A program made the position numbers and the translations under genes. From positions 4,672,001 to 4,736,000 of the forward strand of contig OY759599.1 of assembly GCA_963662465.1 (NCBI GenBank): a stretch of DNA of 64,000 nucleotides. Reading direction: 5' to 3'. Source of the stretch: Desulfatiglandales bacterium. Lineage in GTDB: Bacteria; Desulfobacterota; DSM-4660; Desulfatiglandales; Desulfatiglandaceae. Positions 1-64,000 of this stretch are shown one piece after another (within the stretch, counting starts at the first letter, position 1; each line of letters begins with the position of its first letter). The notes beneath the pieces were generated by a model. That model was given only the letters and a program-made list of their open reading frames with translations, was not told the origin of the DNA and searched no databases.

Positions 1-1136
1 GAGACGTCCGCCGAAATGGCCGCGGGGTACACCCCGGTGCGGGCCGCGTCGATGGCCCGGACGTCGATGTCGCTGGCGAAAATCTGAATGTCAAAGGCAC
101 ACCGAAACATTTCCATGCTCTCCTGAAGGAGCATGGCCATGGAATAGGCCTCTTCACCGGTGGAACACCCCGCTACCCACACCCTGACCGGCCGGCCTGC
201 GTCCCGGTTCTTGAACAGACCGGGAAGCGCTTTCTCCTGAAGGGCCGCAAAGGGTTCCGCATCCCTGAAAAAGCTGGTGACGCCGATGAGCAGATCCCTG
301 AACAACGCCGTCCGTTCGGGGGGGGCCTCCTGGAGATAGCGCAGGTAGTCCGCCATTTTCTCGATCTGGTTGACGGCCATGCGGCGCTCGATGCGGCGCA
401 AAATGGTGGTCTGTTTGTAGTTGGAAAAATCGTGGCCCGTGTGGCTTCGAATGATGGCGAATGCCTTTTGAACATGGTTCACCGACTGCTTTTCGGAAGC
501 CATGACGGGGGGGCGCCCGGCCTCCACATAGGGGTGCTTCACATACCCCAGAAGCTGCTTCGGCATCTCTTCGGGCGACAGGATATAGTCCACCAGCCCC
601 GTATCCATGGCGCTTTGGGGCATGCCGTTATACCGGGCGGATGCCAGGGACTGAACCATGGCCATGCCCCCCCGCCCCTTGATCTCCTTGAGGCCCAGGG
701 TGCCGTCGGACGCCGTGCCCGATAAAATAATGCAGATGGCCTTTTCATTCATTTCCTCGGAGAGGGACCGAAAAAAGAAGTCGATGGGAAGACTCATCCC
801 CCGGGTCTCCACGGGATCCAGGAGTTGAAAGCTTCCGTTGATGAGCGTCACGTTTTTGCCGGGCGGCGCCAGGTAGACGTGATCGGGGGTCACTTCCAGC
901 CCGTCTTTGATTTCCGAAATGGCAAGGGATGTCTGCTTGGCCAGAAGAGAGCCCATGATGCTCTTGTGGGTAGGGCTCAGGTGTTGAACAGCGCCTCGAG
1001 GGCCTCCCGCCGACGCGCCGATCCCCACGATGGGAAAGGAGCGGATTTTTCCCTCCTCCTTAGAAACATCGGCGACGGCGTTACGGGGCCCCGACGGGGC
1101 ATCGGTTTTGTCGGCGGCTTTCTTTTTGGGGGACAT
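1..1136 (-). CDS. CheB/CheR fusion protein (partial, runs off the window start), with a short internal deletion
   Basis: Manual translation from ATG 1136 gives MSPKKK...IVGIGASAGG..VQHLSP...ILSGTASDG (CheB S/H/D), then GHDFSNYKQTTILRRIERRM and GCSTGEEAYS (CheR). Spot checks keep the frame to position 3. About 20 aa that normally lie between ASAGG and VQHL are missing. Confidence 0.9.
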   Translation of the reverse strand, partial: MSPKKKAADKTDAPSGPRNAVADVSKEEGKIRSFPIVGIGASAGGPRGAVQHLSPTHKSIMGSLLAKQTSLAISEIKDGLEVTPDHVYLAPPGKNVTLINGSFQLLDPVETRGMSLPIDFFFRSLSEEMNEKAICIILSGTASDGTLGLKEIKGRGGMAMVQSLASARYNGMPQSAMDTGLVDYILSPEEMPKQLLGYVKHPYVEAGRPPVMASEKQSVNHVQKAFAIIRSHTGHDFSNYKQTTILRRIERRMAVNQIEKMADYLRYLQEAPPERTALFRDLLIGVTSFFRDAEPFAALQEKALPGLFKNRDAGRPVRVWVAGCSTGEEAYSMAMLLQESMEMFRCAFDIQIFASDIDVRAIDAARTGVYPAAISADV

Positions 1137-1251
1137 TGTTCCATCCTTTCGGTAAGGGGTTGATGGGGGGGGGGGAAACCAGCATCGCATCACTATAATC
1201 CAAAGCGGGGTTCGTCCGCAAGCCAAAAAAAATAAGAGAGGGAGTGGGGGG

Positions 1252-1608
1252 TTAAATCTCAAATTCGTGAGCAATCTCTTTTAGTGCTGATACAATCATA
1301 TCTTTCACGGCTTTCTCATTCCCAAATGACTTTTTAGCATAAATTGCCAGGGGGACAACCTTGCCTTTATCCTCGATGAAAAGATGAAACAACCGTAACC
1401 CGTTGCTTTTCCCAATCTTATGTTCAGGCAAATCGATTCGCATTTTCCTGACAAACAGGGCCCCAAAACCTGGATAGCGGTCTCCTTGCGCGGGGTTATC
1501 CTTCAAACTGTTGATTGTTTTTCTTATGTGATTTTTTGATTTAGGGTATTTTTTAGCGAGTTTCTTAAGGTTTTTGGTAAAAGAATTGGGTTCCCGAAGC
1601 TCGTACAT
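1252..1608 (-). CDS. RelE/ParE (HigB-like) type II toxin
   Basis: 118 aa basic protein: FTKNLKKLAKKYP...GDRYPG...VRKMRI...GKSNGLRL...LAIYAK. AT-rich. Confidence 0.8.
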   Translation of the reverse strand: MYELREPNSFTKNLKKLAKKYPKSKNHIRKTINSLKDNPAQGDRYPGFGALFVRKMRIDLPEHKIGKSNGLRLFHLFIEDKGKVVPLAIYAKKSFGNEKAVKDMIVSALKEIAHEFEI

Positions 1609-2048
1609 CAGGCGGCGTCAGCAATCCTGTTGATAAGGTTTTTTATTTCAATGTCTGATCCAATAAGACAATCTTCGGCAATCTCGCCCCAGGATTCAAG
1701 GGTGCGGCGGTACAAACGAAGGATAGGCCATTTCCATAAGTACGGCGATGCTTCCAACATTGAAACGCTTTTTATGCATAAATCCATTACGTCTTTGGTA
1801 TGCCGATAGAAGGTTTTCAGGCAGTTTCCGGTATCACAGGCTTCTTCGCATAAAGCCATTGAATCACGGATTTTCCGGGTAATGCGTTTAGAAGACAGGT
1901 ATATTTTAAAAGCAACGGCAGTCGCAACAAGGTTAAGTCTGAGAACGCCGACAATGCCCTTTGCGTCAGATTCTAAAATTAAATAAACGTTCCGTAAATC
2001 ATTTTGCAAACCATTGTATTTGGCTATTTCCATGCTGCATACCTCCAT
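1608..2048 (-). CDS. Hypothetical protein, probable cognate antitoxin
   Basis: 146 aa ORF whose stop overlaps the toxin start. It is AT-rich like the toxin and has no motif I recognise. Confidence 0.6.
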   Translation of the reverse strand: MEVCSMEIAKYNGLQNDLRNVYLILESDAKGIVGVLRLNLVATAVAFKIYLSSKRITRKIRDSMALCEEACDTGNCLKTFYRHTKDVMDLCIKSVSMLEASPYLWKWPILRLYRRTLESWGEIAEDCLIGSDIEIKNLINRIADAA

Positions 2049-2252
2049 ACTTAAAAAGTATCACACATGCGGTTTTCAGCGTCAAGGCAAATATAGAGCG
2101 CTCGCTTTTCACTTCTCCCGAAACAGGGCCGGGCCAAAAAAGGCGAACACAAACCATTTGACGGTCAGGGAAAGGTGGGGTAGAATTTTGGGACTGACCG
2201 CCGGAAAACATGAAAACAGATGCCGATAATACTGACATGAAGGATTTTACCC

Positions 2253-4101
2253 ATGAAAGATACCGGGCAAAACAAGGAAAAATCGGAGATCCTGCGCAGG
2301 CGGGCCGAGGCGTTTCTGCAGGAAACATCCACCACCATCAGGGAGATGCCCACGGGCGACATCAAGAAGTTGATCGAGGAGCTTCAGATCCACCAGGTGG
2401 AGCTGGAAATACAGGGGGAGGAATTGCGCCGGGCCCAGATAGAACAGCAGGAGGCCCGGGACCGGTACGTGGATCTCTACGATTTTGCGCCGGTGGGGTA
2501 TGTGACCATCAGTGAAAAAGGGTTCATATTCGAGGCCAATCTGGCCGCAAGCGCCCTGCTGGGGGTGGAGCGGTCAACGCTTGTGGGGATGCCCTTCTCC
2601 GGATTTGTCGCCACCGAGGACCAGGATCTTTTCTACCACCACAAAAAAATGCTCCTGGAAACCGGGCATCGGGAGAGCTGTGTATTGCGGCTGCTGAAAC
2701 AAGACGGCCGGTGATCTGGCCGGCCTGCCGAAAGCGGCGCTTCCGGGCCGATATTGCCATGAGATCTGGCAGCACCGTGATACCCCCTGCGAAGGATGTC
2801 CCGCGCAGCGGGCCATTGAAACGGGTCAACCCCAGGAGGGCGAAGCGATGACGCCCGACGGCGTTTTCTGGTTCCTGAACGCCTATCCCGCCTTTGACGA
2901 CAAGGGAACGCTTTTGGGCGTCACGGAGGTGGGACGTAATATTACCGTACGGAAAAGACTCGAGGGCCAGCTCCAGCAGGCCTTGAAGATGGAGGCCGTG
3001 GGGACCCTGGCGGGAGGGATCGCCCATGATTTCAACAACATTCTGGCCATTATCCTTGGAAACGCGGAACTGGCCCTGGATGACGTCCCCGAGGGAACTC
3101 CCACCCATGGGTCTCTAACGGAAATCACTCGGGCCTCCCTTCGGGCAAAGGAGATGGTCCGGCAACTGCTGGCCTTCAGCCGCAAGAGCGACGAAGAACA
3201 GCATCCCCTGGAATTGACGTCCGTTATCAAGGAATCCATGAAAATGCTTCGAAACGTCATTCCCACCAGCGTTGCGTTCCAAACGCATATCCCGACGGCT
3301 TCATGGACGATTATGGGGGATGTGGCCCAGATCAATCAGATCATGATGAACCTGATCGCCAACGGGGCCCAGGCCATGCCCGACGAAAAGGGCCTCCTGG
3401 AAGTGACCCTGGAAAACATGACCCTCGGGGAAGAAACCGCGTGCTTCAGCTCAACCATTGCCCCGGGCGATTATGTCAAACTGAGCGTGAGCGACACGGG
3501 GGAAGGGATCGCAACCGAAGATCTGGACCGGGTTTTCGAGCCCTATTACACCACCAAGGAGGTGGGCAAGGGGACGGGAATGGGTCTTTCGGTGGTTCAC
3601 GGCATCGTCAAACGGCATGGCGGCGGAATCCGGGTGAAGAGCGACCCCGGAAAGGGAACGCGCTTCGAGATCTATTTCCCCGCTTTCAAAAAAACCGTTG
3701 AAGCGGAAAAAGAGACCCCGGAGGAAATCAGAGGGGGCACGGAAAGCATCCTCATGGTGGATGACGACGCCGCCATCGTGAATTTGAACCACCAGCGGCT
3801 TACGCGGCTGGGCTACCGGGTCAAAAGCACGGTTGAACCCCTGAAGGCACTGGAGTGGTTCAAGGCCGATCCGGACGGGTTCGACGCGGTCATCAGCGAC
3901 ATGACCATGCCGCAAATGACCCGGGAGATCCTTTCCATTCGCCCCCAAATGCCGGTGATCCTCTGCACCGGCTTTAGCGCGCGGGTAACCGAAAAGGACG
4001 CCCATGCCCTGGGTGCGGCCAAATACCTGGAAAAGCCGCTGGAAGTCAGGCATCTGGCGACCGCCCTTCGGGAGGTGCTGGAGGAAAAAGGGGCGCGTTG
4101 A
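2253..4101 (+). pseudogene. PAS-PAS hybrid histidine kinase, frameshifted by a deletion
   Basis: 2253-2714 encodes ELEIQGEEL...YDFAPVGY plus a partial PAS. From 2701 another frame reads KTAGDL..RYCHEIW..PCEGCP into HisKA (GGIAHDFNN), HATPase and REC. The REC also lacks a few residues (MTMPQMT|REIL). Confidence 0.85.
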
Positions 4102-4130
4102 TCCCGGAACTTCGCCCAACGCCAACTTCG

Positions 4131-4487
4131 TTATTTTCGTATGACCGTCTCCAATTCCGATTCCCACCCTTTGCAGACCAAAGCGATATACCGAGGTACA
4201 GGACGTTTGCACGTACCGTATGCGCTTATGGTTCGGGGTGTAATCCCCAAAGCGACAGCGGCGTCTCTCAGGGAAAGGCCGTGTTTGGCGCGCCACTTGG
4301 TGAAAATACGGGTGTTTTCATCAGCCGCATTCTGGGCCTGAGCGTCAAGCCACAACGTATCCGCGCCGATTTGGATATCTAAATCCGGCCATTCCACTGT
4401 CCATCCTTCACCCGGAACGAGCGTGGCCCTGGAGAAAACCGCCGGATCTTTGAGCGGCGCAAGGCCGGGGGATTCAATGATTTTCAA
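4131..4487 (-). CDS. DUF2442-like plus HTH antitoxin, probably 5'-truncated
   Basis: LAPLKDPAVF...VEWPDLDIQIGADTLW followed by an XRE-type HTH (WRAKHGLSLRDAAVALGITPRTISAY). Confidence 0.7.
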   Translation of the reverse strand: MKIIESPGLAPLKDPAVFSRATLVPGEGWTVEWPDLDIQIGADTLWLDAQAQNAADENTRIFTKWRAKHGLSLRDAAVALGITPRTISAYGTCKRPVPRYIALVCKGWESELETVIRK

Positions 4488-4604
4488 TTAATTTATTGCA
4501 TCTCCTATCAATCGGTGATAATTTTGACATTATGGTTTGCATATGTGACAGATGCCCTCTCAGAATCGACGTGTAAGGATCTGTTCATCCCTGGTTAGGT
4601 TCTA

Positions 4605-4796
4605 ATGAGTAAAAGGCAGAGAAAGAACACCGCCAAGTACCTTTATGATATCAGCAAAGGGATTGCACTCCTTGCTGTTGTGGGAAACATGGTCCAAGAT
4701 CACTGAAACCTGTCAAATCTCCTTATTGGACTCTTTGCCGCTTTTGGCTTTTTCGTATGGGGTTATGCAGTTGACGGAGGTTTCCAAAATGAGTAA
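4605..4796 (+). pseudogene. Small two-TM membrane protein (DUF6722-like) with an internal TGA
   Basis: MSKRQRKNTAKYLYDISKGIALLAVVGNMVQDH*NLSNLLIGLFAAFGFFVWGYAVDGGFQNE, with the stop at 4704-4706. Confidence 0.6.
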
Positions 4797-4884
4797 CCTG
4801 ACCATTCTATTTATTATCCTTGCCATTATAGGCTTCACGGGCGCCCTCTTTACAGTCCTCAAACAGCGCAAATCTCGCCGATGA
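4789..4884 (+). CDS. 31-aa single-TM peptide with basic tail
   Basis: MSNLTILFIILAIIGFTGALFTVLKQRKSRR. GGAGG RBS upstream; overlaps the previous stop. Confidence 0.65.
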   Translation: MSNLTILFIILAIIGFTGALFTVLKQRKSRR

Positions 4885-5115
4885 CATCACCGTATCCTCA
4901 GAGATAGAAATCGTTCTGATCATCTCCGTGGATGAACCTGCTGAAGGGTCGCCTCAAAAGGGACGCCCGGTCCACCCGCACCTTAACGTGGTCCGGACCC
5001 AGACCCAAAAAAACCCTTAACTTCCATGGGGACCTGAAAGATATTGCCCACTAAAATAACGAAGGCATCAATGTCCCCCATTATGAATTTTGAATTAATT
5101 TCAACAACTAAAAGA

Positions 5116-5255
5116 TATATTCCACAAAAACCTTGGTGGATATCGCCAACGCAAAGAGGGAGAAAATTATGAAAAAAACAGATATCGCTAAAGAACCATG
5201 CTCTGAATGTGGCGGTAGACTGGAGCGAAAATATATCTCACGCAAAGGTGCAAAG
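5116..5255 (+). pseudogene. Remnant of a DUF4258-type toxin C-terminus plus YgiT/MqsA-type zinc-finger N-terminus
   Basis: YIPQKPWWISPTQRGRKL* overlaps (ATGA, 5169-5172) MKKTDIAKEPCSECGGRLERKYIS, which breaks at a CGCAAAG repeat. Confidence 0.55.
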
Positions 5256-5305
5256 TTTTTCCGTTGCCAATATTTTTCCAGCAATTTTGCATTCGAAATG
5301 CATAA

Positions 5306-6022
5306 TTGCACATCGGCGGTTACCCGGAACTCGTTGCCAACCCGGTACGTGATATCTACCTCTGGCACAGCAGCTACGTTCAAACCTATCTTGAACGGGA
5401 CGTCCGCACCCTCCGCCAGGTGGGCGACCTTTCCCAATTCCAGAGCTTTCTCAGGGCGCTGGCTGCACGGACCGCTCAACTTCTGAGCCTCAGCGATCTC
5501 GCCCGGGACCTGGGCATTGCCGTGAATACGGTCAAGGCGTGGCTCTCCGTACTAGAAGCGACCTACCAGGTCACCGTACTCCGACCCTACTTCGCCAATG
5601 TGGGAAAACGCCTCGTCAAAACACCCAAAATCTATTTCACGGACGTAGGAACGCTCTGTTATCTGACCGGGCTCAAAGACCCCGAGCATGCGGCGCATGG
5701 CTCCATGGCCGGTCCGATCATGGAAGCCGCCGTGCTCTCTGAAATCGTCAGGACCCTCACCCATCGGGGCCACGAACCACAGGTCTATTTCTGGCGGACC
5801 TCAACCGGAGCGGAAGTAGACATCGTTGTGGAGACCGCCGGCAAGCTCATTCCCGTCGAAGTCAAGCTCTCCGCCACTCCGCGACCTGCGTTTGCGGCCG
5901 CCATTCGTACTTTCCAGAAAGACCTTGGCAACAGAGCTGCGTCCGGGTACGTGGTTCATCCAGGAGATGTTTGCTTGCCCCTGGGACCGAACGTAACAGC
6001 ACTGCCCTTCGCCGAACTCTAG
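5306..6022 (+). pseudogene. AAA_14/DUF4143 ATP-binding protein, N-terminal half deleted
   Basis: Starts at GGYPE with no Walker A. Contains YLERDVR, KRLVKTPKIYFTDVG, YFWRT..EVDIV..PVEVK. Confidence 0.85.
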
Positions 6023-6037
6023 CCGCTTCCATTCCCA

Positions 6038-7709
6038 CTATATCGTCTTCCTCTTTTCCCTCTCTCTTTCAACCGGCAGCCTCACTCTCATGGTGGTCCC
6101 GTCCGGTCCCGTCTCGGCCACCGCAATCTCACCCCCGTGGTCCTTGATGATGCCGTAACTGATGGAGAGCCCCAGACCCGTCCCCTTACCCACCTCCTTG
6201 GTGGTGAAAAAGGGATCGAAGATTCTGTCCAGCTTGTCCGCCGGAATGCCGCACCCGTTGTCCCGGACAAGGAGTTCGATAAACCCTTTGGATTGTTGAT
6301 TGTTGATTTTGGATTGTTGATTGTTGATTTTGGATTGTTGATTGGGTAAGGAATATCGGGTGGTGATCTCAATTTTTCCCCCTTCGATCTCCAATTTCGA
6401 ATTTTCAGTTTCATTCCGCAATCCGCAATTCAACGGCGTCTCTCGCATTGCCAATCAAATTCAACACCACCTGCTCCAGTTCATTGGGATCCCCCTTGAC
6501 TTGGGGAATATCCGGGGAAAGGGTCTTTTCGACCGTGATATTCCGAAGCCTGAGTTGTTCTCCGACCATGAGAAAGCACTCTTCAATGACCCGGTTCATG
6601 TCCACGGGGACGGAAACCTTCTCCGACTGTCGGCTGAATTGCCTCAGATGGTTGATGATGTTCATCATGCGCCTGGTGTTTTTATCGACCACATCCCCCA
6701 GCTCCGGAAGATCGCCGGCATCGGAAGTCCCTTTCTGAGACTTTCGCAGGGCCAGCTGGGCACTCATGCGCATCACCGTCAGGGGCTGGTTGAGTTCATG
6801 GGCCACGCCCGCGGCAAGCTCCCCGATGGCGGCGAGCTTGGCCGCCTGGACGAGCTGGGCCTGGGTGTCGCGGAGTCTTTCATCGGCGAGCTTTCGCAGG
6901 GAAATGTCCCGGGCAATGCCCAGCACTCCTTTCTTTCCATCTAAGGTCACCGGGTAGGTTCGGACTTCAACAAAGAATTTTTCTCCGTCTTTACGGATCA
7001 GGGTGAATTCCTCCGGCCCCCCGGGTTCGCCCGTTGCACTCCTCGCCAAATGCTGAAACACCCTCGGTATCTCCTCCGGCGAAACGAGGTTTAATTCCAG
7101 AAAATCCCTTCCAATGACCTCTTCCTTACCATATCCGATCAGATCTTCCGAGGTTCGGTTCATGTCCTGAAATACCCCTTTGAAATCGAGCAAAAAAATC
7201 CCGTCCGGGGCGGCATCAAAGAGAATTCTCAACCGCTCTTCGCTCTCTTTGAGTTCGTCCAAAACCTTTTTTTCCTCTGATATATCCCGGCCGACCGCAA
7301 CCATGGCGTGGGGATGGTTTTGCGCATCATGGAGTAAAGAAAACCGCATACTCACGGGGATTTCTTCACCCGATGGATTCACGGACCGGCACTGAACGGT
7401 TTTAAACGGAATTTTCCTTGAAATGATTTCACGGATGCAACCTATCACCTTTTCTCGGTCCTCTTCATGGATGAAATCCCCCGCCGGTTTTCCCAGCAGG
7501 ACTTCCCGCGCAAGCCCCATCCGTTCCACCATAATTTTATTTACATAGGTAACTTTCCCAAAAAGATCGGTGATGGTGATCCCGTCCGCCATGGCATCCA
7601 GGATAGAAGCGATTTTCTCGATCCCGGCCAGGGCACGGAGCCCGGCAAGTTCCGCCTTCAGGTCCTTTACCTGCTGTTGCGGCGATTTGTATGACGGTTT
7701 CTTCTCCAT
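6038..7709 (-). pseudogene. PAS-PAS NtrB-type histidine kinase, frameshifted at a (TTGCGGA)2 repeat
   Basis: 6411-7709 has PAS x2, AGVAHELNQP and the N-box. 6038-6454 has G1/F/G2 ([20 protein letters not shown]). The frames meet at the repeat 6415-6428. Confidence 0.9.
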
Positions 7710-7823
7710 AAACCTTACCCTTGCTTACGCTTGCCAACCTCCCACGGTTTCGTGTCTTTAAGGAGTTAAGAGCAAACAAATTCTCTGTTGTTTTACCAAC
7801 CCACCTATGTTAACGTTTACACC

Positions 7824-7961
7824 ATGAAGCCCATCCGATATACCAGACATGCAAAAAACAGAATAAGGATTGCAAATAAATATCTAAGGGTTACATATCT
7901 TGTATCAAAGGAAGAGATCCTTGTATTAACCGCGGTAAAAAAGAAAAAAGGATGGAGGTGA
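7824..7961 (+). pseudogene. DUF4258-type toxin with internal deletion
   Basis: MKPIRYTRHAKNR|IRIANKYLRVTY...ILVLTAVKKKKGWR, only 45 aa, directly upstream of a DUF2283-type gene. Confidence 0.6.
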
Positions 7962-7967
7962 TCGGTT

Positions 7968-8195
7968 TTGAGAATTGAATACGATAAAGAGGCGGATGCC
8001 CTGTATATCCAATTACGGGAAGTATACGTGGACGATAATATCGACCTTGAAGAAGGGATCACAATCGATCTGGATGCAAAGAGACATGTGGTGGGGATCG
8101 AAATCCTGGATGCCGGCAAGAAATTATCATTGAATGATATGGCTAACATAACCATTGAAAACCTCCCTTTAGAGATCGCCGCGGCAGCCGCTTGA
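7968..8195 (+). CDS. DUF2283 family protein (putative antitoxin)
   Basis: MRIEYDKEADALYIQL...ITIDLD...VVGIEILDA. Confidence 0.85.
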   Translation: MRIEYDKEADALYIQLREVYVDDNIDLEEGITIDLDAKRHVVGIEILDAGKKLSLNDMANITIENLPLEIAAAAA

Positions 8196-8217
8196 TGAAG
8201 CGTCAAGAATGATCTTT

Positions 8218-8545
8218 TCATTCTTCTCCCTCTCTTTCAACGGGCAGCCGGATACTCATGGTGGTCCCGTCCGGCCCCGTCTCAGCCACCGCAATCTCAC
8301 CCCCGTGGTCCTTGATGATGCCGTAACTGATGGAGAGCCCCAGACGGGATCCCGGGCCCGTTGTCTTTTACGAGGATTTCGACAAATCCGCCGGATGGTT
8401 GATGGTTGATTGTTGATTGGGTAAGGAATGTCGAGTGGTGATTTCGATTATCCCCCCTCTGATTTCCAATTTCGAATTTCCAGTTTCATTCCGCAATCCG
8501 CAATCCGCAATTCAACCGCATCTCTCGCGTTCCCAATCAGGTTCG
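8218..8545 (-). pseudogene. Orphan HATPase 3' fragment, a diverged duplicate of about 6050-6460
   Basis: Aligns by eye with the 3' end of the 6038-7709 kinase ([15 protein letters not shown] ... [28 protein letters not shown]). It lacks the F-box segment and has different repeat counts. Confidence 0.9.
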
Positions 8546-8745
8546 GAATCATTCAATGTCGCTTTGTTTGTTGGGGGCTTCATTGTCACCATACTATTTT
8601 TTGCTTTAGGTTTCTTAATTGACGGCAAGGAGTTGAGAAAATGACATACTTTGGAATCGCACTGATCATTCTTGGTGTTTTTGCTTTAGCAGGTATTATT
8701 TATATCCAGCTTGACAAAAAGCACTTTAGACCAAGACAAGACTGA
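8546..8745 (+). other. Second small-membrane-protein pair: C-terminal remnant (to 8644) plus a 34-aa single-TM peptide (8641-8745)
   Basis: ..FNVALFVGGFIVTILFFALGFLIDGKELRK* overlaps MTYFGIALIILGVFALAGIIYIQLDKKHFRPRQD*. Same layout as 4605-4884. Confidence 0.6.
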
Positions 8746-8747
8746 TT

Positions 8748-10612
8748 TCAATTCCCAACCGGCAGCCTCACCTTCATCGTCGTCCCCTCCCCCTCGCTCT
8801 CCACCCGAATCCGGCCGCCGTGCATCTCCACCAGCTGTCTGACCAGGCCAGACCCAGTCCCGTTCCCGGGCTCTTGTCCGTATACCCCCCCTTGACCTGA
8901 TAGAATTCCTCGAAGATTCTTTCCAGATCTTCCGGATGGATTCCGATGCCGGAATCGGCTACGGAGATTTGAATTTTGGATTGTTGATTGTTGATTGTTG
9001 GATTGTTGATTGTTGATGGGTATATTCCGCTTTTAAATCGCCAATCGACAATCCGTGCGGTTACGCGGATGCTTCCCCCGTCGGGCGTGAATTTCGCGGC
9101 ATTTGAAAGCAGATTGTACATAACCTGTTTGAGCTTCCGCTCATCAGCGGTGATTGTAAGCTTCGATGCTTCTTCGGATACCTGAAGTGCAAGGCTTATG
9201 CCATGGTTGTGGGCCTTTTCCTTGATCATAACCAGGCTGTTCTCCAGGAGATCGTTCAGATTCAGCCGGGAAAGCTCGAGGGCCGTCTTTCCCGCTTCCA
9301 CCTTGGAGAGATCCAGGATGTCGTTGATCAGGGAGAGGAGGTGCTTTCCACTGTCATGGATATCCTTCACATAGCCGGTCTGTTTTTCATTGAGGGTCCC
9401 GAAATATTCGGTCCCCATGACCTCTGAAAAACCGATGATGGCATTTAAGGGCGTGCGCAGTTCATGGCTCATGGAAGCGAGAAAACCGCTCTTGGCCTGG
9501 TTGGCCTTGTGCGCCTCATCCATGGCCGCCACAAGCCGCTTTTCCACCAGTTTCCTTTCGGTGATATCCCTGATGACGCCCACGGTTCCCAGAAACACTT
9601 TATGATTTGTCCTGGGGTTGTTGGCCCACAACCCGGAGCTGTTCACTTCGGCCACCACCCCGCCCCTATCCAGAACCTCAACAACACCCGGAACGGCTTC
9701 CCGGTTGCCTTTTGTTTTCAATATCACCTCGAGGCCCATGGTCTTTCGTTTTCCCGTTCGTTTCTCATCAAAAAGCCTGGGGGCGTCCTTATCCCCCAAC
9801 ACTTTTCCCCGATATCGCGGCAACACCTTTGAACGGCTGACATTTACCAGATCGGCGGGAATGATGATCTCGCTGAAATGCTTTCCCATCAGCTCCCCGG
9901 GGTCATACCCCAGGCTTTTTACGGGCTCGTTGATGAAGGTAAACCGTCCTTCCAGGTCAATGCGATATATGATGTCGGGGACCGTGCTCACCAGGGCCTC
10001 GAATCTCGCCTCCGCACGCTCCAGCTCATATACTTTGGCCTCCAGTAAATCCATGGCCTGCCTGAGCCGCTGCCGCGTCACCACGCCGTAAAAGGAGGAG
10101 GAAAAATTGAGACGAAAGTACTGGGCCAGAAAATCGGCATCCCCGCTTTTCAGATCCCAGAGCAGAACAACGGAGGGGATTTCGCCCCCCGACATCATCT
10201 TCCAGCAATAAAAATCGCCGGAAAAAGATTCCGCCTTCAGAATACAGTTCTTTTCGCCGCAAAGGCCGTTGGGACAACCCCCTGGGATTTCAAATGAAAT
10301 GGTCGTCCCCTTCTTCATGTTTTTTGGAACCGCTCCTTTCGTGCCCGCAACCCAATAGCTCGAATCTATCTTATAAAGAAAGGCGGCGCCCTTACAGGCG
10401 CCCAGGGGGGGGTCAATCCCTTCCAGAATAATGTCGACCGCCTCTTCGGGAGTTTGGGCCTTTTCCACCTTTTCCAGAATATGGAAGGCGTGGGCCATCT
10501 TTTCATTATTCTCGACAAATACGGAAAGAAACCCTTCCGTTTCCCTCAACTTTCGCGCCAGTTCTTCATAGCTCGGCTTATCATTCATTGGAAACCCCCA
10601 TTCCGCGATCAC
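8748..10612 (-). pseudogene. PAS sensor histidine kinase with a -1 frameshift near the C-terminus
   Basis: ASMSHELRTPLN, N-box, G1 and G2 are present. After GLGLA (about 8846) adding one base restores [17 protein letters not shown]...RLPVGN*. Confidence 0.85.
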
Positions 10613-12144
10613 ATCACCTGATTTCGTCCCGCTTTCTTGGCCCGATACATGGCCTCATCGGCCTTATTGAATAAATCTTCCCTGGATTGAATCCCCGCTC
10701 CGGGGTAACCGGCTACACCGATACTGATACTGATCTTAATATGCTTTCCATCGGCCGGAATGGCGTGATCCCAGACCCTTCTTCTCAGCTTTTCCGCCGC
10801 GATCAACGCCACCTCCGGAGGGGTTTCCGGAAGGAGTACGGCAAACTCCTCCCCGCCGTATCGGGCGGTGATATCCGAAACCCGAAGATTGTCCCTGAGA
10901 AGATTCGAGACCGCCTTCAGGACCTGATCGCCGACGGCGTGTCCAAACCGGTCGTTAACGGCCTTGAAATGGTCCAGATCGATCATCATGAAGGTTAAAG
11001 GCGCCCTATGACGATGGGCACGGGAAAACTCCGCCTTGAACCGCTCCTGAAAGTAACGGTGGTTATGAAGACCCGTCAGGTGATCGATGGTTGAAAACCT
11101 CTCAAACTCCCCATTGGAAACGGAAAGCGTCTCCAATGCCATAAGCTTGTCCAGCACCAGACCCGCGTAATTGGCCATGATGGAAATGGGGTCGGTGATG
11201 TCCATTTCCCCGGTCTCCGCCACCAGAATGCCCCGGGTAATTTTCCCCGCCTTCAAGGGAACGATGATCCAGTTCTTCAACCGGTTTACGCCTAACATGA
11301 GTTCCGGCGCACAATCCTTGTGGCTGACCACCCTTCCGGATTCCACGGCCAGCCGAATGGCATCCGTCTCCTCGGGATTCAACCTCAGATTTTCAATATC
11401 ACGGAGCCCTCCGCTCTCCCACGCCCCGGCCAATTGGTCGGAATCCTTTTCCATCATAAACGCCGCGGCGGTCAGGGCCCCGAACTCCCCGACCACCGTT
11501 TCGGTCATGAGACAACAGAGGTGGACGGGATCCATGCACTTGGATATCTCCAGGCTCATGTGATGAAGCGAGGCCATCTGGGCGTTCTGAGCGAAAAGGA
11601 TATCGGTTATCTCGCCAAGCTCTTTTCGCTGCTCCACCACCTCCTGGTGAAGACAGGAAATATTCAGGATCAACCCGGTAAACTGCCCCAGAAACTGGAC
11701 CAATTCCCGCTTATCTTCAGGGAGTTGATCGATTGAAAAAAAGCCGAAGGCCATGGATTTCCCCTTGATGGGAATAAGCATGGGGGCTTCGAACTCGGGA
11801 AAGAGTTCCTTCACCTCCCTGAACCGATCGGGCCAGACCACTATCTGGTCTTGCAGAACGCGCTTGAGGAGATCGGATGCTTCAATATCCAGGCGCCGGC
11901 GTTTGTCGGGGGCCACAAGCTTTCCGTTTCGAACGGTCTCATGGACCCTGCCCGGTTCCAGTGACAGCCACACGGCATTTTTCGACAGTTTCACCCGATC
12001 CCTGATATGATTGGACAATAAAACGGCCAGCGGTTCCAGTTCAGAAAGCTGGGTGGAAGAAAAAATAATATGCTTCAGATCCGTCAACTGCTCGTAAACC
12101 CCCTGGTACAGGTTTAACAGGTCATCCATTTTGAACCCTCCCAA
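10609..12144 (-). CDS. GAF-like plus GGDEF diguanylate cyclase
   Basis: DHLTGLHN, IDLDHFKAVND, RYGGEEF, ADEAMYRAKKAGRN. Confidence 0.92.
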   Translation of the reverse strand: MGGFKMDDLLNLYQGVYEQLTDLKHIIFSSTQLSELEPLAVLLSNHIRDRVKLSKNAVWLSLEPGRVHETVRNGKLVAPDKRRRLDIEASDLLKRVLQDQIVVWPDRFREVKELFPEFEAPMLIPIKGKSMAFGFFSIDQLPEDKRELVQFLGQFTGLILNISCLHQEVVEQRKELGEITDILFAQNAQMASLHHMSLEISKCMDPVHLCCLMTETVVGEFGALTAAAFMMEKDSDQLAGAWESGGLRDIENLRLNPEETDAIRLAVESGRVVSHKDCAPELMLGVNRLKNWIIVPLKAGKITRGILVAETGEMDITDPISIMANYAGLVLDKLMALETLSVSNGEFERFSTIDHLTGLHNHRYFQERFKAEFSRAHRHRAPLTFMMIDLDHFKAVNDRFGHAVGDQVLKAVSNLLRDNLRVSDITARYGGEEFAVLLPETPPEVALIAAEKLRRRVWDHAIPADGKHIKISISIGVAGYPGAGIQSREDLFNKADEAMYRAKKAGRNQVM

Positions 12145-12185
12145 TCAACAATCCATCAATCCCCAATCAACAATCCCTAAATCTC

Positions 12186-13382
12186 TCACATTGTTTTCAA
12201 AATCTCCCCGGCGATACGGTCAAGGGGGGCGATCACCTCGATGCCGCCGCCTTTGATCGCCTCTCCGGGCATCCCGAAAATCACCGATGTGGCCTCGTCC
12301 TGGGCGATGGTGGCCCCCCCCCTGTCCCGAATCTCCCGTATGCCGCGGGCGCCGTCATTGCCCATTCCGGTCATGACCACCGCGCAGGCGGCGGGGCCGC
12401 ATACCCTGGCCATGGAAGAAAAAAGAACATCGGCGGAGGGGCGGTACAGGGAGGTGGAGGGTTCCCGGCTCAAGGCGGCATAGAGCTTCCCCGACACCTT
12501 CTTTATGGTCAGGTGCATTCCGGCCGGCGACAAAAGCCCCAGGCCCGGAACGATTGCCTCGAAATCCCGGCAGACCTTGATATGGAGGGGAGAAATCTGG
12601 TCAAGCCTCTCGGCCAGCGCTCCGGTAAACCCCTCGGCGATGTGCTGAACGATCACGAGTCCGGCCGGCAGGTCCCGGGGCAGATTTTCAAGAACCACGG
12701 GAAGGGCCGCCGGGCCGCCGGTGGAGGCGACGATGGCGATGAGTTCTTTTCGAATCCTGACTTTCCGAAGAGGCGTTATCGGAACAGGTCTCTTTTCCCC
12801 GGCCGGAGGCCGCGGCAAAACAACTTTCCGCTTTCCGGGGACCATGGGGATTCGAGCGATGGCGGCCAACTTCACCTTTGTTACCAACTCGTTACGGATA
12901 TCGGCGATATTGAAGGATACGGGACCCGAAGGCTTGCCGATGAAATCCACCGCCCCCAGGGAGAGGGCCTCCATAGTCAGGCGGGCCCCCTCAAAGGTCA
13001 CGGAACTGACCATGACCACCGGGGTCGGATTCTTCCTCATGATGTGCTTAAGGGCGGCGATGCCGTCCATTTCCGGCATGATGACATCGAGCAGGGAGGC
13101 CGTCACCTGGAGCGTCCCCTTTCGAATGGCGCCGAAGACATCCTCCATCCGGTGCCCCACCTCCCGTATCTTGTCCAGCCCCACGAAAGAGGCCGTCCCC
13201 TTCAATGTATGGGCGGCACGGAATATGTCGTTGATCAGTTCCCCGTCATCGGGGGTTTCCTCCAACCGGGCCAGATCCAGGTTCAAGCGGTCCAGGTACT
13301 CCTGGGACTCCTCCAGGAAATCCTCCAGCATCTGGGCCAGAAGCTGCGCGTCCAAATCCGCGTTTTGATGATCGTCGGGCAT
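12186..13382 (-). CDS. In-frame CheA(Hpt)-CheB deletion fusion
   Basis: Hpt motif IFRAAHTLKG joins at VTASLLDV|IMPEMDG to the C-terminal half of a REC domain and a methylesterase (ASTGG, VQHI, GMGNDG). Confidence 0.85.
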   Translation of the reverse strand: MPDDHQNADLDAQLLAQMLEDFLEESQEYLDRLNLDLARLEETPDDGELINDIFRAAHTLKGTASFVGLDKIREVGHRMEDVFGAIRKGTLQVTASLLDVIMPEMDGIAALKHIMRKNPTPVVMVSSVTFEGARLTMEALSLGAVDFIGKPSGPVSFNIADIRNELVTKVKLAAIARIPMVPGKRKVVLPRPPAGEKRPVPITPLRKVRIRKELIAIVASTGGPAALPVVLENLPRDLPAGLVIVQHIAEGFTGALAERLDQISPLHIKVCRDFEAIVPGLGLLSPAGMHLTIKKVSGKLYAALSREPSTSLYRPSADVLFSSMARVCGPAACAVVMTGMGNDGARGIREIRDRGGATIAQDEATSVIFGMPGEAIKGGGIEVIAPLDRIAGEILKTM

Positions 13383-13466
13383 TTTGATCTCCCCCCCCTG
13401 GGATTGTTGATTGTTGATTGTTGATTGAAAGGACGTCGCTTCGCTCCGGTTATCAATCGCCAATCA

Positions 13467-13838
13467 TCAATCGAGAATTTTTTCCGTCAACGCAATGAGT
13501 TCCGAAGGTTTGAAAGGCTTCACAAGATAATCCCGGGCCCCCAGGGACATGGCCGTTTTTTTATCCTCCTCCTGCCCCTCGGTGGTGAGCATCATGACGG
13601 GAATGGCGGCGTAGGCATGATCCGCCTTGATCTTTTTCAAAAACCCGAAGCCGTCCAGGCGCGGCATGTTGATGTCAAGAATGATGGCGTCAAATGCTTC
13701 TTTGGCCAGCATTTCCAAGGCCTCCTGACCATCTCCGGCGGAAGTCACCTGAAAGCCCTTGCTCTTGAGCGAGAACTCCACCATTTTCCGAATGCTGGAC
13801 GAATCGTCCACGGCCAAAATCTTCTTCTGAGTGTTCAT
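13467..13838 (-). CDS. cheY: CheY-like single-domain response regulator
   Basis: ILAVDD, LDINMP, MLTTE, VKPF; lies between cheR and cheA. Confidence 0.85.
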   Translation of the reverse strand: MNTQKKILAVDDSSSIRKMVEFSLKSKGFQVTSAGDGQEALEMLAKEAFDAIILDINMPRLDGFGFLKKIKADHAYAAIPVMMLTTEGQEEDKKTAMSLGARDYLVKPFKPSELIALTEKILD

Positions 13839-13886
13839 CTTGCTCCTCCCTCAACTATTTAATATTCTTGGCGTCTTTGCGAGAGA

Positions 13887-14717
13887 TCATTCCGGTTTTC
13901 TGTACACCACCGATCCCCTGAGCCGCACCACCTCGAAGGGGCTGTCCACATGGGCCAGACTTTCGGCATGGCCCAGCAGCAGATATCCCCCTTTGTTGAG
14001 CGTTCGATATAAATGCTCAATACATCCGGCCTTGGCCCCGTCATCAAAATAGATCAGGATGTTTCGACAGAAAACACAATCCATGGCATGGATCCGACCG
14101 GTGGCAAACGGATCCACCAGGTTGATGCCGGCAAATTTCACCATTCTTTTCACCCTGGGCTTGACCCCATGTTTCCCATCGGTTTCATCAAAGTACTTTA
14201 ACCGATACAGGGGGGGGACATGCCTTATGCTGTAATCATCGTACAGGCCTTCACGGGCGGTTCGAAGAACCCTGGAACTGATATCCGACCCCAGAATCTC
14301 CAACCCGGCCCGTCCGGATTCCAACCCGTTTTCCAACAGGAGCATGGCCAGGGTGTATGGCTCCTCCCCGGTAGAACAAGCGGCGCTCCAGATTCTGAGG
14401 GGCCCCATCCCGCCGTTTCATTCCAGGAGCCGCGGAACGATCTCATGGCTGAAGTCTTCCAACTGATCCGCTTCGCGGAAGAAATAGGTCTCGTTGACGG
14501 TGACGGCATCGATCAACGCCTCCAGCTCCTGTTCACCACCGGGGTCATATTTGAGGAAATAACGGTAATCCCTGACCGTTTCCATGCCGGTGGCCTTGAA
14601 ACGAGTGTTCAGCCTGACCTTTAAAAAGCTCGCCTTGGACTCGGAAAGCCAGATCCCGCTCCGCGCTCTAATGAGATCCCTCAAAACCGTGAAGTCTTCG
14701 TTTGTTAAGTCCATCAA
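13887..14717 (-). pseudogene. cheR: CheR methyltransferase split by an in-frame TGA
   Basis: TVNETYFFRE...PRLLE*NGGMGPLRIWSAACSTGEEPY...FCRNILIYF...LGHAES, with the stop at 14418-14420. Confidence 0.9.
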
Positions 14718-16651
14718 TCCCCAATCCCCAATCCCCCAATCACCTTCCTAATCTCTTCATCCGGATCATCCCGCAGCGGCGCCGCCAAAGCGGCCAGTTC
14801 CGGATCCTTCATCCCCTCAAGCGCCTCTATGGCGGCGATGCGCACCGGTCCCACGTCTTCCATGAGGCGACGGCGCAGCGGCGCCATGGCCCTTTCGTCT
14901 CCAATTCTTCCGAGAGCGATCACCGCGGCGTAGCGAACCCAGATGTTTTCATCGGTCAGGGCGCCCAAAAGCGATTCCACGCTTCGAGAATCCCGAAGAT
15001 TCCCCAGGGCCGATGCCGCAAACTTCCGCACCTGCCAGTCCTCGTCCAGCAGGGCCGGCATCAACGGCCCCAGGGCCGAAAGGATCTTGCGCTTCCCCAG
15101 AATGCCGGCCGCAAAACGGCGCACCCCCCGCTCCGAGTTGTTGAGGCCGTCCATCAGATAGGCGTTGACCCTTCGGTCCATGATCAGCCCCAGGCACTGA
15201 ATGGCCGCCTGCCGGATTTCCATCTTTTCATGCCTCAGAAGCGGCGCCACATGGGTAATCACCTCGGGGGTTCCGATCTTTCCCAGGGCTTCGGAGGCCG
15301 ACTCCCGCACATCTCCATGGGAATCCTCCAGCAGGGGGAGCAAATACCGGATGGCTTTGACGGCCTTCATGACCCCCAGGGCGGCGGCACAGGCGCTCCG
15401 CACATGCGCGTTACGGTCGCTTAAATGTTCCATGAGCGGATCCACCACCGACCGATCCTTAAAAAGGGGCAGGGTTTCCGCGGCCATTTCCCGGATGACC
15501 TCATTGCCTTCCTTTAGAGCGGAGACCAGAAGGGGAATGGCTTTTTTGTCCCCGATTTGCCCCAGAATCCCCATGATCTCCTCTTGTATCCTTTCTTCCC
15601 TGCTCCCATAGGCATTCAGCAGGACCAACAGGTTCCGCGCGCCCAGGCGGACGAGGGCGTCACGGGAAAATTCCCGGATCCCTTCATCAAAATCCGCCAG
15701 CTGGTCCAGCAGCAACCCCATGTGACGCTCACTTCCCATGTTTCCCAGAGCCCAGATGGCCGATTTTCTGATCTCGGGATCATGGGTCTTGAGGGCGGAA
15801 GCGATCATCGCCTCCACGTCAATGCCCTTATCTTTTACCCGGTCAAAGACCCCGGTGGGTTCCACCTGCTCGATCCTGGAAAGGGCGGCCAGAGCCGCGA
15901 CCGGAATCATTTCATTTTCCGCGTTCATCTCGCCCATCAGAAAATCCACCCGGCTCGAATCGCCGATCCGGCCCAGGGCCTCGATCACGGCAAGGCGCAC
16001 CCACTCGTCTTCCTTATAAAGCGTCAAGAGATGGGGGACGGCCTCCCGTGCCTTCAGCAATCCCAGGGCCTCCACCGCCGGGTATCGAGCCCATTCGTCT
16101 TTGAGGATATTCAACAGATGGGGGACGGCCTTACTTTCGCTGATCTTTCCCAGGGCCTCGACGGCCGCATAACGGACGTTTTCCTCCGGATCTCGAAGGG
16201 CCTCCCGCAGCGCCGGAAAGGCCTCCTTCAGGCGACTGTTGCCAAGGATCCCCGCCGCGAATATCCGAACGTCGGGATCTTCATCCCCGAGGCAGGCTTC
16301 AACCGGGTGGAGGGCCGGCGGCCCCAGGTTGGCCAGAATCATCATCACCCGCGAGCGCAGGCCGGGATCATCACGGCGAAGGCATTCCAGCAACCTTTCC
16401 ACCAGCTTTTCGTGAGCCACCTCCGTCAATACCTCGGCCACCGCCAGTCGAACCCTTTGGGCCGGGTCGGTGAGACCCTCCATGAGCATGCGGTCCCCCT
16501 CGGGAATCCCCAAACAGCCTATCTCCCGATAGGCCTCCACCCGGACCTCTTCATCTTCCGCTTTCAGTCTCTCCCCGTATTGCGCCAACGCTTCATGTTC
16601 CAAAATCATCATCCTTATCCAAAGGCTTTTAAATCCACAATCCGCAATCAC
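14714..16651 (-). CDS. HEAT/PBS-lyase repeat protein
   Basis: Many repeats of about 31 aa (D...VRxAAxxALGxIG). The true start is probably near 16610. Confidence 0.9.
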   Translation of the reverse strand: MIADCGFKSLWIRMMILEHEALAQYGERLKAEDEEVRVEAYREIGCLGIPEGDRMLMEGLTDPAQRVRLAVAEVLTEVAHEKLVERLLECLRRDDPGLRSRVMMILANLGPPALHPVEACLGDEDPDVRIFAAGILGNSRLKEAFPALREALRDPEENVRYAAVEALGKISESKAVPHLLNILKDEWARYPAVEALGLLKAREAVPHLLTLYKEDEWVRLAVIEALGRIGDSSRVDFLMGEMNAENEMIPVAALAALSRIEQVEPTGVFDRVKDKGIDVEAMIASALKTHDPEIRKSAIWALGNMGSERHMGLLLDQLADFDEGIREFSRDALVRLGARNLLVLLNAYGSREERIQEEIMGILGQIGDKKAIPLLVSALKEGNEVIREMAAETLPLFKDRSVVDPLMEHLSDRNAHVRSACAAALGVMKAVKAIRYLLPLLEDSHGDVRESASEALGKIGTPEVITHVAPLLRHEKMEIRQAAIQCLGLIMDRRVNAYLMDGLNNSERGVRRFAAGILGKRKILSALGPLMPALLDEDWQVRKFAASALGNLRDSRSVESLLGALTDENIWVRYAAVIALGRIGDERAMAPLRRRLMEDVGPVRIAAIEALEGMKDPELAALAAPLRDDPDEEIRKVIGGLGIGD

Positions 16652-17013
16652 AAAAAAAATTTCCCCACCTCTTTCTCTAACGCCATGATATCATAAGGTT
16701 TTGACAAGTATCCATCACACCCGGCATCTCCGGTCCTTCTTTCATCTCCTTTCATGGCATAACCGGTTAAGGCGATAATGGGGATGGTTTTCGTTTCGGG
16801 ATCGGCCTTCAGGAGTTTGCTGGCCTCAAGGCCGTTCATCACCGGCATCTGAATATCCATCAAGATAAGATCCGGCTTTCTCTCCATGGCCAGTTCAACC
16901 CCCTCCCGACCATTGGTCGCCTCCAGGGAACGGTATCCAAACATCTCAAGGACATCCCTTAAAAGCTTAAGGTTCTTGGGATCATCCTCTACAATCAAAA
17001 CCGTCTTTTCCAT
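16648..17013 (-). CDS. Single-domain response regulator (DivK-like)
   Basis: VLIVEDD, LMDIQMP, IIALTGYAMKGD, SKPY. Confidence 0.9.
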   Translation of the reverse strand: MEKTVLIVEDDPKNLKLLRDVLEMFGYRSLEATNGREGVELAMERKPDLILMDIQMPVMNGLEASKLLKADPETKTIPIIALTGYAMKGDERRTGDAGCDGYLSKPYDIMALEKEVGKFFL

Positions 17014-17086
17014 TTCTATATCCCCCCCTCGAAAATAGTCCTTCCAAACTATTAACTTTTAACTATTAACTTTTAACTTTTAACTA

Positions 17087-17602
17087 TTAACTTGTAACGC
17101 CTTCGGCCGGAAAATAGACGGTAAAAACCGCCCCTTCCCCCGGTTCGCTCTCGGCACGGATATACCCCTTGTTCTGCTTCACGATGCCATAGACCGTGGA
17201 AAGCCCCATGCCGGTCCCCTTTCCCGCCTTCTTGGTGGTAAAAAAAGGGTCAAAGATCCGCTTCAGGATCCTCCGCTCCATGCCCATCCCCTTGTCGGCC
17301 ACCCGAAGCATGACGAATTGTCCGGGCTGAAAATCCGTTTCCGCAATATCTTCCGTGGTCAGGTCCGCCAGTATGCGCCGGTCGTCCCGCCGGTATTTTT
17401 CCGCCAGTTCCCAGGAAAAGAAATCGTCATCGGTCTTCCCGGCGACCTCCTCCTCGCGCATCCCCAGATCCTCGGCCAGAAGGCCGTTGCAGTAGACGTA
17501 CACGGAATTCAAGTCCTTAAAAAAGATCTTCTGGGGCAGATGCTCCAGAAGGGTCTTCAGGAAGTTCGATTTCTTCTCCACCATAGGGTTTTTTACGTTC
17601 AT
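17087..17602 (-). pseudogene. PAS-to-HATPase deletion remnant of a sensor kinase
   Basis: The PAS start (IFFKDLNSVYVYCN) is fused at TEDIAE|TDFQPGQFV to G1/F/G2. HisKA and the N-box are absent. Confidence 0.85.
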
Positions 17603-17751
17603 GTGGTTTTCCTCTGTCGCTCGTTTCTGGTTGCTGGTCTTTCCGAAATCCGAAATCATTCCAGTATGCTTGACCGCTACAACGCTTTAAGGTATCTTCA
17701 TCTTTAAAACACAAACCTGAATCCGGCACTTTCTATCTTGGAGGCATAAAA

Positions 17752-18051
17752 ATGCATTCTTTACTCGCTAATGTATCTGAAACGCTTAATATTCCTCCGG
17801 ATCTCATCATCCACATGGGCATCAAGGCGTTCCTGGAAAGGGAGATTCGTCTGGCCGAACTGGACATAGCCGATATCCGGGAAAAATATCTTGTCGCTTC
17901 CAGGGAGGACCTGGAAGAGAAGATACGGAATAGGACCATCCACAGTCACCCTGCATGGGAGGACCTCATCGACTGGGAGAATTCTGAAAAGCATATCCTC
18001 CAGCTGAAGGCGATCATCAAACAGGAATGGACCCATGCTGAAACAGTATGA
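17752..18051 (+). CDS. Hypothetical protein, putative antitoxin
   Basis: 99 aa with GGAGG RBS; overlaps the next gene; HSHPAWEDLIDWEN. Confidence 0.7.
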   Translation: MHSLLANVSETLNIPPDLIIHMGIKAFLEREIRLAELDIADIREKYLVASREDLEEKIRNRTIHSHPAWEDLIDWENSEKHILQLKAIIKQEWTHAETV

Positions 18052-18409
18052 ACAGATTGAGCAAATTGCCCATTCCGAATTCCCGGACATCGTGACGTCA
18101 TCCCGGATCATCCACAAGCGCTCACCGGGATCGCCCAAACTGCGTCTCCATTTCAAAGATCAAACATTCATGGATATCTGGCTCAGTGAAACTGGAAAAT
18201 ATTCCTTTCACTGGGAACAAAGGGCCAAGAGGGGGTTGATCCATCGCCATGACAATGCGCCCGATCACCCTGAAATAGACACCTTTCCAAAACACTTTCA
18301 TAATGGCGATGAGCAGAATGTTGTACCGAGTCATTTAACGGATACCCCTATATCGGCAGTGAGAGAGTTCCTTGAATACATCAGGGAATTCCTCGACTCC
18401 CATGGTTAA
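18035..18409 (+). CDS. DUF6516/TumE-like putative toxin
   Basis: YSFHWE...RHDNAPDHPEIDTFPKHFH. Confidence 0.75.
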   Translation: MLKQYEQIEQIAHSEFPDIVTSSRIIHKRSPGSPKLRLHFKDQTFMDIWLSETGKYSFHWEQRAKRGLIHRHDNAPDHPEIDTFPKHFHNGDEQNVVPSHLTDTPISAVREFLEYIREFLDSHG

Positions 18410-18456
18410 CCGCGCTTTCATTCGGTTCTCGTTGCTGGTCATTCCGCAATCCGAAA

Positions 18457-20349
18457 TCATTCCAACACCTCCCCCACCGCCGCCAGCAATTTCTCCGGCG
18501 AAAAAGGCTTCTCCAGAAAGTTGACCCCCGCATTCAGAATCCCGTGGTCTGCAATCACGTTGTCCGTGTAGCCCGACATGAACAGGACCCGAATTTCCGG
18601 GCGCAGGGCCGTCACCCGGTCCGCCAGCTCCCGGCCGGTCATTTTCGGCATGATCACATCGGTCAACAGCAGGTGGATCGCCCCCTCATGGGCCTCACAG
18701 ATGCCGAGGGCCGCCTCGCCGTCTTCGGCTTCCAGGACCCAGCGCCCGGATTGCTCAAGCGCCAGTTTCACCACCTTTCGAACGGCATTTTCATCTTCCG
18801 CCAGCAGAATGGTCTTTCCCGCGGATGATGCCCCCCCGGCAAAAGGCTTTTCCTCTCGGACCGGGGTCGCCTTTCCGTCCACCCGGGGCAGGTAGATCTT
18901 GAAGGTCGTCCCCGCATCCGGTTCGCTGTAGACCCAGATAACGCCCCCGCTCTGTTTGATGATGCCATAGACCGTGCTTAACCCCAAACCCGTCCCCTTC
19001 CCCTTTTCCTTGGTGGTGAAAAAAGGCTCGAAGATGTGGGAACGGGTCTCTTCGTCCATGCCCATGCCCGTATCGCTCACGGCGAGCATCACGTAGGGAC
19101 CGGGCGGAATGTTTTTCCCGCGCTCCTGAACGTAGGTCCCATCCAGGTCTACGTCGGCCGTCTCAAAGGTCAGCGCTCCGCCTTTGGGCATGGCGTCCCT
19201 GGCGTTTATGGCCAGGTTCATGAGAACCTGTTCCATCCGGACCGGGTCCACCCGCACCCTGCCCAGGTCGGGCGCAAGCGCCTGTCTCAGCCTCACATCT
19301 TCCCCGATCATTCCTCCCAGCATCTTTACCAGTCGGGCGACTACCCCGTTGAGAACCAGGACTTTGGGTTGCAGGGCCTGTTTTCTGCTGAAGACCAGCA
19401 GGCTTCCCGTGAGGGCCGAGGCCGATTCGGCCGCCTGTTTGATCTCGGAAAGATATTCCCGCAAGGGGTCTTTTTCGGGAAGTTTCATGAGCGCCATCTG
19501 GGCATACCCCAAAATGGGGGTCAGGAAGTTATTGAAGTCATGGGCCACACCGCCGGCCAGTCGCCCCACGGCTTCCATCTTCTGAGACTGAAAGGCCTGT
19601 TCCCGCATGGCCTTCAACTCGGCCGTCCGCTCTTCCAGATTCCGAATCATTCCGTCAAATCCCCGGGAGAGTTCCCCGATTTCATCACGGGCTTCGGTGG
19701 CCACATGGTAATCCAGATTCCCCGATCCAACGATTTCGGCCCCTTTGCGCAGCCGCTCGATGGGTTTTGAGATGGACCGGGAAAGAAAGAACACCAAAAG
19801 AAAGACGCCGATGATGAGGATGAGGGATGCCTGCACAATCCTGTCTCTCAACCGGAATACGGGTTTTAACACCTCGTTTTCGTCATGCCCCACCATGAGA
19901 ATCCAGGCGATATCCTTCCCCGGTCCGTAATGGTTCGTGCGAACATAGGAAAACAGCTTTTTCCGGTTTCCTTCCGTTGCCACAAAAACGCCGGCAAACC
20001 GTCCGTGCCCGCGGTGGCGTTCCCAGAACTCAAAAAACTCCTTTTTTATCTGACGGCTCAACACCGGGTAAGTTTCCCTTTGCACATCAGGGGTCTTTTC
20101 TCCGTTCGACTGGAAAAGACATTCCTTGAAAAACATTCCCTCCGCGAACAATTGAAGCTGCTCAGCGGCGTTTTTCGTATTGGCCTCGATTCTTCGGAGC
20201 ATTTCCCTTGCCAGAAAGATGGAAGTGCGACCCACCGATTTCCGCAGGGAGGTTTCGCTGACACTGACGGCATAAGCGGCCAGGGCCGCCATTACCACGA
20301 CCACCAGGAGACAGCCTGCCGTCAGTTTTCGGCCGATGGTGATTTTCAT
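18457..20349 (-). CDS. Membrane HAMP hybrid histidine kinase
   Basis: Two TM segments, HAMP (DEIGELSRGF), GGVAHDFNN, HATPase and a C-terminal REC (LLTDVIMP). Confidence 0.92.
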   Translation of the reverse strand: MKITIGRKLTAGCLLVVVVMAALAAYAVSVSETSLRKSVGRTSIFLAREMLRRIEANTKNAAEQLQLFAEGMFFKECLFQSNGEKTPDVQRETYPVLSRQIKKEFFEFWERHRGHGRFAGVFVATEGNRKKLFSYVRTNHYGPGKDIAWILMVGHDENEVLKPVFRLRDRIVQASLILIIGVFLLVFFLSRSISKPIERLRKGAEIVGSGNLDYHVATEARDEIGELSRGFDGMIRNLEERTAELKAMREQAFQSQKMEAVGRLAGGVAHDFNNFLTPILGYAQMALMKLPEKDPLREYLSEIKQAAESASALTGSLLVFSRKQALQPKVLVLNGVVARLVKMLGGMIGEDVRLRQALAPDLGRVRVDPVRMEQVLMNLAINARDAMPKGGALTFETADVDLDGTYVQERGKNIPPGPYVMLAVSDTGMGMDEETRSHIFEPFFTTKEKGKGTGLGLSTVYGIIKQSGGVIWVYSEPDAGTTFKIYLPRVDGKATPVREEKPFAGGASSAGKTILLAEDENAVRKVVKLALEQSGRWVLEAEDGEAALGICEAHEGAIHLLLTDVIMPKMTGRELADRVTALRPEIRVLFMSGYTDNVIADHGILNAGVNFLEKPFSPEKLLAAVGEVLE

Positions 20350-20423
20350 TCCATAACCCCCTGACCCGATCACATAAAACTTAAACCCTAAAACTTAAGA
20401 CTTAAAACCGCGGCCATGCCGCC

Positions 20424-21524
20424 CTAGTATCGATACCGCACCTTCCCATCCACCAGTTGCGCGGGATAGAGGGGAAAGTAAATATCGTGTTCCCCCGGCT
20501 TGAGAACGATTTCTCCAAAAATACCCGGATAGACAAACCCTTTCTCCAGAAGGCTTTTCACATTCCCCCGAGAGATTTCCCGTCCCTCCAGCAGACTGGT
20601 CAGAAGTTTCACGAAATCGTAACCACTGGCCACCTGATGGCAGAACGGTTTGCCGTAGGCCCCCTCGTATTTTTCCTTGGCCCGTTTGGCAAAAAGGTTG
20701 TTGGGGTTGTAGATGACGGCTGCCGCCGAATAGACGCCCTCCGCCGCCGGGGTCGACATGAGATTGACCGTCCCCGAAGATCCCAGCACGACCCCCTCGT
20801 GTTTTTTCTCTTTCAATGTCTCAAAAATCTTTTTGAGATGGCTGGGATAGCCCACGGCATAGATGGCTTCCACATCCTCGAGGTTTTCAATTTGTTCATT
20901 CACGGAACCGATTTTCCGTTCAAAAGAGGCGCTTTTGACCGTACCGCCGGTCTTCTGAAACCCCTCTCTCAGCCGCTCAAAAACCGGAACGCCGTATGGA
21001 TCATTCAAATACAGGATTCCCAGGTTCCTGACGCCTTGTTCCTTCAGGTGAAAGAGGATGGGCGCCACCTCGTATTCCGGTGAAGTAAAATACCGAAAGA
21101 CCCATTCCTTCCCTTTTGTGAGATCCGGGCTTGCCGCAACCAGGCCTACAAAGGGCACTCCCCTTTTCTCCGCCAAAGGGGCCAGGGCCATGCAAATGGC
21201 GCTTTGGGTGGAAAAACAGAGGATCGGCTGATGTGCCGATTCCAGCTTGTTGAAGACTTTTACCGCCTCTTCGGGATCGGTCTTACTGTCCTTTACAATC
21301 AATTCAACGTCCCGGCCATTGATGCCCCCTCGTTCGTTGATCTCATCCACGGCCAGGATCAGCGCGTCTCTCACATCCACCATGTGGGAGCCGGGGCCGG
21401 TCAGGGAGATGATGGCGCCGATCTTGATGGATTCCGCCTTTTCAGGCCACAGGAGCAGGGTCAAGGCGCATGCGGCTATAAACACCGCCGCAAGCAGGGT
21501 CCGGATGCGTTTTCGCTTCTTCAT
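20424..21524 (-). CDS. Branched-chain amino-acid-type (LivJ/K-like) substrate-binding protein
   Basis: Signal or TM segment, then IKIGAIISLTG, AVDEINERGGINGR, DSKTDP. Confidence 0.85.
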   Translation of the reverse strand: MKKRKRIRTLLAAVFIAACALTLLLWPEKAESIKIGAIISLTGPGSHMVDVRDALILAVDEINERGGINGRDVELIVKDSKTDPEEAVKVFNKLESAHQPILCFSTQSAICMALAPLAEKRGVPFVGLVAASPDLTKGKEWVFRYFTSPEYEVAPILFHLKEQGVRNLGILYLNDPYGVPVFERLREGFQKTGGTVKSASFERKIGSVNEQIENLEDVEAIYAVGYPSHLKKIFETLKEKKHEGVVLGSSGTVNLMSTPAAEGVYSAAAVIYNPNNLFAKRAKEKYEGAYGKPFCHQVASGYDFVKLLTSLLEGREISRGNVKSLLEKGFVYPGIFGEIVLKPGEHDIYFPLYPAQLVDGKVRYRY

Positions 21525-21599
21525 GGGTGGTTGCTCCTTGCTCGTTACTTGTTGTTCGTTCTTGCTTGCCGGTCACTATTAACTCTTAACTCTTAACTA

Positions 21600-23882
21600 T
21601 TAACTATTAACTATTAACTTCTCCTCCTCCACGGCCGGAAGGTAGATATTGAAGGTGGTCCCCTTTCCCTCTTCACTGACGGGCCGGATAAACCCGTTGT
21701 TCTGCTTGACAACCCCGTAGACCGTGGACAATCCCAGTCCCGTTCCCTTCCCAATCCCCTTGGTGGTAAAGAAGGGTTCAAAAATGTGGGAGAGGGTTTC
21801 TTCGTCCATTCCCATTCCCGTATCGCTTACAACCAGGATCACATACCGTTTGGGCCGTTGTTCCGCTTCCCGGTCTATGAAAAACGTCGCCAGATCCTTA
21901 TTGGCCGTTTCAAGGGTCAGGGTTCCGCCGGTGGGCATGGCATCCCCGGCATTGACCACCAGGTTCATGACCATCTGGTCCACCTGTCCCGGATCGATTT
22001 TGACCTTCCACAGGTCCGGGTCCAAACGGGTGACCATCCTCACATCATCCCCGATGAGACGTTCCAGCATCTTCAGGGCATCGGTGATCCTGAAATTGAG
22101 GTCCACCACCCTCGGTTGCACGGTCTCCTTGCGGCTGAAGGCCAGAAGCTGCCGGGTCAGGGCAGCCGCCTTGTCCCTGGCCTTCCGAATCTCCTCCATG
22201 TATTCACATAATGGGTTGTCCCTTCCCATTTTCATCTTCACCACATCCGAGAAACCGATGATACTGGTCAGGAGGCTGTTGAAGTCATGGGCCACGCCGC
22301 CCGCCAGTCTCCCCACGGCCTCCATCTTCTGGGACTGCCGGAGCCGCGCTTCCAGCAGCTTCTGCTCGGTAACGTCGCGCATGACGGCAACAATCTGGGT
22401 CACCCCTCCATCATCGCGTATGGGAAAATAGTTGACCTCCAGGTCCCTGACGCCCATTTCCGGATATTCCCGTTGCATCTCAAAGCTCACATCCTCGCCC
22501 TTGAAACACGCATCCAGATGGGACCTGACCGTATGTTCAAAGACCTCCCGGCCCAGCACCTCTTCCACCGAACGTCCAATAATCAACTCTCTTTTGCTTT
22601 TCCATTGCGCCAGAAAGGCATGATTCACCAACTGGTATCGATATTTTCGGTCCACCACGGCGATGAGTTCCCGTGAACTCTCCACGGCCTTCCGGTAACG
22701 GCGCAGGCGGCTCTCGGCCCGATGGCGCATCAGGGTCTCCACAAAACTTATGGAGAGGTCTTCAACGGCCTTTCGATCGGAGGTTGTGTAATGGGTTTTC
22801 TTGTTGGCCAGGGCGATCATGCCGAAGGTCCTGCCGCCCTCTTTTAGCGGCGCCCCCAAGAAGCCTGTTATAGGAGGATGACCCTCGGGAACCCCTGCCG
22901 AATCCGTATGGGAGGATGGATCATGAACCATCATTGACTCCCCTCGTTTCAGGACCCCCGCCCAGATTCCTCGCAACGCCATATTTATAATCGATTTTGC
23001 GGCCTTCGACCCCGGCATTTTGCAGGCATCCCATCCGGGGTTGCTGATGGCCATGGTATCAAAAAGACCCCTCTCGTTGATTTCCCCCACGAAACCGAAT
23101 GCGCTCCCAGTCAATTACTCCGCCTCGCCTAAAAAGGTCCGGCCGATTTCTTCTTCATTTTCCGCCTTCAGGCCGCTCTTAAAAATGGTGGTCATGCCCT
23201 TGAAAACCAGCGTCTGCCGGTTGGCCTTATGGACATCCCGGGTCCGTTCCCAAACGCGCTTTTGAAGCGCGGTGTTGCTCCTTTCCAGTTGCTCCAGAAG
23301 ATCTTGGTTCTCCAGGCGCAGCCGCCGCCGCTCCAATGCCTGGGAAACACTCACCAGGAGTTCATCCATATCCTCCAGGGGTTTGATCAGGTAATCGAAA
23401 GCCCCGTCGTTTCTGAGGGTCTCGACGGCATTGCGGATAGCGGCAAAACCGGTGAGGATGATGACCTCCGCATCCGGGTCCAGTTCCTTGACCCGCTTCA
23501 ACACCGCCACCCCGTCCACATCCGGCATGCGGATATCCGTGATCACCAGGTCAAAGGGTTCGCCTCTGAACCGGTCCACCGCCTCCCCGCCCCCCCCACG
23601 GTGAATTTGTTCTAACGCTAATCCATTGATTTGTTTGAATTGATGTGTCCTTCATAAGGTTTTGATATCAAAGGTTTACAAATAGAACAAATTTGCCCTG
23701 CCGCCCCCCCCGACGCACACGACATTGTAGCCTTCCCCGGTCAGGACCTTTTCGAGGGTCATGAGGATATCCGGTTCGTCATCCACTATGAGAATACGGA
23801 CGAAGTTTGAAGTTCGAAGGGCGATTGTCGAACCGGGTTCAGGGGACGACGGATGTCTTGGTGAACCATTACTGTTTTTCAC
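21600..23882 (-). pseudogene. REC-GAF-PAS histidine kinase disrupted by a MITE and an in-frame TAA
   Basis: Three ORF pieces join up: ILIVDD..VVCVGGG|MITE|EAVDRF..GEAE*(23115-23117)LTGSAFGF..GGVAHDFN..GTGLGL. Confidence 0.9.
23597..23700. mobile_element. 104-bp MITE with 18-bp terminal inverted repeats and a 10-bp target-site duplication
   Basis: Ends CACGGTGAATTTGTTCTA and TAGAACAAATTTGCCCTG (15/18 match). CCGCCCCCCC occurs at 23587-23596 and 23701-23710. Removal restores the reading frame. Confidence 0.9.
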
Positions 23883-23914
23883 TTTTCATTTTCTCCTTTG
23901 CGGTTCATCCTTCG

Positions 23915-25978
23915 TCAATCGCCCTTCGAACTTCCCAACACTTCCCGCACCCGATCCAGCAGCATCTCCGGCGAAAAGGGTTTCTCCAGGAAATTGACGT
24001 CCGCATCCAGAATTCCGTGGTGCGCGATCACATTATCCGTGTAGCCGGACATGAACAGAACCTTGATTTCCGGCCGCAGGGCCCTCACCCGGTCCGCCAC
24101 CTCCCGGCCGTTCATTCCCGGCATGATCACGTCGGTGATCAGCAGGTGAATCTCTTCCGCATGGGCCTCGCAGATCCGCAGGGCCGCTTCTCCTTCCCCG
24201 GCCTCAAGGACCCTCTGCCCGGATTGTTCAAGGACCAGCCCGGCAACCTTCTCCATGCGGACCGGGTCCATCTTTACCCTGCCCGGTTCGGGCGAGAGAA
24301 CCTTCACCAGCATCACATCCTCTCGAAGGGTCCTTTCCAGTATTTTTGACAATCGTTCCACCACCCCGTTGAGCTCCAGAATCTCGGGTTTGAGGGCCTG
24401 TTTTCGACTGAAGGCCAGAAGCCCCTCCGTAAGGGCCGAGGCCGACTCCCCGGCATGTTTGATCTCAAGGAGATATTCCCGCAGGGGATCATTCCCGGGG
24501 AGTTTCATCAGGGACATCTGGGCATACCCTAAAATGGGGGTGAGCAGGTTGCGGAAATCATGGGCCATGCCGCCGGCCAGGTTGCCCACGGCCTCCATTT
24601 TCTGGGCCTGATGAAGCTGGGCCTCCAGTTTCTTTTCCCGGGTCAGGTCTTCATAGAGCATTAGTTGATCCCCGTTTTGAAGGGTCATGGGGATAAACTG
24701 GATCACCTTTTTTGCGCCATCCCCGCAAACCACCGGAAATGTCCTGGGCCGAGCATCCCCCGGTTGTGCGGTTTCCCGATCCCGCACCCAGGCGACCATG
24801 GCCTCCTTTCGCCGGCCCGCGTCGGGATAGGCCTTTTGAAACCAGGCCCGGCCGGTGGGAATATCCCCCAGGGTATATCCCAACATGCGCACAAAGGTCG
24901 GATTGACGTAGATATACCGACCGTCTTTTCCGATGAGTGAAATTCCCAGGGAGGATTCCTCCACCAGGGCCTGAAATTTCTCTTTTTCCCTCGCCAGGGC
25001 CTCCCTGTCCTCCAGATGGACCATCTCACTGACGATCTGGGAGGCCATGGCCTCCATAATGACCCGGGAGAATTCGGGAATATGATCGAGGGCATGGGAG
25101 GCCATATTCAGGGACCCAATCACCCGTTCTCCGCGAATCAGGGGGAGGACGGCCATGGCCTTGAGCCCTTCCCGCTTTTCAACCGCCCCCAGGGGGAGTC
25201 CCAGCCGGTGGTACACTCCAAAAAAAGGCTTGCCGGACATGACCATGCGGGCCGCGGGCACATCCATGGGGTAATGGGAAACGCTCTCCACGAAGGGCGC
25301 GGAAATCCCCTTGTGAAAAATGAGGTTCAGAGTGCCTGATTTACGGTCAAGACGGTAGATGCCGCCCGCGTCCATGCCCGATGCCGTGATGGCCGCTTCA
25401 AGGCACAGATCCAGGCCCTGGGAAAGGGTCTCGGCATCGTTCAGGGCCAGACCCAGGTCCCGCTGGACCCGCATGACCGACTCGGCGCGCCGTCGCTCTT
25501 CCATCTCCCGCCGCAACTGTTCGTTGGCCACCCGGAGAGAATCGGTTCTTTCCAGCACCATGGTTTCAAGGCGCAGGCGGTAATCCTCCAGTTCCCGGAC
25601 CGCCTGTCGCTTCTCCATCACATTCCGGATGCTTCCGGCCAGGAGCTCGGCCGAGAGTTCATCCTTTGCCAGATAGTCGGAAGCCCCCCGCCGCATGGCA
25701 TTGACCGCCAGATCCTGGTCCCGCATGCCCGTGAGAAATATAACCGGCATGGGAACCCGCCCCTCATCCCTGGACAAGATTTCCAGAAATTCCATGCCGT
25801 TGATATCCGGCAGCCGGTAGTCCAGCAGCAGGCAATCCACACCTCCGGATCGGCACAGGGCCAGCCCCTCTTTCCCGGTAAAGGCCCGAAGGACGGCGTC
25901 CGGGTTGAACCCGGCTTCCGCCAGGAGGTCCCCAACAATCTCCTGGTCGTCCGGGTCGTCATCCACCACCAGGAGGGT
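23915..25978 (-). pseudogene. REC-GAF-PAS-HisKA-REC hybrid kinase lacking the HATPase domain and its native start
   Basis: The MDPVRME|KVAGLVLEQSG junction removes the 151 codons present in paralog 18457-20349. The 5' end runs into a heptamer array. Confidence 0.88.
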
Positions 25979-27137
25979 GGGATTGGTGATTGTTGATTGT
26001 TGATTGTCGATTGTTGATTGGTGATTGGTGATTGGTGATTGGTGATTGGTGATTGGTGATTGGTGATTGGTGATTGTTGATTGGTGATTGGTGATTGGTG
26101 ATTGGTGATTGAAGAGCCTCTATTTCTCTTTGCGTCTTTGCGTCTTTGCGAGAGATATTTTCATCGCCTATCAACAATCGCCAATCAACAATCCCAGCGG
26201 TGACGCGGATTTCCCCGTGGTCCGGAGTGAATTTCACCGCATTGGACAGGAGATGGTACACCATCTGCCGAATGCTGCGTTTGTTCACCCATACTTCGGT
26301 TCCTTCCAGATTTTCGGAAATATTGAGTGTAAGGCTTATGGCGCGTTTAAAGGCGTTCTCCTTTACCATGTTGAGGCTCTCCTCCAGGAGGTCCCGCACA
26401 TGAACCGCACCCTGTTCCAGCGCCGTCTCCCCGTTTTCCTCCAGGCTGACGAGATCCAGGATGTGGTCAATCATGGTCAGCAGATGCTTTCCGCTTTCCA
26501 GGATGTCCCCCACGTACGCCATCTGCCTGGGGTTGAGTTTACCGAAATACTGTGCCATCAACACTTCTGAAAAGCCGATGACGGCGTTTAAGGGCGTCCG
26601 CAGTTCATGGCTCATGGCGCCGAGGAACTCGCTCTTGGCAAGGCTTGCCGCTTCGGCCTCTTCCTTGGCCCCTACCAGTTCACGGGTACGTTCCAGCACC
26701 TGATGCTCCAGCTCCGTCTTGCCCCGAGCCAATGCTTGACAGAGTTCTTGGTTTTCCCGGCGCAGTTTCCGTTTTTGAAGCGCCTGGGCCACGGTATTTT
26801 CGAGGCGGCTGATATCCTCCAGGGGTTTGGTCAGGTAATCGAAGGCCCGGTCGTCCCGCAAGGCTTCTATGGCGCCTTTCATGTTGCCGAAACCGGTCAG
26901 GATAATCACCTGGATATCTTGATCCATTTCCTTGATCCGCCGCATGAACGAAAGGCCGTCCATGCCCGGCATGCGAACGTCGGTGATGACCAGATCAAAG
27001 GGACGGGACCGCAGCAGCGCCAGCCCTTCCCGTCCGGTGGAAGCGCACTCCATATGGTAATTCGATTCCGCCAGAACCCGCCGAAGGGTCTCCAGGATCT
27101 CCGGCTCGTCATCCACCATCAGAATTCGCTCGTTCAT
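25959..27137 (-). pseudogene. REC-HisKA kinase truncated within HATPase at a heptamer array
   Basis: ILMVDD, AMSHELRTPLN, LLSNAVKFT, then QSPITNH repeats. No G1/F/G2 boxes. Confidence 0.88.
25979..26111. repeat. Tandem heptamer array, about 19 x GATTG(G/T)T
   Basis: Directly visible; translates as (QSPITNH)n on the minus strand. Confidence 0.95.
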
Positions 27138-27141
27138 TTCT

Positions 27142-28368
27142 CTACCTTTCCCCATCCTGATATTTTGCCCGGATGGTCAGGATTTCATCCCTGGCGGCAA
27201 AAAAGGCGTCCACCACCTTCGGGTCGAAATGGCTTCCCCTCCCTTCCCGGATGATCTCAAAGGCTTTTTCCAGGGAAAACGGTTCTTTGTACAGCCGCGT
27301 GGAGGTGAGGGCGTCAAACACGTCCGCAATGGCCGTGATCCGTCCGGCCAGGGGAATTTGTTTCCCCTTGAGCCCTTTGGGATAGCCGGTTCCGTCCCAT
27401 TTTTCATGATGGGTGGCGGCAATAACCTCGGCCAGTTTGATAAACCCTGAATCAGCGCCTTTGAGTATCTGCTGTCCCATCACCGAATGCTGTCTCATCA
27501 ATTTCCATTCAGCCGAATCCAGTTTTCCGGGTTTCATGAGGATTCGATCGGGAATGCCGATCTTTCCCACATCGTGCATGCCGGCCGCATAGAGGATGTT
27601 CTCCACAATCTTTTCATTCAATCCCATTTTCCGGGCAACCGCCTCCGCATAGTTGCTCATGCGCAGAATGTGAGCGGCGGTATTTTCATCCTTATATTCA
27701 GCGGCCCGGGAGAGGCGGTAAATGGTGCCGAGAGAGACTTTCTTGAGCTTTTCAAACGTTTTCCGGAGTTGCTCCGTCCTTTCGGCCACCTCTGCTTCCA
27801 GTTCCTTCTGATAATTCAGCATATGGTCATGATACGCCTTCACCTTCACCGAGGATCGGACCCTGGCCTGCAACTCCGCCATATCCACCGGTTTGCTCAA
27901 GAAATCATCCGCGCCCGCCCGCAAGGCCCTGATCCTCGCCTTTGTCTCCTTGAGGGCGGTCACCATAACCACCGAGATCATTTGGGTGGCGGCATCCTGT
28001 TTCAGTCGCTCAGCCACCTCGAAACCGTCCATTCCGGGCATCATGACATCCAGCAGAATCACATCCGGCGGGTCTTCCCTGGCCGAATCGAGGGCCTTCA
28101 AACCGTTCTCCGCCAGGGTTACCTCATAACCGAGGGGCAGCAACATGGCCTCCATGAGGCGAAGGTTTCGCTCTTCATCATCCACCACCAAAACCCTTGG
28201 ATTGTTGATCCTTGGATTGTCGATTGTTGATTGTTGATTGTTGATTGAAGGCGCCGCTTGGCTTCTTGGGTTCATGGACACACCTCCGGGACCATTATTG
28301 GATTGGTGATTGTTGGATTGGTGATTGGCGATTGAAGGCGCCGCTTGGCTTTTTGGGTTCATGGACAC
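27142..28368 (-). CDS. RpfG-like response regulator with HD-GYP c-di-GMP phosphodiesterase
   Basis: REC (VLVVDD, LDVMMP) plus MHDVGKIG, HHEKWDGTGYP, ADVFDAL. The N-terminus is duplicated. Confidence 0.92.
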   Translation of the reverse strand: MSMNPKSQAAPSIANHQSNNHQSNNGPGGVSMNPRSQAAPSINNQQSTIDNPRINNPRVLVVDDEERNLRLMEAMLLPLGYEVTLAENGLKALDSAREDPPDVILLDVMMPGMDGFEVAERLKQDAATQMISVVMVTALKETKARIRALRAGADDFLSKPVDMAELQARVRSSVKVKAYHDHMLNYQKELEAEVAERTEQLRKTFEKLKKVSLGTIYRLSRAAEYKDENTAAHILRMSNYAEAVARKMGLNEKIVENILYAAGMHDVGKIGIPDRILMKPGKLDSAEWKLMRQHSVMGQQILKGADSGFIKLAEVIAATHHEKWDGTGYPKGLKGKQIPLAGRITAIADVFDALTSTRLYKEPFSLEKAFEIIREGRGSHFDPKVVDAFFAARDEILTIRAKYQDGER

Positions 28369-28374
28369 ACCTCC
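28243..28374. repeat. 45-bp direct repeat (28243-28287, 28330-28374) duplicating the RBS and start codon
   Basis: GATTGAAGGCGCCGCTTGGCTT(C/T)TTGGGTTCATGGACACACCTCC, 87-bp (in-frame) spacing, separated by heptamers. Confidence 0.92.
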
Positions 28375-28453
28375 ATAACAATTGGTATTTCAGCGTTAAG
28401 GGTTGGCTCAATCGACAATCAACAATCAACAATCAACAATCAACAATCGACAA

Positions 28454-30398
28454 TCAACAATCCCCCACCGCCCTTCTCAGCTCCCGCATTCGGGGGGGTT
28501 TGCTCAGGATCACATCCACATGGGGGATCTTCTTCCCTTCGGATTGCAGCATTTTTCCCCAGCCGGTGAGGAGAATGACCGGCGTGTCTGAGGATTCGGC
28601 CTTGATGTGTTTCGCCACCTCCCGACCGTCCATATAGGGCATGCCCAGATCGGTCACCACCAGCTCAAAGGGTTTCCCCCGTTTTCGGGCGTCATAAAAG
28701 GCTTTGAGACCCTCGGCGCCGCTGTAGGCGATCTTTACCCGGTGGCCGTCCGTTTCAAACATCCCTTGGAGGAGACTGAGCAGGGCCGGTTCATCATCGA
28801 TGGCCAGTATCCGCATGGGGGATGCGGGCATGGGCATCTCATGGGATATTTCGCTTACGGGTTCATCCCCTTCACGGGAAATGGGAAAGAGCAGCCGCAC
28901 GGATGTTCCCTCGCCGGGCTCGCTTTCAATCTGAATCTCCCCGTCGTGCCGTTCCATGATCCCGTGTACCGTGGCCAGCCCCAGGCCCGTTCCTCCGGCC
29001 CCTTTCGTTGAAAAAAAGGGTTCCAGACATCGATCTTTTTCCTGTTTCCCCATCCCCGTTCCGGAATCCTTCACCTGAAGGAATATGTCGTCTTCGGAAA
29101 TCCCGGTGCCGAGGGTTATGACGCCGCCTCCCGGCATGGCGTCGGCGACGTTGAAGATCAGGTTGATCAGGGCCTGGCGAATCTCGCTTTCCAGGCCCTC
29201 CACAAGGGGAAGGGGGTCCGTCGGTTCGGTCTTGACCTCGATCATGATCCCCTTGCGGTGGGCGATATCTTTCCACCGGGGTTTTGCCAGTTCCATGGCC
29301 TGAATGACCATTTGGTTGAGATCCAGGGGACCGAGGCACTGACTTTCCGGCGTGGTGCGGTAAAAGGACCGCATTCTCTCCACGATCCCGATAATGTCCT
29401 CGCCTGCCGTTCGGATGATCGTCAGGTATTGGGATATTTTTTCATCGAGACCCTTTTCATGAATCAGCAGCAGGTCGGTGTAGCCCAGAATGGGCGACAC
29501 CGCGTTGTTGATGTCGTGGGCCATGCCGGAGGCCATCTGCCCCAGGGCCCGCAGCCGCTCCTGCCGCATCACGGTCATCTGGGTCTTTCGAAGGTCGTTA
29601 CAGGCATCGTGCAGGTCCTCATAGAGTTTGGCGTTTTGAGCCCCCAGCGCCACGTGCTCGGCCAATTGCTGGAGAAACTCGAATGATCCGCTGGTGAAAC
29701 TCCCCGGTTTCCGCCGCATGGTCAGCAGGACCCCCAGCACCTCGTCTTCCACGGCCAGGGGCGTCAGCACCATGGAACGGAATCCTTCCGCCGCGAGGCC
29801 TTCCAAGGCGGGGGTGTACAACAGGGATATATCCGGTTCATAAACCGCTTTCCCTTCCGCGCACCGGCGCAAACCGTTTTGATCAATGGGGATAATGGTT
29901 CCGGGATACATTCCCCATTTCTTGACCAGTTTCAGGTCCGTGGTCCCCGTGGCCGCCACCGTGAAAATGTCCTCGTCCTGATCCAGAAGCAGAACACAGC
30001 CGAAATCCACGGACAGGTAATCTTCCAGATATTTGAGGGCAACGGTAAAAAGGGAGTGCTTGTCCTGCCGTTGAATCATGGCGCGGGTCATTTGGTTCAA
30101 CAACCGCATCCGTTTCAATTGGTGCTGAAGACGGTCCTCTTTCTTTTTTAACTGCTCACAGGCACGAACCAGTTGGGCGGTTTTTTCCCGGACACGCACT
30201 TCCAGATCGTCTTGTACCTGTAAAAGCGCCTTCTCGGCCTCCACCCGTTCTCGGGTTTTTCGTTGAAGCGTCTTTTCCGTTTGATTTCCATCGGACCACC
30301 CACCCAATGGATTCTTCCACGGGCCGCCCGCGGCCCCGTTTTTCAGGGCTTCCCCCCCCCCTGCTTGTCACCAAAATCTGCAACGGTTTTTGTTCCAT
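28454..30398 (-). CDS. GAF hybrid histidine kinase; the native start (30398) is out of frame across a G10 tract
   Basis: GAF, SGMAHDINN, HATPase and REC lie in 28454-30307. Upstream MEQKPLQILV joins in-frame if the C10 at 30352-30361 is C9. Confidence 0.8.
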
Positions 30399-30488
30399 CT
30401 CTTCGCCTCCGGCGAGTTAATAGTTAATAGTTAATAGTTGAGGAGAAATCGTCTATTCCTTCACTTTTCACTTTTCACTCTTCACTCT

Positions 30489-32570
30489 TCACTTTTCACT
30501 CTTCACTGCCTTTCCGGGCAGAATCGACCCCAAAACGGTTTTCAATTCCGCTATCTGATAGGGCTTGGGCATGGCGCCGCAAAACCCGTAGGCCCGAAAA
30601 TCGCTCATGACCGGATCATTGAAGTAGCCGCTGGACACGACGGCTTTCACGTTCGGATCGATGGCCATGAGCTTTTTGAGGGTCTCCACGCCGCCCATGC
30701 CGTCCTTGATGGTCAAATCCAGGATCACCGCATCAAAGGGGGTTCCAGCCGTCTTTTGGGCCTTGTACAATCGAACGGCTTCAGCGCCGTCCCCGACCGT
30801 TTGGGCATCGTACCCCAGACGATTGAGCATCTGTTGGACCAGCTTTCGAAGCATCTCTTCGTCGTCCATAAGTAAAACCCTTTTGATTTCGGATTTGCCT
30901 GTCGATACAAAATGGGGGATGGGAAATGGGGCTTCTTCATATTCCGCATTCCGCATTCCGCACTCCCCATTCTCCAAGGCGGGGAGGAAGATGGAGACCG
31001 TGGTGCCGGCGCCCACCGTTGACTGCACGCTGATCCGCCCCCCATGTTTCGCGGTCACCGCATAGGCGGTGGCAAGGCCCATGCCCATCCCCTTTTGAAC
31101 CCCCATCCTTTTGGTGGAAAAGTAAGGGTCGAAGATCTTGCTGATGTTTTCCCTGGGGATCCCCGCACCCTGGTCGCTGATGGAAATCTTGACGTATTTT
31201 CCATGGCCCAGGGCGGCCACGGAATTCTTGAATGCTTCTCCCATCACCGTGTTTTCCGCCTTGAGCGTCAGTATGCCCCCTTCGGGCATGGCCTCCATGG
31301 CGTTTGAGAGGATGTTCCCGACGGCATAGTTCAACTGGTGGGGATCATGAAGCACGGGCCGGAGGTCTTTTGCAATAGAGAGCGTCAAGCGATAGTTTGG
31401 AGCGGGCGGCAGTTTAGCGGCGCATGCTTCGAGGGTTTCTTTTATCGACCTGGCCTTCTTTTGGGGGGCGCTCCCCTTGGACAGAAGCATGAGCCGGTGG
31501 GTCAAATCCTTGGCCCTCAGGGAAGCTTCCTCCGCGTCGCGCAGAAAAGGGAGGATGCGGCTTTCCAGCTCTGTTTCGTCCAGCGCCAGGGATACATTGC
31601 CCAGGATCATGGAAAGCAGGTTGTTGTAGTCATGGGCGATGCCCCCGGTCATCACCGCAAAGGACTCGAATTTCCGGGCCTTGTGGCGCGCTTCCTCGGC
31701 TTCCACCCGATCGGTCACATCGTCATAAATGGCCACCAGCTCACCGAAGGGGAGTTTGTACAGGCGGTTTTCCCGCCACCCTTCCCGGTCCCGGTCCCGA
31801 TAATAGCGGGGCGGCATTATTTCAGGCTCGCCCGTCCGCCACACCCGTCTCAGGGCATCCACCAGCCCGAATTTGTCCATTTCAGGGAAAAGATCCAGCA
31901 GGTTTTTCCCGATCGCCGCTTCCCGCCTGATCCGGCTGATCCTCTCCGCCGCCGGGTTGATGTCCTTAAAAACAAAATAGGCCCCGTCATCCATGGCCTC
32001 ATAAACGGCCACCCCGCTGTGGGTGTCCTCGAACATCTGCCGGTAGCGATCCTCGGTCTCCTTGAGTGTCTTTTCGGCTGTTTTGCGCTCGGTAACATCA
32101 TGGATAACGGCTCTGATTTCGGCGCCGCCGGTCTCTTCATCCCCAACGGCGACGGTTTCCAGATGGACATGGATAGCAGGGCCTTGCGGTGGAACGAGCC
32201 TCAGTTCACAAATCCCCCTGGTGTTGGTCGCCACCAGCTTCCGGAGACACAAATAGAAATGGTCCCGGTCTTCCCCGTGGACGAATTTGGAAAAGGGTTG
32301 CGACAAAAGAGCGTCCCGGTCCACCCCCAGCATGGCGGCGCATGAAAGGTTCGCCTCCCGAATCACCCCTTTCTCATCCAGGGTGAAGTACCCCACGGGA
32401 GCGAAGTCGTACAGATCCATATACCGGTCCCGCATCTTTTCCAGTTCTTGCTGGGTTTTTTGGAGCGTATCATTCTGCATCTCCAGTTCGAGCTGATGAA
32501 CCCGCAGGTCATGGGTGACCCGTTCGAGCTGTTTTACCGTCAATGGGGAAAGATTTTCATCCCTTTCCAT
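30489..32570 (-). CDS. PAS-PAS hybrid histidine kinase
   Basis: ELEMQND..YDFAPVGY, PAS x2, GGIAHDYNN, HATPase, REC (ILDLTIK). Confidence 0.92.
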   Translation of the reverse strand: MERDENLSPLTVKQLERVTHDLRVHQLELEMQNDTLQKTQQELEKMRDRYMDLYDFAPVGYFTLDEKGVIREANLSCAAMLGVDRDALLSQPFSKFVHGEDRDHFYLCLRKLVATNTRGICELRLVPPQGPAIHVHLETVAVGDEETGGAEIRAVIHDVTERKTAEKTLKETEDRYRQMFEDTHSGVAVYEAMDDGAYFVFKDINPAAERISRIRREAAIGKNLLDLFPEMDKFGLVDALRRVWRTGEPEIMPPRYYRDRDREGWRENRLYKLPFGELVAIYDDVTDRVEAEEARHKARKFESFAVMTGGIAHDYNNLLSMILGNVSLALDETELESRILPFLRDAEEASLRAKDLTHRLMLLSKGSAPQKKARSIKETLEACAAKLPPAPNYRLTLSIAKDLRPVLHDPHQLNYAVGNILSNAMEAMPEGGILTLKAENTVMGEAFKNSVAALGHGKYVKISISDQGAGIPRENISKIFDPYFSTKRMGVQKGMGMGLATAYAVTAKHGGRISVQSTVGAGTTVSIFLPALENGECGMRNAEYEEAPFPIPHFVSTGKSEIKRVLLMDDEEMLRKLVQQMLNRLGYDAQTVGDGAEAVRLYKAQKTAGTPFDAVILDLTIKDGMGGVETLKKLMAIDPNVKAVVSSGYFNDPVMSDFRAYGFCGAMPKPYQIAELKTVLGSILPGKAVKSEK

Positions 32571-32572
32571 TT

Positions 32573-33088
32573 TTACCCCCCCTCTCGATGTTTCATTTCA
32601 GTGGGCGCCATCCAATAACCCATACATCTTCTTAAATGATCTATCTCAACTTCAAGTCCGCGGTTTCGACGTTTTAACGCTTCCGCCAGGGCACGCTTTT
32701 CTTTTCGCGAAGTTCGTTTTTTTAAAGCCCGTTTCACGGCATCCACCAGCACATCGGCATGCGCCAGGGGTTTCATCAGATAATCGGCGGCGCCCCCGTC
32801 CCGCATGGCCCCGATGACCTGCTCAAAGGTGAGAAAACCGCTCAGAACGATGATTTCCACGTCATCTTCCTCCTTTCTAATACGCTTCAGGAACGCCACG
32901 CCCGGAATATCAGGGATTCGCATATCCATGATCACCACATCAAAGGATTTCCATTGAAGGCGCTTCAGGGCCTCTTCACCGCTGCCGGCGCAGGTGATGC
33001 AAAGCCCCTCCCGCGCGAGAATCGCCTCGATGACCCGGCAAATATCCGGATCACCATCCACAACCAGGATCGATGCTTTCATTTTCAC
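32573..33088 (-). CDS. Response regulator (REC plus coiled coil)
   Basis: ILVVDGD, IMDMRIP, LSGF, MKPL. Confidence 0.85.
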   Translation of the reverse strand: MKMKASILVVDGDPDICRVIEAILAREGLCITCAGSGEEALKRLQWKSFDVVIMDMRIPDIPGVAFLKRIRKEEDDVEIIVLSGFLTFEQVIGAMRDGGAADYLMKPLAHADVLVDAVKRALKKRTSRKEKRALAEALKRRNRGLEVEIDHLRRCMGYWMAPTEMKHREGG

Positions 33089-33146
33089 CTTCCCATAACC
33101 CGCTATCAGGGTGGAAACCAGGTATTCTCAATTCCTTATTCTTCTT

Positions 33147-33428
33147 TCATTGACGCCCTTCCCGTGACTTGGGCATGCAACTTGGACATCCATCGGTTTT
33201 TCCCTCACCGCAGGGCCATTCGTAACAGAAGGCCGAAACGGCGGTGGGATACTCATAGTCATGGGAGGCTTTCACATTGAATCTGTGGGGACACCGGGAA
33301 CAACTCCATTTTTCCCAATTGGATTGAACCGCGTAATCCAGACAATTCCTGTAGCGGGAACAGAAGATGTTCCGCTCTCCACGCTCAGGCCTCGGATCTC
33401 CCTTAATTTCCATTGATTGCTCTCTCAA
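33147..33428 (-). CDS. Small Cys-rich hypothetical protein
   Basis: RNIFCSRYRNCLDYAV...WSCSRC; 8 Cys in 93 aa. Confidence 0.6.
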   Translation of the reverse strand: MREQSMEIKGDPRPERGERNIFCSRYRNCLDYAVQSNWEKWSCSRCPHRFNVKASHDYEYPTAVSAFCYEWPCGEGKTDGCPSCMPKSREGRQ

Positions 33429-33791
33429 ATTTTCAACTCGACGCGCCAGGCCTTCTTAAATCCGAAATCCGAAAACCGAAATTGAAAATCATTCCACGGG
33501 CAGCCGACGCGACACCTATAATCCTTTGGGGTCGGTCGGTCCGGGGGCCGGATTCTTCCGTGACATGATCATTTTTACCCCATCGAAAAAAGCTTGTATA
33601 TCGGGAAAACACTGAAACGGCATCAGGAAATCACTTAAAAAACAATCAGGTTTTTCCTGATTGACATAATGCGAACAGGGACCTCCCGATGTCCTCGATG
33701 TCCATTGATTGAAAGATCTTTACAGTATTGAGAAATATTGATATGCCTTTTACGAATAATATTTTTTGAAAGTCGTTGTGGGGAAACAAGA

Positions 33792-34979
33792 ATGAAGATC
33801 GAGTCAATACGTCTAAAAAATTTCAAGACCTTTCAAAATGCGGAATTAAATGATTTGCCCAACTTCTGTGTTTTAGTGGGTGCTAACGGCGCCGGAAAAA
33901 GCTCAATCTTTAGCATATTCGGTTTTATGCGAGATGCACTTGCCACCAATGTAACGACCGCTTTAATGAAACTCGGAGGAAGCCGCGGATTTCAAGAAGT
34001 CCGGAGCCGTAACACCAAGGGACCTATTGAAATTGAACTCAAATTTCGTCCTAAGCCTGATAGCCCACTAACCACCTATTTTCTGCAAATTGGAGAAAAA
34101 AAGGGAAAGGGAGTAGTTGAGCGTGAAATATTAAAGTACCGAAGAGGGCGTAGTGGGCAACCCTGGCATTTTCTTGATTTTACCAGGGGAAGGGGTACAG
34201 CCGTTACAAATGAGCTTGATTCTGTAACTGATGTGAAAGATCTCAACAGGGAAGAACAAACTTTAAAGTCACCCGATATCTTAGCTGTAAAAGGATTAGC
34301 TCAATTTGCAAGATTTCCTGCCGTAATGACACTTGGAAACCTCATTGAAAACTGGCATGTTTCGGATTTTCATATTAGCAAAGCACGACCGGAGCAAGAC
34401 GCAGGTTACGCGGAACACTTATCACGCGAAGGCGAAAATTTATCTCTAATTGTTCAGTATTTACATGACCACCACCATCTAATTTTTGAAAAAATCCTTG
34501 ATCTCCTGAAAAAAAGAGTGCCTGGCATTACTAATGTCGATTCTAAAACTACCGAAGAAGGAAGAGTTCTTCTTAAGTTTCAAGATGGTAAATTTGAAGA
34601 TCCTTTTCTTGCTAGATATGTTTCTGATGGCACCATAAAAATGCTCGCATATCTCACACTCCTTTATGACCCGGAACCTCACCCGCTGCTCTGTGTTGAG
34701 GAACCTGAGAATCAACTTTATCCTAAACTCTTATGGGAATTAGCCGAAGAATTCCGTGCCTATGCCAATAGAGGCGGCCAGGTTTTTATCTCAACGCATT
34801 CGCCGGATTTTTTAAACGCAACTAGACTTGAAGAAGTGTTTTGGCTCGTAAAAAAAGATGGCTATTCCCAAATTAGACGAGCCAGAGATGATGAACAAAT
34901 AGTCGCCTTTATGGCTGAAGGCGACCAAATGGGATATCTCTGGGAGCAAGGTTTCTTAGAAGGAGTCGATCCGACATGA
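33792..34979 (+). CDS. ABC/AAA_21-type ATPase
   Basis: GANGAGKS Walker A, VSDGT signature, LCVEEPEN Walker B, STHS. AT-rich. Confidence 0.9.
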   Translation: MKIESIRLKNFKTFQNAELNDLPNFCVLVGANGAGKSSIFSIFGFMRDALATNVTTALMKLGGSRGFQEVRSRNTKGPIEIELKFRPKPDSPLTTYFLQIGEKKGKGVVEREILKYRRGRSGQPWHFLDFTRGRGTAVTNELDSVTDVKDLNREEQTLKSPDILAVKGLAQFARFPAVMTLGNLIENWHVSDFHISKARPEQDAGYAEHLSREGENLSLIVQYLHDHHHLIFEKILDLLKKRVPGITNVDSKTTEEGRVLLKFQDGKFEDPFLARYVSDGTIKMLAYLTLLYDPEPHPLLCVEEPENQLYPKLLWELAEEFRAYANRGGQVFISTHSPDFLNATRLEEVFWLVKKDGYSQIRRARDDEQIVAFMAEGDQMGYLWEQGFLEGVDPT

Positions 34980-35323
34980 GAACCTTTGTGTTTTTTCTCG
35001 AGGAGCCCTCAGCCAGAGAAATGCTCGACGGCATTCTTCCTCGAATACTACCGGATGGTATTTTTATTCGTTATGTTGTATTTCAGGGCAAGCAGGATCT
35101 TGAAAAGAATCTGAAGTTAAAATTACGCGCTTGGAAGCTGCCAGACTGTAGTTTCATCGTTATGCGTGATCAAGATTCGGGGAATTGTAAAGAAATAAAA
35201 ACGAAATTGGCGAATATTTGTAAAGATACGGGTAAGACGGAAGTATTGATTCGGATTGCCTGCCATGAATTGGAGAGCTTCTATTTAGTGCCTGAACGAA
35301 AAAGCCGTTCAGGCGCCAAATAG
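34976..35323 (+). pseudogene. DUF4276 (TOPRIM-like) partner protein, 3'-truncated
   Basis: FFLEEPSA, FQGKQDL, RDQDSG, ELESFYL, then breaks at a hairpin element at 35288. Confidence 0.75.
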
Positions 35324-35382
35324 GATAGTCAGGTTACGCATCTCGTGAACTTCCGTATCAGGATTTTCGCGATTCAGGCGCC

Positions 35383-36048
35383 CTACGCCTTGATAAGCCC
35401 CTTGCGAATGGCCAACCGCGCCAAATCCACCACGCTGTCCGCCTCAAGCTTTTGCATAATATGATACCGATGGCTTTCAGCGGTCTTGGGACTGATAAAA
35501 AGCGTCTTGGCAATATCCTTGCTGCTTTTTCCTTCGGCCAGCAGCAGAAACACCTCCATCTCCCGCCGGCTGAGGATTTGGTCAATCTCATTTTCCCCGG
35601 CGTGCTGTCCCAGGGTTTCCATGTGCCGCAACAGAATGGTGGGGGCCTTGGTGCTGAAATAGGTGCCGCGGCCTTTGACGGCCTTTAAGGCCATGATCAG
35701 CTCCGAGAGGGGGTCTTCCTTGAGGACAAAGACAGAGATGCCTTCCCTGAAAAGCGACACCACATACGCCTTGTCCGAGTGCATGGTGTAGATGATAATG
35801 GGGGTGTCGGGCAACATCCGTCTAAGTTTTCGCGTGGCCCCGATACCATCGAGCCGGGGCATGGAAATGTCCATGATGATGATATCCGGTTTCAGGTTTC
35901 CAGCCTTCTTAACGGCCTGATGCCCGTCAAGGGCTTCCCCCACCACCTGAAATTCTTCTTCCTTCTCAAGGGCGCGCCGGATGCCTTGGATTACCACCCG
36001 GTGATCATCCACCAGAAGGATGGTGGATTTCGGATTGTTGGTTGTCAT
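35383..36048 (-). CDS. NarL/FixJ family response regulator
   Basis: LLVDDH, MDISMP, LuxR HTH (LSRREMEVF..IAKTLFISPKT..HR). Confidence 0.93.
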   Translation of the reverse strand: MTTNNPKSTILLVDDHRVVIQGIRRALEKEEEFQVVGEALDGHQAVKKAGNLKPDIIIMDISMPRLDGIGATRKLRRMLPDTPIIIYTMHSDKAYVVSLFREGISVFVLKEDPLSELIMALKAVKGRGTYFSTKAPTILLRHMETLGQHAGENEIDQILSRREMEVFLLLAEGKSSKDIAKTLFISPKTAESHRYHIMQKLEADSVVDLARLAIRKGLIKA

Positions 36049-36066
36049 AGCGTTCTCCGAGTGGAT

Positions 36067-37812
36067 TTAAAGTGGAATTTCCGCAAGGATGTGCGTTCCC
36101 TTCCCCTTCGCCGATTCCACCGTCAATTCACCCCCTGCCTGAAAAGCCCGCTCCCGCATGATGAGGAGTCCCAAAGAACTTTTGCCGTCAACAAATTCCA
36201 GGCATGACAAGGGGTCGAAACCGATGCCGTCATCTTCCACGCTCAGGCAGATGTTTCCCGTTATCGTTGTGAGGTTCACGTGTACATTCCGGGCGTCGGC
36301 GTGTTTCATGATGTTGTGAACCGACTCCTGGGCGATTCGGTAGATCGCCAATTCCTTTTGGGAATTGAAGCGCAGGGGGATCTCCAAAGAAAAAAAGTGG
36401 GTTTTCACGCTTTTTTGTTCCAATTCCTTGAGCAACCGCCCCAGGGACTGCTCCAGGCCGAAGGCATTCAGAATACCCGGCCTCAACCCGGCGGCAATGC
36501 TTTTGATGTCATGGAGTACATGGCTTGTTTTATGAACGGCGCCGGCCAATTTTTCCGAAATCTCCGGATTCCCGGTTGAAAATTCAGGAGGGATGATTTC
36601 CAGATCCATCTTCAGACTGGTGAGCTGCTGGCCCACCTGGTCGTGAAGATCTCCGGCAATGCGGGCCCGCTCCTCCTCCAGAAGATCGATAAGCCTTTTG
36701 GAAAGGAGGACTCTTCGCGACTGTTCCCGCCGCAGCGCTTCATTGCTTTTCATCAGGGATGTTTCCAGCTTTTTCTGAGCGGTTATCTCTTTGGACACCA
36801 CGGTCACGGATCGAACCCTGCCGTCAGGTCCCTTGACCGGACTCAGGGTGAGCAGGTAATACCGACCCTTATGGTGGTGTTCGTGATGCACGGACCCGCC
36901 TGTCCGGAACACCAGACGGACCCGGTCCATGAAGCTCCCTGTCTCTTCTTCATCATGAAATTCCCCATACCACCGGCCCGGGACTTCTTCCGGCGTGAAA
37001 CCGTACAGGGACCGGGTCCGGTTGTTCATGAAAAGATACTCGCCTTTTTGGTTCACCAGGTAGATAAAATCGTCCGTGGATTCCACCAGGGACCGGTAGC
37101 GGTTTTCACTCACACGCAACGCCTCGGCAATCCGGTCTTTTTCGCTGAGGGCCTCCTTCAGTTTTTTGTTGAGGGTCTCCAGCTCCAGGGTCCGCGCCGT
37201 CACCCGCGTTTCCAGCTCATCACGGGCTTCGCGGAGCGCCCGTTGCGCCCCCTTGAGACAAGAGATATCCGTTACGGTGATCAGAAGAGAATCCGCCTCC
37301 CTGTGAAATTCAAGGTTCAGTTTAACAAAAAAAGGCGCACCGTCCCCCTTGACCAAACGGAGTTCAAAGGTCTGTGCATGCTCTGTTTGAAGGATCTGTT
37401 TTCGATGCAGGTAGAAAATGTCCTGGTCTTCCCTTAAAATCAGGCGGCTAAAGGGAATCCCCATCAGGGCGGTCCGCTCGACCCCCACCAGGGATGCGCC
37501 GGTAAAATTGGCATTCTGAATGAGTCCGTTGGGCGTACAAACGAAGTACCCCACGGGGGCGAAGTCATAGAGATCCGCATACTTCCCGAGGGACGCATCG
37601 AGGGCCAGCTGGGTGCCGCGAAGCTCATGGTTTTGCATTTCCAGCTCAATCTGGTAGACCCGCAATTCTTCAATGAGCCGATCCGCGTCAGACGGAGGTC
37701 CCTTTTGGTTTTGAGCCGCCCCGGCGGCCAGCAGGGCCTCCGCGCGGCTTCGGAGGGTCTGTTTCGCATCATCCATAGGTACTCCTCGCATCTCAATCCT
37801 CTTTGGTCTCAA
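36067..37812 (-). CDS. PAS-PAS HisKA_3 (NarX-type) sensor kinase
   Basis: ELEMQNHEL..YDFAPVGY, EEERARIAGDLHDQVGQ, YRIAQES, EDDGIGF, LGLLIMRER. Confidence 0.92.
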   Translation of the reverse strand: MRPKRIEMRGVPMDDAKQTLRSRAEALLAAGAAQNQKGPPSDADRLIEELRVYQIELEMQNHELRGTQLALDASLGKYADLYDFAPVGYFVCTPNGLIQNANFTGASLVGVERTALMGIPFSRLILREDQDIFYLHRKQILQTEHAQTFELRLVKGDGAPFFVKLNLEFHREADSLLITVTDISCLKGAQRALREARDELETRVTARTLELETLNKKLKEALSEKDRIAEALRVSENRYRSLVESTDDFIYLVNQKGEYLFMNNRTRSLYGFTPEEVPGRWYGEFHDEEETGSFMDRVRLVFRTGGSVHHEHHHKGRYYLLTLSPVKGPDGRVRSVTVVSKEITAQKKLETSLMKSNEALRREQSRRVLLSKRLIDLLEEERARIAGDLHDQVGQQLTSLKMDLEIIPPEFSTGNPEISEKLAGAVHKTSHVLHDIKSIAAGLRPGILNAFGLEQSLGRLLKELEQKSVKTHFFSLEIPLRFNSQKELAIYRIAQESVHNIMKHADARNVHVNLTTITGNICLSVEDDGIGFDPLSCLEFVDGKSSLGLLIMRERAFQAGGELTVESAKGKGTHILAEIPL

Positions 37813-38621
37813 CCCATTAAACAGGGCCTGCGTGCGGCCGATGTTTCATCCAGTCGTTCCACCTTGCACCGTTTTGGCGCATCGCGCAAAAGATCAGGGG
37901 TTTCCGCGGCTTCCGTTGCCACCATACGGCACGCCTCGATAAACCGATCGATCTCTTCCCGGGTCTCGGTCTCGGTGGGCTCAATCATCATGGCGCCCTC
38001 CACCACCAGGGGGAAATAAATGGTGGGCGGATGAAAACCGAAATCCATGAGGCGTTTGGCCATGTCCAGGGTGGTGATCTTTTGGCGCCGTTGAAATTTA
38101 TCGGAGAAGACGCACTCATGCATGCAGGGCCTGTCATGGGGAATTCTTCGCTCAGGCGATAAACGCCGGCCTTTTCCAGAATCCTGGGAATCGGCAGAAA
38201 GGGCATCAGGTGCGAGGCCACGCATATGGGGCCGGACCCCGGACCGCCCCCGCCGTGAGGCGTGGAAAAGATTTTGTGAAGGTTCAGGTGCAACACATCC
38301 ACGCCGCTCCGGCCCATATGAACCATCCCCATGACCGCGTTCGGGGGCATCTTCAAGGGCATGGTTCACCTCGATAACCTCTCCCGCAACCGGCATATAC
38401 AGCTCCGCCACGGCCTTGACCGACTCGACAGTGCCGAACTCATCCCCCTGTTGAAATTTATCCCCCGGTTGAGGGGGCTCCACAAACACGATATCGCCGA
38501 GCTGTTCCTGTGCATAGTCGGTGACACCGATGGTTGCCGCATCGCCCTCCGGTTTTGCCCACTCATGATCTTCTGTGTAGCGCAAATCTTCCGGCAGATC
38601 CAGCTCATTAATCTCTTTCAT
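37809..38621 (-). pseudogene. gcvH: Collapsed glycine cleavage operon: gcvH 5' part fused to two gcvPB fragments
   Basis: GcvH (YTEDHEW, ESVKA) runs to about 38340. Gcv[19 protein letters not shown] follows in another frame, then [34 protein letters not shown]. Confidence 0.9.
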
Positions 38622-38769
38622 GATAAGCTCCCTTAATTGGCCGAAACGATAATCAAGGCCGTTAATGATTAACTTTCTGTCTTATCCAGACTATCTCCAT
38701 GGCCTCATGCGGACTATTTGCCGTGAGTACCACACATACCCGAACCTTTCCAGCATTATCCTTGCCGTT

Positions 38770-39222
38770 ACCATTCACTTTATTTTCCAGAAAATCGATT
38801 CGGTCGTGTAACCCGCAAAGTACCGTGGTCACGGCTTCGGGACCGGTGTAATACAGAAGAAACGCCTGTTCGTGGTTCATCGCACAACCTCCAGCTTGCT
38901 TCTGAAGTCGCGCACAAGGGGATAGCCGTATACGTATTTAATGGAGCGAATGACCTTGCGTGTTGGGTTGTCTTTCCCTCTACCCGTGGTTTTCCCCAAC
39001 AGGGCCCAATTGGCGGCTCGGTAACAAGTGCCTTTAAACCGCTCGCTATCGACAAAAGTCTCCAGCCAGTAAACAGGATGGTGGTAGAGATTCTCCCAAT
39101 CCGATGAAATATGCCTGGCGCATTTTGACAGCAGATGTCAAGCCAGGAAGGGAGACTTCACCCAGGGAAAAATCAAGAAGCGGAGATTGTAAGCCAACAG
39201 ATGGAGATTTTTCTTGCGGGTT
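38770..39222 (-). mobile_element. Remnant of a DUF4338 gene plus an IS66-type transposase N-terminus
   Basis: NLHLLAYNLRFLIFPWV..LA*HLL..DWENLYHHPVYWLETFVD..FKGTCYRAANW..GKTTGRGK ends in an ATGA overlap with MNHEQAFLLYYTGPEAV. Confidence 0.7.
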
Positions 39223-39375
39223 TAAGGAAATATCTGCTTTACTTATGGGTTGACTTCTGTAAACAAAGTAGGACTATCCGGCAAGACCGCCGAAAAAACC
39301 GCCGAGGTGGTGCAACTGAAACAGACCGGGGAGACGGAAGATATCCGGGATAAGCTGAACCAGGGGTGGCAACAA

Positions 39376-39633
39376 TTACACAAAGAAGGATTTCAAAACG
39401 AGAGCGGCGATACCAGCCAAAACAAAACCGAGCATCCATTTCATGAGCTTGAGTTCACCATTTATCCTAACCTCAAGGGCTTCAAGATCCCTTTTTGTGG
39501 CCAAGTCCTCAAGAGTGGTTTCCTGAGAGTCTTTAAAAGCATCGGAAAGTGCCTCTGCCTGACCCTCATTGAATCCGGCAGCTTTAAGCCTCTTAACGAA
39601 TTTCAGAGTATCAAACATGATGGTAGCAGCCAT
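39376..39633 (-). CDS. DUF1640/CCDC90-like coiled-coil protein with a C-terminal TM
   Basis: FDTLKFVKRLKAAGFNEGQAEAL..LATKRDL..LMKWMLG. Confidence 0.8.
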   Translation of the reverse strand: MAATIMFDTLKFVKRLKAAGFNEGQAEALSDAFKDSQETTLEDLATKRDLEALEVRINGELKLMKWMLGFVLAGIAALVLKSFFV

Positions 39634-39764
39634 ATGATGAGCCCCTTTCTTGAATGAATATGACGGATTTTACCATGGATCACAGCCATGGACAACTTTT
39701 TATTAACAGGGACGTGCGTTAGCGTTTTCGACAGCTTCTCTTGATGATGAACCTGACGAAAATT

Positions 39765-39853
39765 TGAAACTACTGAATTCCCATAAAGCCGAATATCTGC
39801 TAATCGGCGGTTTTGCGGTGGGTTATCACGGCTATCCGAGGGCAACTGGAGAT
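39765..39853 (+). pseudogene. Nucleotidyltransferase-fold gene fragment
   Basis: KLLNSHKAEYLLIGGFAVGYHGYPRATGD. Confidence 0.6.
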
Positions 39854-40151
39854 TACAAATCGAGAAATCCGTGGAAATCCGGATTGTTCTAAAACGGCCA
39901 CATAAAAACTCGGTGCTTCAAAGGGTTCACTGGCTGGCGGTCATTTTTTTGGGGCGCTCAGCTGATAAAGGGTCTCATCGTATAGCCTCAATGATGGGCT
40001 CATTGTTCTATTATGGCGAGGTGGGTCCATATCGAAATGGGTCAGTAGCGATTTTTATTTTCGAAGCGCTTGACAAATTAAACACTGCCTTTGTATAGGT
40101 GTTAGGTATTCGGTGTTTTGGAATCTTGATGCTTGACAGAGCATAATCCGG

Positions 40152-41207
40152 TTGAAGGGGGACGCCTTGGGGAAAAAACAGTTGCTTTTTTTCGTTCTGT
40201 GGATCAGTGTGAGTTTTTTTTCTTCTTCCACGTTTGGCGAAGAAGATATCCCCATCAAGGCAGTTTCGACGCCGGGCGTTGAAGCAATACGGCCTTTGAT
40301 TGGGGCTGATGATGAAACCCGAACATCCAAAGGCGTGGATGTTTCTGAGTATTGCCACGTTGAGAGTTTGGGTTTTTTGTCCCCTGAACAGGTGAAACCC
40401 TGGGGTCATGTGACGGCCGATGAAACGGAGCGCATCTTTCTGGCTAAACACGACACCATCTATGTGACCTTCGAAAAAGACCGCAAAGTAAAACCCGGAG
40501 ACGCTTTTAACCTTTACAGGGAATCGGATAAGTTGGATCATCCACTTACCGGGAAGAATGTGGGAACCGTGATTTTGTTTCTGGGAAAAATTGTCCTGGA
40601 AGAACAGGTCAGTGAAGGTTTGTTCAAAGCGGAGATTTTGGAAGACTACCGGGTCATGCGGGTGGGAGATCCGCTTTTGCCTTACCATCCCGTGTCGGCC
40701 TGTATACAGCCTTCGAACCCTGACCGGAAAAGATGCGGGGACGAGAAAGAATGCAGCGCCGCCATCGTGGCTTCCAAAGATCAACTTGAATTAATGGGTC
40801 AATATTCCGTAGTCTACATCAATCAAGGATATAAGCATGGATTTAAAAGGGGCAATCTTTTTGCCATTGTAACCCGTATGGAAACCGCCATTGCAAACGA
40901 GGCGGACCTGCCGGATCTGGTACTGGGTTATCTCATTATTCTGGAATCGCGGCTTGAAACGGCCACGGCTGTTGTACTGAACGCAAAAAAAGATTTTCCC
41001 AACGGAACAACCATCAAAGCCGTGGATTTGGCCAAGACCCTGGAAAGAACCCTGGCGAATCAGGGCTATCAAGGCGTGAAAGAAATTGATATTCAAAATG
41101 AACTGTTGCCTATTCTAATGAAAATTGGTCAAAACATTGATTTAAAACAAGATTTGCCCGAAAGTCTATACCTGCTGTCAACCATGGTGAAATGTTCGAT
41201 AAAATAA
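40152..41207 (+). CDS. Secreted protein resembling the C-terminal region of dprA-linked LysM proteins
   Basis: Signal peptide; HPLTGKNVG, RVGDPLLPY, VVYINQG..G..GN; directly upstream of dprA. Confidence 0.65.
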   Translation: MKGDALGKKQLLFFVLWISVSFFSSSTFGEEDIPIKAVSTPGVEAIRPLIGADDETRTSKGVDVSEYCHVESLGFLSPEQVKPWGHVTADETERIFLAKHDTIYVTFEKDRKVKPGDAFNLYRESDKLDHPLTGKNVGTVILFLGKIVLEEQVSEGLFKAEILEDYRVMRVGDPLLPYHPVSACIQPSNPDRKRCGDEKECSAAIVASKDQLELMGQYSVVYINQGYKHGFKRGNLFAIVTRMETAIANEADLPDLVLGYLIILESRLETATAVVLNAKKDFPNGTTIKAVDLAKTLERTLANQGYQGVKEIDIQNELLPILMKIGQNIDLKQDLPESLYLLSTMVKCSIK

Positions 41208-41230
41208 GCATCACACCCCATTGATATCCT

Positions 41231-42337
41231 ATGACCATACTGCGGAACCCAATACAGGCATGGCTGGCCCTTTACATGATTCCCGGGTTAGGAAATGTCG
41301 TTCTAAAACGACTGTTCGAGAAATTTCTTCATGTTGAGGCCATCTTTGAAGCGGGATTTTTTGATTTGATGGGTGTAGAGGGTCTTCGAAAAGAGATCGG
41401 TAAAAAAATTCTGGACCGGCAATATCTTGAACAGGCCGAAGAGGAAATGGTAAAGGCGGAACGCTGTCATGCGCGAATCCTCACCTATGAGGATCCCAGC
41501 TATCCGCTCCTGTTGCGAGAGATCCATAATCCACCCATGGTGTTGTTTGCCAAGGGAAGAGAAATTCCTCTGGAGCAAACCTTTGTGGGCCTGGTGGGTT
41601 CTCGGAACGCGACACACTACGGTCTAAAAACAGCCGAAAAAATCGCTATGGCGCTGGCGAAAAGAGGGGCCGGTGTGGTCAGCGGTCTGGCAAGGGGAAT
41701 TGACGCGGCTGCCCATAACGGCTGCCTTCGAGGAGGCGGCTTTACCATCGGCGTGCTGGGAACGGGAATTGATGTGGTTTATCCCAAATCCAACGGTCGG
41801 CTGTTTGAACGGATGGTCGAAGAAGGGGCTATTGTGTCTGAATTTCCCATGGGAACATCCCCTGAACCCCGGAATTTTCCCATCCGAAATCGGGTCATCA
41901 GCGGCCTCTGTCGAGGAATCGCCGTTATTGAAGCCGCCAGGAAAAGTGGGTCTCTAATTACAGCTGCCCTGGCACTGGAACAGAATCGTGAAATATTTGC
42001 CGTTCCCGGAAGCATTGACTCCTTCAAGAGTGCCGGCGCCCACTGGCTCATCAAACAAGGCGCCAAGCTCATTGAAAACGCCAATGATATCCTGGATGAA
42101 CTCTGGTTTCTGAAGCAAGGCGCCGGATTGCCTCCCCCCCAGGAAGCGTCCGGATCCCAGAAACAGATGAATGGGCCTGAGCGTAAAGTATACGACATGA
42201 TCGGAAGTTATCCGACACATATTGACCAAATAGCCCGCATGGGCGCAATGGATGTATCCCAGGTATCCATGATTCTGCTGAAAATGGAATTAAACGGCAT
42301 CGTCCGGCAACTCCCGGGAAAAATGTATGTTCGCTAA
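41231..42337 (+). CDS. dprA: DNA-protecting protein DprA
   Basis: VGSR, VSGLARGID, FPIRNRVISG, SGSLITA, FAVPG, LIKQGA. Confidence 0.97.
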   Translation: MTILRNPIQAWLALYMIPGLGNVVLKRLFEKFLHVEAIFEAGFFDLMGVEGLRKEIGKKILDRQYLEQAEEEMVKAERCHARILTYEDPSYPLLLREIHNPPMVLFAKGREIPLEQTFVGLVGSRNATHYGLKTAEKIAMALAKRGAGVVSGLARGIDAAAHNGCLRGGGFTIGVLGTGIDVVYPKSNGRLFERMVEEGAIVSEFPMGTSPEPRNFPIRNRVISGLCRGIAVIEAARKSGSLITAALALEQNREIFAVPGSIDSFKSAGAHWLIKQGAKLIENANDILDELWFLKQGAGLPPPQEASGSQKQMNGPERKVYDMIGSYPTHIDQIARMGAMDVSQVSMILLKMELNGIVRQLPGKMYVR

Positions 42338-42408
42338 CCTAGAGATTCATTGACAAAAGAACTTAAAACTTAAAACTGCAGCGCGCCGCGTTAGATTGGA
42401 CCCAAAGA

Positions 42409-44706
42409 ATGCCGAAAAATCTACTCATCATTGAATCTCCAGCCAAAGCCAAAACCATTAAAAAATACCTGGGACCCGATTTCAAAATTATGGCCTCGGT
42501 GGGACACGTGAAAGACCTTCCCGTCAGCAAGCTGGGCGTTAATCTCGAAAAAAATTTCGAACCTGATTATGTGATCATTAAAGGGAAAGGAAAAATCCTC
42601 AAAGATCTGAAAACCGCCGGCCAAAACGCCGAGGTTATTTATCTGGCGCCTGATCCGGATCGCGAGGGGGAAGCCATTGCATGGCATGTGGCCCAGGAAC
42701 TGGCCAAGGGAAAAGGGAATCAAAAAATCTATCGGGTCCTCTTTAATGAATTAACCAAAAAAGCGATTCAGGCTGCTGTGGCCTCGCCCAAAGCCCTGGA
42801 CACGAACAAATTCGAATCTCAACAGGCCCGGCGCATTCTGGATCGCCTGGTGGGTTATCAGATCTCCCCCCTTCTCTGGAAACGGGTTAAACGGGGGTTG
42901 AGCGCAGGCCGGGTCCAATCCGTAACCGTTAAGATGATCTGCGATCGGGAACGGGAAATCAGAGCCTTTGATCCCCAGGAATACTGGTCCCTTACGGCCC
43001 ATTTGAAGGGCTTTGAACCACCCCCCTTCGAAGCGAAGTTTTTTCAATATAAGGGGGAAAAAACAGACCTTTCCAATGAAAAACAGACCCTTGGCATCGT
43101 CAGTGAAATCAAAGGCCTTCCCTTTGAAGTCGCAAAGGTCGCCAAAAAACGGACCAAAAAGAATGCCCCCCCGCCGTTTATCACGAGTCTTTTGCAGCAG
43201 GAAGCCTTCAGCAAATTGCGGTATTCCGCTAAAAAGACCATGTCCATTGCACAGAGCCTTTACGAGGGCGTTGATTTGGGAGATAAGGGTTTGGTGGGCC
43301 TCATTACCTATATGAGGACCGATTCCTTTAATCTTTCGGATGATGCCATTGACCAGGTGCGCACCTATATCGGCCAGGTTTTTGGAAAGGATTTCCTTCC
43401 TGAAAAACCGAACCGTTTCAAAAGTCGCAAGGGATCGCAGGAGGCCCATGAGGCCATTCGCCCCACCTCCGTGGACTTGGCGCCCAAGACCATATCCAAG
43501 TATCTCAACCGGGAGCAGTTCGCGTTGTATGAGCTCATCTGGAAACGATTTGTGGCTTGTCAGATGAGTCCCGCGCAACTGGACAAAACCCAGGTGGAAA
43601 TCAGCGCCGGAAACGCCGGGTTTCGCGCTACCGGTTCCGTGGTGGTCTTCAAGGGGTTTACCATCCTTTATGAAGAACAAAAAGAAACCCGAAATGGAGG
43701 AGATAAGGGAAAATCGGAGGCCCAACTTCCGCCATTAGCGGAGGGCCAGGTTCTAACCCTCATAAAACTGGATCCGGCACAGCATTTTACCCAGCCGCCC
43801 CCACGGTTTACGGAAGCTTCCCTGATCAAGGCCCTGGAGGAAAACGGCATCGGAAGGCCCTCCACCTATGCTGCTATCCTGGCCAATATCAGCGGAAGAG
43901 AATATGTGTCCGTGGAAAAGAGACGGTTTATCCCCACCGAATTGGGTTTTCTGGTGACGGATCTGCTGGTCCAAAACTTTCCCGATGTGTTGAATACAGC
44001 CTTTACCGCACAAATGGAGAACAATCTGGACCGAATTGAGCAAGGCAAAGTGAAATGGACCGATGTACTGGGGCAATTTTATGATTCCTTTGGAAAAGAT
44101 CTGGATAAAGCAACCCAGGGGATGAAGGGCGAGGTGTTGACGGATATCACCTGCGAAAAATGCAACCGCCCCATGGCGGTCAAATCGGGCCGAAACGGTA
44201 TTTTCCTGGCCTGTACCGGTTATCCGGAATGCCGGAATACCGCCAATTTTACCCGGGATGAAAAAGGAAAGATTATTGTTGAAGCACCCGTTCCCCATAT
44301 GGGAGAGGAACAGGGAACCTGCGAGAAATGCGGCAAACCCATGGTCACCAAAAACGGGCGGTACGGCCCCTTTGTGGCCTGCTCCGGGTATCCGGAATGT
44401 AAAAATATCTGGGCGCCTGATCCGGTGAGTACCGGTGTTAGATGCCCGGAGGCGGGTTGTTCGGGAACCCTGGTGGAAAAAGTCTCCAAAAAAGGGAAAA
44501 AGTTCTATGCCTGCAATCAATATCCCAAGTGTCGGTTTGCCACCTGGGATGAGCCGTTTGATGGGGTTTGCCCTGAATGCGGCACCCGGGTGTTAAGCAT
44601 CAAACGGCCCAAAAAAGCAGATGAGCCGATGGTGGCTTGTCGAAAAAAGGGGTGCCGATTTAAGGAGCCCCTTTCCACTTATTCCGAAAAGGCCAATCAA
44701 AGTTGA
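42409..44706 (+). CDS. topA: DNA topoisomerase I
   Basis: IESPAK, DPDREGE, SAGRVQS, ITYMRTDS, EAHEAIRP, GIGRPSTY and C-terminal zinc ribbons. Confidence 0.98.
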   Translation: MPKNLLIIESPAKAKTIKKYLGPDFKIMASVGHVKDLPVSKLGVNLEKNFEPDYVIIKGKGKILKDLKTAGQNAEVIYLAPDPDREGEAIAWHVAQELAKGKGNQKIYRVLFNELTKKAIQAAVASPKALDTNKFESQQARRILDRLVGYQISPLLWKRVKRGLSAGRVQSVTVKMICDREREIRAFDPQEYWSLTAHLKGFEPPPFEAKFFQYKGEKTDLSNEKQTLGIVSEIKGLPFEVAKVAKKRTKKNAPPPFITSLLQQEAFSKLRYSAKKTMSIAQSLYEGVDLGDKGLVGLITYMRTDSFNLSDDAIDQVRTYIGQVFGKDFLPEKPNRFKSRKGSQEAHEAIRPTSVDLAPKTISKYLNREQFALYELIWKRFVACQMSPAQLDKTQVEISAGNAGFRATGSVVVFKGFTILYEEQKETRNGGDKGKSEAQLPPLAEGQVLTLIKLDPAQHFTQPPPRFTEASLIKALEENGIGRPSTYAAILANISGREYVSVEKRRFIPTELGFLVTDLLVQNFPDVLNTAFTAQMENNLDRIEQGKVKWTDVLGQFYDSFGKDLDKATQGMKGEVLTDITCEKCNRPMAVKSGRNGIFLACTGYPECRNTANFTRDEKGKIIVEAPVPHMGEEQGTCEKCGKPMVTKNGRYGPFVACSGYPECKNIWAPDPVSTGVRCPEAGCSGTLVEKVSKKGKKFYACNQYPKCRFATWDEPFDGVCPECGTRVLSIKRPKKADEPMVACRKKGCRFKEPLSTYSEKANQS

Positions 44707-44718
44707 TGCCCGATATTT

Positions 44719-45480
44719 TCAGATAATGTTTTTTCCTTTTTTCCCTCTCCGCATTTTCCTGGCGTCTTCTTTCCACCCCTTTCGCTTTTTTCCCTTGGCT
44801 CTTCTGAAAGGATCCGGATCCCTTCCGGGGTCCAGGGAAAATGAACCCGGGGTTGGGGGTTTGAGATCGGCATGCGGTTTCTGTTTTTTGGCTTCCTTTT
44901 TTTCCCTTCCTTCCAGAAGGTTTTTCGGCGGTATAGGGCCTGCAATACATTCAGGCGGAATTTCGGGACTGAGGAAAAGGTCGCCAAAGGGAAAGATGAG
45001 TACCCCCCTTTTTTCCGCGGAAGCAGCGGGAATTTCCAGCAACACCGGGTGTTGATCCTGACGGCGACCGATTCGCAGGGCCATTTCCCGGTCGGAGGAC
45101 AGGGTCACATTTTTCCCCACTGCCTTCAACCCCCTTTCCATGGCCGCGGCATGGGCCCTTTTCCTGACGGGCGCATAAAGCAAGCCCGGCAATGGAAGAT
45201 CGCTATGGGTATTTAAGGTCCAATGCCTTTTCTGAGATCTGATCCGATCGTCAAAAGCCTCAAAGAGCTCCCGATCCTCTCCAAGCAACACCTCGTTGAT
45301 ATGGGAGCGCCGCACATGACGCCACCCTTCTTCCTCATGAAAGGCTTTGAGCAGGTCTTTGTAAAGCACAAAACCTTCCTCATCGGGGACCAGACCAAAT
45401 TCGTCGGGTCGATACGCCAGGATATAGGTCAGCATCCGGCTCAGTTCAGTAACTTTTCTCTGTTGGCGCTGTTTGCTCAG
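44719..45480 (-). CDS. KptA/Tpt1-like RNA 2'-phosphotransferase fold, degenerate; possible CTG start at 45480
   Basis: LSRMLTYIL..RPDEFGLVPDEEGFV, RIR, GL, LS....A..IGRR..HPVLLEI. GGAGG lies 6 nt before the CTG. Confidence 0.7.
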   Translation of the reverse strand: MSKQRQQRKVTELSRMLTYILAYRPDEFGLVPDEEGFVLYKDLLKAFHEEEGWRHVRRSHINEVLLGEDRELFEAFDDRIRSQKRHWTLNTHSDLPLPGLLYAPVRKRAHAAAMERGLKAVGKNVTLSSDREMALRIGRRQDQHPVLLEIPAASAEKRGVLIFPFGDLFLSPEIPPECIAGPIPPKNLLEGREKKEAKKQKPHADLKPPTPGSFSLDPGRDPDPFRRAKGKKRKGWKEDARKMRRGKKGKNII

Positions 45481-45490
45481 GGGTTGCCTC

Positions 45491-46648
45491 CTACAGGTCC
45501 AGTTTGCTGATCTGAGCCATCACATGAGTACGGATCTCATGGGGCGTGGGCAGTGGGGTATTCATTTTTCCCCGAGAAAGAAAAGGCAGCAGAATTTCAA
45601 CCATCTCTCCGCCGCAAAAACAGGGTTTCAGGGTTTTTCCTTTGGGTACGACCACCGTTCTCAGGCAATCTTTGCAGCGCATGACGCTTTTTGATCCGGA
45701 ACGTTTCCCCCGTTTGGCCAGAGGCTTGCCGTCCACTTCCACGATATCCATGGAAAAATCAATGACCGGGGCGGCACTGATGGCCGTTCCCACACCAAAG
45801 GCATCGGCCAGGTCCCGGTATTCTTGAATCCGGTATTCATCCAGACCCCCGCTGATGAAGATTTTGACATGTTCAAATCCGCGCAGATCCAGTTCCCAGC
45901 GCACCTCCTCCATGATTTTCCTGAGATCCCCCCGTCTTGATTTTGGGGTATCCAGGCGAACCGCATAAAGATTTTTCCCCAGGGCCTTTGCCACGTTCAG
46001 GGCTTCAATTTTTTCATCATTGAAGGTGTCTATGAGACTCACCCGTTTCACATGCGGTTCAATAATGTCGTGAAAGGCCTGGGTCGCCGCCACGGTATCG
46101 CCCATGATCAGCATGAGCGCATGGGGCATGGTGCCGGATGGCTCAATGCCCACCAGGTTTGCGCCAAGACCCATGGCAACGCCGTCGCATCCACCGATAT
46201 AGGCGTTTCGTTCCACCATGGGAGCAATGGCGGGATGCATGCGACGAGCGCCAAAACTGGTGAGGGGCCGGTCTCCCGCAGCCTTACGGCAGCGGGCCGC
46301 CATGGTGGCGACCCCGGATGCCTGGCAGAGAAAGCCCAGCAAGGTGGTTTCGTATCGACCGAAATCAAGGTACTTTCCGCGGATTTCCAGAACCGGCTGG
46401 AAGGAATTTATAACCGTTCCCTCTTGAATCACTCGAACATCCACCGGCAGATCCTTGAGCAGGGCCACACATTCTTCCAAACCCGCAAAAACGCCCCATG
46501 GGTAATCTCGTGGAAGACCCTTGGCCAGAAATTCAGCCGTCACCTCTCGATCAATCCCCTTGGCCCTTAGAATTTTTTCGGTCCTTTCAAAATATACATC
46601 TGTTACGAGACCATCCCGTATTTGCTGCGCGTTAGCTGTATGAATCAA
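45491..46648 (-). CDS. pncB: Nicotinate phosphoribosyltransferase
   Basis: TDVYF, SFGARRMHP, GTMPHA, LIDTF, VRLDTP, SGGL, FGVGT. Confidence 0.92.
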   Translation of the reverse strand: MIHTANAQQIRDGLVTDVYFERTEKILRAKGIDREVTAEFLAKGLPRDYPWGVFAGLEECVALLKDLPVDVRVIQEGTVINSFQPVLEIRGKYLDFGRYETTLLGFLCQASGVATMAARCRKAAGDRPLTSFGARRMHPAIAPMVERNAYIGGCDGVAMGLGANLVGIEPSGTMPHALMLIMGDTVAATQAFHDIIEPHVKRVSLIDTFNDEKIEALNVAKALGKNLYAVRLDTPKSRRGDLRKIMEEVRWELDLRGFEHVKIFISGGLDEYRIQEYRDLADAFGVGTAISAAPVIDFSMDIVEVDGKPLAKRGKRSGSKSVMRCKDCLRTVVVPKGKTLKPCFCGGEMVEILLPFLSRGKMNTPLPTPHEIRTHVMAQISKLDL

Positions 46649-46721
46649 GACTGACCTCCTTATGGCAGTGTAGTTGAGGTTCCATGATACAGAGAATTGA
46701 TTTTTTCACCAGGGGAAGGGA

Positions 46722-48110
46722 TCATAAAAATGAATGATCGTCAAACAGGAAATCATGCAGTTCCTGGATGCTTCCAATACCGTGGGGTTTCAGGCGGGGC
46801 GGCGGATTTGATCCCTCCAGGCTACTTCTGGGAAGGAGGCATTCGGAAAAGCCCATTTTTTCAATTTCCCGCATTCGCAGGTCCGGCTGGCTCACCCCTC
46901 GGATTTCGCCGGCCAGACCCACTTCGCCGAAAACCGCCAGATTTCGGTTAACGGGTCTTTCCAGAAAACTACTCATCATGGCGGACACGATCCCCAGATC
47001 CGCGGCCGGCTCATCGATTTTCAAGCCGCCGGCCACATTGACAAAAATATCCTGGTCCCCCAGTTCAATGCCCAGCCGTTTGCTCAGCACCGCCACCAGC
47101 AGGGAAATGCGGTTCTGGTCAATGCCCCTGGCAGTCCTCCTGGGCATGCCCAAAGGACTCGGGCACACCAGGGCCTGGATTTCCACCAGCAGGGGACGGG
47201 TCCCCTCCATGCATGAAATAATGGCGGACCCCGGTACATCCTCGGGCCTTTCCGCCAGAAAAATGCCGGAAGGGTTGCCCACCTCCACCAGTCCGGAGCC
47301 TTTCATTTCAAAAACGCCGATTTCGTTGGTGGAACCGTAACGGTTCTTTACCGCCCGCAATATCCGGAAGGCATGGCCCCGGTCTCCCTCGAAATAGAGT
47401 ACCGTATCCACCAGATGTTCCAGTACCTTGGGGCCTGCAATGGCCCCGTCTTTGGTGACGTGTCCCACCAGGAAAACGGGCGTCCCCGAACCCTTGGCGT
47501 AAGCCATGAGCCTGGCGGCGGTTTCCTTGACCTGTCCCACGCTTCCCGGCGGCGAGGAAATATCCTGAGTATAGAAGGTTTGGATGGAATCCACGGCCAC
47601 CAGGTCCGGCTTGAGCCTGGCGGCGCGATCGAAAAAATCCTCGATGCAGGTGCCGGTCATAACATAAAGATCATCGGCCTGAATACCCAGCCGATCCGCC
47701 CTCATCTTGATCTGTTGGGCGGATTCTTCGCCGGAAAGGTACAGGGACCGAAGCCCCTGTCGGGCAAACCCATCCAGTACCTGAAGAATCATGGTGGATT
47801 TGCCGATGCCGGGGTCCCCCCCAATCAAAACCAGGGAACCGGGAACCAGACCGCCCCCGAGAGTACGATCAAACTCGGCAATCCCGGTATGCCATCTCAT
47901 CTCGGGCGAAAGGGAGATAACGCCGATGCTTTCAGGCCGACTCATGTTGGGTAAGCCGCGGTTTTTTCGCAGGGGCGAATCATCATTCGCCTCGATGCGC
48001 TCCTCCAGAAAACTGCTCCACTGATCACACTCCGGACACCGGCCCAGCCATTTCAGGGCCTCATGTCCGCAGTTCTGACAAATGTATCGTGATTTTTCTT
48101 TTCCGGCCAT
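46722..48110 (-). CDS. radA: DNA repair protein RadA/Sms
   Basis: CxxC..CxxC, GDPGIGKS, KNRYG, EGTRP, GEVGLAGE. Confidence 0.97.
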   Translation of the reverse strand: MAGKEKSRYICQNCGHEALKWLGRCPECDQWSSFLEERIEANDDSPLRKNRGLPNMSRPESIGVISLSPEMRWHTGIAEFDRTLGGGLVPGSLVLIGGDPGIGKSTMILQVLDGFARQGLRSLYLSGEESAQQIKMRADRLGIQADDLYVMTGTCIEDFFDRAARLKPDLVAVDSIQTFYTQDISSPPGSVGQVKETAARLMAYAKGSGTPVFLVGHVTKDGAIAGPKVLEHLVDTVLYFEGDRGHAFRILRAVKNRYGSTNEIGVFEMKGSGLVEVGNPSGIFLAERPEDVPGSAIISCMEGTRPLLVEIQALVCPSPLGMPRRTARGIDQNRISLLVAVLSKRLGIELGDQDIFVNVAGGLKIDEPAADLGIVSAMMSSFLERPVNRNLAVFGEVGLAGEIRGVSQPDLRMREIEKMGFSECLLPRSSLEGSNPPPRLKPHGIGSIQELHDFLFDDHSFL

Positions 48111-48123
48111 TGCGGGTTGAAGT

Positions 48124-49071
48124 TTATTTAAACTTTTCCACGGTCTTGTGGTAAACATCCTTGGTTTTGTTCCACAAGTCCTTAATGTCCTTACTGAAAT
48201 CAGCGCGGCTTTCCGCTGTTTCTTTCTCCAGTTCGTCGATTTTCAAGTTCAACTTGGCAAGGGCTTCCTTTGTTTTTTCATCCGCCTGCCTGGCTGCCAT
48301 CTTCAAAAAAACCTTGGCATCGGAAAGGGACCGGCGTGCGGCGTCGTATTTCCCCAGCGTATACTCCTTGGTGGCCTGCCACAGGCTTTCCTGGGCGAGA
48401 ATCATGGGGCCGTAGGACGCAATTGAAATCACCTGAACCCCGTCTTCCGCATCTTTCAAAGCGGCGTCGGCTTCCTTTTCCTTGCCGTCCGCCAGAAGAT
48501 GCTGGGCCAGCGCCACCTTTCGTTCGGTGAAGCTCAAGGGCAGATCGATTTCCACATAGACCAGGGAGTCGCCCGCCAGTTCCAGGGCCTGAGCGCCCTT
48601 TTCCTTGTCACCGTCTTTCAAGGCTTTTTTAGCCTCATCCAGATGGACTCTGGTTTTGTCCACGGTGACAAAGCTCTGTATTTCATCCAGGGAAGCGTAA
48701 ATGGGAACCAAATCGGGAATCACCTCTTCCGAAGCTTCATAGGACAGATGTTTTTTGGCCACCCATATATGGTCCTTGATTCGGGTGGTGGGAAGTGAAC
48801 CGCGAATGGTTTCCATGATTTCCTGGGCTTTGGAGAGTTCCCGGTTGGCGTCGCCGATATTTTTTTCATGAATAAAACCGCGCGCCTTGGCGATATGTTT
48901 CAGGGCTTTAACCGCCTGGTTGGCAATCACTTCCTGCTGGGGAAATGAAAGGGGTTTTCCGGGTGAAACGGTGACGTCTTCGTTAACCGTTTCACCTAGA
49001 GCGGTCTGGGAAAAACAGACCCCCAGAATTAATGCAAACGATAACAGAACCGCAAAAAATCTTTTCTTCAT
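48124..49071 (-). CDS. YfdX-like secreted helical protein
   Basis: Signal peptide; Ala/Lys-rich helices; LVPIYASL, DLPL. Confidence 0.65.
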   Translation of the reverse strand: MKKRFFAVLLSFALILGVCFSQTALGETVNEDVTVSPGKPLSFPQQEVIANQAVKALKHIAKARGFIHEKNIGDANRELSKAQEIMETIRGSLPTTRIKDHIWVAKKHLSYEASEEVIPDLVPIYASLDEIQSFVTVDKTRVHLDEAKKALKDGDKEKGAQALELAGDSLVYVEIDLPLSFTERKVALAQHLLADGKEKEADAALKDAEDGVQVISIASYGPMILAQESLWQATKEYTLGKYDAARRSLSDAKVFLKMAARQADEKTKEALAKLNLKIDELEKETAESRADFSKDIKDLWNKTKDVYHKTVEKFK

Positions 49072-49150
49072 GGCAATACCTCCACTTTAATTTTGGATCA
49101 TTTAAAAAAAGGAAATCGCCCAATCAGCGCTTTTCCATCAACAACCGTTA

Positions 49151-49513
49151 TCATTTGTACCAGGAAAGGGTTTTCAGTTTGTTGATGTCCCCTTCGGTCC
49201 CAGTCACCCTGCCATTTTTGAAAAATACAAAATACACGAATTTTTCCCCGGGCTGGTAGTCGCCCACCATAACGGCATACCCCCACTTTTCCGTGTCTTC
49301 GTGGCGAGAAATGCTGTCCGGCAATCCAATGGCCGCCCTCACCATATCCCCGGTCATGTCAGGGGCCACCTGCCGTTTGGCGACCTTCCGGATAACGTCG
49401 TCATCCCAGCTCCGGTGCTGAAGCCGGATCTTGGATTCCCGGTACTGGGTTTCCGCGCAGCCGCCCAAAAGAAACACACCCAAAAAAACGCACATCAGAA
49501 TTTTCTTCTTCAT
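49151..49513 (-). CDS. Lipoprotein (SmpA/OmlA-like small domain)
   Basis: Lipobox LLGG-C; MT..MV..AIGLP..EKWGY..VFFKNGRV. Confidence 0.7.
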   Translation of the reverse strand: MKKKILMCVFLGVFLLGGCAETQYRESKIRLQHRSWDDDVIRKVAKRQVAPDMTGDMVRAAIGLPDSISRHEDTEKWGYAVMVGDYQPGEKFVYFVFFKNGRVTGTEGDINKLKTLSWYK

Positions 49514-49556
49514 TGGTTCAGACCTCTCTGCTGATTTTTGAAATATCCGGTCCCGG

Positions 49557-50198
49557 TCAAATATCATTGGAAGGGCAGTGGCGAAAAACAGCACATCCGA
49601 CGTGGTCCGGTTTCCTGGCGCCGCATATGGCGCGACCGTGGTAGATCAGGATGTCCGAAAAACGGCGCCAACGTTCTTCGGGCAGAAGTTTTTCAAGATC
49701 CTTTTCAATCTTGTCCGGATTTTTATTTTCCGTAAGTCCTAATCGAATGGAAAGTCTTTTTACATGGGTATCCACCACCACCCCCGGTACACCAAAGACG
49801 GCCCCCAAAACGCAATTTGCGGTCTTACGTCCCACTCCCGGCAATTTGATCAGCTCCGCCATGGTGGAAGGAACTTCTCCGTTGTATCGATCCAACAACC
49901 CCCGGCAGCATCCCTTGATGGACTTGGCCTTATTCCTGTAAAACCCGGTGGACCGAATATCCGCTTCCAGTTCGGCAATGGGGACCAAAAGAAAATCGGA
50001 GGGTGAAAAATACTTTTCAAACAGATCCTCCGTAACCGCATTCACCTGTTTATCGGTACACTGGGCCGATAGGATGGTACTGATGAGCAATTGAAAGGGG
50101 GTATGGTATTTGAGGGCGGTTTTTTCCCGCGTATAAAGCGGATCCAGAATTTCAAAAATTTCTTTTACCCTGGCGGTTCCGCGCTTTTTACTTTCCAC
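49557..50198 (-). CDS. nth: Endonuclease III (start uncertain)
   Basis: ILSAQCTD, LPGVGRKTAN, VDTHV, HGR; Fe-S motif C-x6-H-x2-C-x5-C. Confidence 0.95.
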   Translation of the reverse strand: MESKKRGTARVKEIFEILDPLYTREKTALKYHTPFQLLISTILSAQCTDKQVNAVTEDLFEKYFSPSDFLLVPIAELEADIRSTGFYRNKAKSIKGCCRGLLDRYNGEVPSTMAELIKLPGVGRKTANCVLGAVFGVPGVVVDTHVKRLSIRLGLTENKNPDKIEKDLEKLLPEERWRRFSDILIYHGRAICGARKPDHVGCAVFRHCPSNDI

Positions 50199-50370
50199 AG
50201 TCTGTTTTTTCTTTACTACGGGGTTAACAAAAAAACGCCTATGACAGCACCTGACTCGCAAATACTACGATACCATACACTTGTCAATCTCAAAGGGCTT
50301 TCCATTCTACAAATCAAGAGGGCTTTTCAGATAATGATGAGATGGGATCACACCACACCCAGTGGTTGCT

Positions 50371-50880
50371 AAGGATCGTCATCGCTATTTACAATGGCTT
50401 TATCAGGCCAGGAAGCGATATGGATAGGGATATGGGTTAAGATACGAATATGGTACGCGCCGGAATCGTCAGACATCCATCGATGTGGTTATTCAGCGGC
50501 TACAACAAGATCCAGAAGTGGCGAACGAAGAACATTTTGATGGATTATGAGAAACTCCGGAAATTTTTTGGGGTGGGATCACACGATGAACTGAGAAGCA
50601 CAGAGGATGGATCGAGGAATACCTAGAAAGTGGCGCCAAAATCCGTCGATCTGAATGGACGGCCAGTACCACCATTGGTAGCCGGTCTTTTGTAGAGAAT
50701 GTAAAGAAAAAACAGGCGTGTTATGGAAGGTGAAGGTGGTGGTGGGTATCAGCTCCGGGAGGAAGCTGCTCACGATATCTCTCTTTTCGGGGCTGAAAAG
50801 GACGATATCGCCCCTGAAAACAACTATTTTTGGACATAACAGCTTGACATTCAATGCTTTGTTGCGGCCCGACCCCGTGA
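50371..50880 (+). mobile_element. Remnant of an IS200-like/REP-associated tyrosine transposase
   Basis: KDRHRYLQWLYQARKRYG, then NMVRAGIVRHPSMWLFSGYN, then WT.STTIGSRSFVE. The central HUH region is missing and the remnant is frameshifted. Confidence 0.65.
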
Positions 50881-51202
50881 CCCCATCTTCATCACCGAAT
50901 CATCACCCTGTCCGATTCAGAATTTGAAAAGGCCATGACGCCCTATTTCGGGAAAAACGAATAATCCTTGGTAACCGTTCACAGGGGGCAGAATAAAATT
51001 CGAATACTTAGATATTTGGAATCGGAACACACCAAAAAAAACTTGACTTCCCCATCATTTTAAATAGAATCTACACTTAAAAATTACACATTTTTATAAA
51101 TAACGATGTGGTTTTAATCAAAATCAGCCGGGCTCTGGGCCGAAAGCCCCGGTCTGTTTAGGACATGGGTGGCAAAGCCGATTATGCCGAGCTCGGCATA
51201 AT

Positions 51203-51356
51203 CGTCACAGTTTCGCTACGCATCTATTGCAGACCAATTATGATATTCGTACGATTCAAACAATGCTGGATCACGCCGATGTGAGAACGACAATGATTTA
51301 TACCTTGCGTACCGAGCAAAACCGCGAAAGAAGCAAAAAGTCCGCTGGATTTTTAA
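51203..51356 (+). pseudogene. intI: Integron integrase C-terminal remnant
   Basis: [34 protein letters not shown] (frameshift) ..AKSPLDF*. attC-like sites follow. Confidence 0.8.
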
Positions 51357-51400
51357 CTTTTTATGCTACAGCAGCAACATGGCACAACTTTTGCTTTTAT

Positions 51401-51462
51401 AGATAACGCCCTATTTGAGGTATTGAAGGGACCGAATCCGTCCCTTTAATAACTTGTTGGAC
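51401..51462 (+). other. Possible degenerate attC site
   Basis: ATAAC...GTTGGAC ends with an internal AAGGGAC/GTCCCTT stem. Confidence 0.4.
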
Positions 51463-51535
51463 AGACCGCTACGCGGGGAGAGGGGCAAAAGCCACAATCT
51501 CCAATCGCAGAAACCGTGCCAAGAACGCAAAAAAA

Positions 51536-51667
51536 AATCAACCAGCCGTTCAAGTCGGATATTTTCTGTACCAAAATTTGCAATAAACATCATTTGCCCG
51601 TAAACACGTCATTTGCTCACGGGCAATTTTTGGTCCAGAAAATTACCGCTTAACTAAATCGTTGGCT
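51536..51667 (+). other. attC recombination site
   Basis: TCAAC-CAGCCG-TTCAAGTCGG ... CCGCTTAA-CTAAATC-GTTGGCT, with a long internal stem ATTTTCTGTACCAAAATTTGC / GCAATTTTTGGTCCAGAAAAT. Confidence 0.75.
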
Positions 51668-51846
51668 GTCTCATAATTGAGAAGAAATCATGGATGACAC
51701 GTTGGAAACCCATTAACCTTGAAGAATTTTCCGGGGACCAAAGAAGAAGATATATGATGAATCAAATCTCGCATGCGTACTTATCGGGACGAGCTACCTT
51801 TCGCAATTGTTGGCGAATATCACCACACGCCACCGTCAAATGGGAC

Positions 51847-51905
51847 TTGACGAATCGATATTAAGGGTTATAATAAACCCACTAAAACTATTTTAGGGGT
51901 ATTAT
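51847..51905 (+). promoter_or_regulatory. Sigma70-type promoter with an overlapping inverted-repeat operator
   Basis: TTGACG-N16-TATAAT, then an imperfect inverted repeat AAACCCACTAAAA / TTTTAGGGGTATT before the ATG. Confidence 0.6.
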
Positions 51906-52253
51906 ATGACTCGAAATACGCTTGGAAAAGATGGGTTGCCGCTATCGTTGCGACAAAAAATGGATAAGGTGGGCCTGAATATCAAACTGGCCAGAAAGCG
52001 ACGAGGTTTAACAATGCAGGACATGGCCGAACGCATGTTTGTCACACGAAAGACCCTCAACCGGCTTGAATCTGGAGATCCGGGTGTGAGTTTCGGCATC
52101 CTGGCGGCGGCGCTTTTGACGTTGGGCCTTGAAAACGATCTAAGCCATCTGGCGAAACCCGAAAACGACCTTACCGCAAACATAATTGACAAGCAAAGCT
52201 ATGATCAAAAAAAACGCATTCGACCTTCCCGTAAAGTCGATCTGGATTTTTAG
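51906..52253 (+). CDS. XRE-HTH antitoxin (HipB-like)
   Basis: IKLARKRRGLTMQDMAERMFVTRKTLNRLESGDPGV. Confidence 0.88.
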   Translation: MTRNTLGKDGLPLSLRQKMDKVGLNIKLARKRRGLTMQDMAERMFVTRKTLNRLESGDPGVSFGILAAALLTLGLENDLSHLAKPENDLTANIIDKQSYDQKKRIRPSRKVDLDF

Positions 52254-52264
52254 CGGAAAAACCC

Positions 52265-53512
52265 ATGGCAAAGCAGAATGACGCATATGTATTCATTCAT
52301 TTAAGCGGGAAGTGGGTTCCCTGCGGATACTTGACCATTCAGGAAGACAACCGAGACATCCTTTCCACGTTCCAGTACGGTAAAAAGTACCTGCAGCGCA
52401 TAGACGCCATATCCATTGACCCAGTTCAGCTTCCCCTAAGTGATGCCCTTTTCAGATCGACACCCAAAGCACCCCTTTTCGGAGGGATACGGGATACAAT
52501 GCCCGATGAATGGGGCAGGCACCTCCTTGACAGAGCAGCGGACCCCCAATCACCGGGAGAATTTGAATATCTGACCGCCCTTCCAGCCGAGGACCGAATC
52601 GGCGCCCTAGGTTTTGGCAGTTCTTTGGAGCAGGGTCCGGGCCCGATTCATCCGGGGTGGACCAATTATCCGCCCCATGGGGCGGAACTTGATCTGGACA
52701 GCATGATTAAAGCCGTGGATGAGATTACAAATGAAAAAACGATTTCACCTGAATATCGCCGGTTCCTTGTTCGGGGATCTTCCTTAGGGGGCGCACAGCC
52801 AAAAGCGCCCACAACGCATGAAGGTCGAATGTGGATGGCTAAGTTCAGCAGGCAGTATGATGCATGGAGCACATGCCGCATTGAAAATGCAAACCTACAC
52901 CTTGCCCGAATGTGCGGCATTGTTGTTCCTAAAACAAAAACCATTTCAGTGGCCGGCAGAGATGTTTTCTTGATTTTAAGATTTGACCGTGATCTCAACG
53001 AAAACAGAATCCCCTTTATTTCTGCCGCTACACTGCTGGTAACGGATCAATTAACGGAAGGAACCTATCAGGATATTGCCGTTCAGATGCGAAAATACTG
53101 CGCTTCCTCATCCATTCACGAAGATCTAAAACAGCTATTTATGCGAATGGTTTTCAACGTATTGTGCAACAACACCGATGACCATCTCAAAAATCACGGG
53201 TTTATCCATATTTCAGGCCAAGGTTGGCGGCTTTCGCCCGCCTACGATATTGTTCCACAACCGGACATGGGGTCTGAAGAGCCTCGGAGGTTAACCCTCG
53301 GTGTAGGAATGAACGGCAGCCGGGAGGCGACCCTGCAAAACGCCTTATCTTCCTGCGGTGTTTTTGGTTTGCCAGAGGAAGACGGTGAAAAGATCATAGA
53401 TCAAATGAAAACGAAGTTTCTGTCCCAGTGGGAAGAGGTATATTCGGAATATCATGTCCCTCCAGAAAACTTTCCGGGACTGGCCAAAGCGTTTGTCAAT
53501 CATCTGCGGTAA
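52265..53512 (+). CDS. hipA: HipA family toxin kinase
   Basis: SLGGAQPKA, AKF, RFDR, NTDDHLKNHG, LSPAYDI. Confidence 0.92.
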   Translation: MAKQNDAYVFIHLSGKWVPCGYLTIQEDNRDILSTFQYGKKYLQRIDAISIDPVQLPLSDALFRSTPKAPLFGGIRDTMPDEWGRHLLDRAADPQSPGEFEYLTALPAEDRIGALGFGSSLEQGPGPIHPGWTNYPPHGAELDLDSMIKAVDEITNEKTISPEYRRFLVRGSSLGGAQPKAPTTHEGRMWMAKFSRQYDAWSTCRIENANLHLARMCGIVVPKTKTISVAGRDVFLILRFDRDLNENRIPFISAATLLVTDQLTEGTYQDIAVQMRKYCASSSIHEDLKQLFMRMVFNVLCNNTDDHLKNHGFIHISGQGWRLSPAYDIVPQPDMGSEEPRRLTLGVGMNGSREATLQNALSSCGVFGLPEEDGEKIIDQMKTKFLSQWEEVYSEYHVPPENFPGLAKAFVNHLR

Positions 53513-53627
53513 TGTAATGACAGCATTGCACAACTGTTCAGAATATAGAAATGTAGGAGATCTGAACGAAAAAATTAAAAACATATTGAAATCATTAACA
53601 AACAAAGAACCGCAAAGTTAATTACTG

Positions 53628-53699
53628 CCCCGACATCACAATGCCCCTGATCAGCTGCAGCCTGCGGCTTCCGCTGCCAGGTGATTGTGGGTGTTATGA
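53628..53699 (+). other. attC recombination site (left core AAC>GAC)
   Basis: CCGAC-AT-CACAATGCCCCTG ... CAGGTGATTGTG-GGT-GTTATGA imperfect palindrome. Confidence 0.7.
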
Positions 53700-53769
53700 A
53701 TATACAATTTCTAGAAGTAGATGCAAATTCGCGGGAATCCCAACAAGGGAAACCTTACCGAGGGCTTGA

Positions 53770-54133
53770 TTGGACAGCGGGACTTTTCGAGGCTTGTGTT
53801 TCCACTGCTCTTTCTTATGAATATGAAGAGGTGCTTTCCCGCAAACTCTCGAATATTCGCTGGCAGAAAATGAAACCTGTGTTGGGAACACTGCTTGAAA
53901 GCGCAGCGTTTGCCATTATCCGATATACGTGGAGACCGTCATCTCCAGATCCGGGAGATGAGCATTTGATTGACGCTGCTATGAATTCAGGGGCGATAGT
54001 TGTGACATCCAATATCCGTGACTTTAAAGAAGCTGAAAGATCTTTGGGGTTGGCGATTATGAATCCTGTCGAGTTTGTAGTTTATCTGGCTGCGGAAATT
54101 AATAGAAATGAGGTGCAACATGTCGCAGATTGA
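53770..54133 (+). pseudogene. PIN-domain toxin, 5'-truncated
   Basis: CVSTALSYEYEEVL..WRPSSPDPGDEHLIDAA..IVVTSNIRDF. The N-terminal DTNV motif is missing. Confidence 0.75.
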
Positions 54134-54452
54134 AATAAGTGTGCCGGAGACCCTGCTGTATCAGATGGAGATCACAGCCCGTAAGGAAGGAGTATCCGTT
54201 GAAGAGTATATTCTGTTCGCGCTGACACGCCAGACAATGCTGACTTCTGCAATTAAACGTGTGCCGGAAGAAAACCTCGTTTATCAAAATAAAGATTTTG
54301 CCGATCAGTTAAAAAGATTGGGAACGGCGTCTTCCAAAGAAATGGAAAAGATATTGAGGGAACGTGAAACTGTCAGTGCGGAACCTGTGTTGGAAAAGAA
54401 AACTGTATCACATCTGAAAAACCTTATCGCTGAAGCAAAGATGTCGTCCTGA
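54120..54452 (+). CDS. Ribbon-helix-helix/HicB-like antitoxin
   Basis: IEISVPETLLYQMEITARKEGVSVEEYILFAL; coupled to the PIN gene. Confidence 0.7.
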   Translation: MSQIEISVPETLLYQMEITARKEGVSVEEYILFALTRQTMLTSAIKRVPEENLVYQNKDFADQLKRLGTASSKEMEKILRERETVSAEPVLEKKTVSHLKNLIAEAKMSS

Positions 54453-54881
54453 ATCAAATTATCGGGAGGATCCCTTTGACACATACAATCCGAAAAATCT
54501 TCATCCGCGTGGACATGGGGTACGCCATGCGTGACTATGTGCCGGCCGGGTCCCTGTTCCGAGGGCTCAAGTATGCCGGACGCCGGTTTCGGGAGCTTTC
54601 CGGGAGCGATAACGCACTGGCCCGCACCATGCGCGGAGATTTCGGCGGGGTGGAAGGCCCCCCCCTGTTTTTACCGGAGACATGAACAGGGCTGACGGTG
54701 CGGTGGTGCTGGAAATGTTTTCCAAGGCGCTGCGATCGCGCCTGCCCTGATGGGATATAAACCACCCAAATAAGACAAGTGGTTTATGAGCCTGAATCGT
54801 GCCATCAATGCATTTCGGGTTGACACCGCCCCGGTTTGCGCTAATATCAGACATAAAATACGGGTATTGATCGTGAAAGAC

Positions 54882-55580
54882 ATGAAAAAGCAAAAGATTC
54901 TTTTCCAATCCCTGCATCTGCTCTGGATCATTCTGATTTTCATAGCGGTTCAGGGGCCGTCCGTATGGGGCGTTTCAAATGCAGCCGAAATGATGGAGGA
55001 ACCCATGTCAAAAAAGGGAGATCTAACCGAAGTGCAAGGGGAATATCTGCTCTCAGAAGCCAGAAAGACAATTCAAACGCACTTTTCCGGCAAAACAGCC
55101 GGCCCCCGGGAGACGAAAGACTTGCCGGCAATTTTCAATGAAAAAAGGGGTACATTTGTAACGCTTACCATCCGCGGAAATCTGAGGGGCTGCATCGGGC
55201 ACATCATACCCCAGGAGTCCCTCATCGAGGGAATTCGAGAAAATGCCATCAATGCGGCGTTCCGAGACCCTCGCTTCAGTCCGCTGACCGGGGATGAATG
55301 GCAAAATGTACACATTGAAATCAGCATTCTAACCGAACCAAAACCCCTGACCTATACCAATGGGAATGATCTTTTGTCCAAGCTTCGACCGGGCATTGAC
55401 GGCGTGATCCTCAAGAAAGGGTTTCATCAGTCCACCTTTCTGCCCCAGGTATGGGAACAGCTGCCGGATAAAAAGGCATTTTTGAATCACCTCTGCCTCA
55501 AAGCGGGCCTGGATGGAGACGCCTGGAAAAAAGGCGACCTCGAAGTTTCCACCTATCAGGTCCAGGCCTTTGAGGAATAA
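54882..55580 (+). CDS. amrA: AmmeMemoRadiSam system protein A (AMMECR1 domain); start 54882 or 55005
   Basis: GTFVTL, LRGCIG, AAFRDPRF, EISIL, TFLPQVW, LCLKAG. Confidence 0.92.
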   Translation: MKKQKILFQSLHLLWIILIFIAVQGPSVWGVSNAAEMMEEPMSKKGDLTEVQGEYLLSEARKTIQTHFSGKTAGPRETKDLPAIFNEKRGTFVTLTIRGNLRGCIGHIIPQESLIEGIRENAINAAFRDPRFSPLTGDEWQNVHIEISILTEPKPLTYTNGNDLLSKLRPGIDGVILKKGFHQSTFLPQVWEQLPDKKAFLNHLCLKAGLDGDAWKKGDLEVSTYQVQAFEE

Positions 55581-57706
55581 TGCTGTCTCATGGAAGATTC
55601 GCCACCCGGCGTTTCCGTTCTTTAGTAGTTGCATCCATCATCGGAATCGGCATATCTTCCGTCACCACCCAGATTCTAACCATTCGAGAGTTTCTAACCC
55701 AGTTTCACGGCAATGAAATCACCATCAGCCTGGTCATCTTCTGTTGGCTGGTGCTGACGGGAACCGGAACCCTCGTCGCGAAATTTTTCAAAACCGCATC
55801 TCTCGGGGCTTACCTGGTTCTCACCCTCATCATTGCCGTCGGGCCTCTTTTTCAGATCATCGGCATCCGGATTTTCAGGGAACTTTTTTTCACCCATGGC
55901 GTTTCCCCGGGATTCTACCCCATCCTGTTCTATATCCTGATGGCCATGGCGCCCTACTGTCTTCTCACCGGCTTCATCCTCCCCTACACGCAAAAACTTT
56001 TACATGCCGCCCATATTCCTTTTGAAAGTGGAGAACTCTACATCACCGACAGTATGGGCGACATTACGGGCGGGATGCTGTTCAGCTTCCTGCTGGTGTA
56101 TTGGTTTAAACCCTTTGCCGTCATCGCCCTGACCTCCTCTCTTCTCCTCCTGACGGCGTTCTTCCTAACAGGCTTGTTTCGAAAATGGATTTTGATGGCT
56201 GTTGCCATTTGCCTGGCGGTCGTTTTTTATGGGATGGCTTTGATCCCTTCCCTGGAAACGCGCACCCTCGAAAACCAGTACGGAAATATCGCGGCATACA
56301 TTGAATCCCCCTTCGGACGGATTGTGGTCTCAAAGGAAGGCCCTCAATATACCTTCTGGGAGTCGGGGCTGCCCCTTTATTCAGATGCCAACATCATTGA
56401 GGCAGAGGAAAAGGTGCATTATCCCCTGAGCCAGTTAAACGGGGTGAAAAACCTGCTCCTGGTGTCGGGGGGCCTGGGAGAAACCCTCACGGAAATCGCC
56501 AAATACCGGCCTCATCGTGTGGATTATGTAGAGCTGGACCCGGCCCTAACCCAAACAGCCCTGGAGTTGGGGATCATCAAAACGGCCCCTTTTGTCAACA
56601 TCATCAACACCGACGCCAGACGGTACATGTCGTCCGCCGAAACGTCATATGATGCCGTCACTTTGGATCTTCCGGACCCCGATACCTTTCAGATCAACCG
56701 CTTTTTTACGGACGAATTTTTTGCCCTGGCAAAGGGTGTTCTGAACCCGAACGGCATCCTTTCCCTGAGCATGACCTATTCTCCCAATTACCTGAGCGAC
56801 CTTCGAAAGAAAAAATTATCCACCCTTTATCATACCGCGAAAAAGCATTTTAAAAACATTCTGGTTCTTCCCGGCGAGCAGGCCTGTTTTCTTTTGAGCG
56901 ACGGTCCCCTTTCCGCCCGTATCCCCGAACAACTGCGGTCGAAGGGTATTTCGACCTCCTATATCGATGGCTTTTTCCATGGCAACGCGACGGAAGAACG
57001 AATTCTAAAACTCAGGGCACAGCTGGATCAAAACAAAACCCTCAACACCGATTTTAACCCCAGGCTCATGCATCTTGTTTTCCGGGAATGGTTTACCCAA
57101 TACGGCGCCACACCGGCCTACTTCATCTGGAGCGTGGCGGGACTCCTGCTGCTCTATATGATTTCCATGAAAAAGGAGGAATATATCCTTTTTTCAACCG
57201 GTTTTTCCGCCATGGGCCTGGAAATGGCCATTATTTTTGCATTCCAGATCATTTATGGTTATATTTACATGGCCATTGGCGCCATTATCACGGTATTCCT
57301 GTTGGGTTTGTTGCCGGGGGCCATGGTCGGGAAAAAATGGAAGGCCAAAAACAGCGTCAAGATGGGACTGTCGGAGGCAGCCCTGCTGGCCCTGCTGGCG
57401 TCTTTTTTCAGTTGGTCCTGGTGGTTCAAGGTGCCGATTCACCCGTCATGGTTTTTCGCGTTCTGTTTTGTGTTCTCATTTTTCTGTGGATTTCAGTTTC
57501 CCGTGGCCGCAAACATGATCGGCGAAGCCCGGAGTCCCGCGGCCGGTTGTCTGGCCGCGGATTTGTGCGGCGCGGCCGTGGGGACCCTGGCCGTGGGGAC
57601 CCTGCTCATCCCTTTGTGGGGAATGGGGGCGGCGGTTTTGGGGTTAATGCTGGTAAAGGGTTCCAGTACCCTGCTCTGGATGGTTGGTCGGAAGGTCTGG
57701 AACTGA
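55580..57706 (+). CDS. Polytopic membrane protein with a spermidine-synthase-like SAM-binding domain
   Basis: TM bundles on both sides of LLVSGG, YVELDP, TDAR, DLPDP...NRFFT.EFF. Confidence 0.8.
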   Translation: MLSHGRFATRRFRSLVVASIIGIGISSVTTQILTIREFLTQFHGNEITISLVIFCWLVLTGTGTLVAKFFKTASLGAYLVLTLIIAVGPLFQIIGIRIFRELFFTHGVSPGFYPILFYILMAMAPYCLLTGFILPYTQKLLHAAHIPFESGELYITDSMGDITGGMLFSFLLVYWFKPFAVIALTSSLLLLTAFFLTGLFRKWILMAVAICLAVVFYGMALIPSLETRTLENQYGNIAAYIESPFGRIVVSKEGPQYTFWESGLPLYSDANIIEAEEKVHYPLSQLNGVKNLLLVSGGLGETLTEIAKYRPHRVDYVELDPALTQTALELGIIKTAPFVNIINTDARRYMSSAETSYDAVTLDLPDPDTFQINRFFTDEFFALAKGVLNPNGILSLSMTYSPNYLSDLRKKKLSTLYHTAKKHFKNILVLPGEQACFLLSDGPLSARIPEQLRSKGISTSYIDGFFHGNATEERILKLRAQLDQNKTLNTDFNPRLMHLVFREWFTQYGATPAYFIWSVAGLLLLYMISMKKEEYILFSTGFSAMGLEMAIIFAFQIIYGYIYMAIGAIITVFLLGLLPGAMVGKKWKAKNSVKMGLSEAALLALLASFFSWSWWFKVPIHPSWFFAFCFVFSFFCGFQFPVAANMIGEARSPAAGCLAADLCGAAVGTLAVGTLLIPLWGMGAAVLGLMLVKGSSTLLWMVGRKVWN

Positions 57707-57738
57707 AATGTCCAAAAAGGTCAACGCGGGTAATGATC

Positions 57739-58923
57739 ATGGATAAATTGATGACGCGCAAGGAATTTCTGAAATCAGCGGCCCTGGGGGCGTCAGCCCT
57801 GCTCTGTGCGGGAACGGGGTATGGTTTTTGGGGGAAGAGTCCCCATTGCACCGGCAGCATCAAAGGGAGCATCACCCGAAACGATGCACCGACGAAACCC
57901 ACCAAATGGTCCATCGAGGGTTTCTACTATGTTTCGGACGAAAAAACCGTACAGTGCCAGGTCTGTCCCAACCGGTGCATCCTGGAGCCGGGGGACCGCG
58001 GCATTTGCCGCTCCAAAGTGAATATCGGGGGAAAACTCTATTCCCTGACCTACGGCAATCCCTGCGCCGTCCATTTGGACCCCATCGAAAAAAAACCCCT
58101 GGCCCACTTTTATCCCCGCTCCAGTGCCTTTTCCATTGCCGCCACCGGCTGCAATTTCAGATGCCTGAACTGCCAAAACTGGGAAATTTCACAGAAAAAG
58201 CCGGAAGAGGTGGAACATATGACCCTCTTTCCCAAAGAGGTGGTGGCGGCGGCCCTGAAAAAAGGCGCCCTCTCCATTGCCTATACCTATTCGGAACCCA
58301 CCACTTTCTATGAATATATGTTGGATACAGCTAAAATAGCGCGTTCGGCCGGCCTCAAAAATGTACTCATCAGCAACGGCTACATCAACCGCGAACCGCT
58401 TCTGGCCCTATGCAAATACCTGGATGGGGCCAATGTGAACCTCAAATCCTTTGATAATGCCATCTATGGCTGTCTCAACGGTGGAACGCTGGAACCGGTA
58501 TTAAACACCTTCAAGACCCTTCATCAACAAGGGGTCTGGTTTGAAATGACCACCCTGGTGGTTCCCACCTACGTGGACAAACCGGAGATGATCAAGCGCA
58601 TGTGCGGATGGATTTTAAAAGAACTGGGACCGGATTATCCCCTCCATTTTTTGCGGTTTTTTCCCCAATACAAACTCAACCGCCTTCCAGCCACCCCCAT
58701 TTCGACCCTTGAGGAATTGCGACAAATCGCCATTAAAGAAGGCATCCGCTATGTATACCTGGGCAATGTGCCGGGCCATGAGGGAACACAGACCTATTGT
58801 CACCAATGCCAAAAGGTGATTGTTCAGCGAAACGGCTATTGGATTAAGGAAATTCACATGAAGGACGGCAAGTGCGCCTATTGCGGAACATCCGTGCCCG
58901 GACGGTGGGGGAAAGGCAAATAA
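57739..58923 (+). CDS. amrS: AmmeMemoRadiSam radical SAM enzyme with a Tat-like leader
   Basis: CQVCPNRC, DPIEKKPL, GCNFRCLNCQNWEISQ, AYTYSEP, YVYLGNVPG; leader MTRKEFLK. Confidence 0.92.
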   Translation: MDKLMTRKEFLKSAALGASALLCAGTGYGFWGKSPHCTGSIKGSITRNDAPTKPTKWSIEGFYYVSDEKTVQCQVCPNRCILEPGDRGICRSKVNIGGKLYSLTYGNPCAVHLDPIEKKPLAHFYPRSSAFSIAATGCNFRCLNCQNWEISQKKPEEVEHMTLFPKEVVAAALKKGALSIAYTYSEPTTFYEYMLDTAKIARSAGLKNVLISNGYINREPLLALCKYLDGANVNLKSFDNAIYGCLNGGTLEPVLNTFKTLHQQGVWFEMTTLVVPTYVDKPEMIKRMCGWILKELGPDYPLHFLRFFPQYKLNRLPATPISTLEELRQIAIKEGIRYVYLGNVPGHEGTQTYCHQCQKVIVQRNGYWIKEIHMKDGKCAYCGTSVPGRWGKGK

Positions 58924-58924
58924 G

Positions 58925-58976
58925 TGTCTTCCGATGAAAGACAATAAATCAAAAACTTGTCTCTCTAATAAAGACA
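58925..58976. promoter_or_regulatory. Two tandem palindromic operator-like sites, TGTCT-N9-AGACA
   Basis: 58925-58943 and 58958-58976, upstream of the ATPase gene. Confidence 0.6.
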
Positions 58977-59019
58977 AATATCCGTTGCATCTTTCGCATC
59001 AGCATGGTATTTTCCAGTC

Positions 59020-60345
59020 ATGGAATTGATTATCGAACAGCTCATCTCGGATTTTCATGAGCAGGAACTTCCTTCCTTTACACCGCGGCGGGCGACATTG
59101 CCATGGCTGCCCGGTAAGGCGGACACCATCATTGGCATGCGGAGATCGGGAAAAACCTGGTTTCTATTTCAGGTCGTCTCCGAGTTACTCTCGAAAGGTA
59201 GTCCAAAAGAAAGCATGCTGTATCTGAACCTGGAAGACGAACGACTGCTGCCCATGACCGCTTCGGATCTTCATTGGATAACAGATGTATATTACAGGAG
59301 ATATCCTCACTTTCGCGAAATGCAGTGCTGTTTTTTCTTTGATGAAATCCAGAACATATCCGGATGGGAACGCTTTGTCAGGCGGTTGCTGGATACGGAA
59401 AAGGCCCATATCTGCCTGACGGGGTCTTCAGCCAAGCTCTTAAGCCGGGAGATCGCCACCAGCTTAAGGGGCAGATCGCTTTCAACGGAAATATTCCCCT
59501 TCAGTTTTCTGGAGTTTTTAAATCATGAGGGCATTGACGTAGACTTTCGGCGACGACCCGGCGCAAAAAAACGCTCCATACTGGAAAACCGCCTGCTCGT
59601 TTATCTTCAACAGGGTGGATTTCCGGAAGTTCAAAATATTTCCGGCCCATACCGCGCACGGGTCCTTCAAGAATATCTTGATGTTGTCATTCTTCGTGAC
59701 CTTGTGGAACGGCATCGAATATCCAACATCGTTCCCCTTCGATACATGATCCGTCGCATGCTCAACAGCACCGCTTCCCTCCTGAGCATTAACAAATTGC
59801 ACAATGAAATGAAATCACAGGGAATCCCGTGCGGAAAGAACATGCTGCATGAATTTTTATCCTACCTGTCAGATGCATATCTGTTTTTTCAGGCGCCCAT
59901 GCACACCCACTCCGAACGTGCGCGAATGGTCAATCCCAAAAAGATATACGCCATTGACACAGGACTGGTTCGCGCCTGTTCGCGCCGCGCATCCCCCGAA
60001 TGGGGGCATCTTCTCGAAAACTTCGTATTTCTGGCCTTACGACGCAATCATGATCAGATTGAATACTATAAAACAGCCGATGGACATGAGGTGGATTTCC
60101 TGGTGACGACGATCGAGGGGAAAAGGCTTTTGATTCAGGCTGTTGCCGAATTCAACGACCCATCGACCCGAAAACGGGAGTTGCGGGCTATCGAGGAAGC
60201 CATGGGAGAACTCAAAATAGACCACGGCGCCATCGTAACGCTCAGCATGGAAGAAAAACTGCAAACCCCGGTCGGCTCAATTGATGTATGCCCCGCCTGG
60301 CTTTGGGGAATTTGGGGAGGCAAAAGCCCATGGGAAAACAGTTGA
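59020..60345 (+). CDS. AAA_14/DUF4143 ATP-binding protein
   Basis: GMRRSGKT, FFDEIQ, LTGSSA, GGFPE, KIYAIDTGL, EVDF. Confidence 0.9.
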   Translation: MELIIEQLISDFHEQELPSFTPRRATLPWLPGKADTIIGMRRSGKTWFLFQVVSELLSKGSPKESMLYLNLEDERLLPMTASDLHWITDVYYRRYPHFREMQCCFFFDEIQNISGWERFVRRLLDTEKAHICLTGSSAKLLSREIATSLRGRSLSTEIFPFSFLEFLNHEGIDVDFRRRPGAKKRSILENRLLVYLQQGGFPEVQNISGPYRARVLQEYLDVVILRDLVERHRISNIVPLRYMIRRMLNSTASLLSINKLHNEMKSQGIPCGKNMLHEFLSYLSDAYLFFQAPMHTHSERARMVNPKKIYAIDTGLVRACSRRASPEWGHLLENFVFLALRRNHDQIEYYKTADGHEVDFLVTTIEGKRLLIQAVAEFNDPSTRKRELRAIEEAMGELKIDHGAIVTLSMEEKLQTPVGSIDVCPAWLWGIWGGKSPWENS

Positions 60346-60382
60346 TAATGAATTCGGTGGTTTACCTTGCTACAGAAAAATA

Positions 60383-60601
60383 TCATTCGTTGGATGACGC
60401 TTCTTCAAAAGCGTTGCAATGATGCTGAAACATAGCCCACTGTCCCCGGCTGCCATCCCAGGGCTGGGCTCTGCATTCCCCAAGGGCATGGGGACTGTTG
60501 TGTTCGGCACGGTTTTCAAAAAAACTGAAGTGGCGACACATGCGGCAACAAATCAGGTCTTCCGGCGTATGCTCTGTTTTCGGATGGGTTTTACCGGCCA
60601 T
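60383..60601 (-). CDS. Small Cys-containing hypothetical protein
   Basis: CCRMCRHF..GECR..HHCNAFE; downstream of the radical SAM gene. Confidence 0.55.
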   Translation of the reverse strand: MAGKTHPKTEHTPEDLICCRMCRHFSFFENRAEHNSPHALGECRAQPWDGSRGQWAMFQHHCNAFEEASSNE

Positions 60602-60637
60602 TATTTTCTCCAACAAGAATTTTTCACACCTGTTTCT

Positions 60638-61597
60638 TTAGCGCGGATGTCTGTATGCCTGACATTCCTCCCACATCAAGCCCCGTATCAACCTCAGGGT
60701 TTTATAATCAAGCGGGTTGAAAGCGCCCCGATAGGCCGCAACGGCAGCGCATCCGCAACGGGAACAATCGGCCTGCTCTCCATAGGTGCAGGCCTTGGGC
60801 CGACCATCGGACTTGAAACAGCGAACCCGCCGGCTCACCGGGCAGGTTGACAGGCTGTTCCATTGATTGAAAGCGCCCTGGGTCAGCAACTGCCGGGCCA
60901 TGGCCGACGTAAAACCCACTTTTTCGCCATATTTCTCCCTAAGCCGGAGCAGTTTTTTCACCAGATGATCCCGTTGGTTCAAGGGAATAAAAAGATTTTC
61001 GTTTTCCTCTTCCCGGTTGGGCGTAAAAAAAGAAAACCCCATCCCCTTGATGGGCAGCGTCATCATTTCCCTTACAAATGCTTCCAGACTGTCTCGGTTC
61101 AGATTGGAAATGGTCATATGGACGATGGGAGGACGGGAGGCATGTTCCAGATTTCCAACCGCCTTTCGGTATACGCCCGTCCCGCGAATGCGGTCATTTT
61201 CCTTCTCGGGTCCATCCAGGGATAGTATCCACTGGCCGTTTTCCAGCTCTGGAAATCCATTCATGCCATTGGTAAAGGCCAGGGTGGCATCAAAAATCCG
61301 GTCCGCGGCCCGGCAGATTTCCGGCCGAAGGGTGGGTTCCCCACCATACAGGATAGCGGCCCGCAGGCCTTGGCGCCGCAGATCTTTCATAAATGCAATC
61401 ATGTGCCGATCATCCAGCTCCTGGAAATGTTCCTGTTTCCACCAGTAACAGTGAAGGCACTTCAAGTTGCATTTATGGGTAATGTCAATGGCAACGGATG
61501 TGGGTCGTTTCGTAAAAAGCCACCTGCCAAGGATCGCAAGTTTTCCGAAGGTTAAGCGCATGGATGGGGAACTATCCCATTCTTTTTGAAATCGCAA
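60638..61597 (-). CDS. Radical SAM protein with a Cys-rich C-terminus
   Basis: CNLKCLHC, GGEP, SLDG, HD-like NDRIRG, C..C..CSRCGC. Confidence 0.88.
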   Translation of the reverse strand: MRFQKEWDSSPSMRLTFGKLAILGRWLFTKRPTSVAIDITHKCNLKCLHCYWWKQEHFQELDDRHMIAFMKDLRRQGLRAAILYGGEPTLRPEICRAADRIFDATLAFTNGMNGFPELENGQWILSLDGPEKENDRIRGTGVYRKAVGNLEHASRPPIVHMTISNLNRDSLEAFVREMMTLPIKGMGFSFFTPNREEENENLFIPLNQRDHLVKKLLRLREKYGEKVGFTSAMARQLLTQGAFNQWNSLSTCPVSRRVRCFKSDGRPKACTYGEQADCSRCGCAAVAAYRGAFNPLDYKTLRLIRGLMWEECQAYRHPR

Positions 61598-61757
61598 GGG
61601 AAATCTTGATATTCTGTTGGGCTCGGGCTATAAGATTTATATTGAGTACCTGAATGAAAACCTCGTTCAGGCACAGTTTTAAGTTTTAAGTTTTAAGTAA
61701 AAAAACAAACCCATATCATCTAATTGTGAATCTCTAACGAAAATTGGAAAACCCGAC

Positions 61758-62318
61758 ATGACCCTGGCCAACAAAATCACCCTTTTCAGGATTCTACTTA
61801 TTCCCGTTTTTATCATCTTCACCATTCCCGCGGCCACCTGGGCGAAATTCGTGGCGGCGTCCATCTTTGTCATTGCCTGCGCCACAGACCCGCTGGACGG
61901 CTATTTCGCCCGCAGCCGAAGCGAGGTCAGCACCCTGGGCATCTTCCTGGATCCCCTGGCCGACAAGCTACTCATCATGAGTGCCTTTGTGATTCTGGTG
62001 AAATACCAGGTGGTGGCCGCCTGGATGGTGATCATTATTATTGCCAGGGAGGTCTCCATTACCGGATTGCGGGCCATTGTGTCCCAGCAGGCCGGAATTG
62101 CCATCTCAGCCAGTCAGTGGGGGAAAATCAAGACCATCACCCAAATGGTGGGGGGCACTGTTTTGCTGTACATGATCCCATCCGGAGACTATAGCCGTCA
62201 GGTGAGCCTGCTGCTTCCCCCGGTGGCCAACATCATCATGACGGTTATCCTGGTGACCACGGTTTGGTCGGGGTGGAAATATTTCCAAAGCTATTGGGAC
62301 CGGCTCAAGGAATGTTGA
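61758..62318 (+). CDS. pgsA: CDP-diacylglycerol-glycerol-3-phosphate 3-phosphatidyltransferase
   Basis: ANKIT, DPLDGYFAR..G..LDPLADK, REVSITGLR, GKIKT. Confidence 0.93.
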   Translation: MTLANKITLFRILLIPVFIIFTIPAATWAKFVAASIFVIACATDPLDGYFARSRSEVSTLGIFLDPLADKLLIMSAFVILVKYQVVAAWMVIIIIAREVSITGLRAIVSQQAGIAISASQWGKIKTITQMVGGTVLLYMIPSGDYSRQVSLLLPPVANIIMTVILVTTVWSGWKYFQSYWDRLKEC

Positions 62319-62321
62319 AAA

Positions 62322-64000
62322 ATGACAGCGCCCGTAGAAAGCACCGGGGAGTCCCCCGGCCTGCAACCTCAATCGTTCAGAACGCCCGGATTAACCCCGG
62401 ATGGCCTTGAAATTCCAGCGATGGCAAAGGATATCCTCAGACGCCTTGCCATCCTTTCATACAAACGAACCCATCCTTGTTTCTGGGTTGTTTTCATCGG
62501 CGGCACCGGAACGGGAAAATCCACACTCTTTAACGCCTTTTGTGGGAAGGCACTGAGTGCTACCGGCGTTGAACGGCCCAAAACCGCGGGCCCCGTCGCC
62601 CACGCACACAGCCAATGCTGCCTTGAACAGGCTTTTCCCTTCCCGGAAATTAAAGTGGAACAGATGGTCCCCGAAGATGTCGGCGTTCCCTGTGCCGGAA
62701 AACCCGGACGTTTGGCGGTTCTCAGTCCGGACGAACCAGCTGGGTCACGGTCACATCTGGTTCTGGTGGACACGCCCGATCTGGACAGCGTCCAAGAGGA
62801 AAACCACCGCATCGCAAAAGATCTCTATGACCTGTCCGATGCGGTTGTCTTTGTGGCCAGCCAGGAAAAATATGCGGACGAGGTGCTGCACGACTTTTTC
62901 AGACAGGTGCTTCAGGACGAAAGACCCTACTTTTTTGTTCTCAACAAGGCGTCATCGGAAACCACCCGTGAAGAGGTATTGAAAGCTCTTCAGGGGCAGG
63001 GATTGGATATTCACGGGGCAAGACTGTGGTTGATCCCCTACACGTCGCCCGGCGTTTATGACAGCATTCGAGAACAAAAAGCCTTCATGCGACTGATGGA
63101 CGCTTTTTTTCAGGCATTTTCAGAAAAACAGGCGCGGAGTTTGAGGCTCGGCGCGAATGCCGGGGCAACAAAACTTCTGAAGAAGGATATTTCAAGAATT
63201 CTGGAGCTTCTGGACCGGGAGGCCCGCACCGCAGATGGATGGTTACACCAGCTTCAGGAGATGACCCACCAGGCGTCACTGGCATATATTCACAATCAGA
63301 AGGAAATATTTTCAAAAACCAGCGGCCAATACCTGGGTGCGGAGATTCGAAAACTTTTCTCACGATACGATCTTCTGGCCAAGCCACGCCGGTTTGTGCG
63401 AGAGATCATGGTAGCGCCATTGCGGTTATTCGGTTTTAACCCCAAGCAAAAAAAAGCGGATCGGCAGGCCGGATTGTTGAAGGTACGGGAAAACGTCGCG
63501 TTTATTCCGGTTCAGGAGGCCCTTGCAAAATACAATCGTTCGGTTTTGGAAAATCTTTCCCCTCTCGACGAAAAATCCCCTCTCTTTAAAGCGTTAAGGG
63601 AACCGGATCGGGTGCTTACGGAACAGGAAATTCGGCATTACATCCTTGAGGCACAGGAAAATCTGGCCCAATGGCTGGAAGAAACCTTCGAGGCATTGGC
63701 AAAAGGCATCCCCAAGGGGAAAAAGGTGGGCATTTATTCCACCTCGATTCTTTGGGGAATTCTCATTTTGACCTTTGAGGTGGCCGTGGGGGGTGGATTT
63801 ACGATGATTGATGCGGCCCTCGATTCCGCCCTGGCCCCATTTGTCACCAAGGGAGCCGTGGAAGTTTTTGCCTATCATGAAATCCGAAAGATAGCCGGAG
63901 AACTGGCCACCCGCTACCAGGAGGGACTTTTGTCCATTTTGCGCCGACAAGAAGACCGCTATGTTGCCGGCCTGAAGCATCTGATGACCACCGACGAAAC
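62322..64000 (+). CDS. Dynamin/Era-like GTPase (partial, runs off the window end)
   Basis: Manual translation gives GGTGTGKS (G1), RPKT (G2), DTPDLDS (G3), LNKA (G4), and later a hydrophobic segment. Confidence 0.85.
   Translation, partial: MTAPVESTGESPGLQPQSFRTPGLTPDGLEIPAMAKDILRRLAILSYKRTHPCFWVVFIGGTGTGKSTLFNAFCGKALSATGVERPKTAGPVAHAHSQCCLEQAFPFPEIKVEQMVPEDVGVPCAGKPGRLAVLSPDEPAGSRSHLVLVDTPDLDSVQEENHRIAKDLYDLSDAVVFVASQEKYADEVLHDFFRQVLQDERPYFFVLNKASSETTREEVLKALQGQGLDIHGARLWLIPYTSPGVYDSIREQKAFMRLMDAFFQAFSEKQARSLRLGANAGATKLLKKDISRILELLDREARTADGWLHQLQEMTHQASLAYIHNQKEIFSKTSGQYLGAEIRKLFSRYDLLAKPRRFVREIMVAPLRLFGFNPKQKKADRQAGLLKVRENVAFIPVQEALAKYNRSVLENLSPLDEKSPLFKALREPDRVLTEQEIRHYILEAQENLAQWLEETFEALAKGIPKGKKVGIYSTSILWGILILTFEVAVGGGFTMIDAALDSALAPFVTKGAVEVFAYHEIRKIAGELATRYQEGLLSILRRQEDRYVAGLKHLMTTDE

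Follow-up and report, generated by a model that had tools for sequence, protein, structure and literature searches.

Period-7 arrays at gene junctions of a Desulfatiglandales signalling island as probable leftover arms of a mobile four-helix-bundle gene cassette

Arrays at the gene junctions of the window

The window, 64,000 nucleotides of contig OY759599.1 from a Desulfatiglandales bacterium (genome G000), contains an island of signalling genes with short arrays of 7-base period at many of its gene junctions. Of 17 junctions counted on the sequence between 10588 and 32573, 12 have a period-7 array, one has an arm of a 9-mer type, and four have none. All of the arrays listed in a preliminary description of this DNA were found where it had placed them, and its readings in which an array holds the stop codon (GIGD, IVNS, VGDC and KSEK, each followed by the stop) were right; among its C/A-rich head arrays, that at 21535-21570 is weakly periodic. 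The features are as follows.

6291..6344, minus strand: in-frame C/A-reading array in a split histidine kinase gene, at a HATPase loop (NQQSKI repeats)
6415..6429, minus strand: G-rich GATTGCG x2 over the ORF 6411-7709 stop; site of a frame change in the kinase gene
8394..8511, minus strand: second copy of the 6290-6440 module, 83% identical, with three GATTGCG units
8968..9054, minus strand: complete gene-less footprint in frame in a HATPase loop, with G arm 9035-9054, spacer and C arm 8968-9017 (fold z -2.2)
12140..12183, minus strand: G/T tail arm 3' of the stop of an Hpt-CheB gene
13402..13472, minus strand: paired footprint, with G arm 13452-13472 including a response-regulator stop, 24-nt spacer, and C arm 13402-13427 ahead of the ribosome-binding site that follows
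13870..13890, minus strand: 9-mer-type arm at the CheR stop, like GxxExxY flanks (assigned by resemblance only)
14715..14741, minus strand: GATTGGG tail arm containing the stop of a HEAT protein
16632..16653, minus strand: GATTGCG-type tail arm at a response-regulator stop
17047..17098, minus strand: AGTTAA(T/A) tail arm containing a stop
17642..17657, minus strand: GATTTCG arm, a direct repeat of 18443-18458
17752-18409, plus strand: TumE-type two-gene insert between the direct-repeat arms 17642-17657 and 18443-18458
18443..18458, minus strand: GATTTCG/GATTGCG tail arm at a hybrid-kinase stop
20375..20426, minus strand: GTTTTAA tail array with an adjoining small GC hairpin (20409-20426) before it; the hairpin recurs by such arrays genome-wide
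21535..21619, minus strand: AGTTAAT tail arm 21575-21619 containing a stop, and weak A/C-rich head 21535-21570
23801..23895, minus strand: stop followed by an AGTGAAA-type arm (~23875-23895); a further arm, 23801-23819, reads AACTTCG
25981..26193, minus strand: truncated HATPase holding G arm 26163-26193; run of 9-mers 26127-26150; C arm 25981-26111 of 18.7 units, running into a receiver domain (fold z -2.8); likely an array-mediated deletion joint
28200..28462, minus strand: stop-containing G arm 28409-28462; at the start of the HD-GYP gene, C arms in duplicate (28200-28334)
30415..30507, minus strand: AGTGAA(A/G) tail arm containing a stop, and AACTATT head arm
30895..30972, minus strand: in-frame footprint in a HATPase-receiver linker (fold z -1.55); the linker is 12 aa shorter in the orthologue of relative G130
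33458..33490, minus strand: GATTTCG arm at the upstream island edge
42360..42377, plus strand: C/A arm at the dprA-topA junction
61650..61745, plus strand: GTTTTAA array within part of a TA-flanked inverted-repeat element

Several of the window arrays sit within reading frames. Folding of the window arm pairs gave z values of -2.2 to -2.8 for three and weaker values for two. Some head and tail arrays had been described as able to fold together in RNA, with 13401-13472 as the example; this region folds at -23.2 kcal/mol (z -2.3). The arms 30415/30459 are poorly matched (z -0.9). Of two copies described as isolated, 42358-42377 is a C/A arm; 61676-61698, which is G/T-rich and upstream of a plus-strand start, falls in a repeat family of its own. 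In relatives, the dprA-topA junction carries different period-7 units in 3 of 29 family members, the 61650..61745 element is absent at its site in G121, G124, G125 and G127 and partly present in G130, and the tail arm of 30415..30507 is absent 3' of the G130 orthologue. No Rfam family matched in the window. No window array has four tracts of at least three G, as a G-quadruplex would require; such tracts occur at 14715-14741 alone, where there are three.

Contigs of runs X1 and X2, which are probably the source sample and not independent, have the same letters as 6315-8314, 8316-9333 and 9304-17894, and no unit-number variants were seen at arrays in the three contig sets compared with the window. 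A 1-base deletion at 9000 occurs in short high-depth contigs, which probably derive from other loci. Set against other loci of G000, the window junctions are mostly unique and not duplicates.

Genome-wide distribution and polarity

Across G000, 394 period-7 arrays were found, as against one after block-shuffling of the DNA; periods 5, 6, 8, 10, 11 and 13 gave at most 18 each, period 9 gave 37 and period 12 gave 42. The window holds 15, the median being 2 per 64 kb, and just three 64-kb bins are richer. By our own gene calls, 136 of the 394 lie at a stop (random expectation 3.8%) and 139 at a start (8.7%). The polarity rule of the preliminary description, G-rich arrays after stops and C-rich arrays before starts, holds genome-wide where cases are unambiguous (74:8 for G-rich tails and 61:12 for C-rich heads), and its expectation of non-random position and strand is borne out by the scan. 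Its notion of a system belonging to the signalling island is not, as the arrays are found genome-wide and across phyla and are not specific to signalling genes.

Units of the GATTGTT type hold stop codons on the G strand only, and polarity could in principle be a mere by-product, in random heptamer repeats, of stops on the G/T strand. However, the bias persists whether units hold stops on both strands (tails 38:2 and heads 34:7), lack them altogether (12:3 and 4:2) or have them solely on the C strand (10:2 and 8:0). Because it holds whatever the stop content of the units, this very improbable explanation, which also leaves the inverted pairs and the link to four-helix-bundle genes (below) unexplained, is largely refuted. 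A still more improbable reading would make the island an array of signalling-gene cassettes, with the period-7 arrays as its attC-like integron recombination sites. attC sites have RYYYAAC first and GTTRRRY last. The sites here do begin at stop codons, and G000 has five integron-integrase matches over cut-off; but in 58 of 62 inverted pairs (a single tandem stretch contributes 11 redundant pairs to the 62) the G-rich arm precedes the C-rich arm, the reverse of the attC order, GTT is missing from many units, and the five integrases have no adjoining array and lie outside the window.

The four-helix-bundle cassette and its arms

The arrays are instead associated with a small four-helix-bundle (4HB) gene, PF05635/TIGR02436, encoding the S23p, 23S intervening-sequence or Avd-like protein; the parent-cassette genes were confirmed as such. 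A period-7 flank on either side of a 4HB gene was found at 22 of 30 loci in the phylum (control 0/30), 52 of 80 across phyla (control 2/75) and 30 of 40 in viral contigs (control 0/34). In G000, an array lies within 200 nt of 7 of 10 4HB matches, as against 80 of 637 small genes, 0/22 Y1 transposases, 0/12 GxxExxY genes, 0/5 integron integrases and 0/9 IS66 elements. Window-type arrays occurred in 33 of 69 genomes with a 4HB gene and 0 of 51 without, kin among these not being independent; by family, the figures are 22 of 40 and 0 of 25.

The cassette spans ~400-500 bp and has roughly four 7-base units in a G-rich run, then the 4HB gene, then a complementary C-rich run. Cassettes occupy operon junctions, where the first arm meets the host stop and the second precedes the start that comes next; they are mostly co-oriented with the long ORFs on either side (95 of 113 and 101 of 117). 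Arm stems have a median length of 32 bp (107 cassettes), and 88 distinct cyclic units were counted among 102 loci. The unit sequence drifts while paired arms stay complementary: the own partner arm was the best complement in 36 of 77 and 21 of 46 loci in two tests, and across 11 xanthomonad-family genomes compared at one accB-accC site, the own partner is likewise the best match for each arm (permutation p 0.0004). At some 4HB loci the arms have period 8 or stand in inverted order. Differences at the three codon positions of the 4HB gene were 0.22/0.13/0.53 (19 pairs); we know of no catalytic role for its protein.

Filled, empty and deleted states were seen at atpB-atpE and cheR-cheB. The former junction is filled by a cassette in G121, and the same cassette lies elsewhere in G000 (C1:6454019-6454444, 96.5% identity over 428 nt), together with six shorter derivatives; one cassette thus lies at different loci depending on the genome. 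At cheR-cheB the arrangement in G130 is arm-gene-arm, G000 has the arms alone, and G123 has a different cassette. The 4HB gene is later deleted and the arms remain: footprints still have a 4HB gene's first codons and its last ones, and 4HB remnants by G-rich arms lie on the inner side (11 sense, 7 antisense), with none on the outer. These junctions and the 4HB flanks support the earlier view that a mechanism lies behind the arrays rather than random microsatellites. They also support scars of a cassette gain-loss system, although the cargo is the small 4HB gene and not signalling genes.

It is unlikely that the arrays are microsatellites which arose by slippage and which selection retains as post-transcriptional signals (sites for protein binding, G-quadruplexes, or hairpins for processing or stability), with the 4HB protein as their binding protein and not element cargo. 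Orphans do far outnumber genes (394 arrays, 11 4HB matches), the accB-accC cassette is kept in many species, a weak shared register G-D-D-D-N-Y-H rises above shuffled units, and single unit families are read as regulatory in two papers (PMC4679880, PMC4692102). Against this, congeners lack arrays at orthologous sites and have differing units at one and the same junction, footprints retain the 4HB terminal codons, G-quadruplexes are impossible for most units, and Rehm et al. (PMC4692102) found no regulatory role.

Relation of the window arrays to the cassette

In the window, no array adjoins a 4HB remnant and there is no S23p/PF05635 ORF, so that its link to the cassette is one of class. The features of the working class "heptamer-armed 4HB cassette", namely arms of period 7 that adjoin the stop and start of host genes and have the G-rich member in front, were found. 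A comparison of orthologous junctions had been proposed, and at other loci it did reveal cargo between arms; the island itself, however, is not syntenic in the relatives searched, the HEAT gene not having been found in 40 relatives and DNA searches of five congeners giving single-gene matches only. The lack of remnants and of synteny accounts for no filled window junction having been seen. Arrays of window units are mostly orphans: GATTGTT has a 4HB gene in its flank in 3 of 80 metagenome loci, and in viral contigs GATTKCG and AGTGAAD have one in 0/75 and 0/77. Among the arms of the 161 best-scoring 4HB loci, GATTGGT, GATTGGG, AGTGAAA and AGTTAAT each occur in one or two, and GATTGTT and GGATTGC do not occur. 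ORFs near GATTGTT arrays (87 of 94 scanned) matched PF05635 three times, and phage integrase, Hpt and short-chain dehydrogenase twice each.

Taken together, the window arrays are probably leftover arms of a mobile 4HB cassette whose gene was lost. They may have arisen from cassettes directly or as gene-less copies, and would then have changed length by 7-base slippage and acted as recombination points in a decaying island. The in-frame kinase footprints are hard to reach by way of a full cassette, which suggests that gene-less copies move alone. Footprints in G000 have added residues to kinase loops, shifted frames and marked deletion joints, and therefore help to reshape signalling genes. The leftover-arm origin would explain a long-puzzling class of bacterial repeats and joins three questions: the commonest long-repeat period of 7 in prokaryotes, the role of the "four helix bundle / S23p" protein, and the origin of ORF-bearing rRNA intervening sequences (IVS).

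Comparison with known systems

In REP/REPIN elements with RAYT, and in MITEs, a small gene between inverted repeats is accompanied by many gene-less copies. The 4HB gene differs in encoding neither an HUH nor a DDE transposase, the arms are periodic but free in sequence, and no target duplication is seen at intact cassettes. Repeats flanking an HUH (Y1) transposase were not found (an array adjoins 0/22 Y1 matches), and terminal inverted repeats with a target duplication occur in two derived families but not in intact cassettes. Cyanobacterial STRR repeats are intergenic period-7 arrays just before start codons, like the TAACTGA repeats of Beggiatoaceae. The latter were read as binding sites of a translational regulator (MacGregor 2015, PMC4679880), in a text that nowhere contains "intervening" or "23S". 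They resemble the present arrays in being intergenic, of period 7 and before start codons, and their reverse complement is close to the AGTTATC/AGTTGTC arm family of G000.

The heptamers GGGNATC and GGGGA(C/T)T of Xanthomonas and Nostoc form convergent pairs with four units preferred, and the G-rich strand lies at most 50 bp after a stop (sense) or before a start (antisense), according to Rehm 2015 (PMC4692102). They share the polarity rule, and such units flank 4HB genes in xanthomonad-family genomes, where the strict GGGAATC pattern occurs at 4 of 30 loci and arms are mostly variants, e.g., GGGATTC and GTGATTC. That study differs in taking one unit family as G-quadruplexes, and in the text available it names no flanked gene or element (PMC4692102).

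In ORF-bearing 23S rRNA IVS (Coxiella burnetii with S23p, Leptospira, CPR rRNA inserts) the same protein family sits in a stem loop. The helix-45 IVS of C. burnetii has tandem GACAGAT heptamers before its ORF and is cut by RNase III at the start of the first repeat (PMC4990558). The elements here differ in lying in mRNA operon junctions and protein loops, moving between loci and decaying to gene-less arms; the window arrays abut protein genes rather than lying inside an rRNA gene and have no S23p ORF, but do have complementary termini. PF05635 has been described as homologous to Avd (PMC10053308). The cassette differs from Avd of diversity-generating retroelements in having neither a template/variable repeat nor a dedicated reverse transcriptase. 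Already in print are the polarity rule for one unit (Rehm 2015) and heptamers beside a 4HB gene in one rRNA insert (Warrier 2016); a search of the main texts of mostly freely accessible papers found no paper joining arrays to 4HB genes outside rRNA.

Processing and movement

A G-rich arm first and a C-rich arm second read alike on both strands, so polarity arises without strand-sensing and any copy at a junction places the G-rich arm after a stop and the C-rich arm before a start. Within arm pairs G.U exceeds A.C (160:128, p 0.07) and the sense duplex is the stabler in 58 cases vs 40 (p 0.07), a weak indication that arms pair at the RNA rather than the DNA level. RNA processing at the hairpins is plausible by analogy with the Coxiella insert (PMC4990558): on balance, the arms may pair in the host transcript and be cut by RNase III, of which G000 has one gene, with release of the cassette RNA.

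How the cassette primarily moves can be proposed tentatively. In the hypothetical route that we prefer, though it is less likely than not, the cassette RNA would be bound by the pentameric Avd-like protein (the PDB relatives 2GSC and 2RLD have five chains each), a reverse transcriptase of the host would copy it, and the copy would go in with no target duplication; in G000 a group II-type reverse transcriptase adjoins a 4HB gene. No target duplications above background were found at intact cassettes, and direct-repeat lengths by 107 stems equal those of mismatched loci.

Given the same cassette origin, a realistic if not the favoured alternative is movement at the DNA level, with the arms as hairpin or cruciform ends for host transposases or microhomology recombination and the 4HB gene as passenger. 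Some gene-less derivatives have indeed been copied again with target duplications: 8-bp duplications and inverted ends mark seven derivatives of a 4HB cassette (7 of the 22 end pairs that were candidates). In a second family, which carries GTTTTAA arrays, the elements are flanked by TA. Pairing is almost strand-symmetric. Intact cassettes, however, lack the duplication, no IS66 copy in G000 was found with ends matching the 8-bp-duplication elements, and a free-unit period of 7 across phyla would not be expected from many different transposases.

Returning to the RNA route, a broader and rather doubtful generalization is a widespread transposase-free mobile class that would rely on an Avd-like pentamer together with a period-7 RNA stem for insertion at stop codons by way of RNA; rRNA intervening sequences would be one landing site, most long heptamer repeats described from bacteria (STRR, TAACTGA, GGGAATC) its footprints, and GxxExxY genes with 9-base arms a parallel family. 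The intact, deleted and empty alleles at named junctions are ready experimental substrates.

Period-7 arrays and their polarity

Arrays of 7-base units were confirmed where the preliminary description had placed them, and the source genome (G000; 8.16 Mb, a single contig, C1, of which the window is positions 4672001-4736000) holds 394, against 1 in block-shuffled DNA. By our own gene calls, whose starts are approximate because they come from a simple dicodon model, 136 of the 394 lie at stops and 139 at starts, compared with 3.8% and 8.7% for random positions. The strand and position bias first described for the island, the signalling gene cluster holding most of the window's arrays, was borne out genome-wide: among unambiguous cases, arrays after stops (tails) are G-rich 74:8 and those before starts (heads) C-rich 61:12, with the same bias in all stop-codon classes of unit. 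Inverted array pairs within 1.5 kb number 62 for period 7 and 11 for period 9, with none for period 6, 8 or 10. Of the 62 period-7 pairs, which include 11 redundant ones from a single tandem stretch, 58 begin with the G-rich arm. An element built as G-rich arm, then C-rich arm reads identically on both strands, and the polarity rule therefore follows from geometry. In the text available of Rehm et al. 2015 (PMC4692102), an identical rule, pairs in convergent orientation and a preference for four units were reported for GGGNATC repeats, with function left open; that available of MacGregor 2015 (PMC4679880) describes TAACTGA arrays ahead of starts.

A tandem array with a 105-bp unit (15 x 7) of GTTTT(G/A)G heptamers occupies G000:C1:86290-88820 and 8147976-8149070. 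The contig end (8151577-8161625) repeats an early region (91899-101959) at 99.5% identity over 10 kb, by duplication or assembly overlap.

Four-helix-bundle genes between complementary arms

Arrays cluster most densely at polysaccharide loci where insertion sequences and toxin-antitoxin genes abound, and these loci hold most of the genome's 11 matches to PF05635, the four-helix-bundle (4HB) family of 23S intervening-sequence/Avd-like proteins. A G-rich array precedes these genes, and those whose 3' end is preserved are followed by its complement. An array lies within 200 nt of 7/10 4HB genes, versus 0/48 other mobile-type genes and 80/637 small genes. Period-7 arrays likewise lie on at least one side at 22 of the 30 top-scoring loci taken from 30 further genomes in the phylum (control 0), at 52 of the 80 top-scoring among 603 cross-phylum loci (control 2/75; by record title these include Bacteroidota, Acidobacteriota, Chloroflexota, Planctomycetota, Bacillota, Pseudomonadota and one archaeon), and at 30/40 viral-contig loci; arms of period 8 occur at 9/80 cross-phylum loci. 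A clear stem, of median 32 bp, was found in 107 of 168 pooled loci (161 unique), and most of the 77 stems with an upstream host ORF begin no more than 15 nt from its stop.

The family is under purifying selection, and its arms vary: 88 different cyclic units occur among 102 upstream arms, with weak shared register, and arms become more alike as 4HB identity increases, similar pairs making up about 2% at 30-50% identity and 6/7 at 80-90%. At the accB-accC site of 11 xanthomonad-family genomes, which are kin, the unit has drifted, with GGGAATC, GGGATTC, GTGATTC and GATGGGT all represented, and the best complement to each arm is its own partner.

Among individual loci, L033, L038 and L311 have reversed arm order or complete hairpins on either side, and the second copy of the 105-bp-unit array ends at a 4HB gene. 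Weak PF05635 matches at L066 (G124:C3) and G000:C1:7557725 are without heptamer arms; an AAC-rich repeat resembling a diversity-generating retroelement template follows L066. GxxExxY (PF13366) genes lie between inverted runs that are degenerate and repeat at roughly every 9 bases (G000:C1 L012-L016; L227-L254), the own arm being the best complement in 13/25 loci; by sequence, window 13870-13890 and 26127-26150 look like arms of this type.

Gain, loss and movement of cassettes

It had been proposed that the arrays may be scars of cassette gain and loss, and for arm-4HB-arm cassettes as a class this is supported by filled, empty and deleted states in relatives. At atpB-atpE the cassette is present in G121 and missing in G000, G130 and G127; it also occurs elsewhere in G000 (96.5% over 428 nt), together with six shorter derivatives. 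At cheR-cheB a cassette is intact in G130, only the two arms and the first and last codons remain in G000, the middle being lost, and in G123 both the 4HB gene and the arms are different. At dprA-topA, 3 of 29 other family members have period-7 arrays of other units and 0/29 a 4HB-sized insert. An internally deleted derivative has re-spread in G000 as seven copies with inverted ends and 8-bp target duplications:

G000:C1:4583324, 4645317, 5786517, 6186309, 8021148, 1310203 and 8028597, gene-less 4HB-cassette-derived elements of 80-242 bp

Target duplications were not found for intact cassettes. One copy of the end motif of these gene-less elements lies at window ~50970.

In the available text of PMC4990558, the Coxiella 23S insert carries a 4HB-family protein and three tandem heptamers, with RNase III cutting at the first repeat; in those of PMC10053308 and 10.1101/2024.02.27.582315, the family is homologous to Avd, and its genes occupy scattered rRNA sites in CPR bacteria. 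Solved relatives have five chains. The favoured mechanism is that the arms would pair within the transcript and be cut. Two tests of RNA- versus DNA-pairing were borderline (p 0.07 each). Movement of the cassette through RNA is a tentative proposal, appreciably short of an even chance, and movement at the DNA level is about equally probable.

Window arrays as probable footprints

For the window itself the scar reading stands by class rather than via a filled allele. No 4HB remnant was found within the window, and remnants in G000 lie only at the inner side of G-rich arms. Among 80 GATTGTT metagenome loci examined of 121 found, 3 have a 4HB gene oriented as expected, with a C-rich arm downstream; two other window units gave no 4HB gene among unique viral-contig loci (75, drawn from 80 of 119, for one and 77, drawn from 80 of 142, for the other). 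A complementary arm lies 3' of the G arm in all three sets (14, 6 and 5 loci), and 5' in none. Across 120 phylum genomes, a comparison limited by incomplete assemblies and kinship, the two main unit classes of the window are represented by arrays in 33/69 genomes with 4HB versus 0/51 without, rising from 9/35 at 1-2 genes to 12/15 at seven or more. On these results the window arrays are read as cassette footprints, arms without the gene, assigned by class; the feature is well supported as an intervening-sequence-type cassette at its gene-less stage, present at high density in a signalling island undergoing decay. At 61676 the array belongs to a separate, TA-flanked repeat family, whose inverted-repeat element (about 130-140 bp, GTTTTAA arrays inside) is represented at 61650-61745 and by 28 other blast hits in G000.

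The available text of PMC8700078 and PMC4853749 holds no link of arrays to 4HB genes, and no work joining arrays, 4HB genes and footprints was found in the literature searched; polarity was already published for one unit, and the unifying element is absent from that literature.

Arrays and genes of the island

The minus-strand genes of 6000-33500 encode kinases, response regulators, CheB/CheR, a HEAT protein, GGDEF and HD-GYP, several being split or truncated. The island looks lineage-specific, since its HEAT gene has no match in 40 relatives searched and synteny in five congeners is limited to single-gene matches. Confident genes of G000 contain 38 arrays, and HATPase loops and HATPase-receiver linkers account for many of these; in G130, the orthologue of 30489-32570 is without linker footprint and tail array. 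An array coincides with a frame change at 6415, and at 25981-26193 a HATPase is interrupted in an arm, followed by a 19-unit array and a receiver domain; the simplest reading would be that arrays have slipped and have recombined with one another. Gene duplication likewise spreads linker arrays, as some are shared between paralogues.

At 12186-13382 an Hpt domain is fused in frame to a partial receiver and CheB domain, a sequence arrangement that suggests deletion of most of cheA and the cheB start. Two small plus-strand inserts are present, a DUF2283 gene (7820-8195) with a kinase 3' end copy on either side and a TumE-domain two-gene unit (17752-18409) with a direct GATTTCG arm on each side. 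A small GC-rich hairpin at 20409-20426, of the form CTAxxGCGGCAxxGCCGC, is found ahead of several arrays genome-wide.
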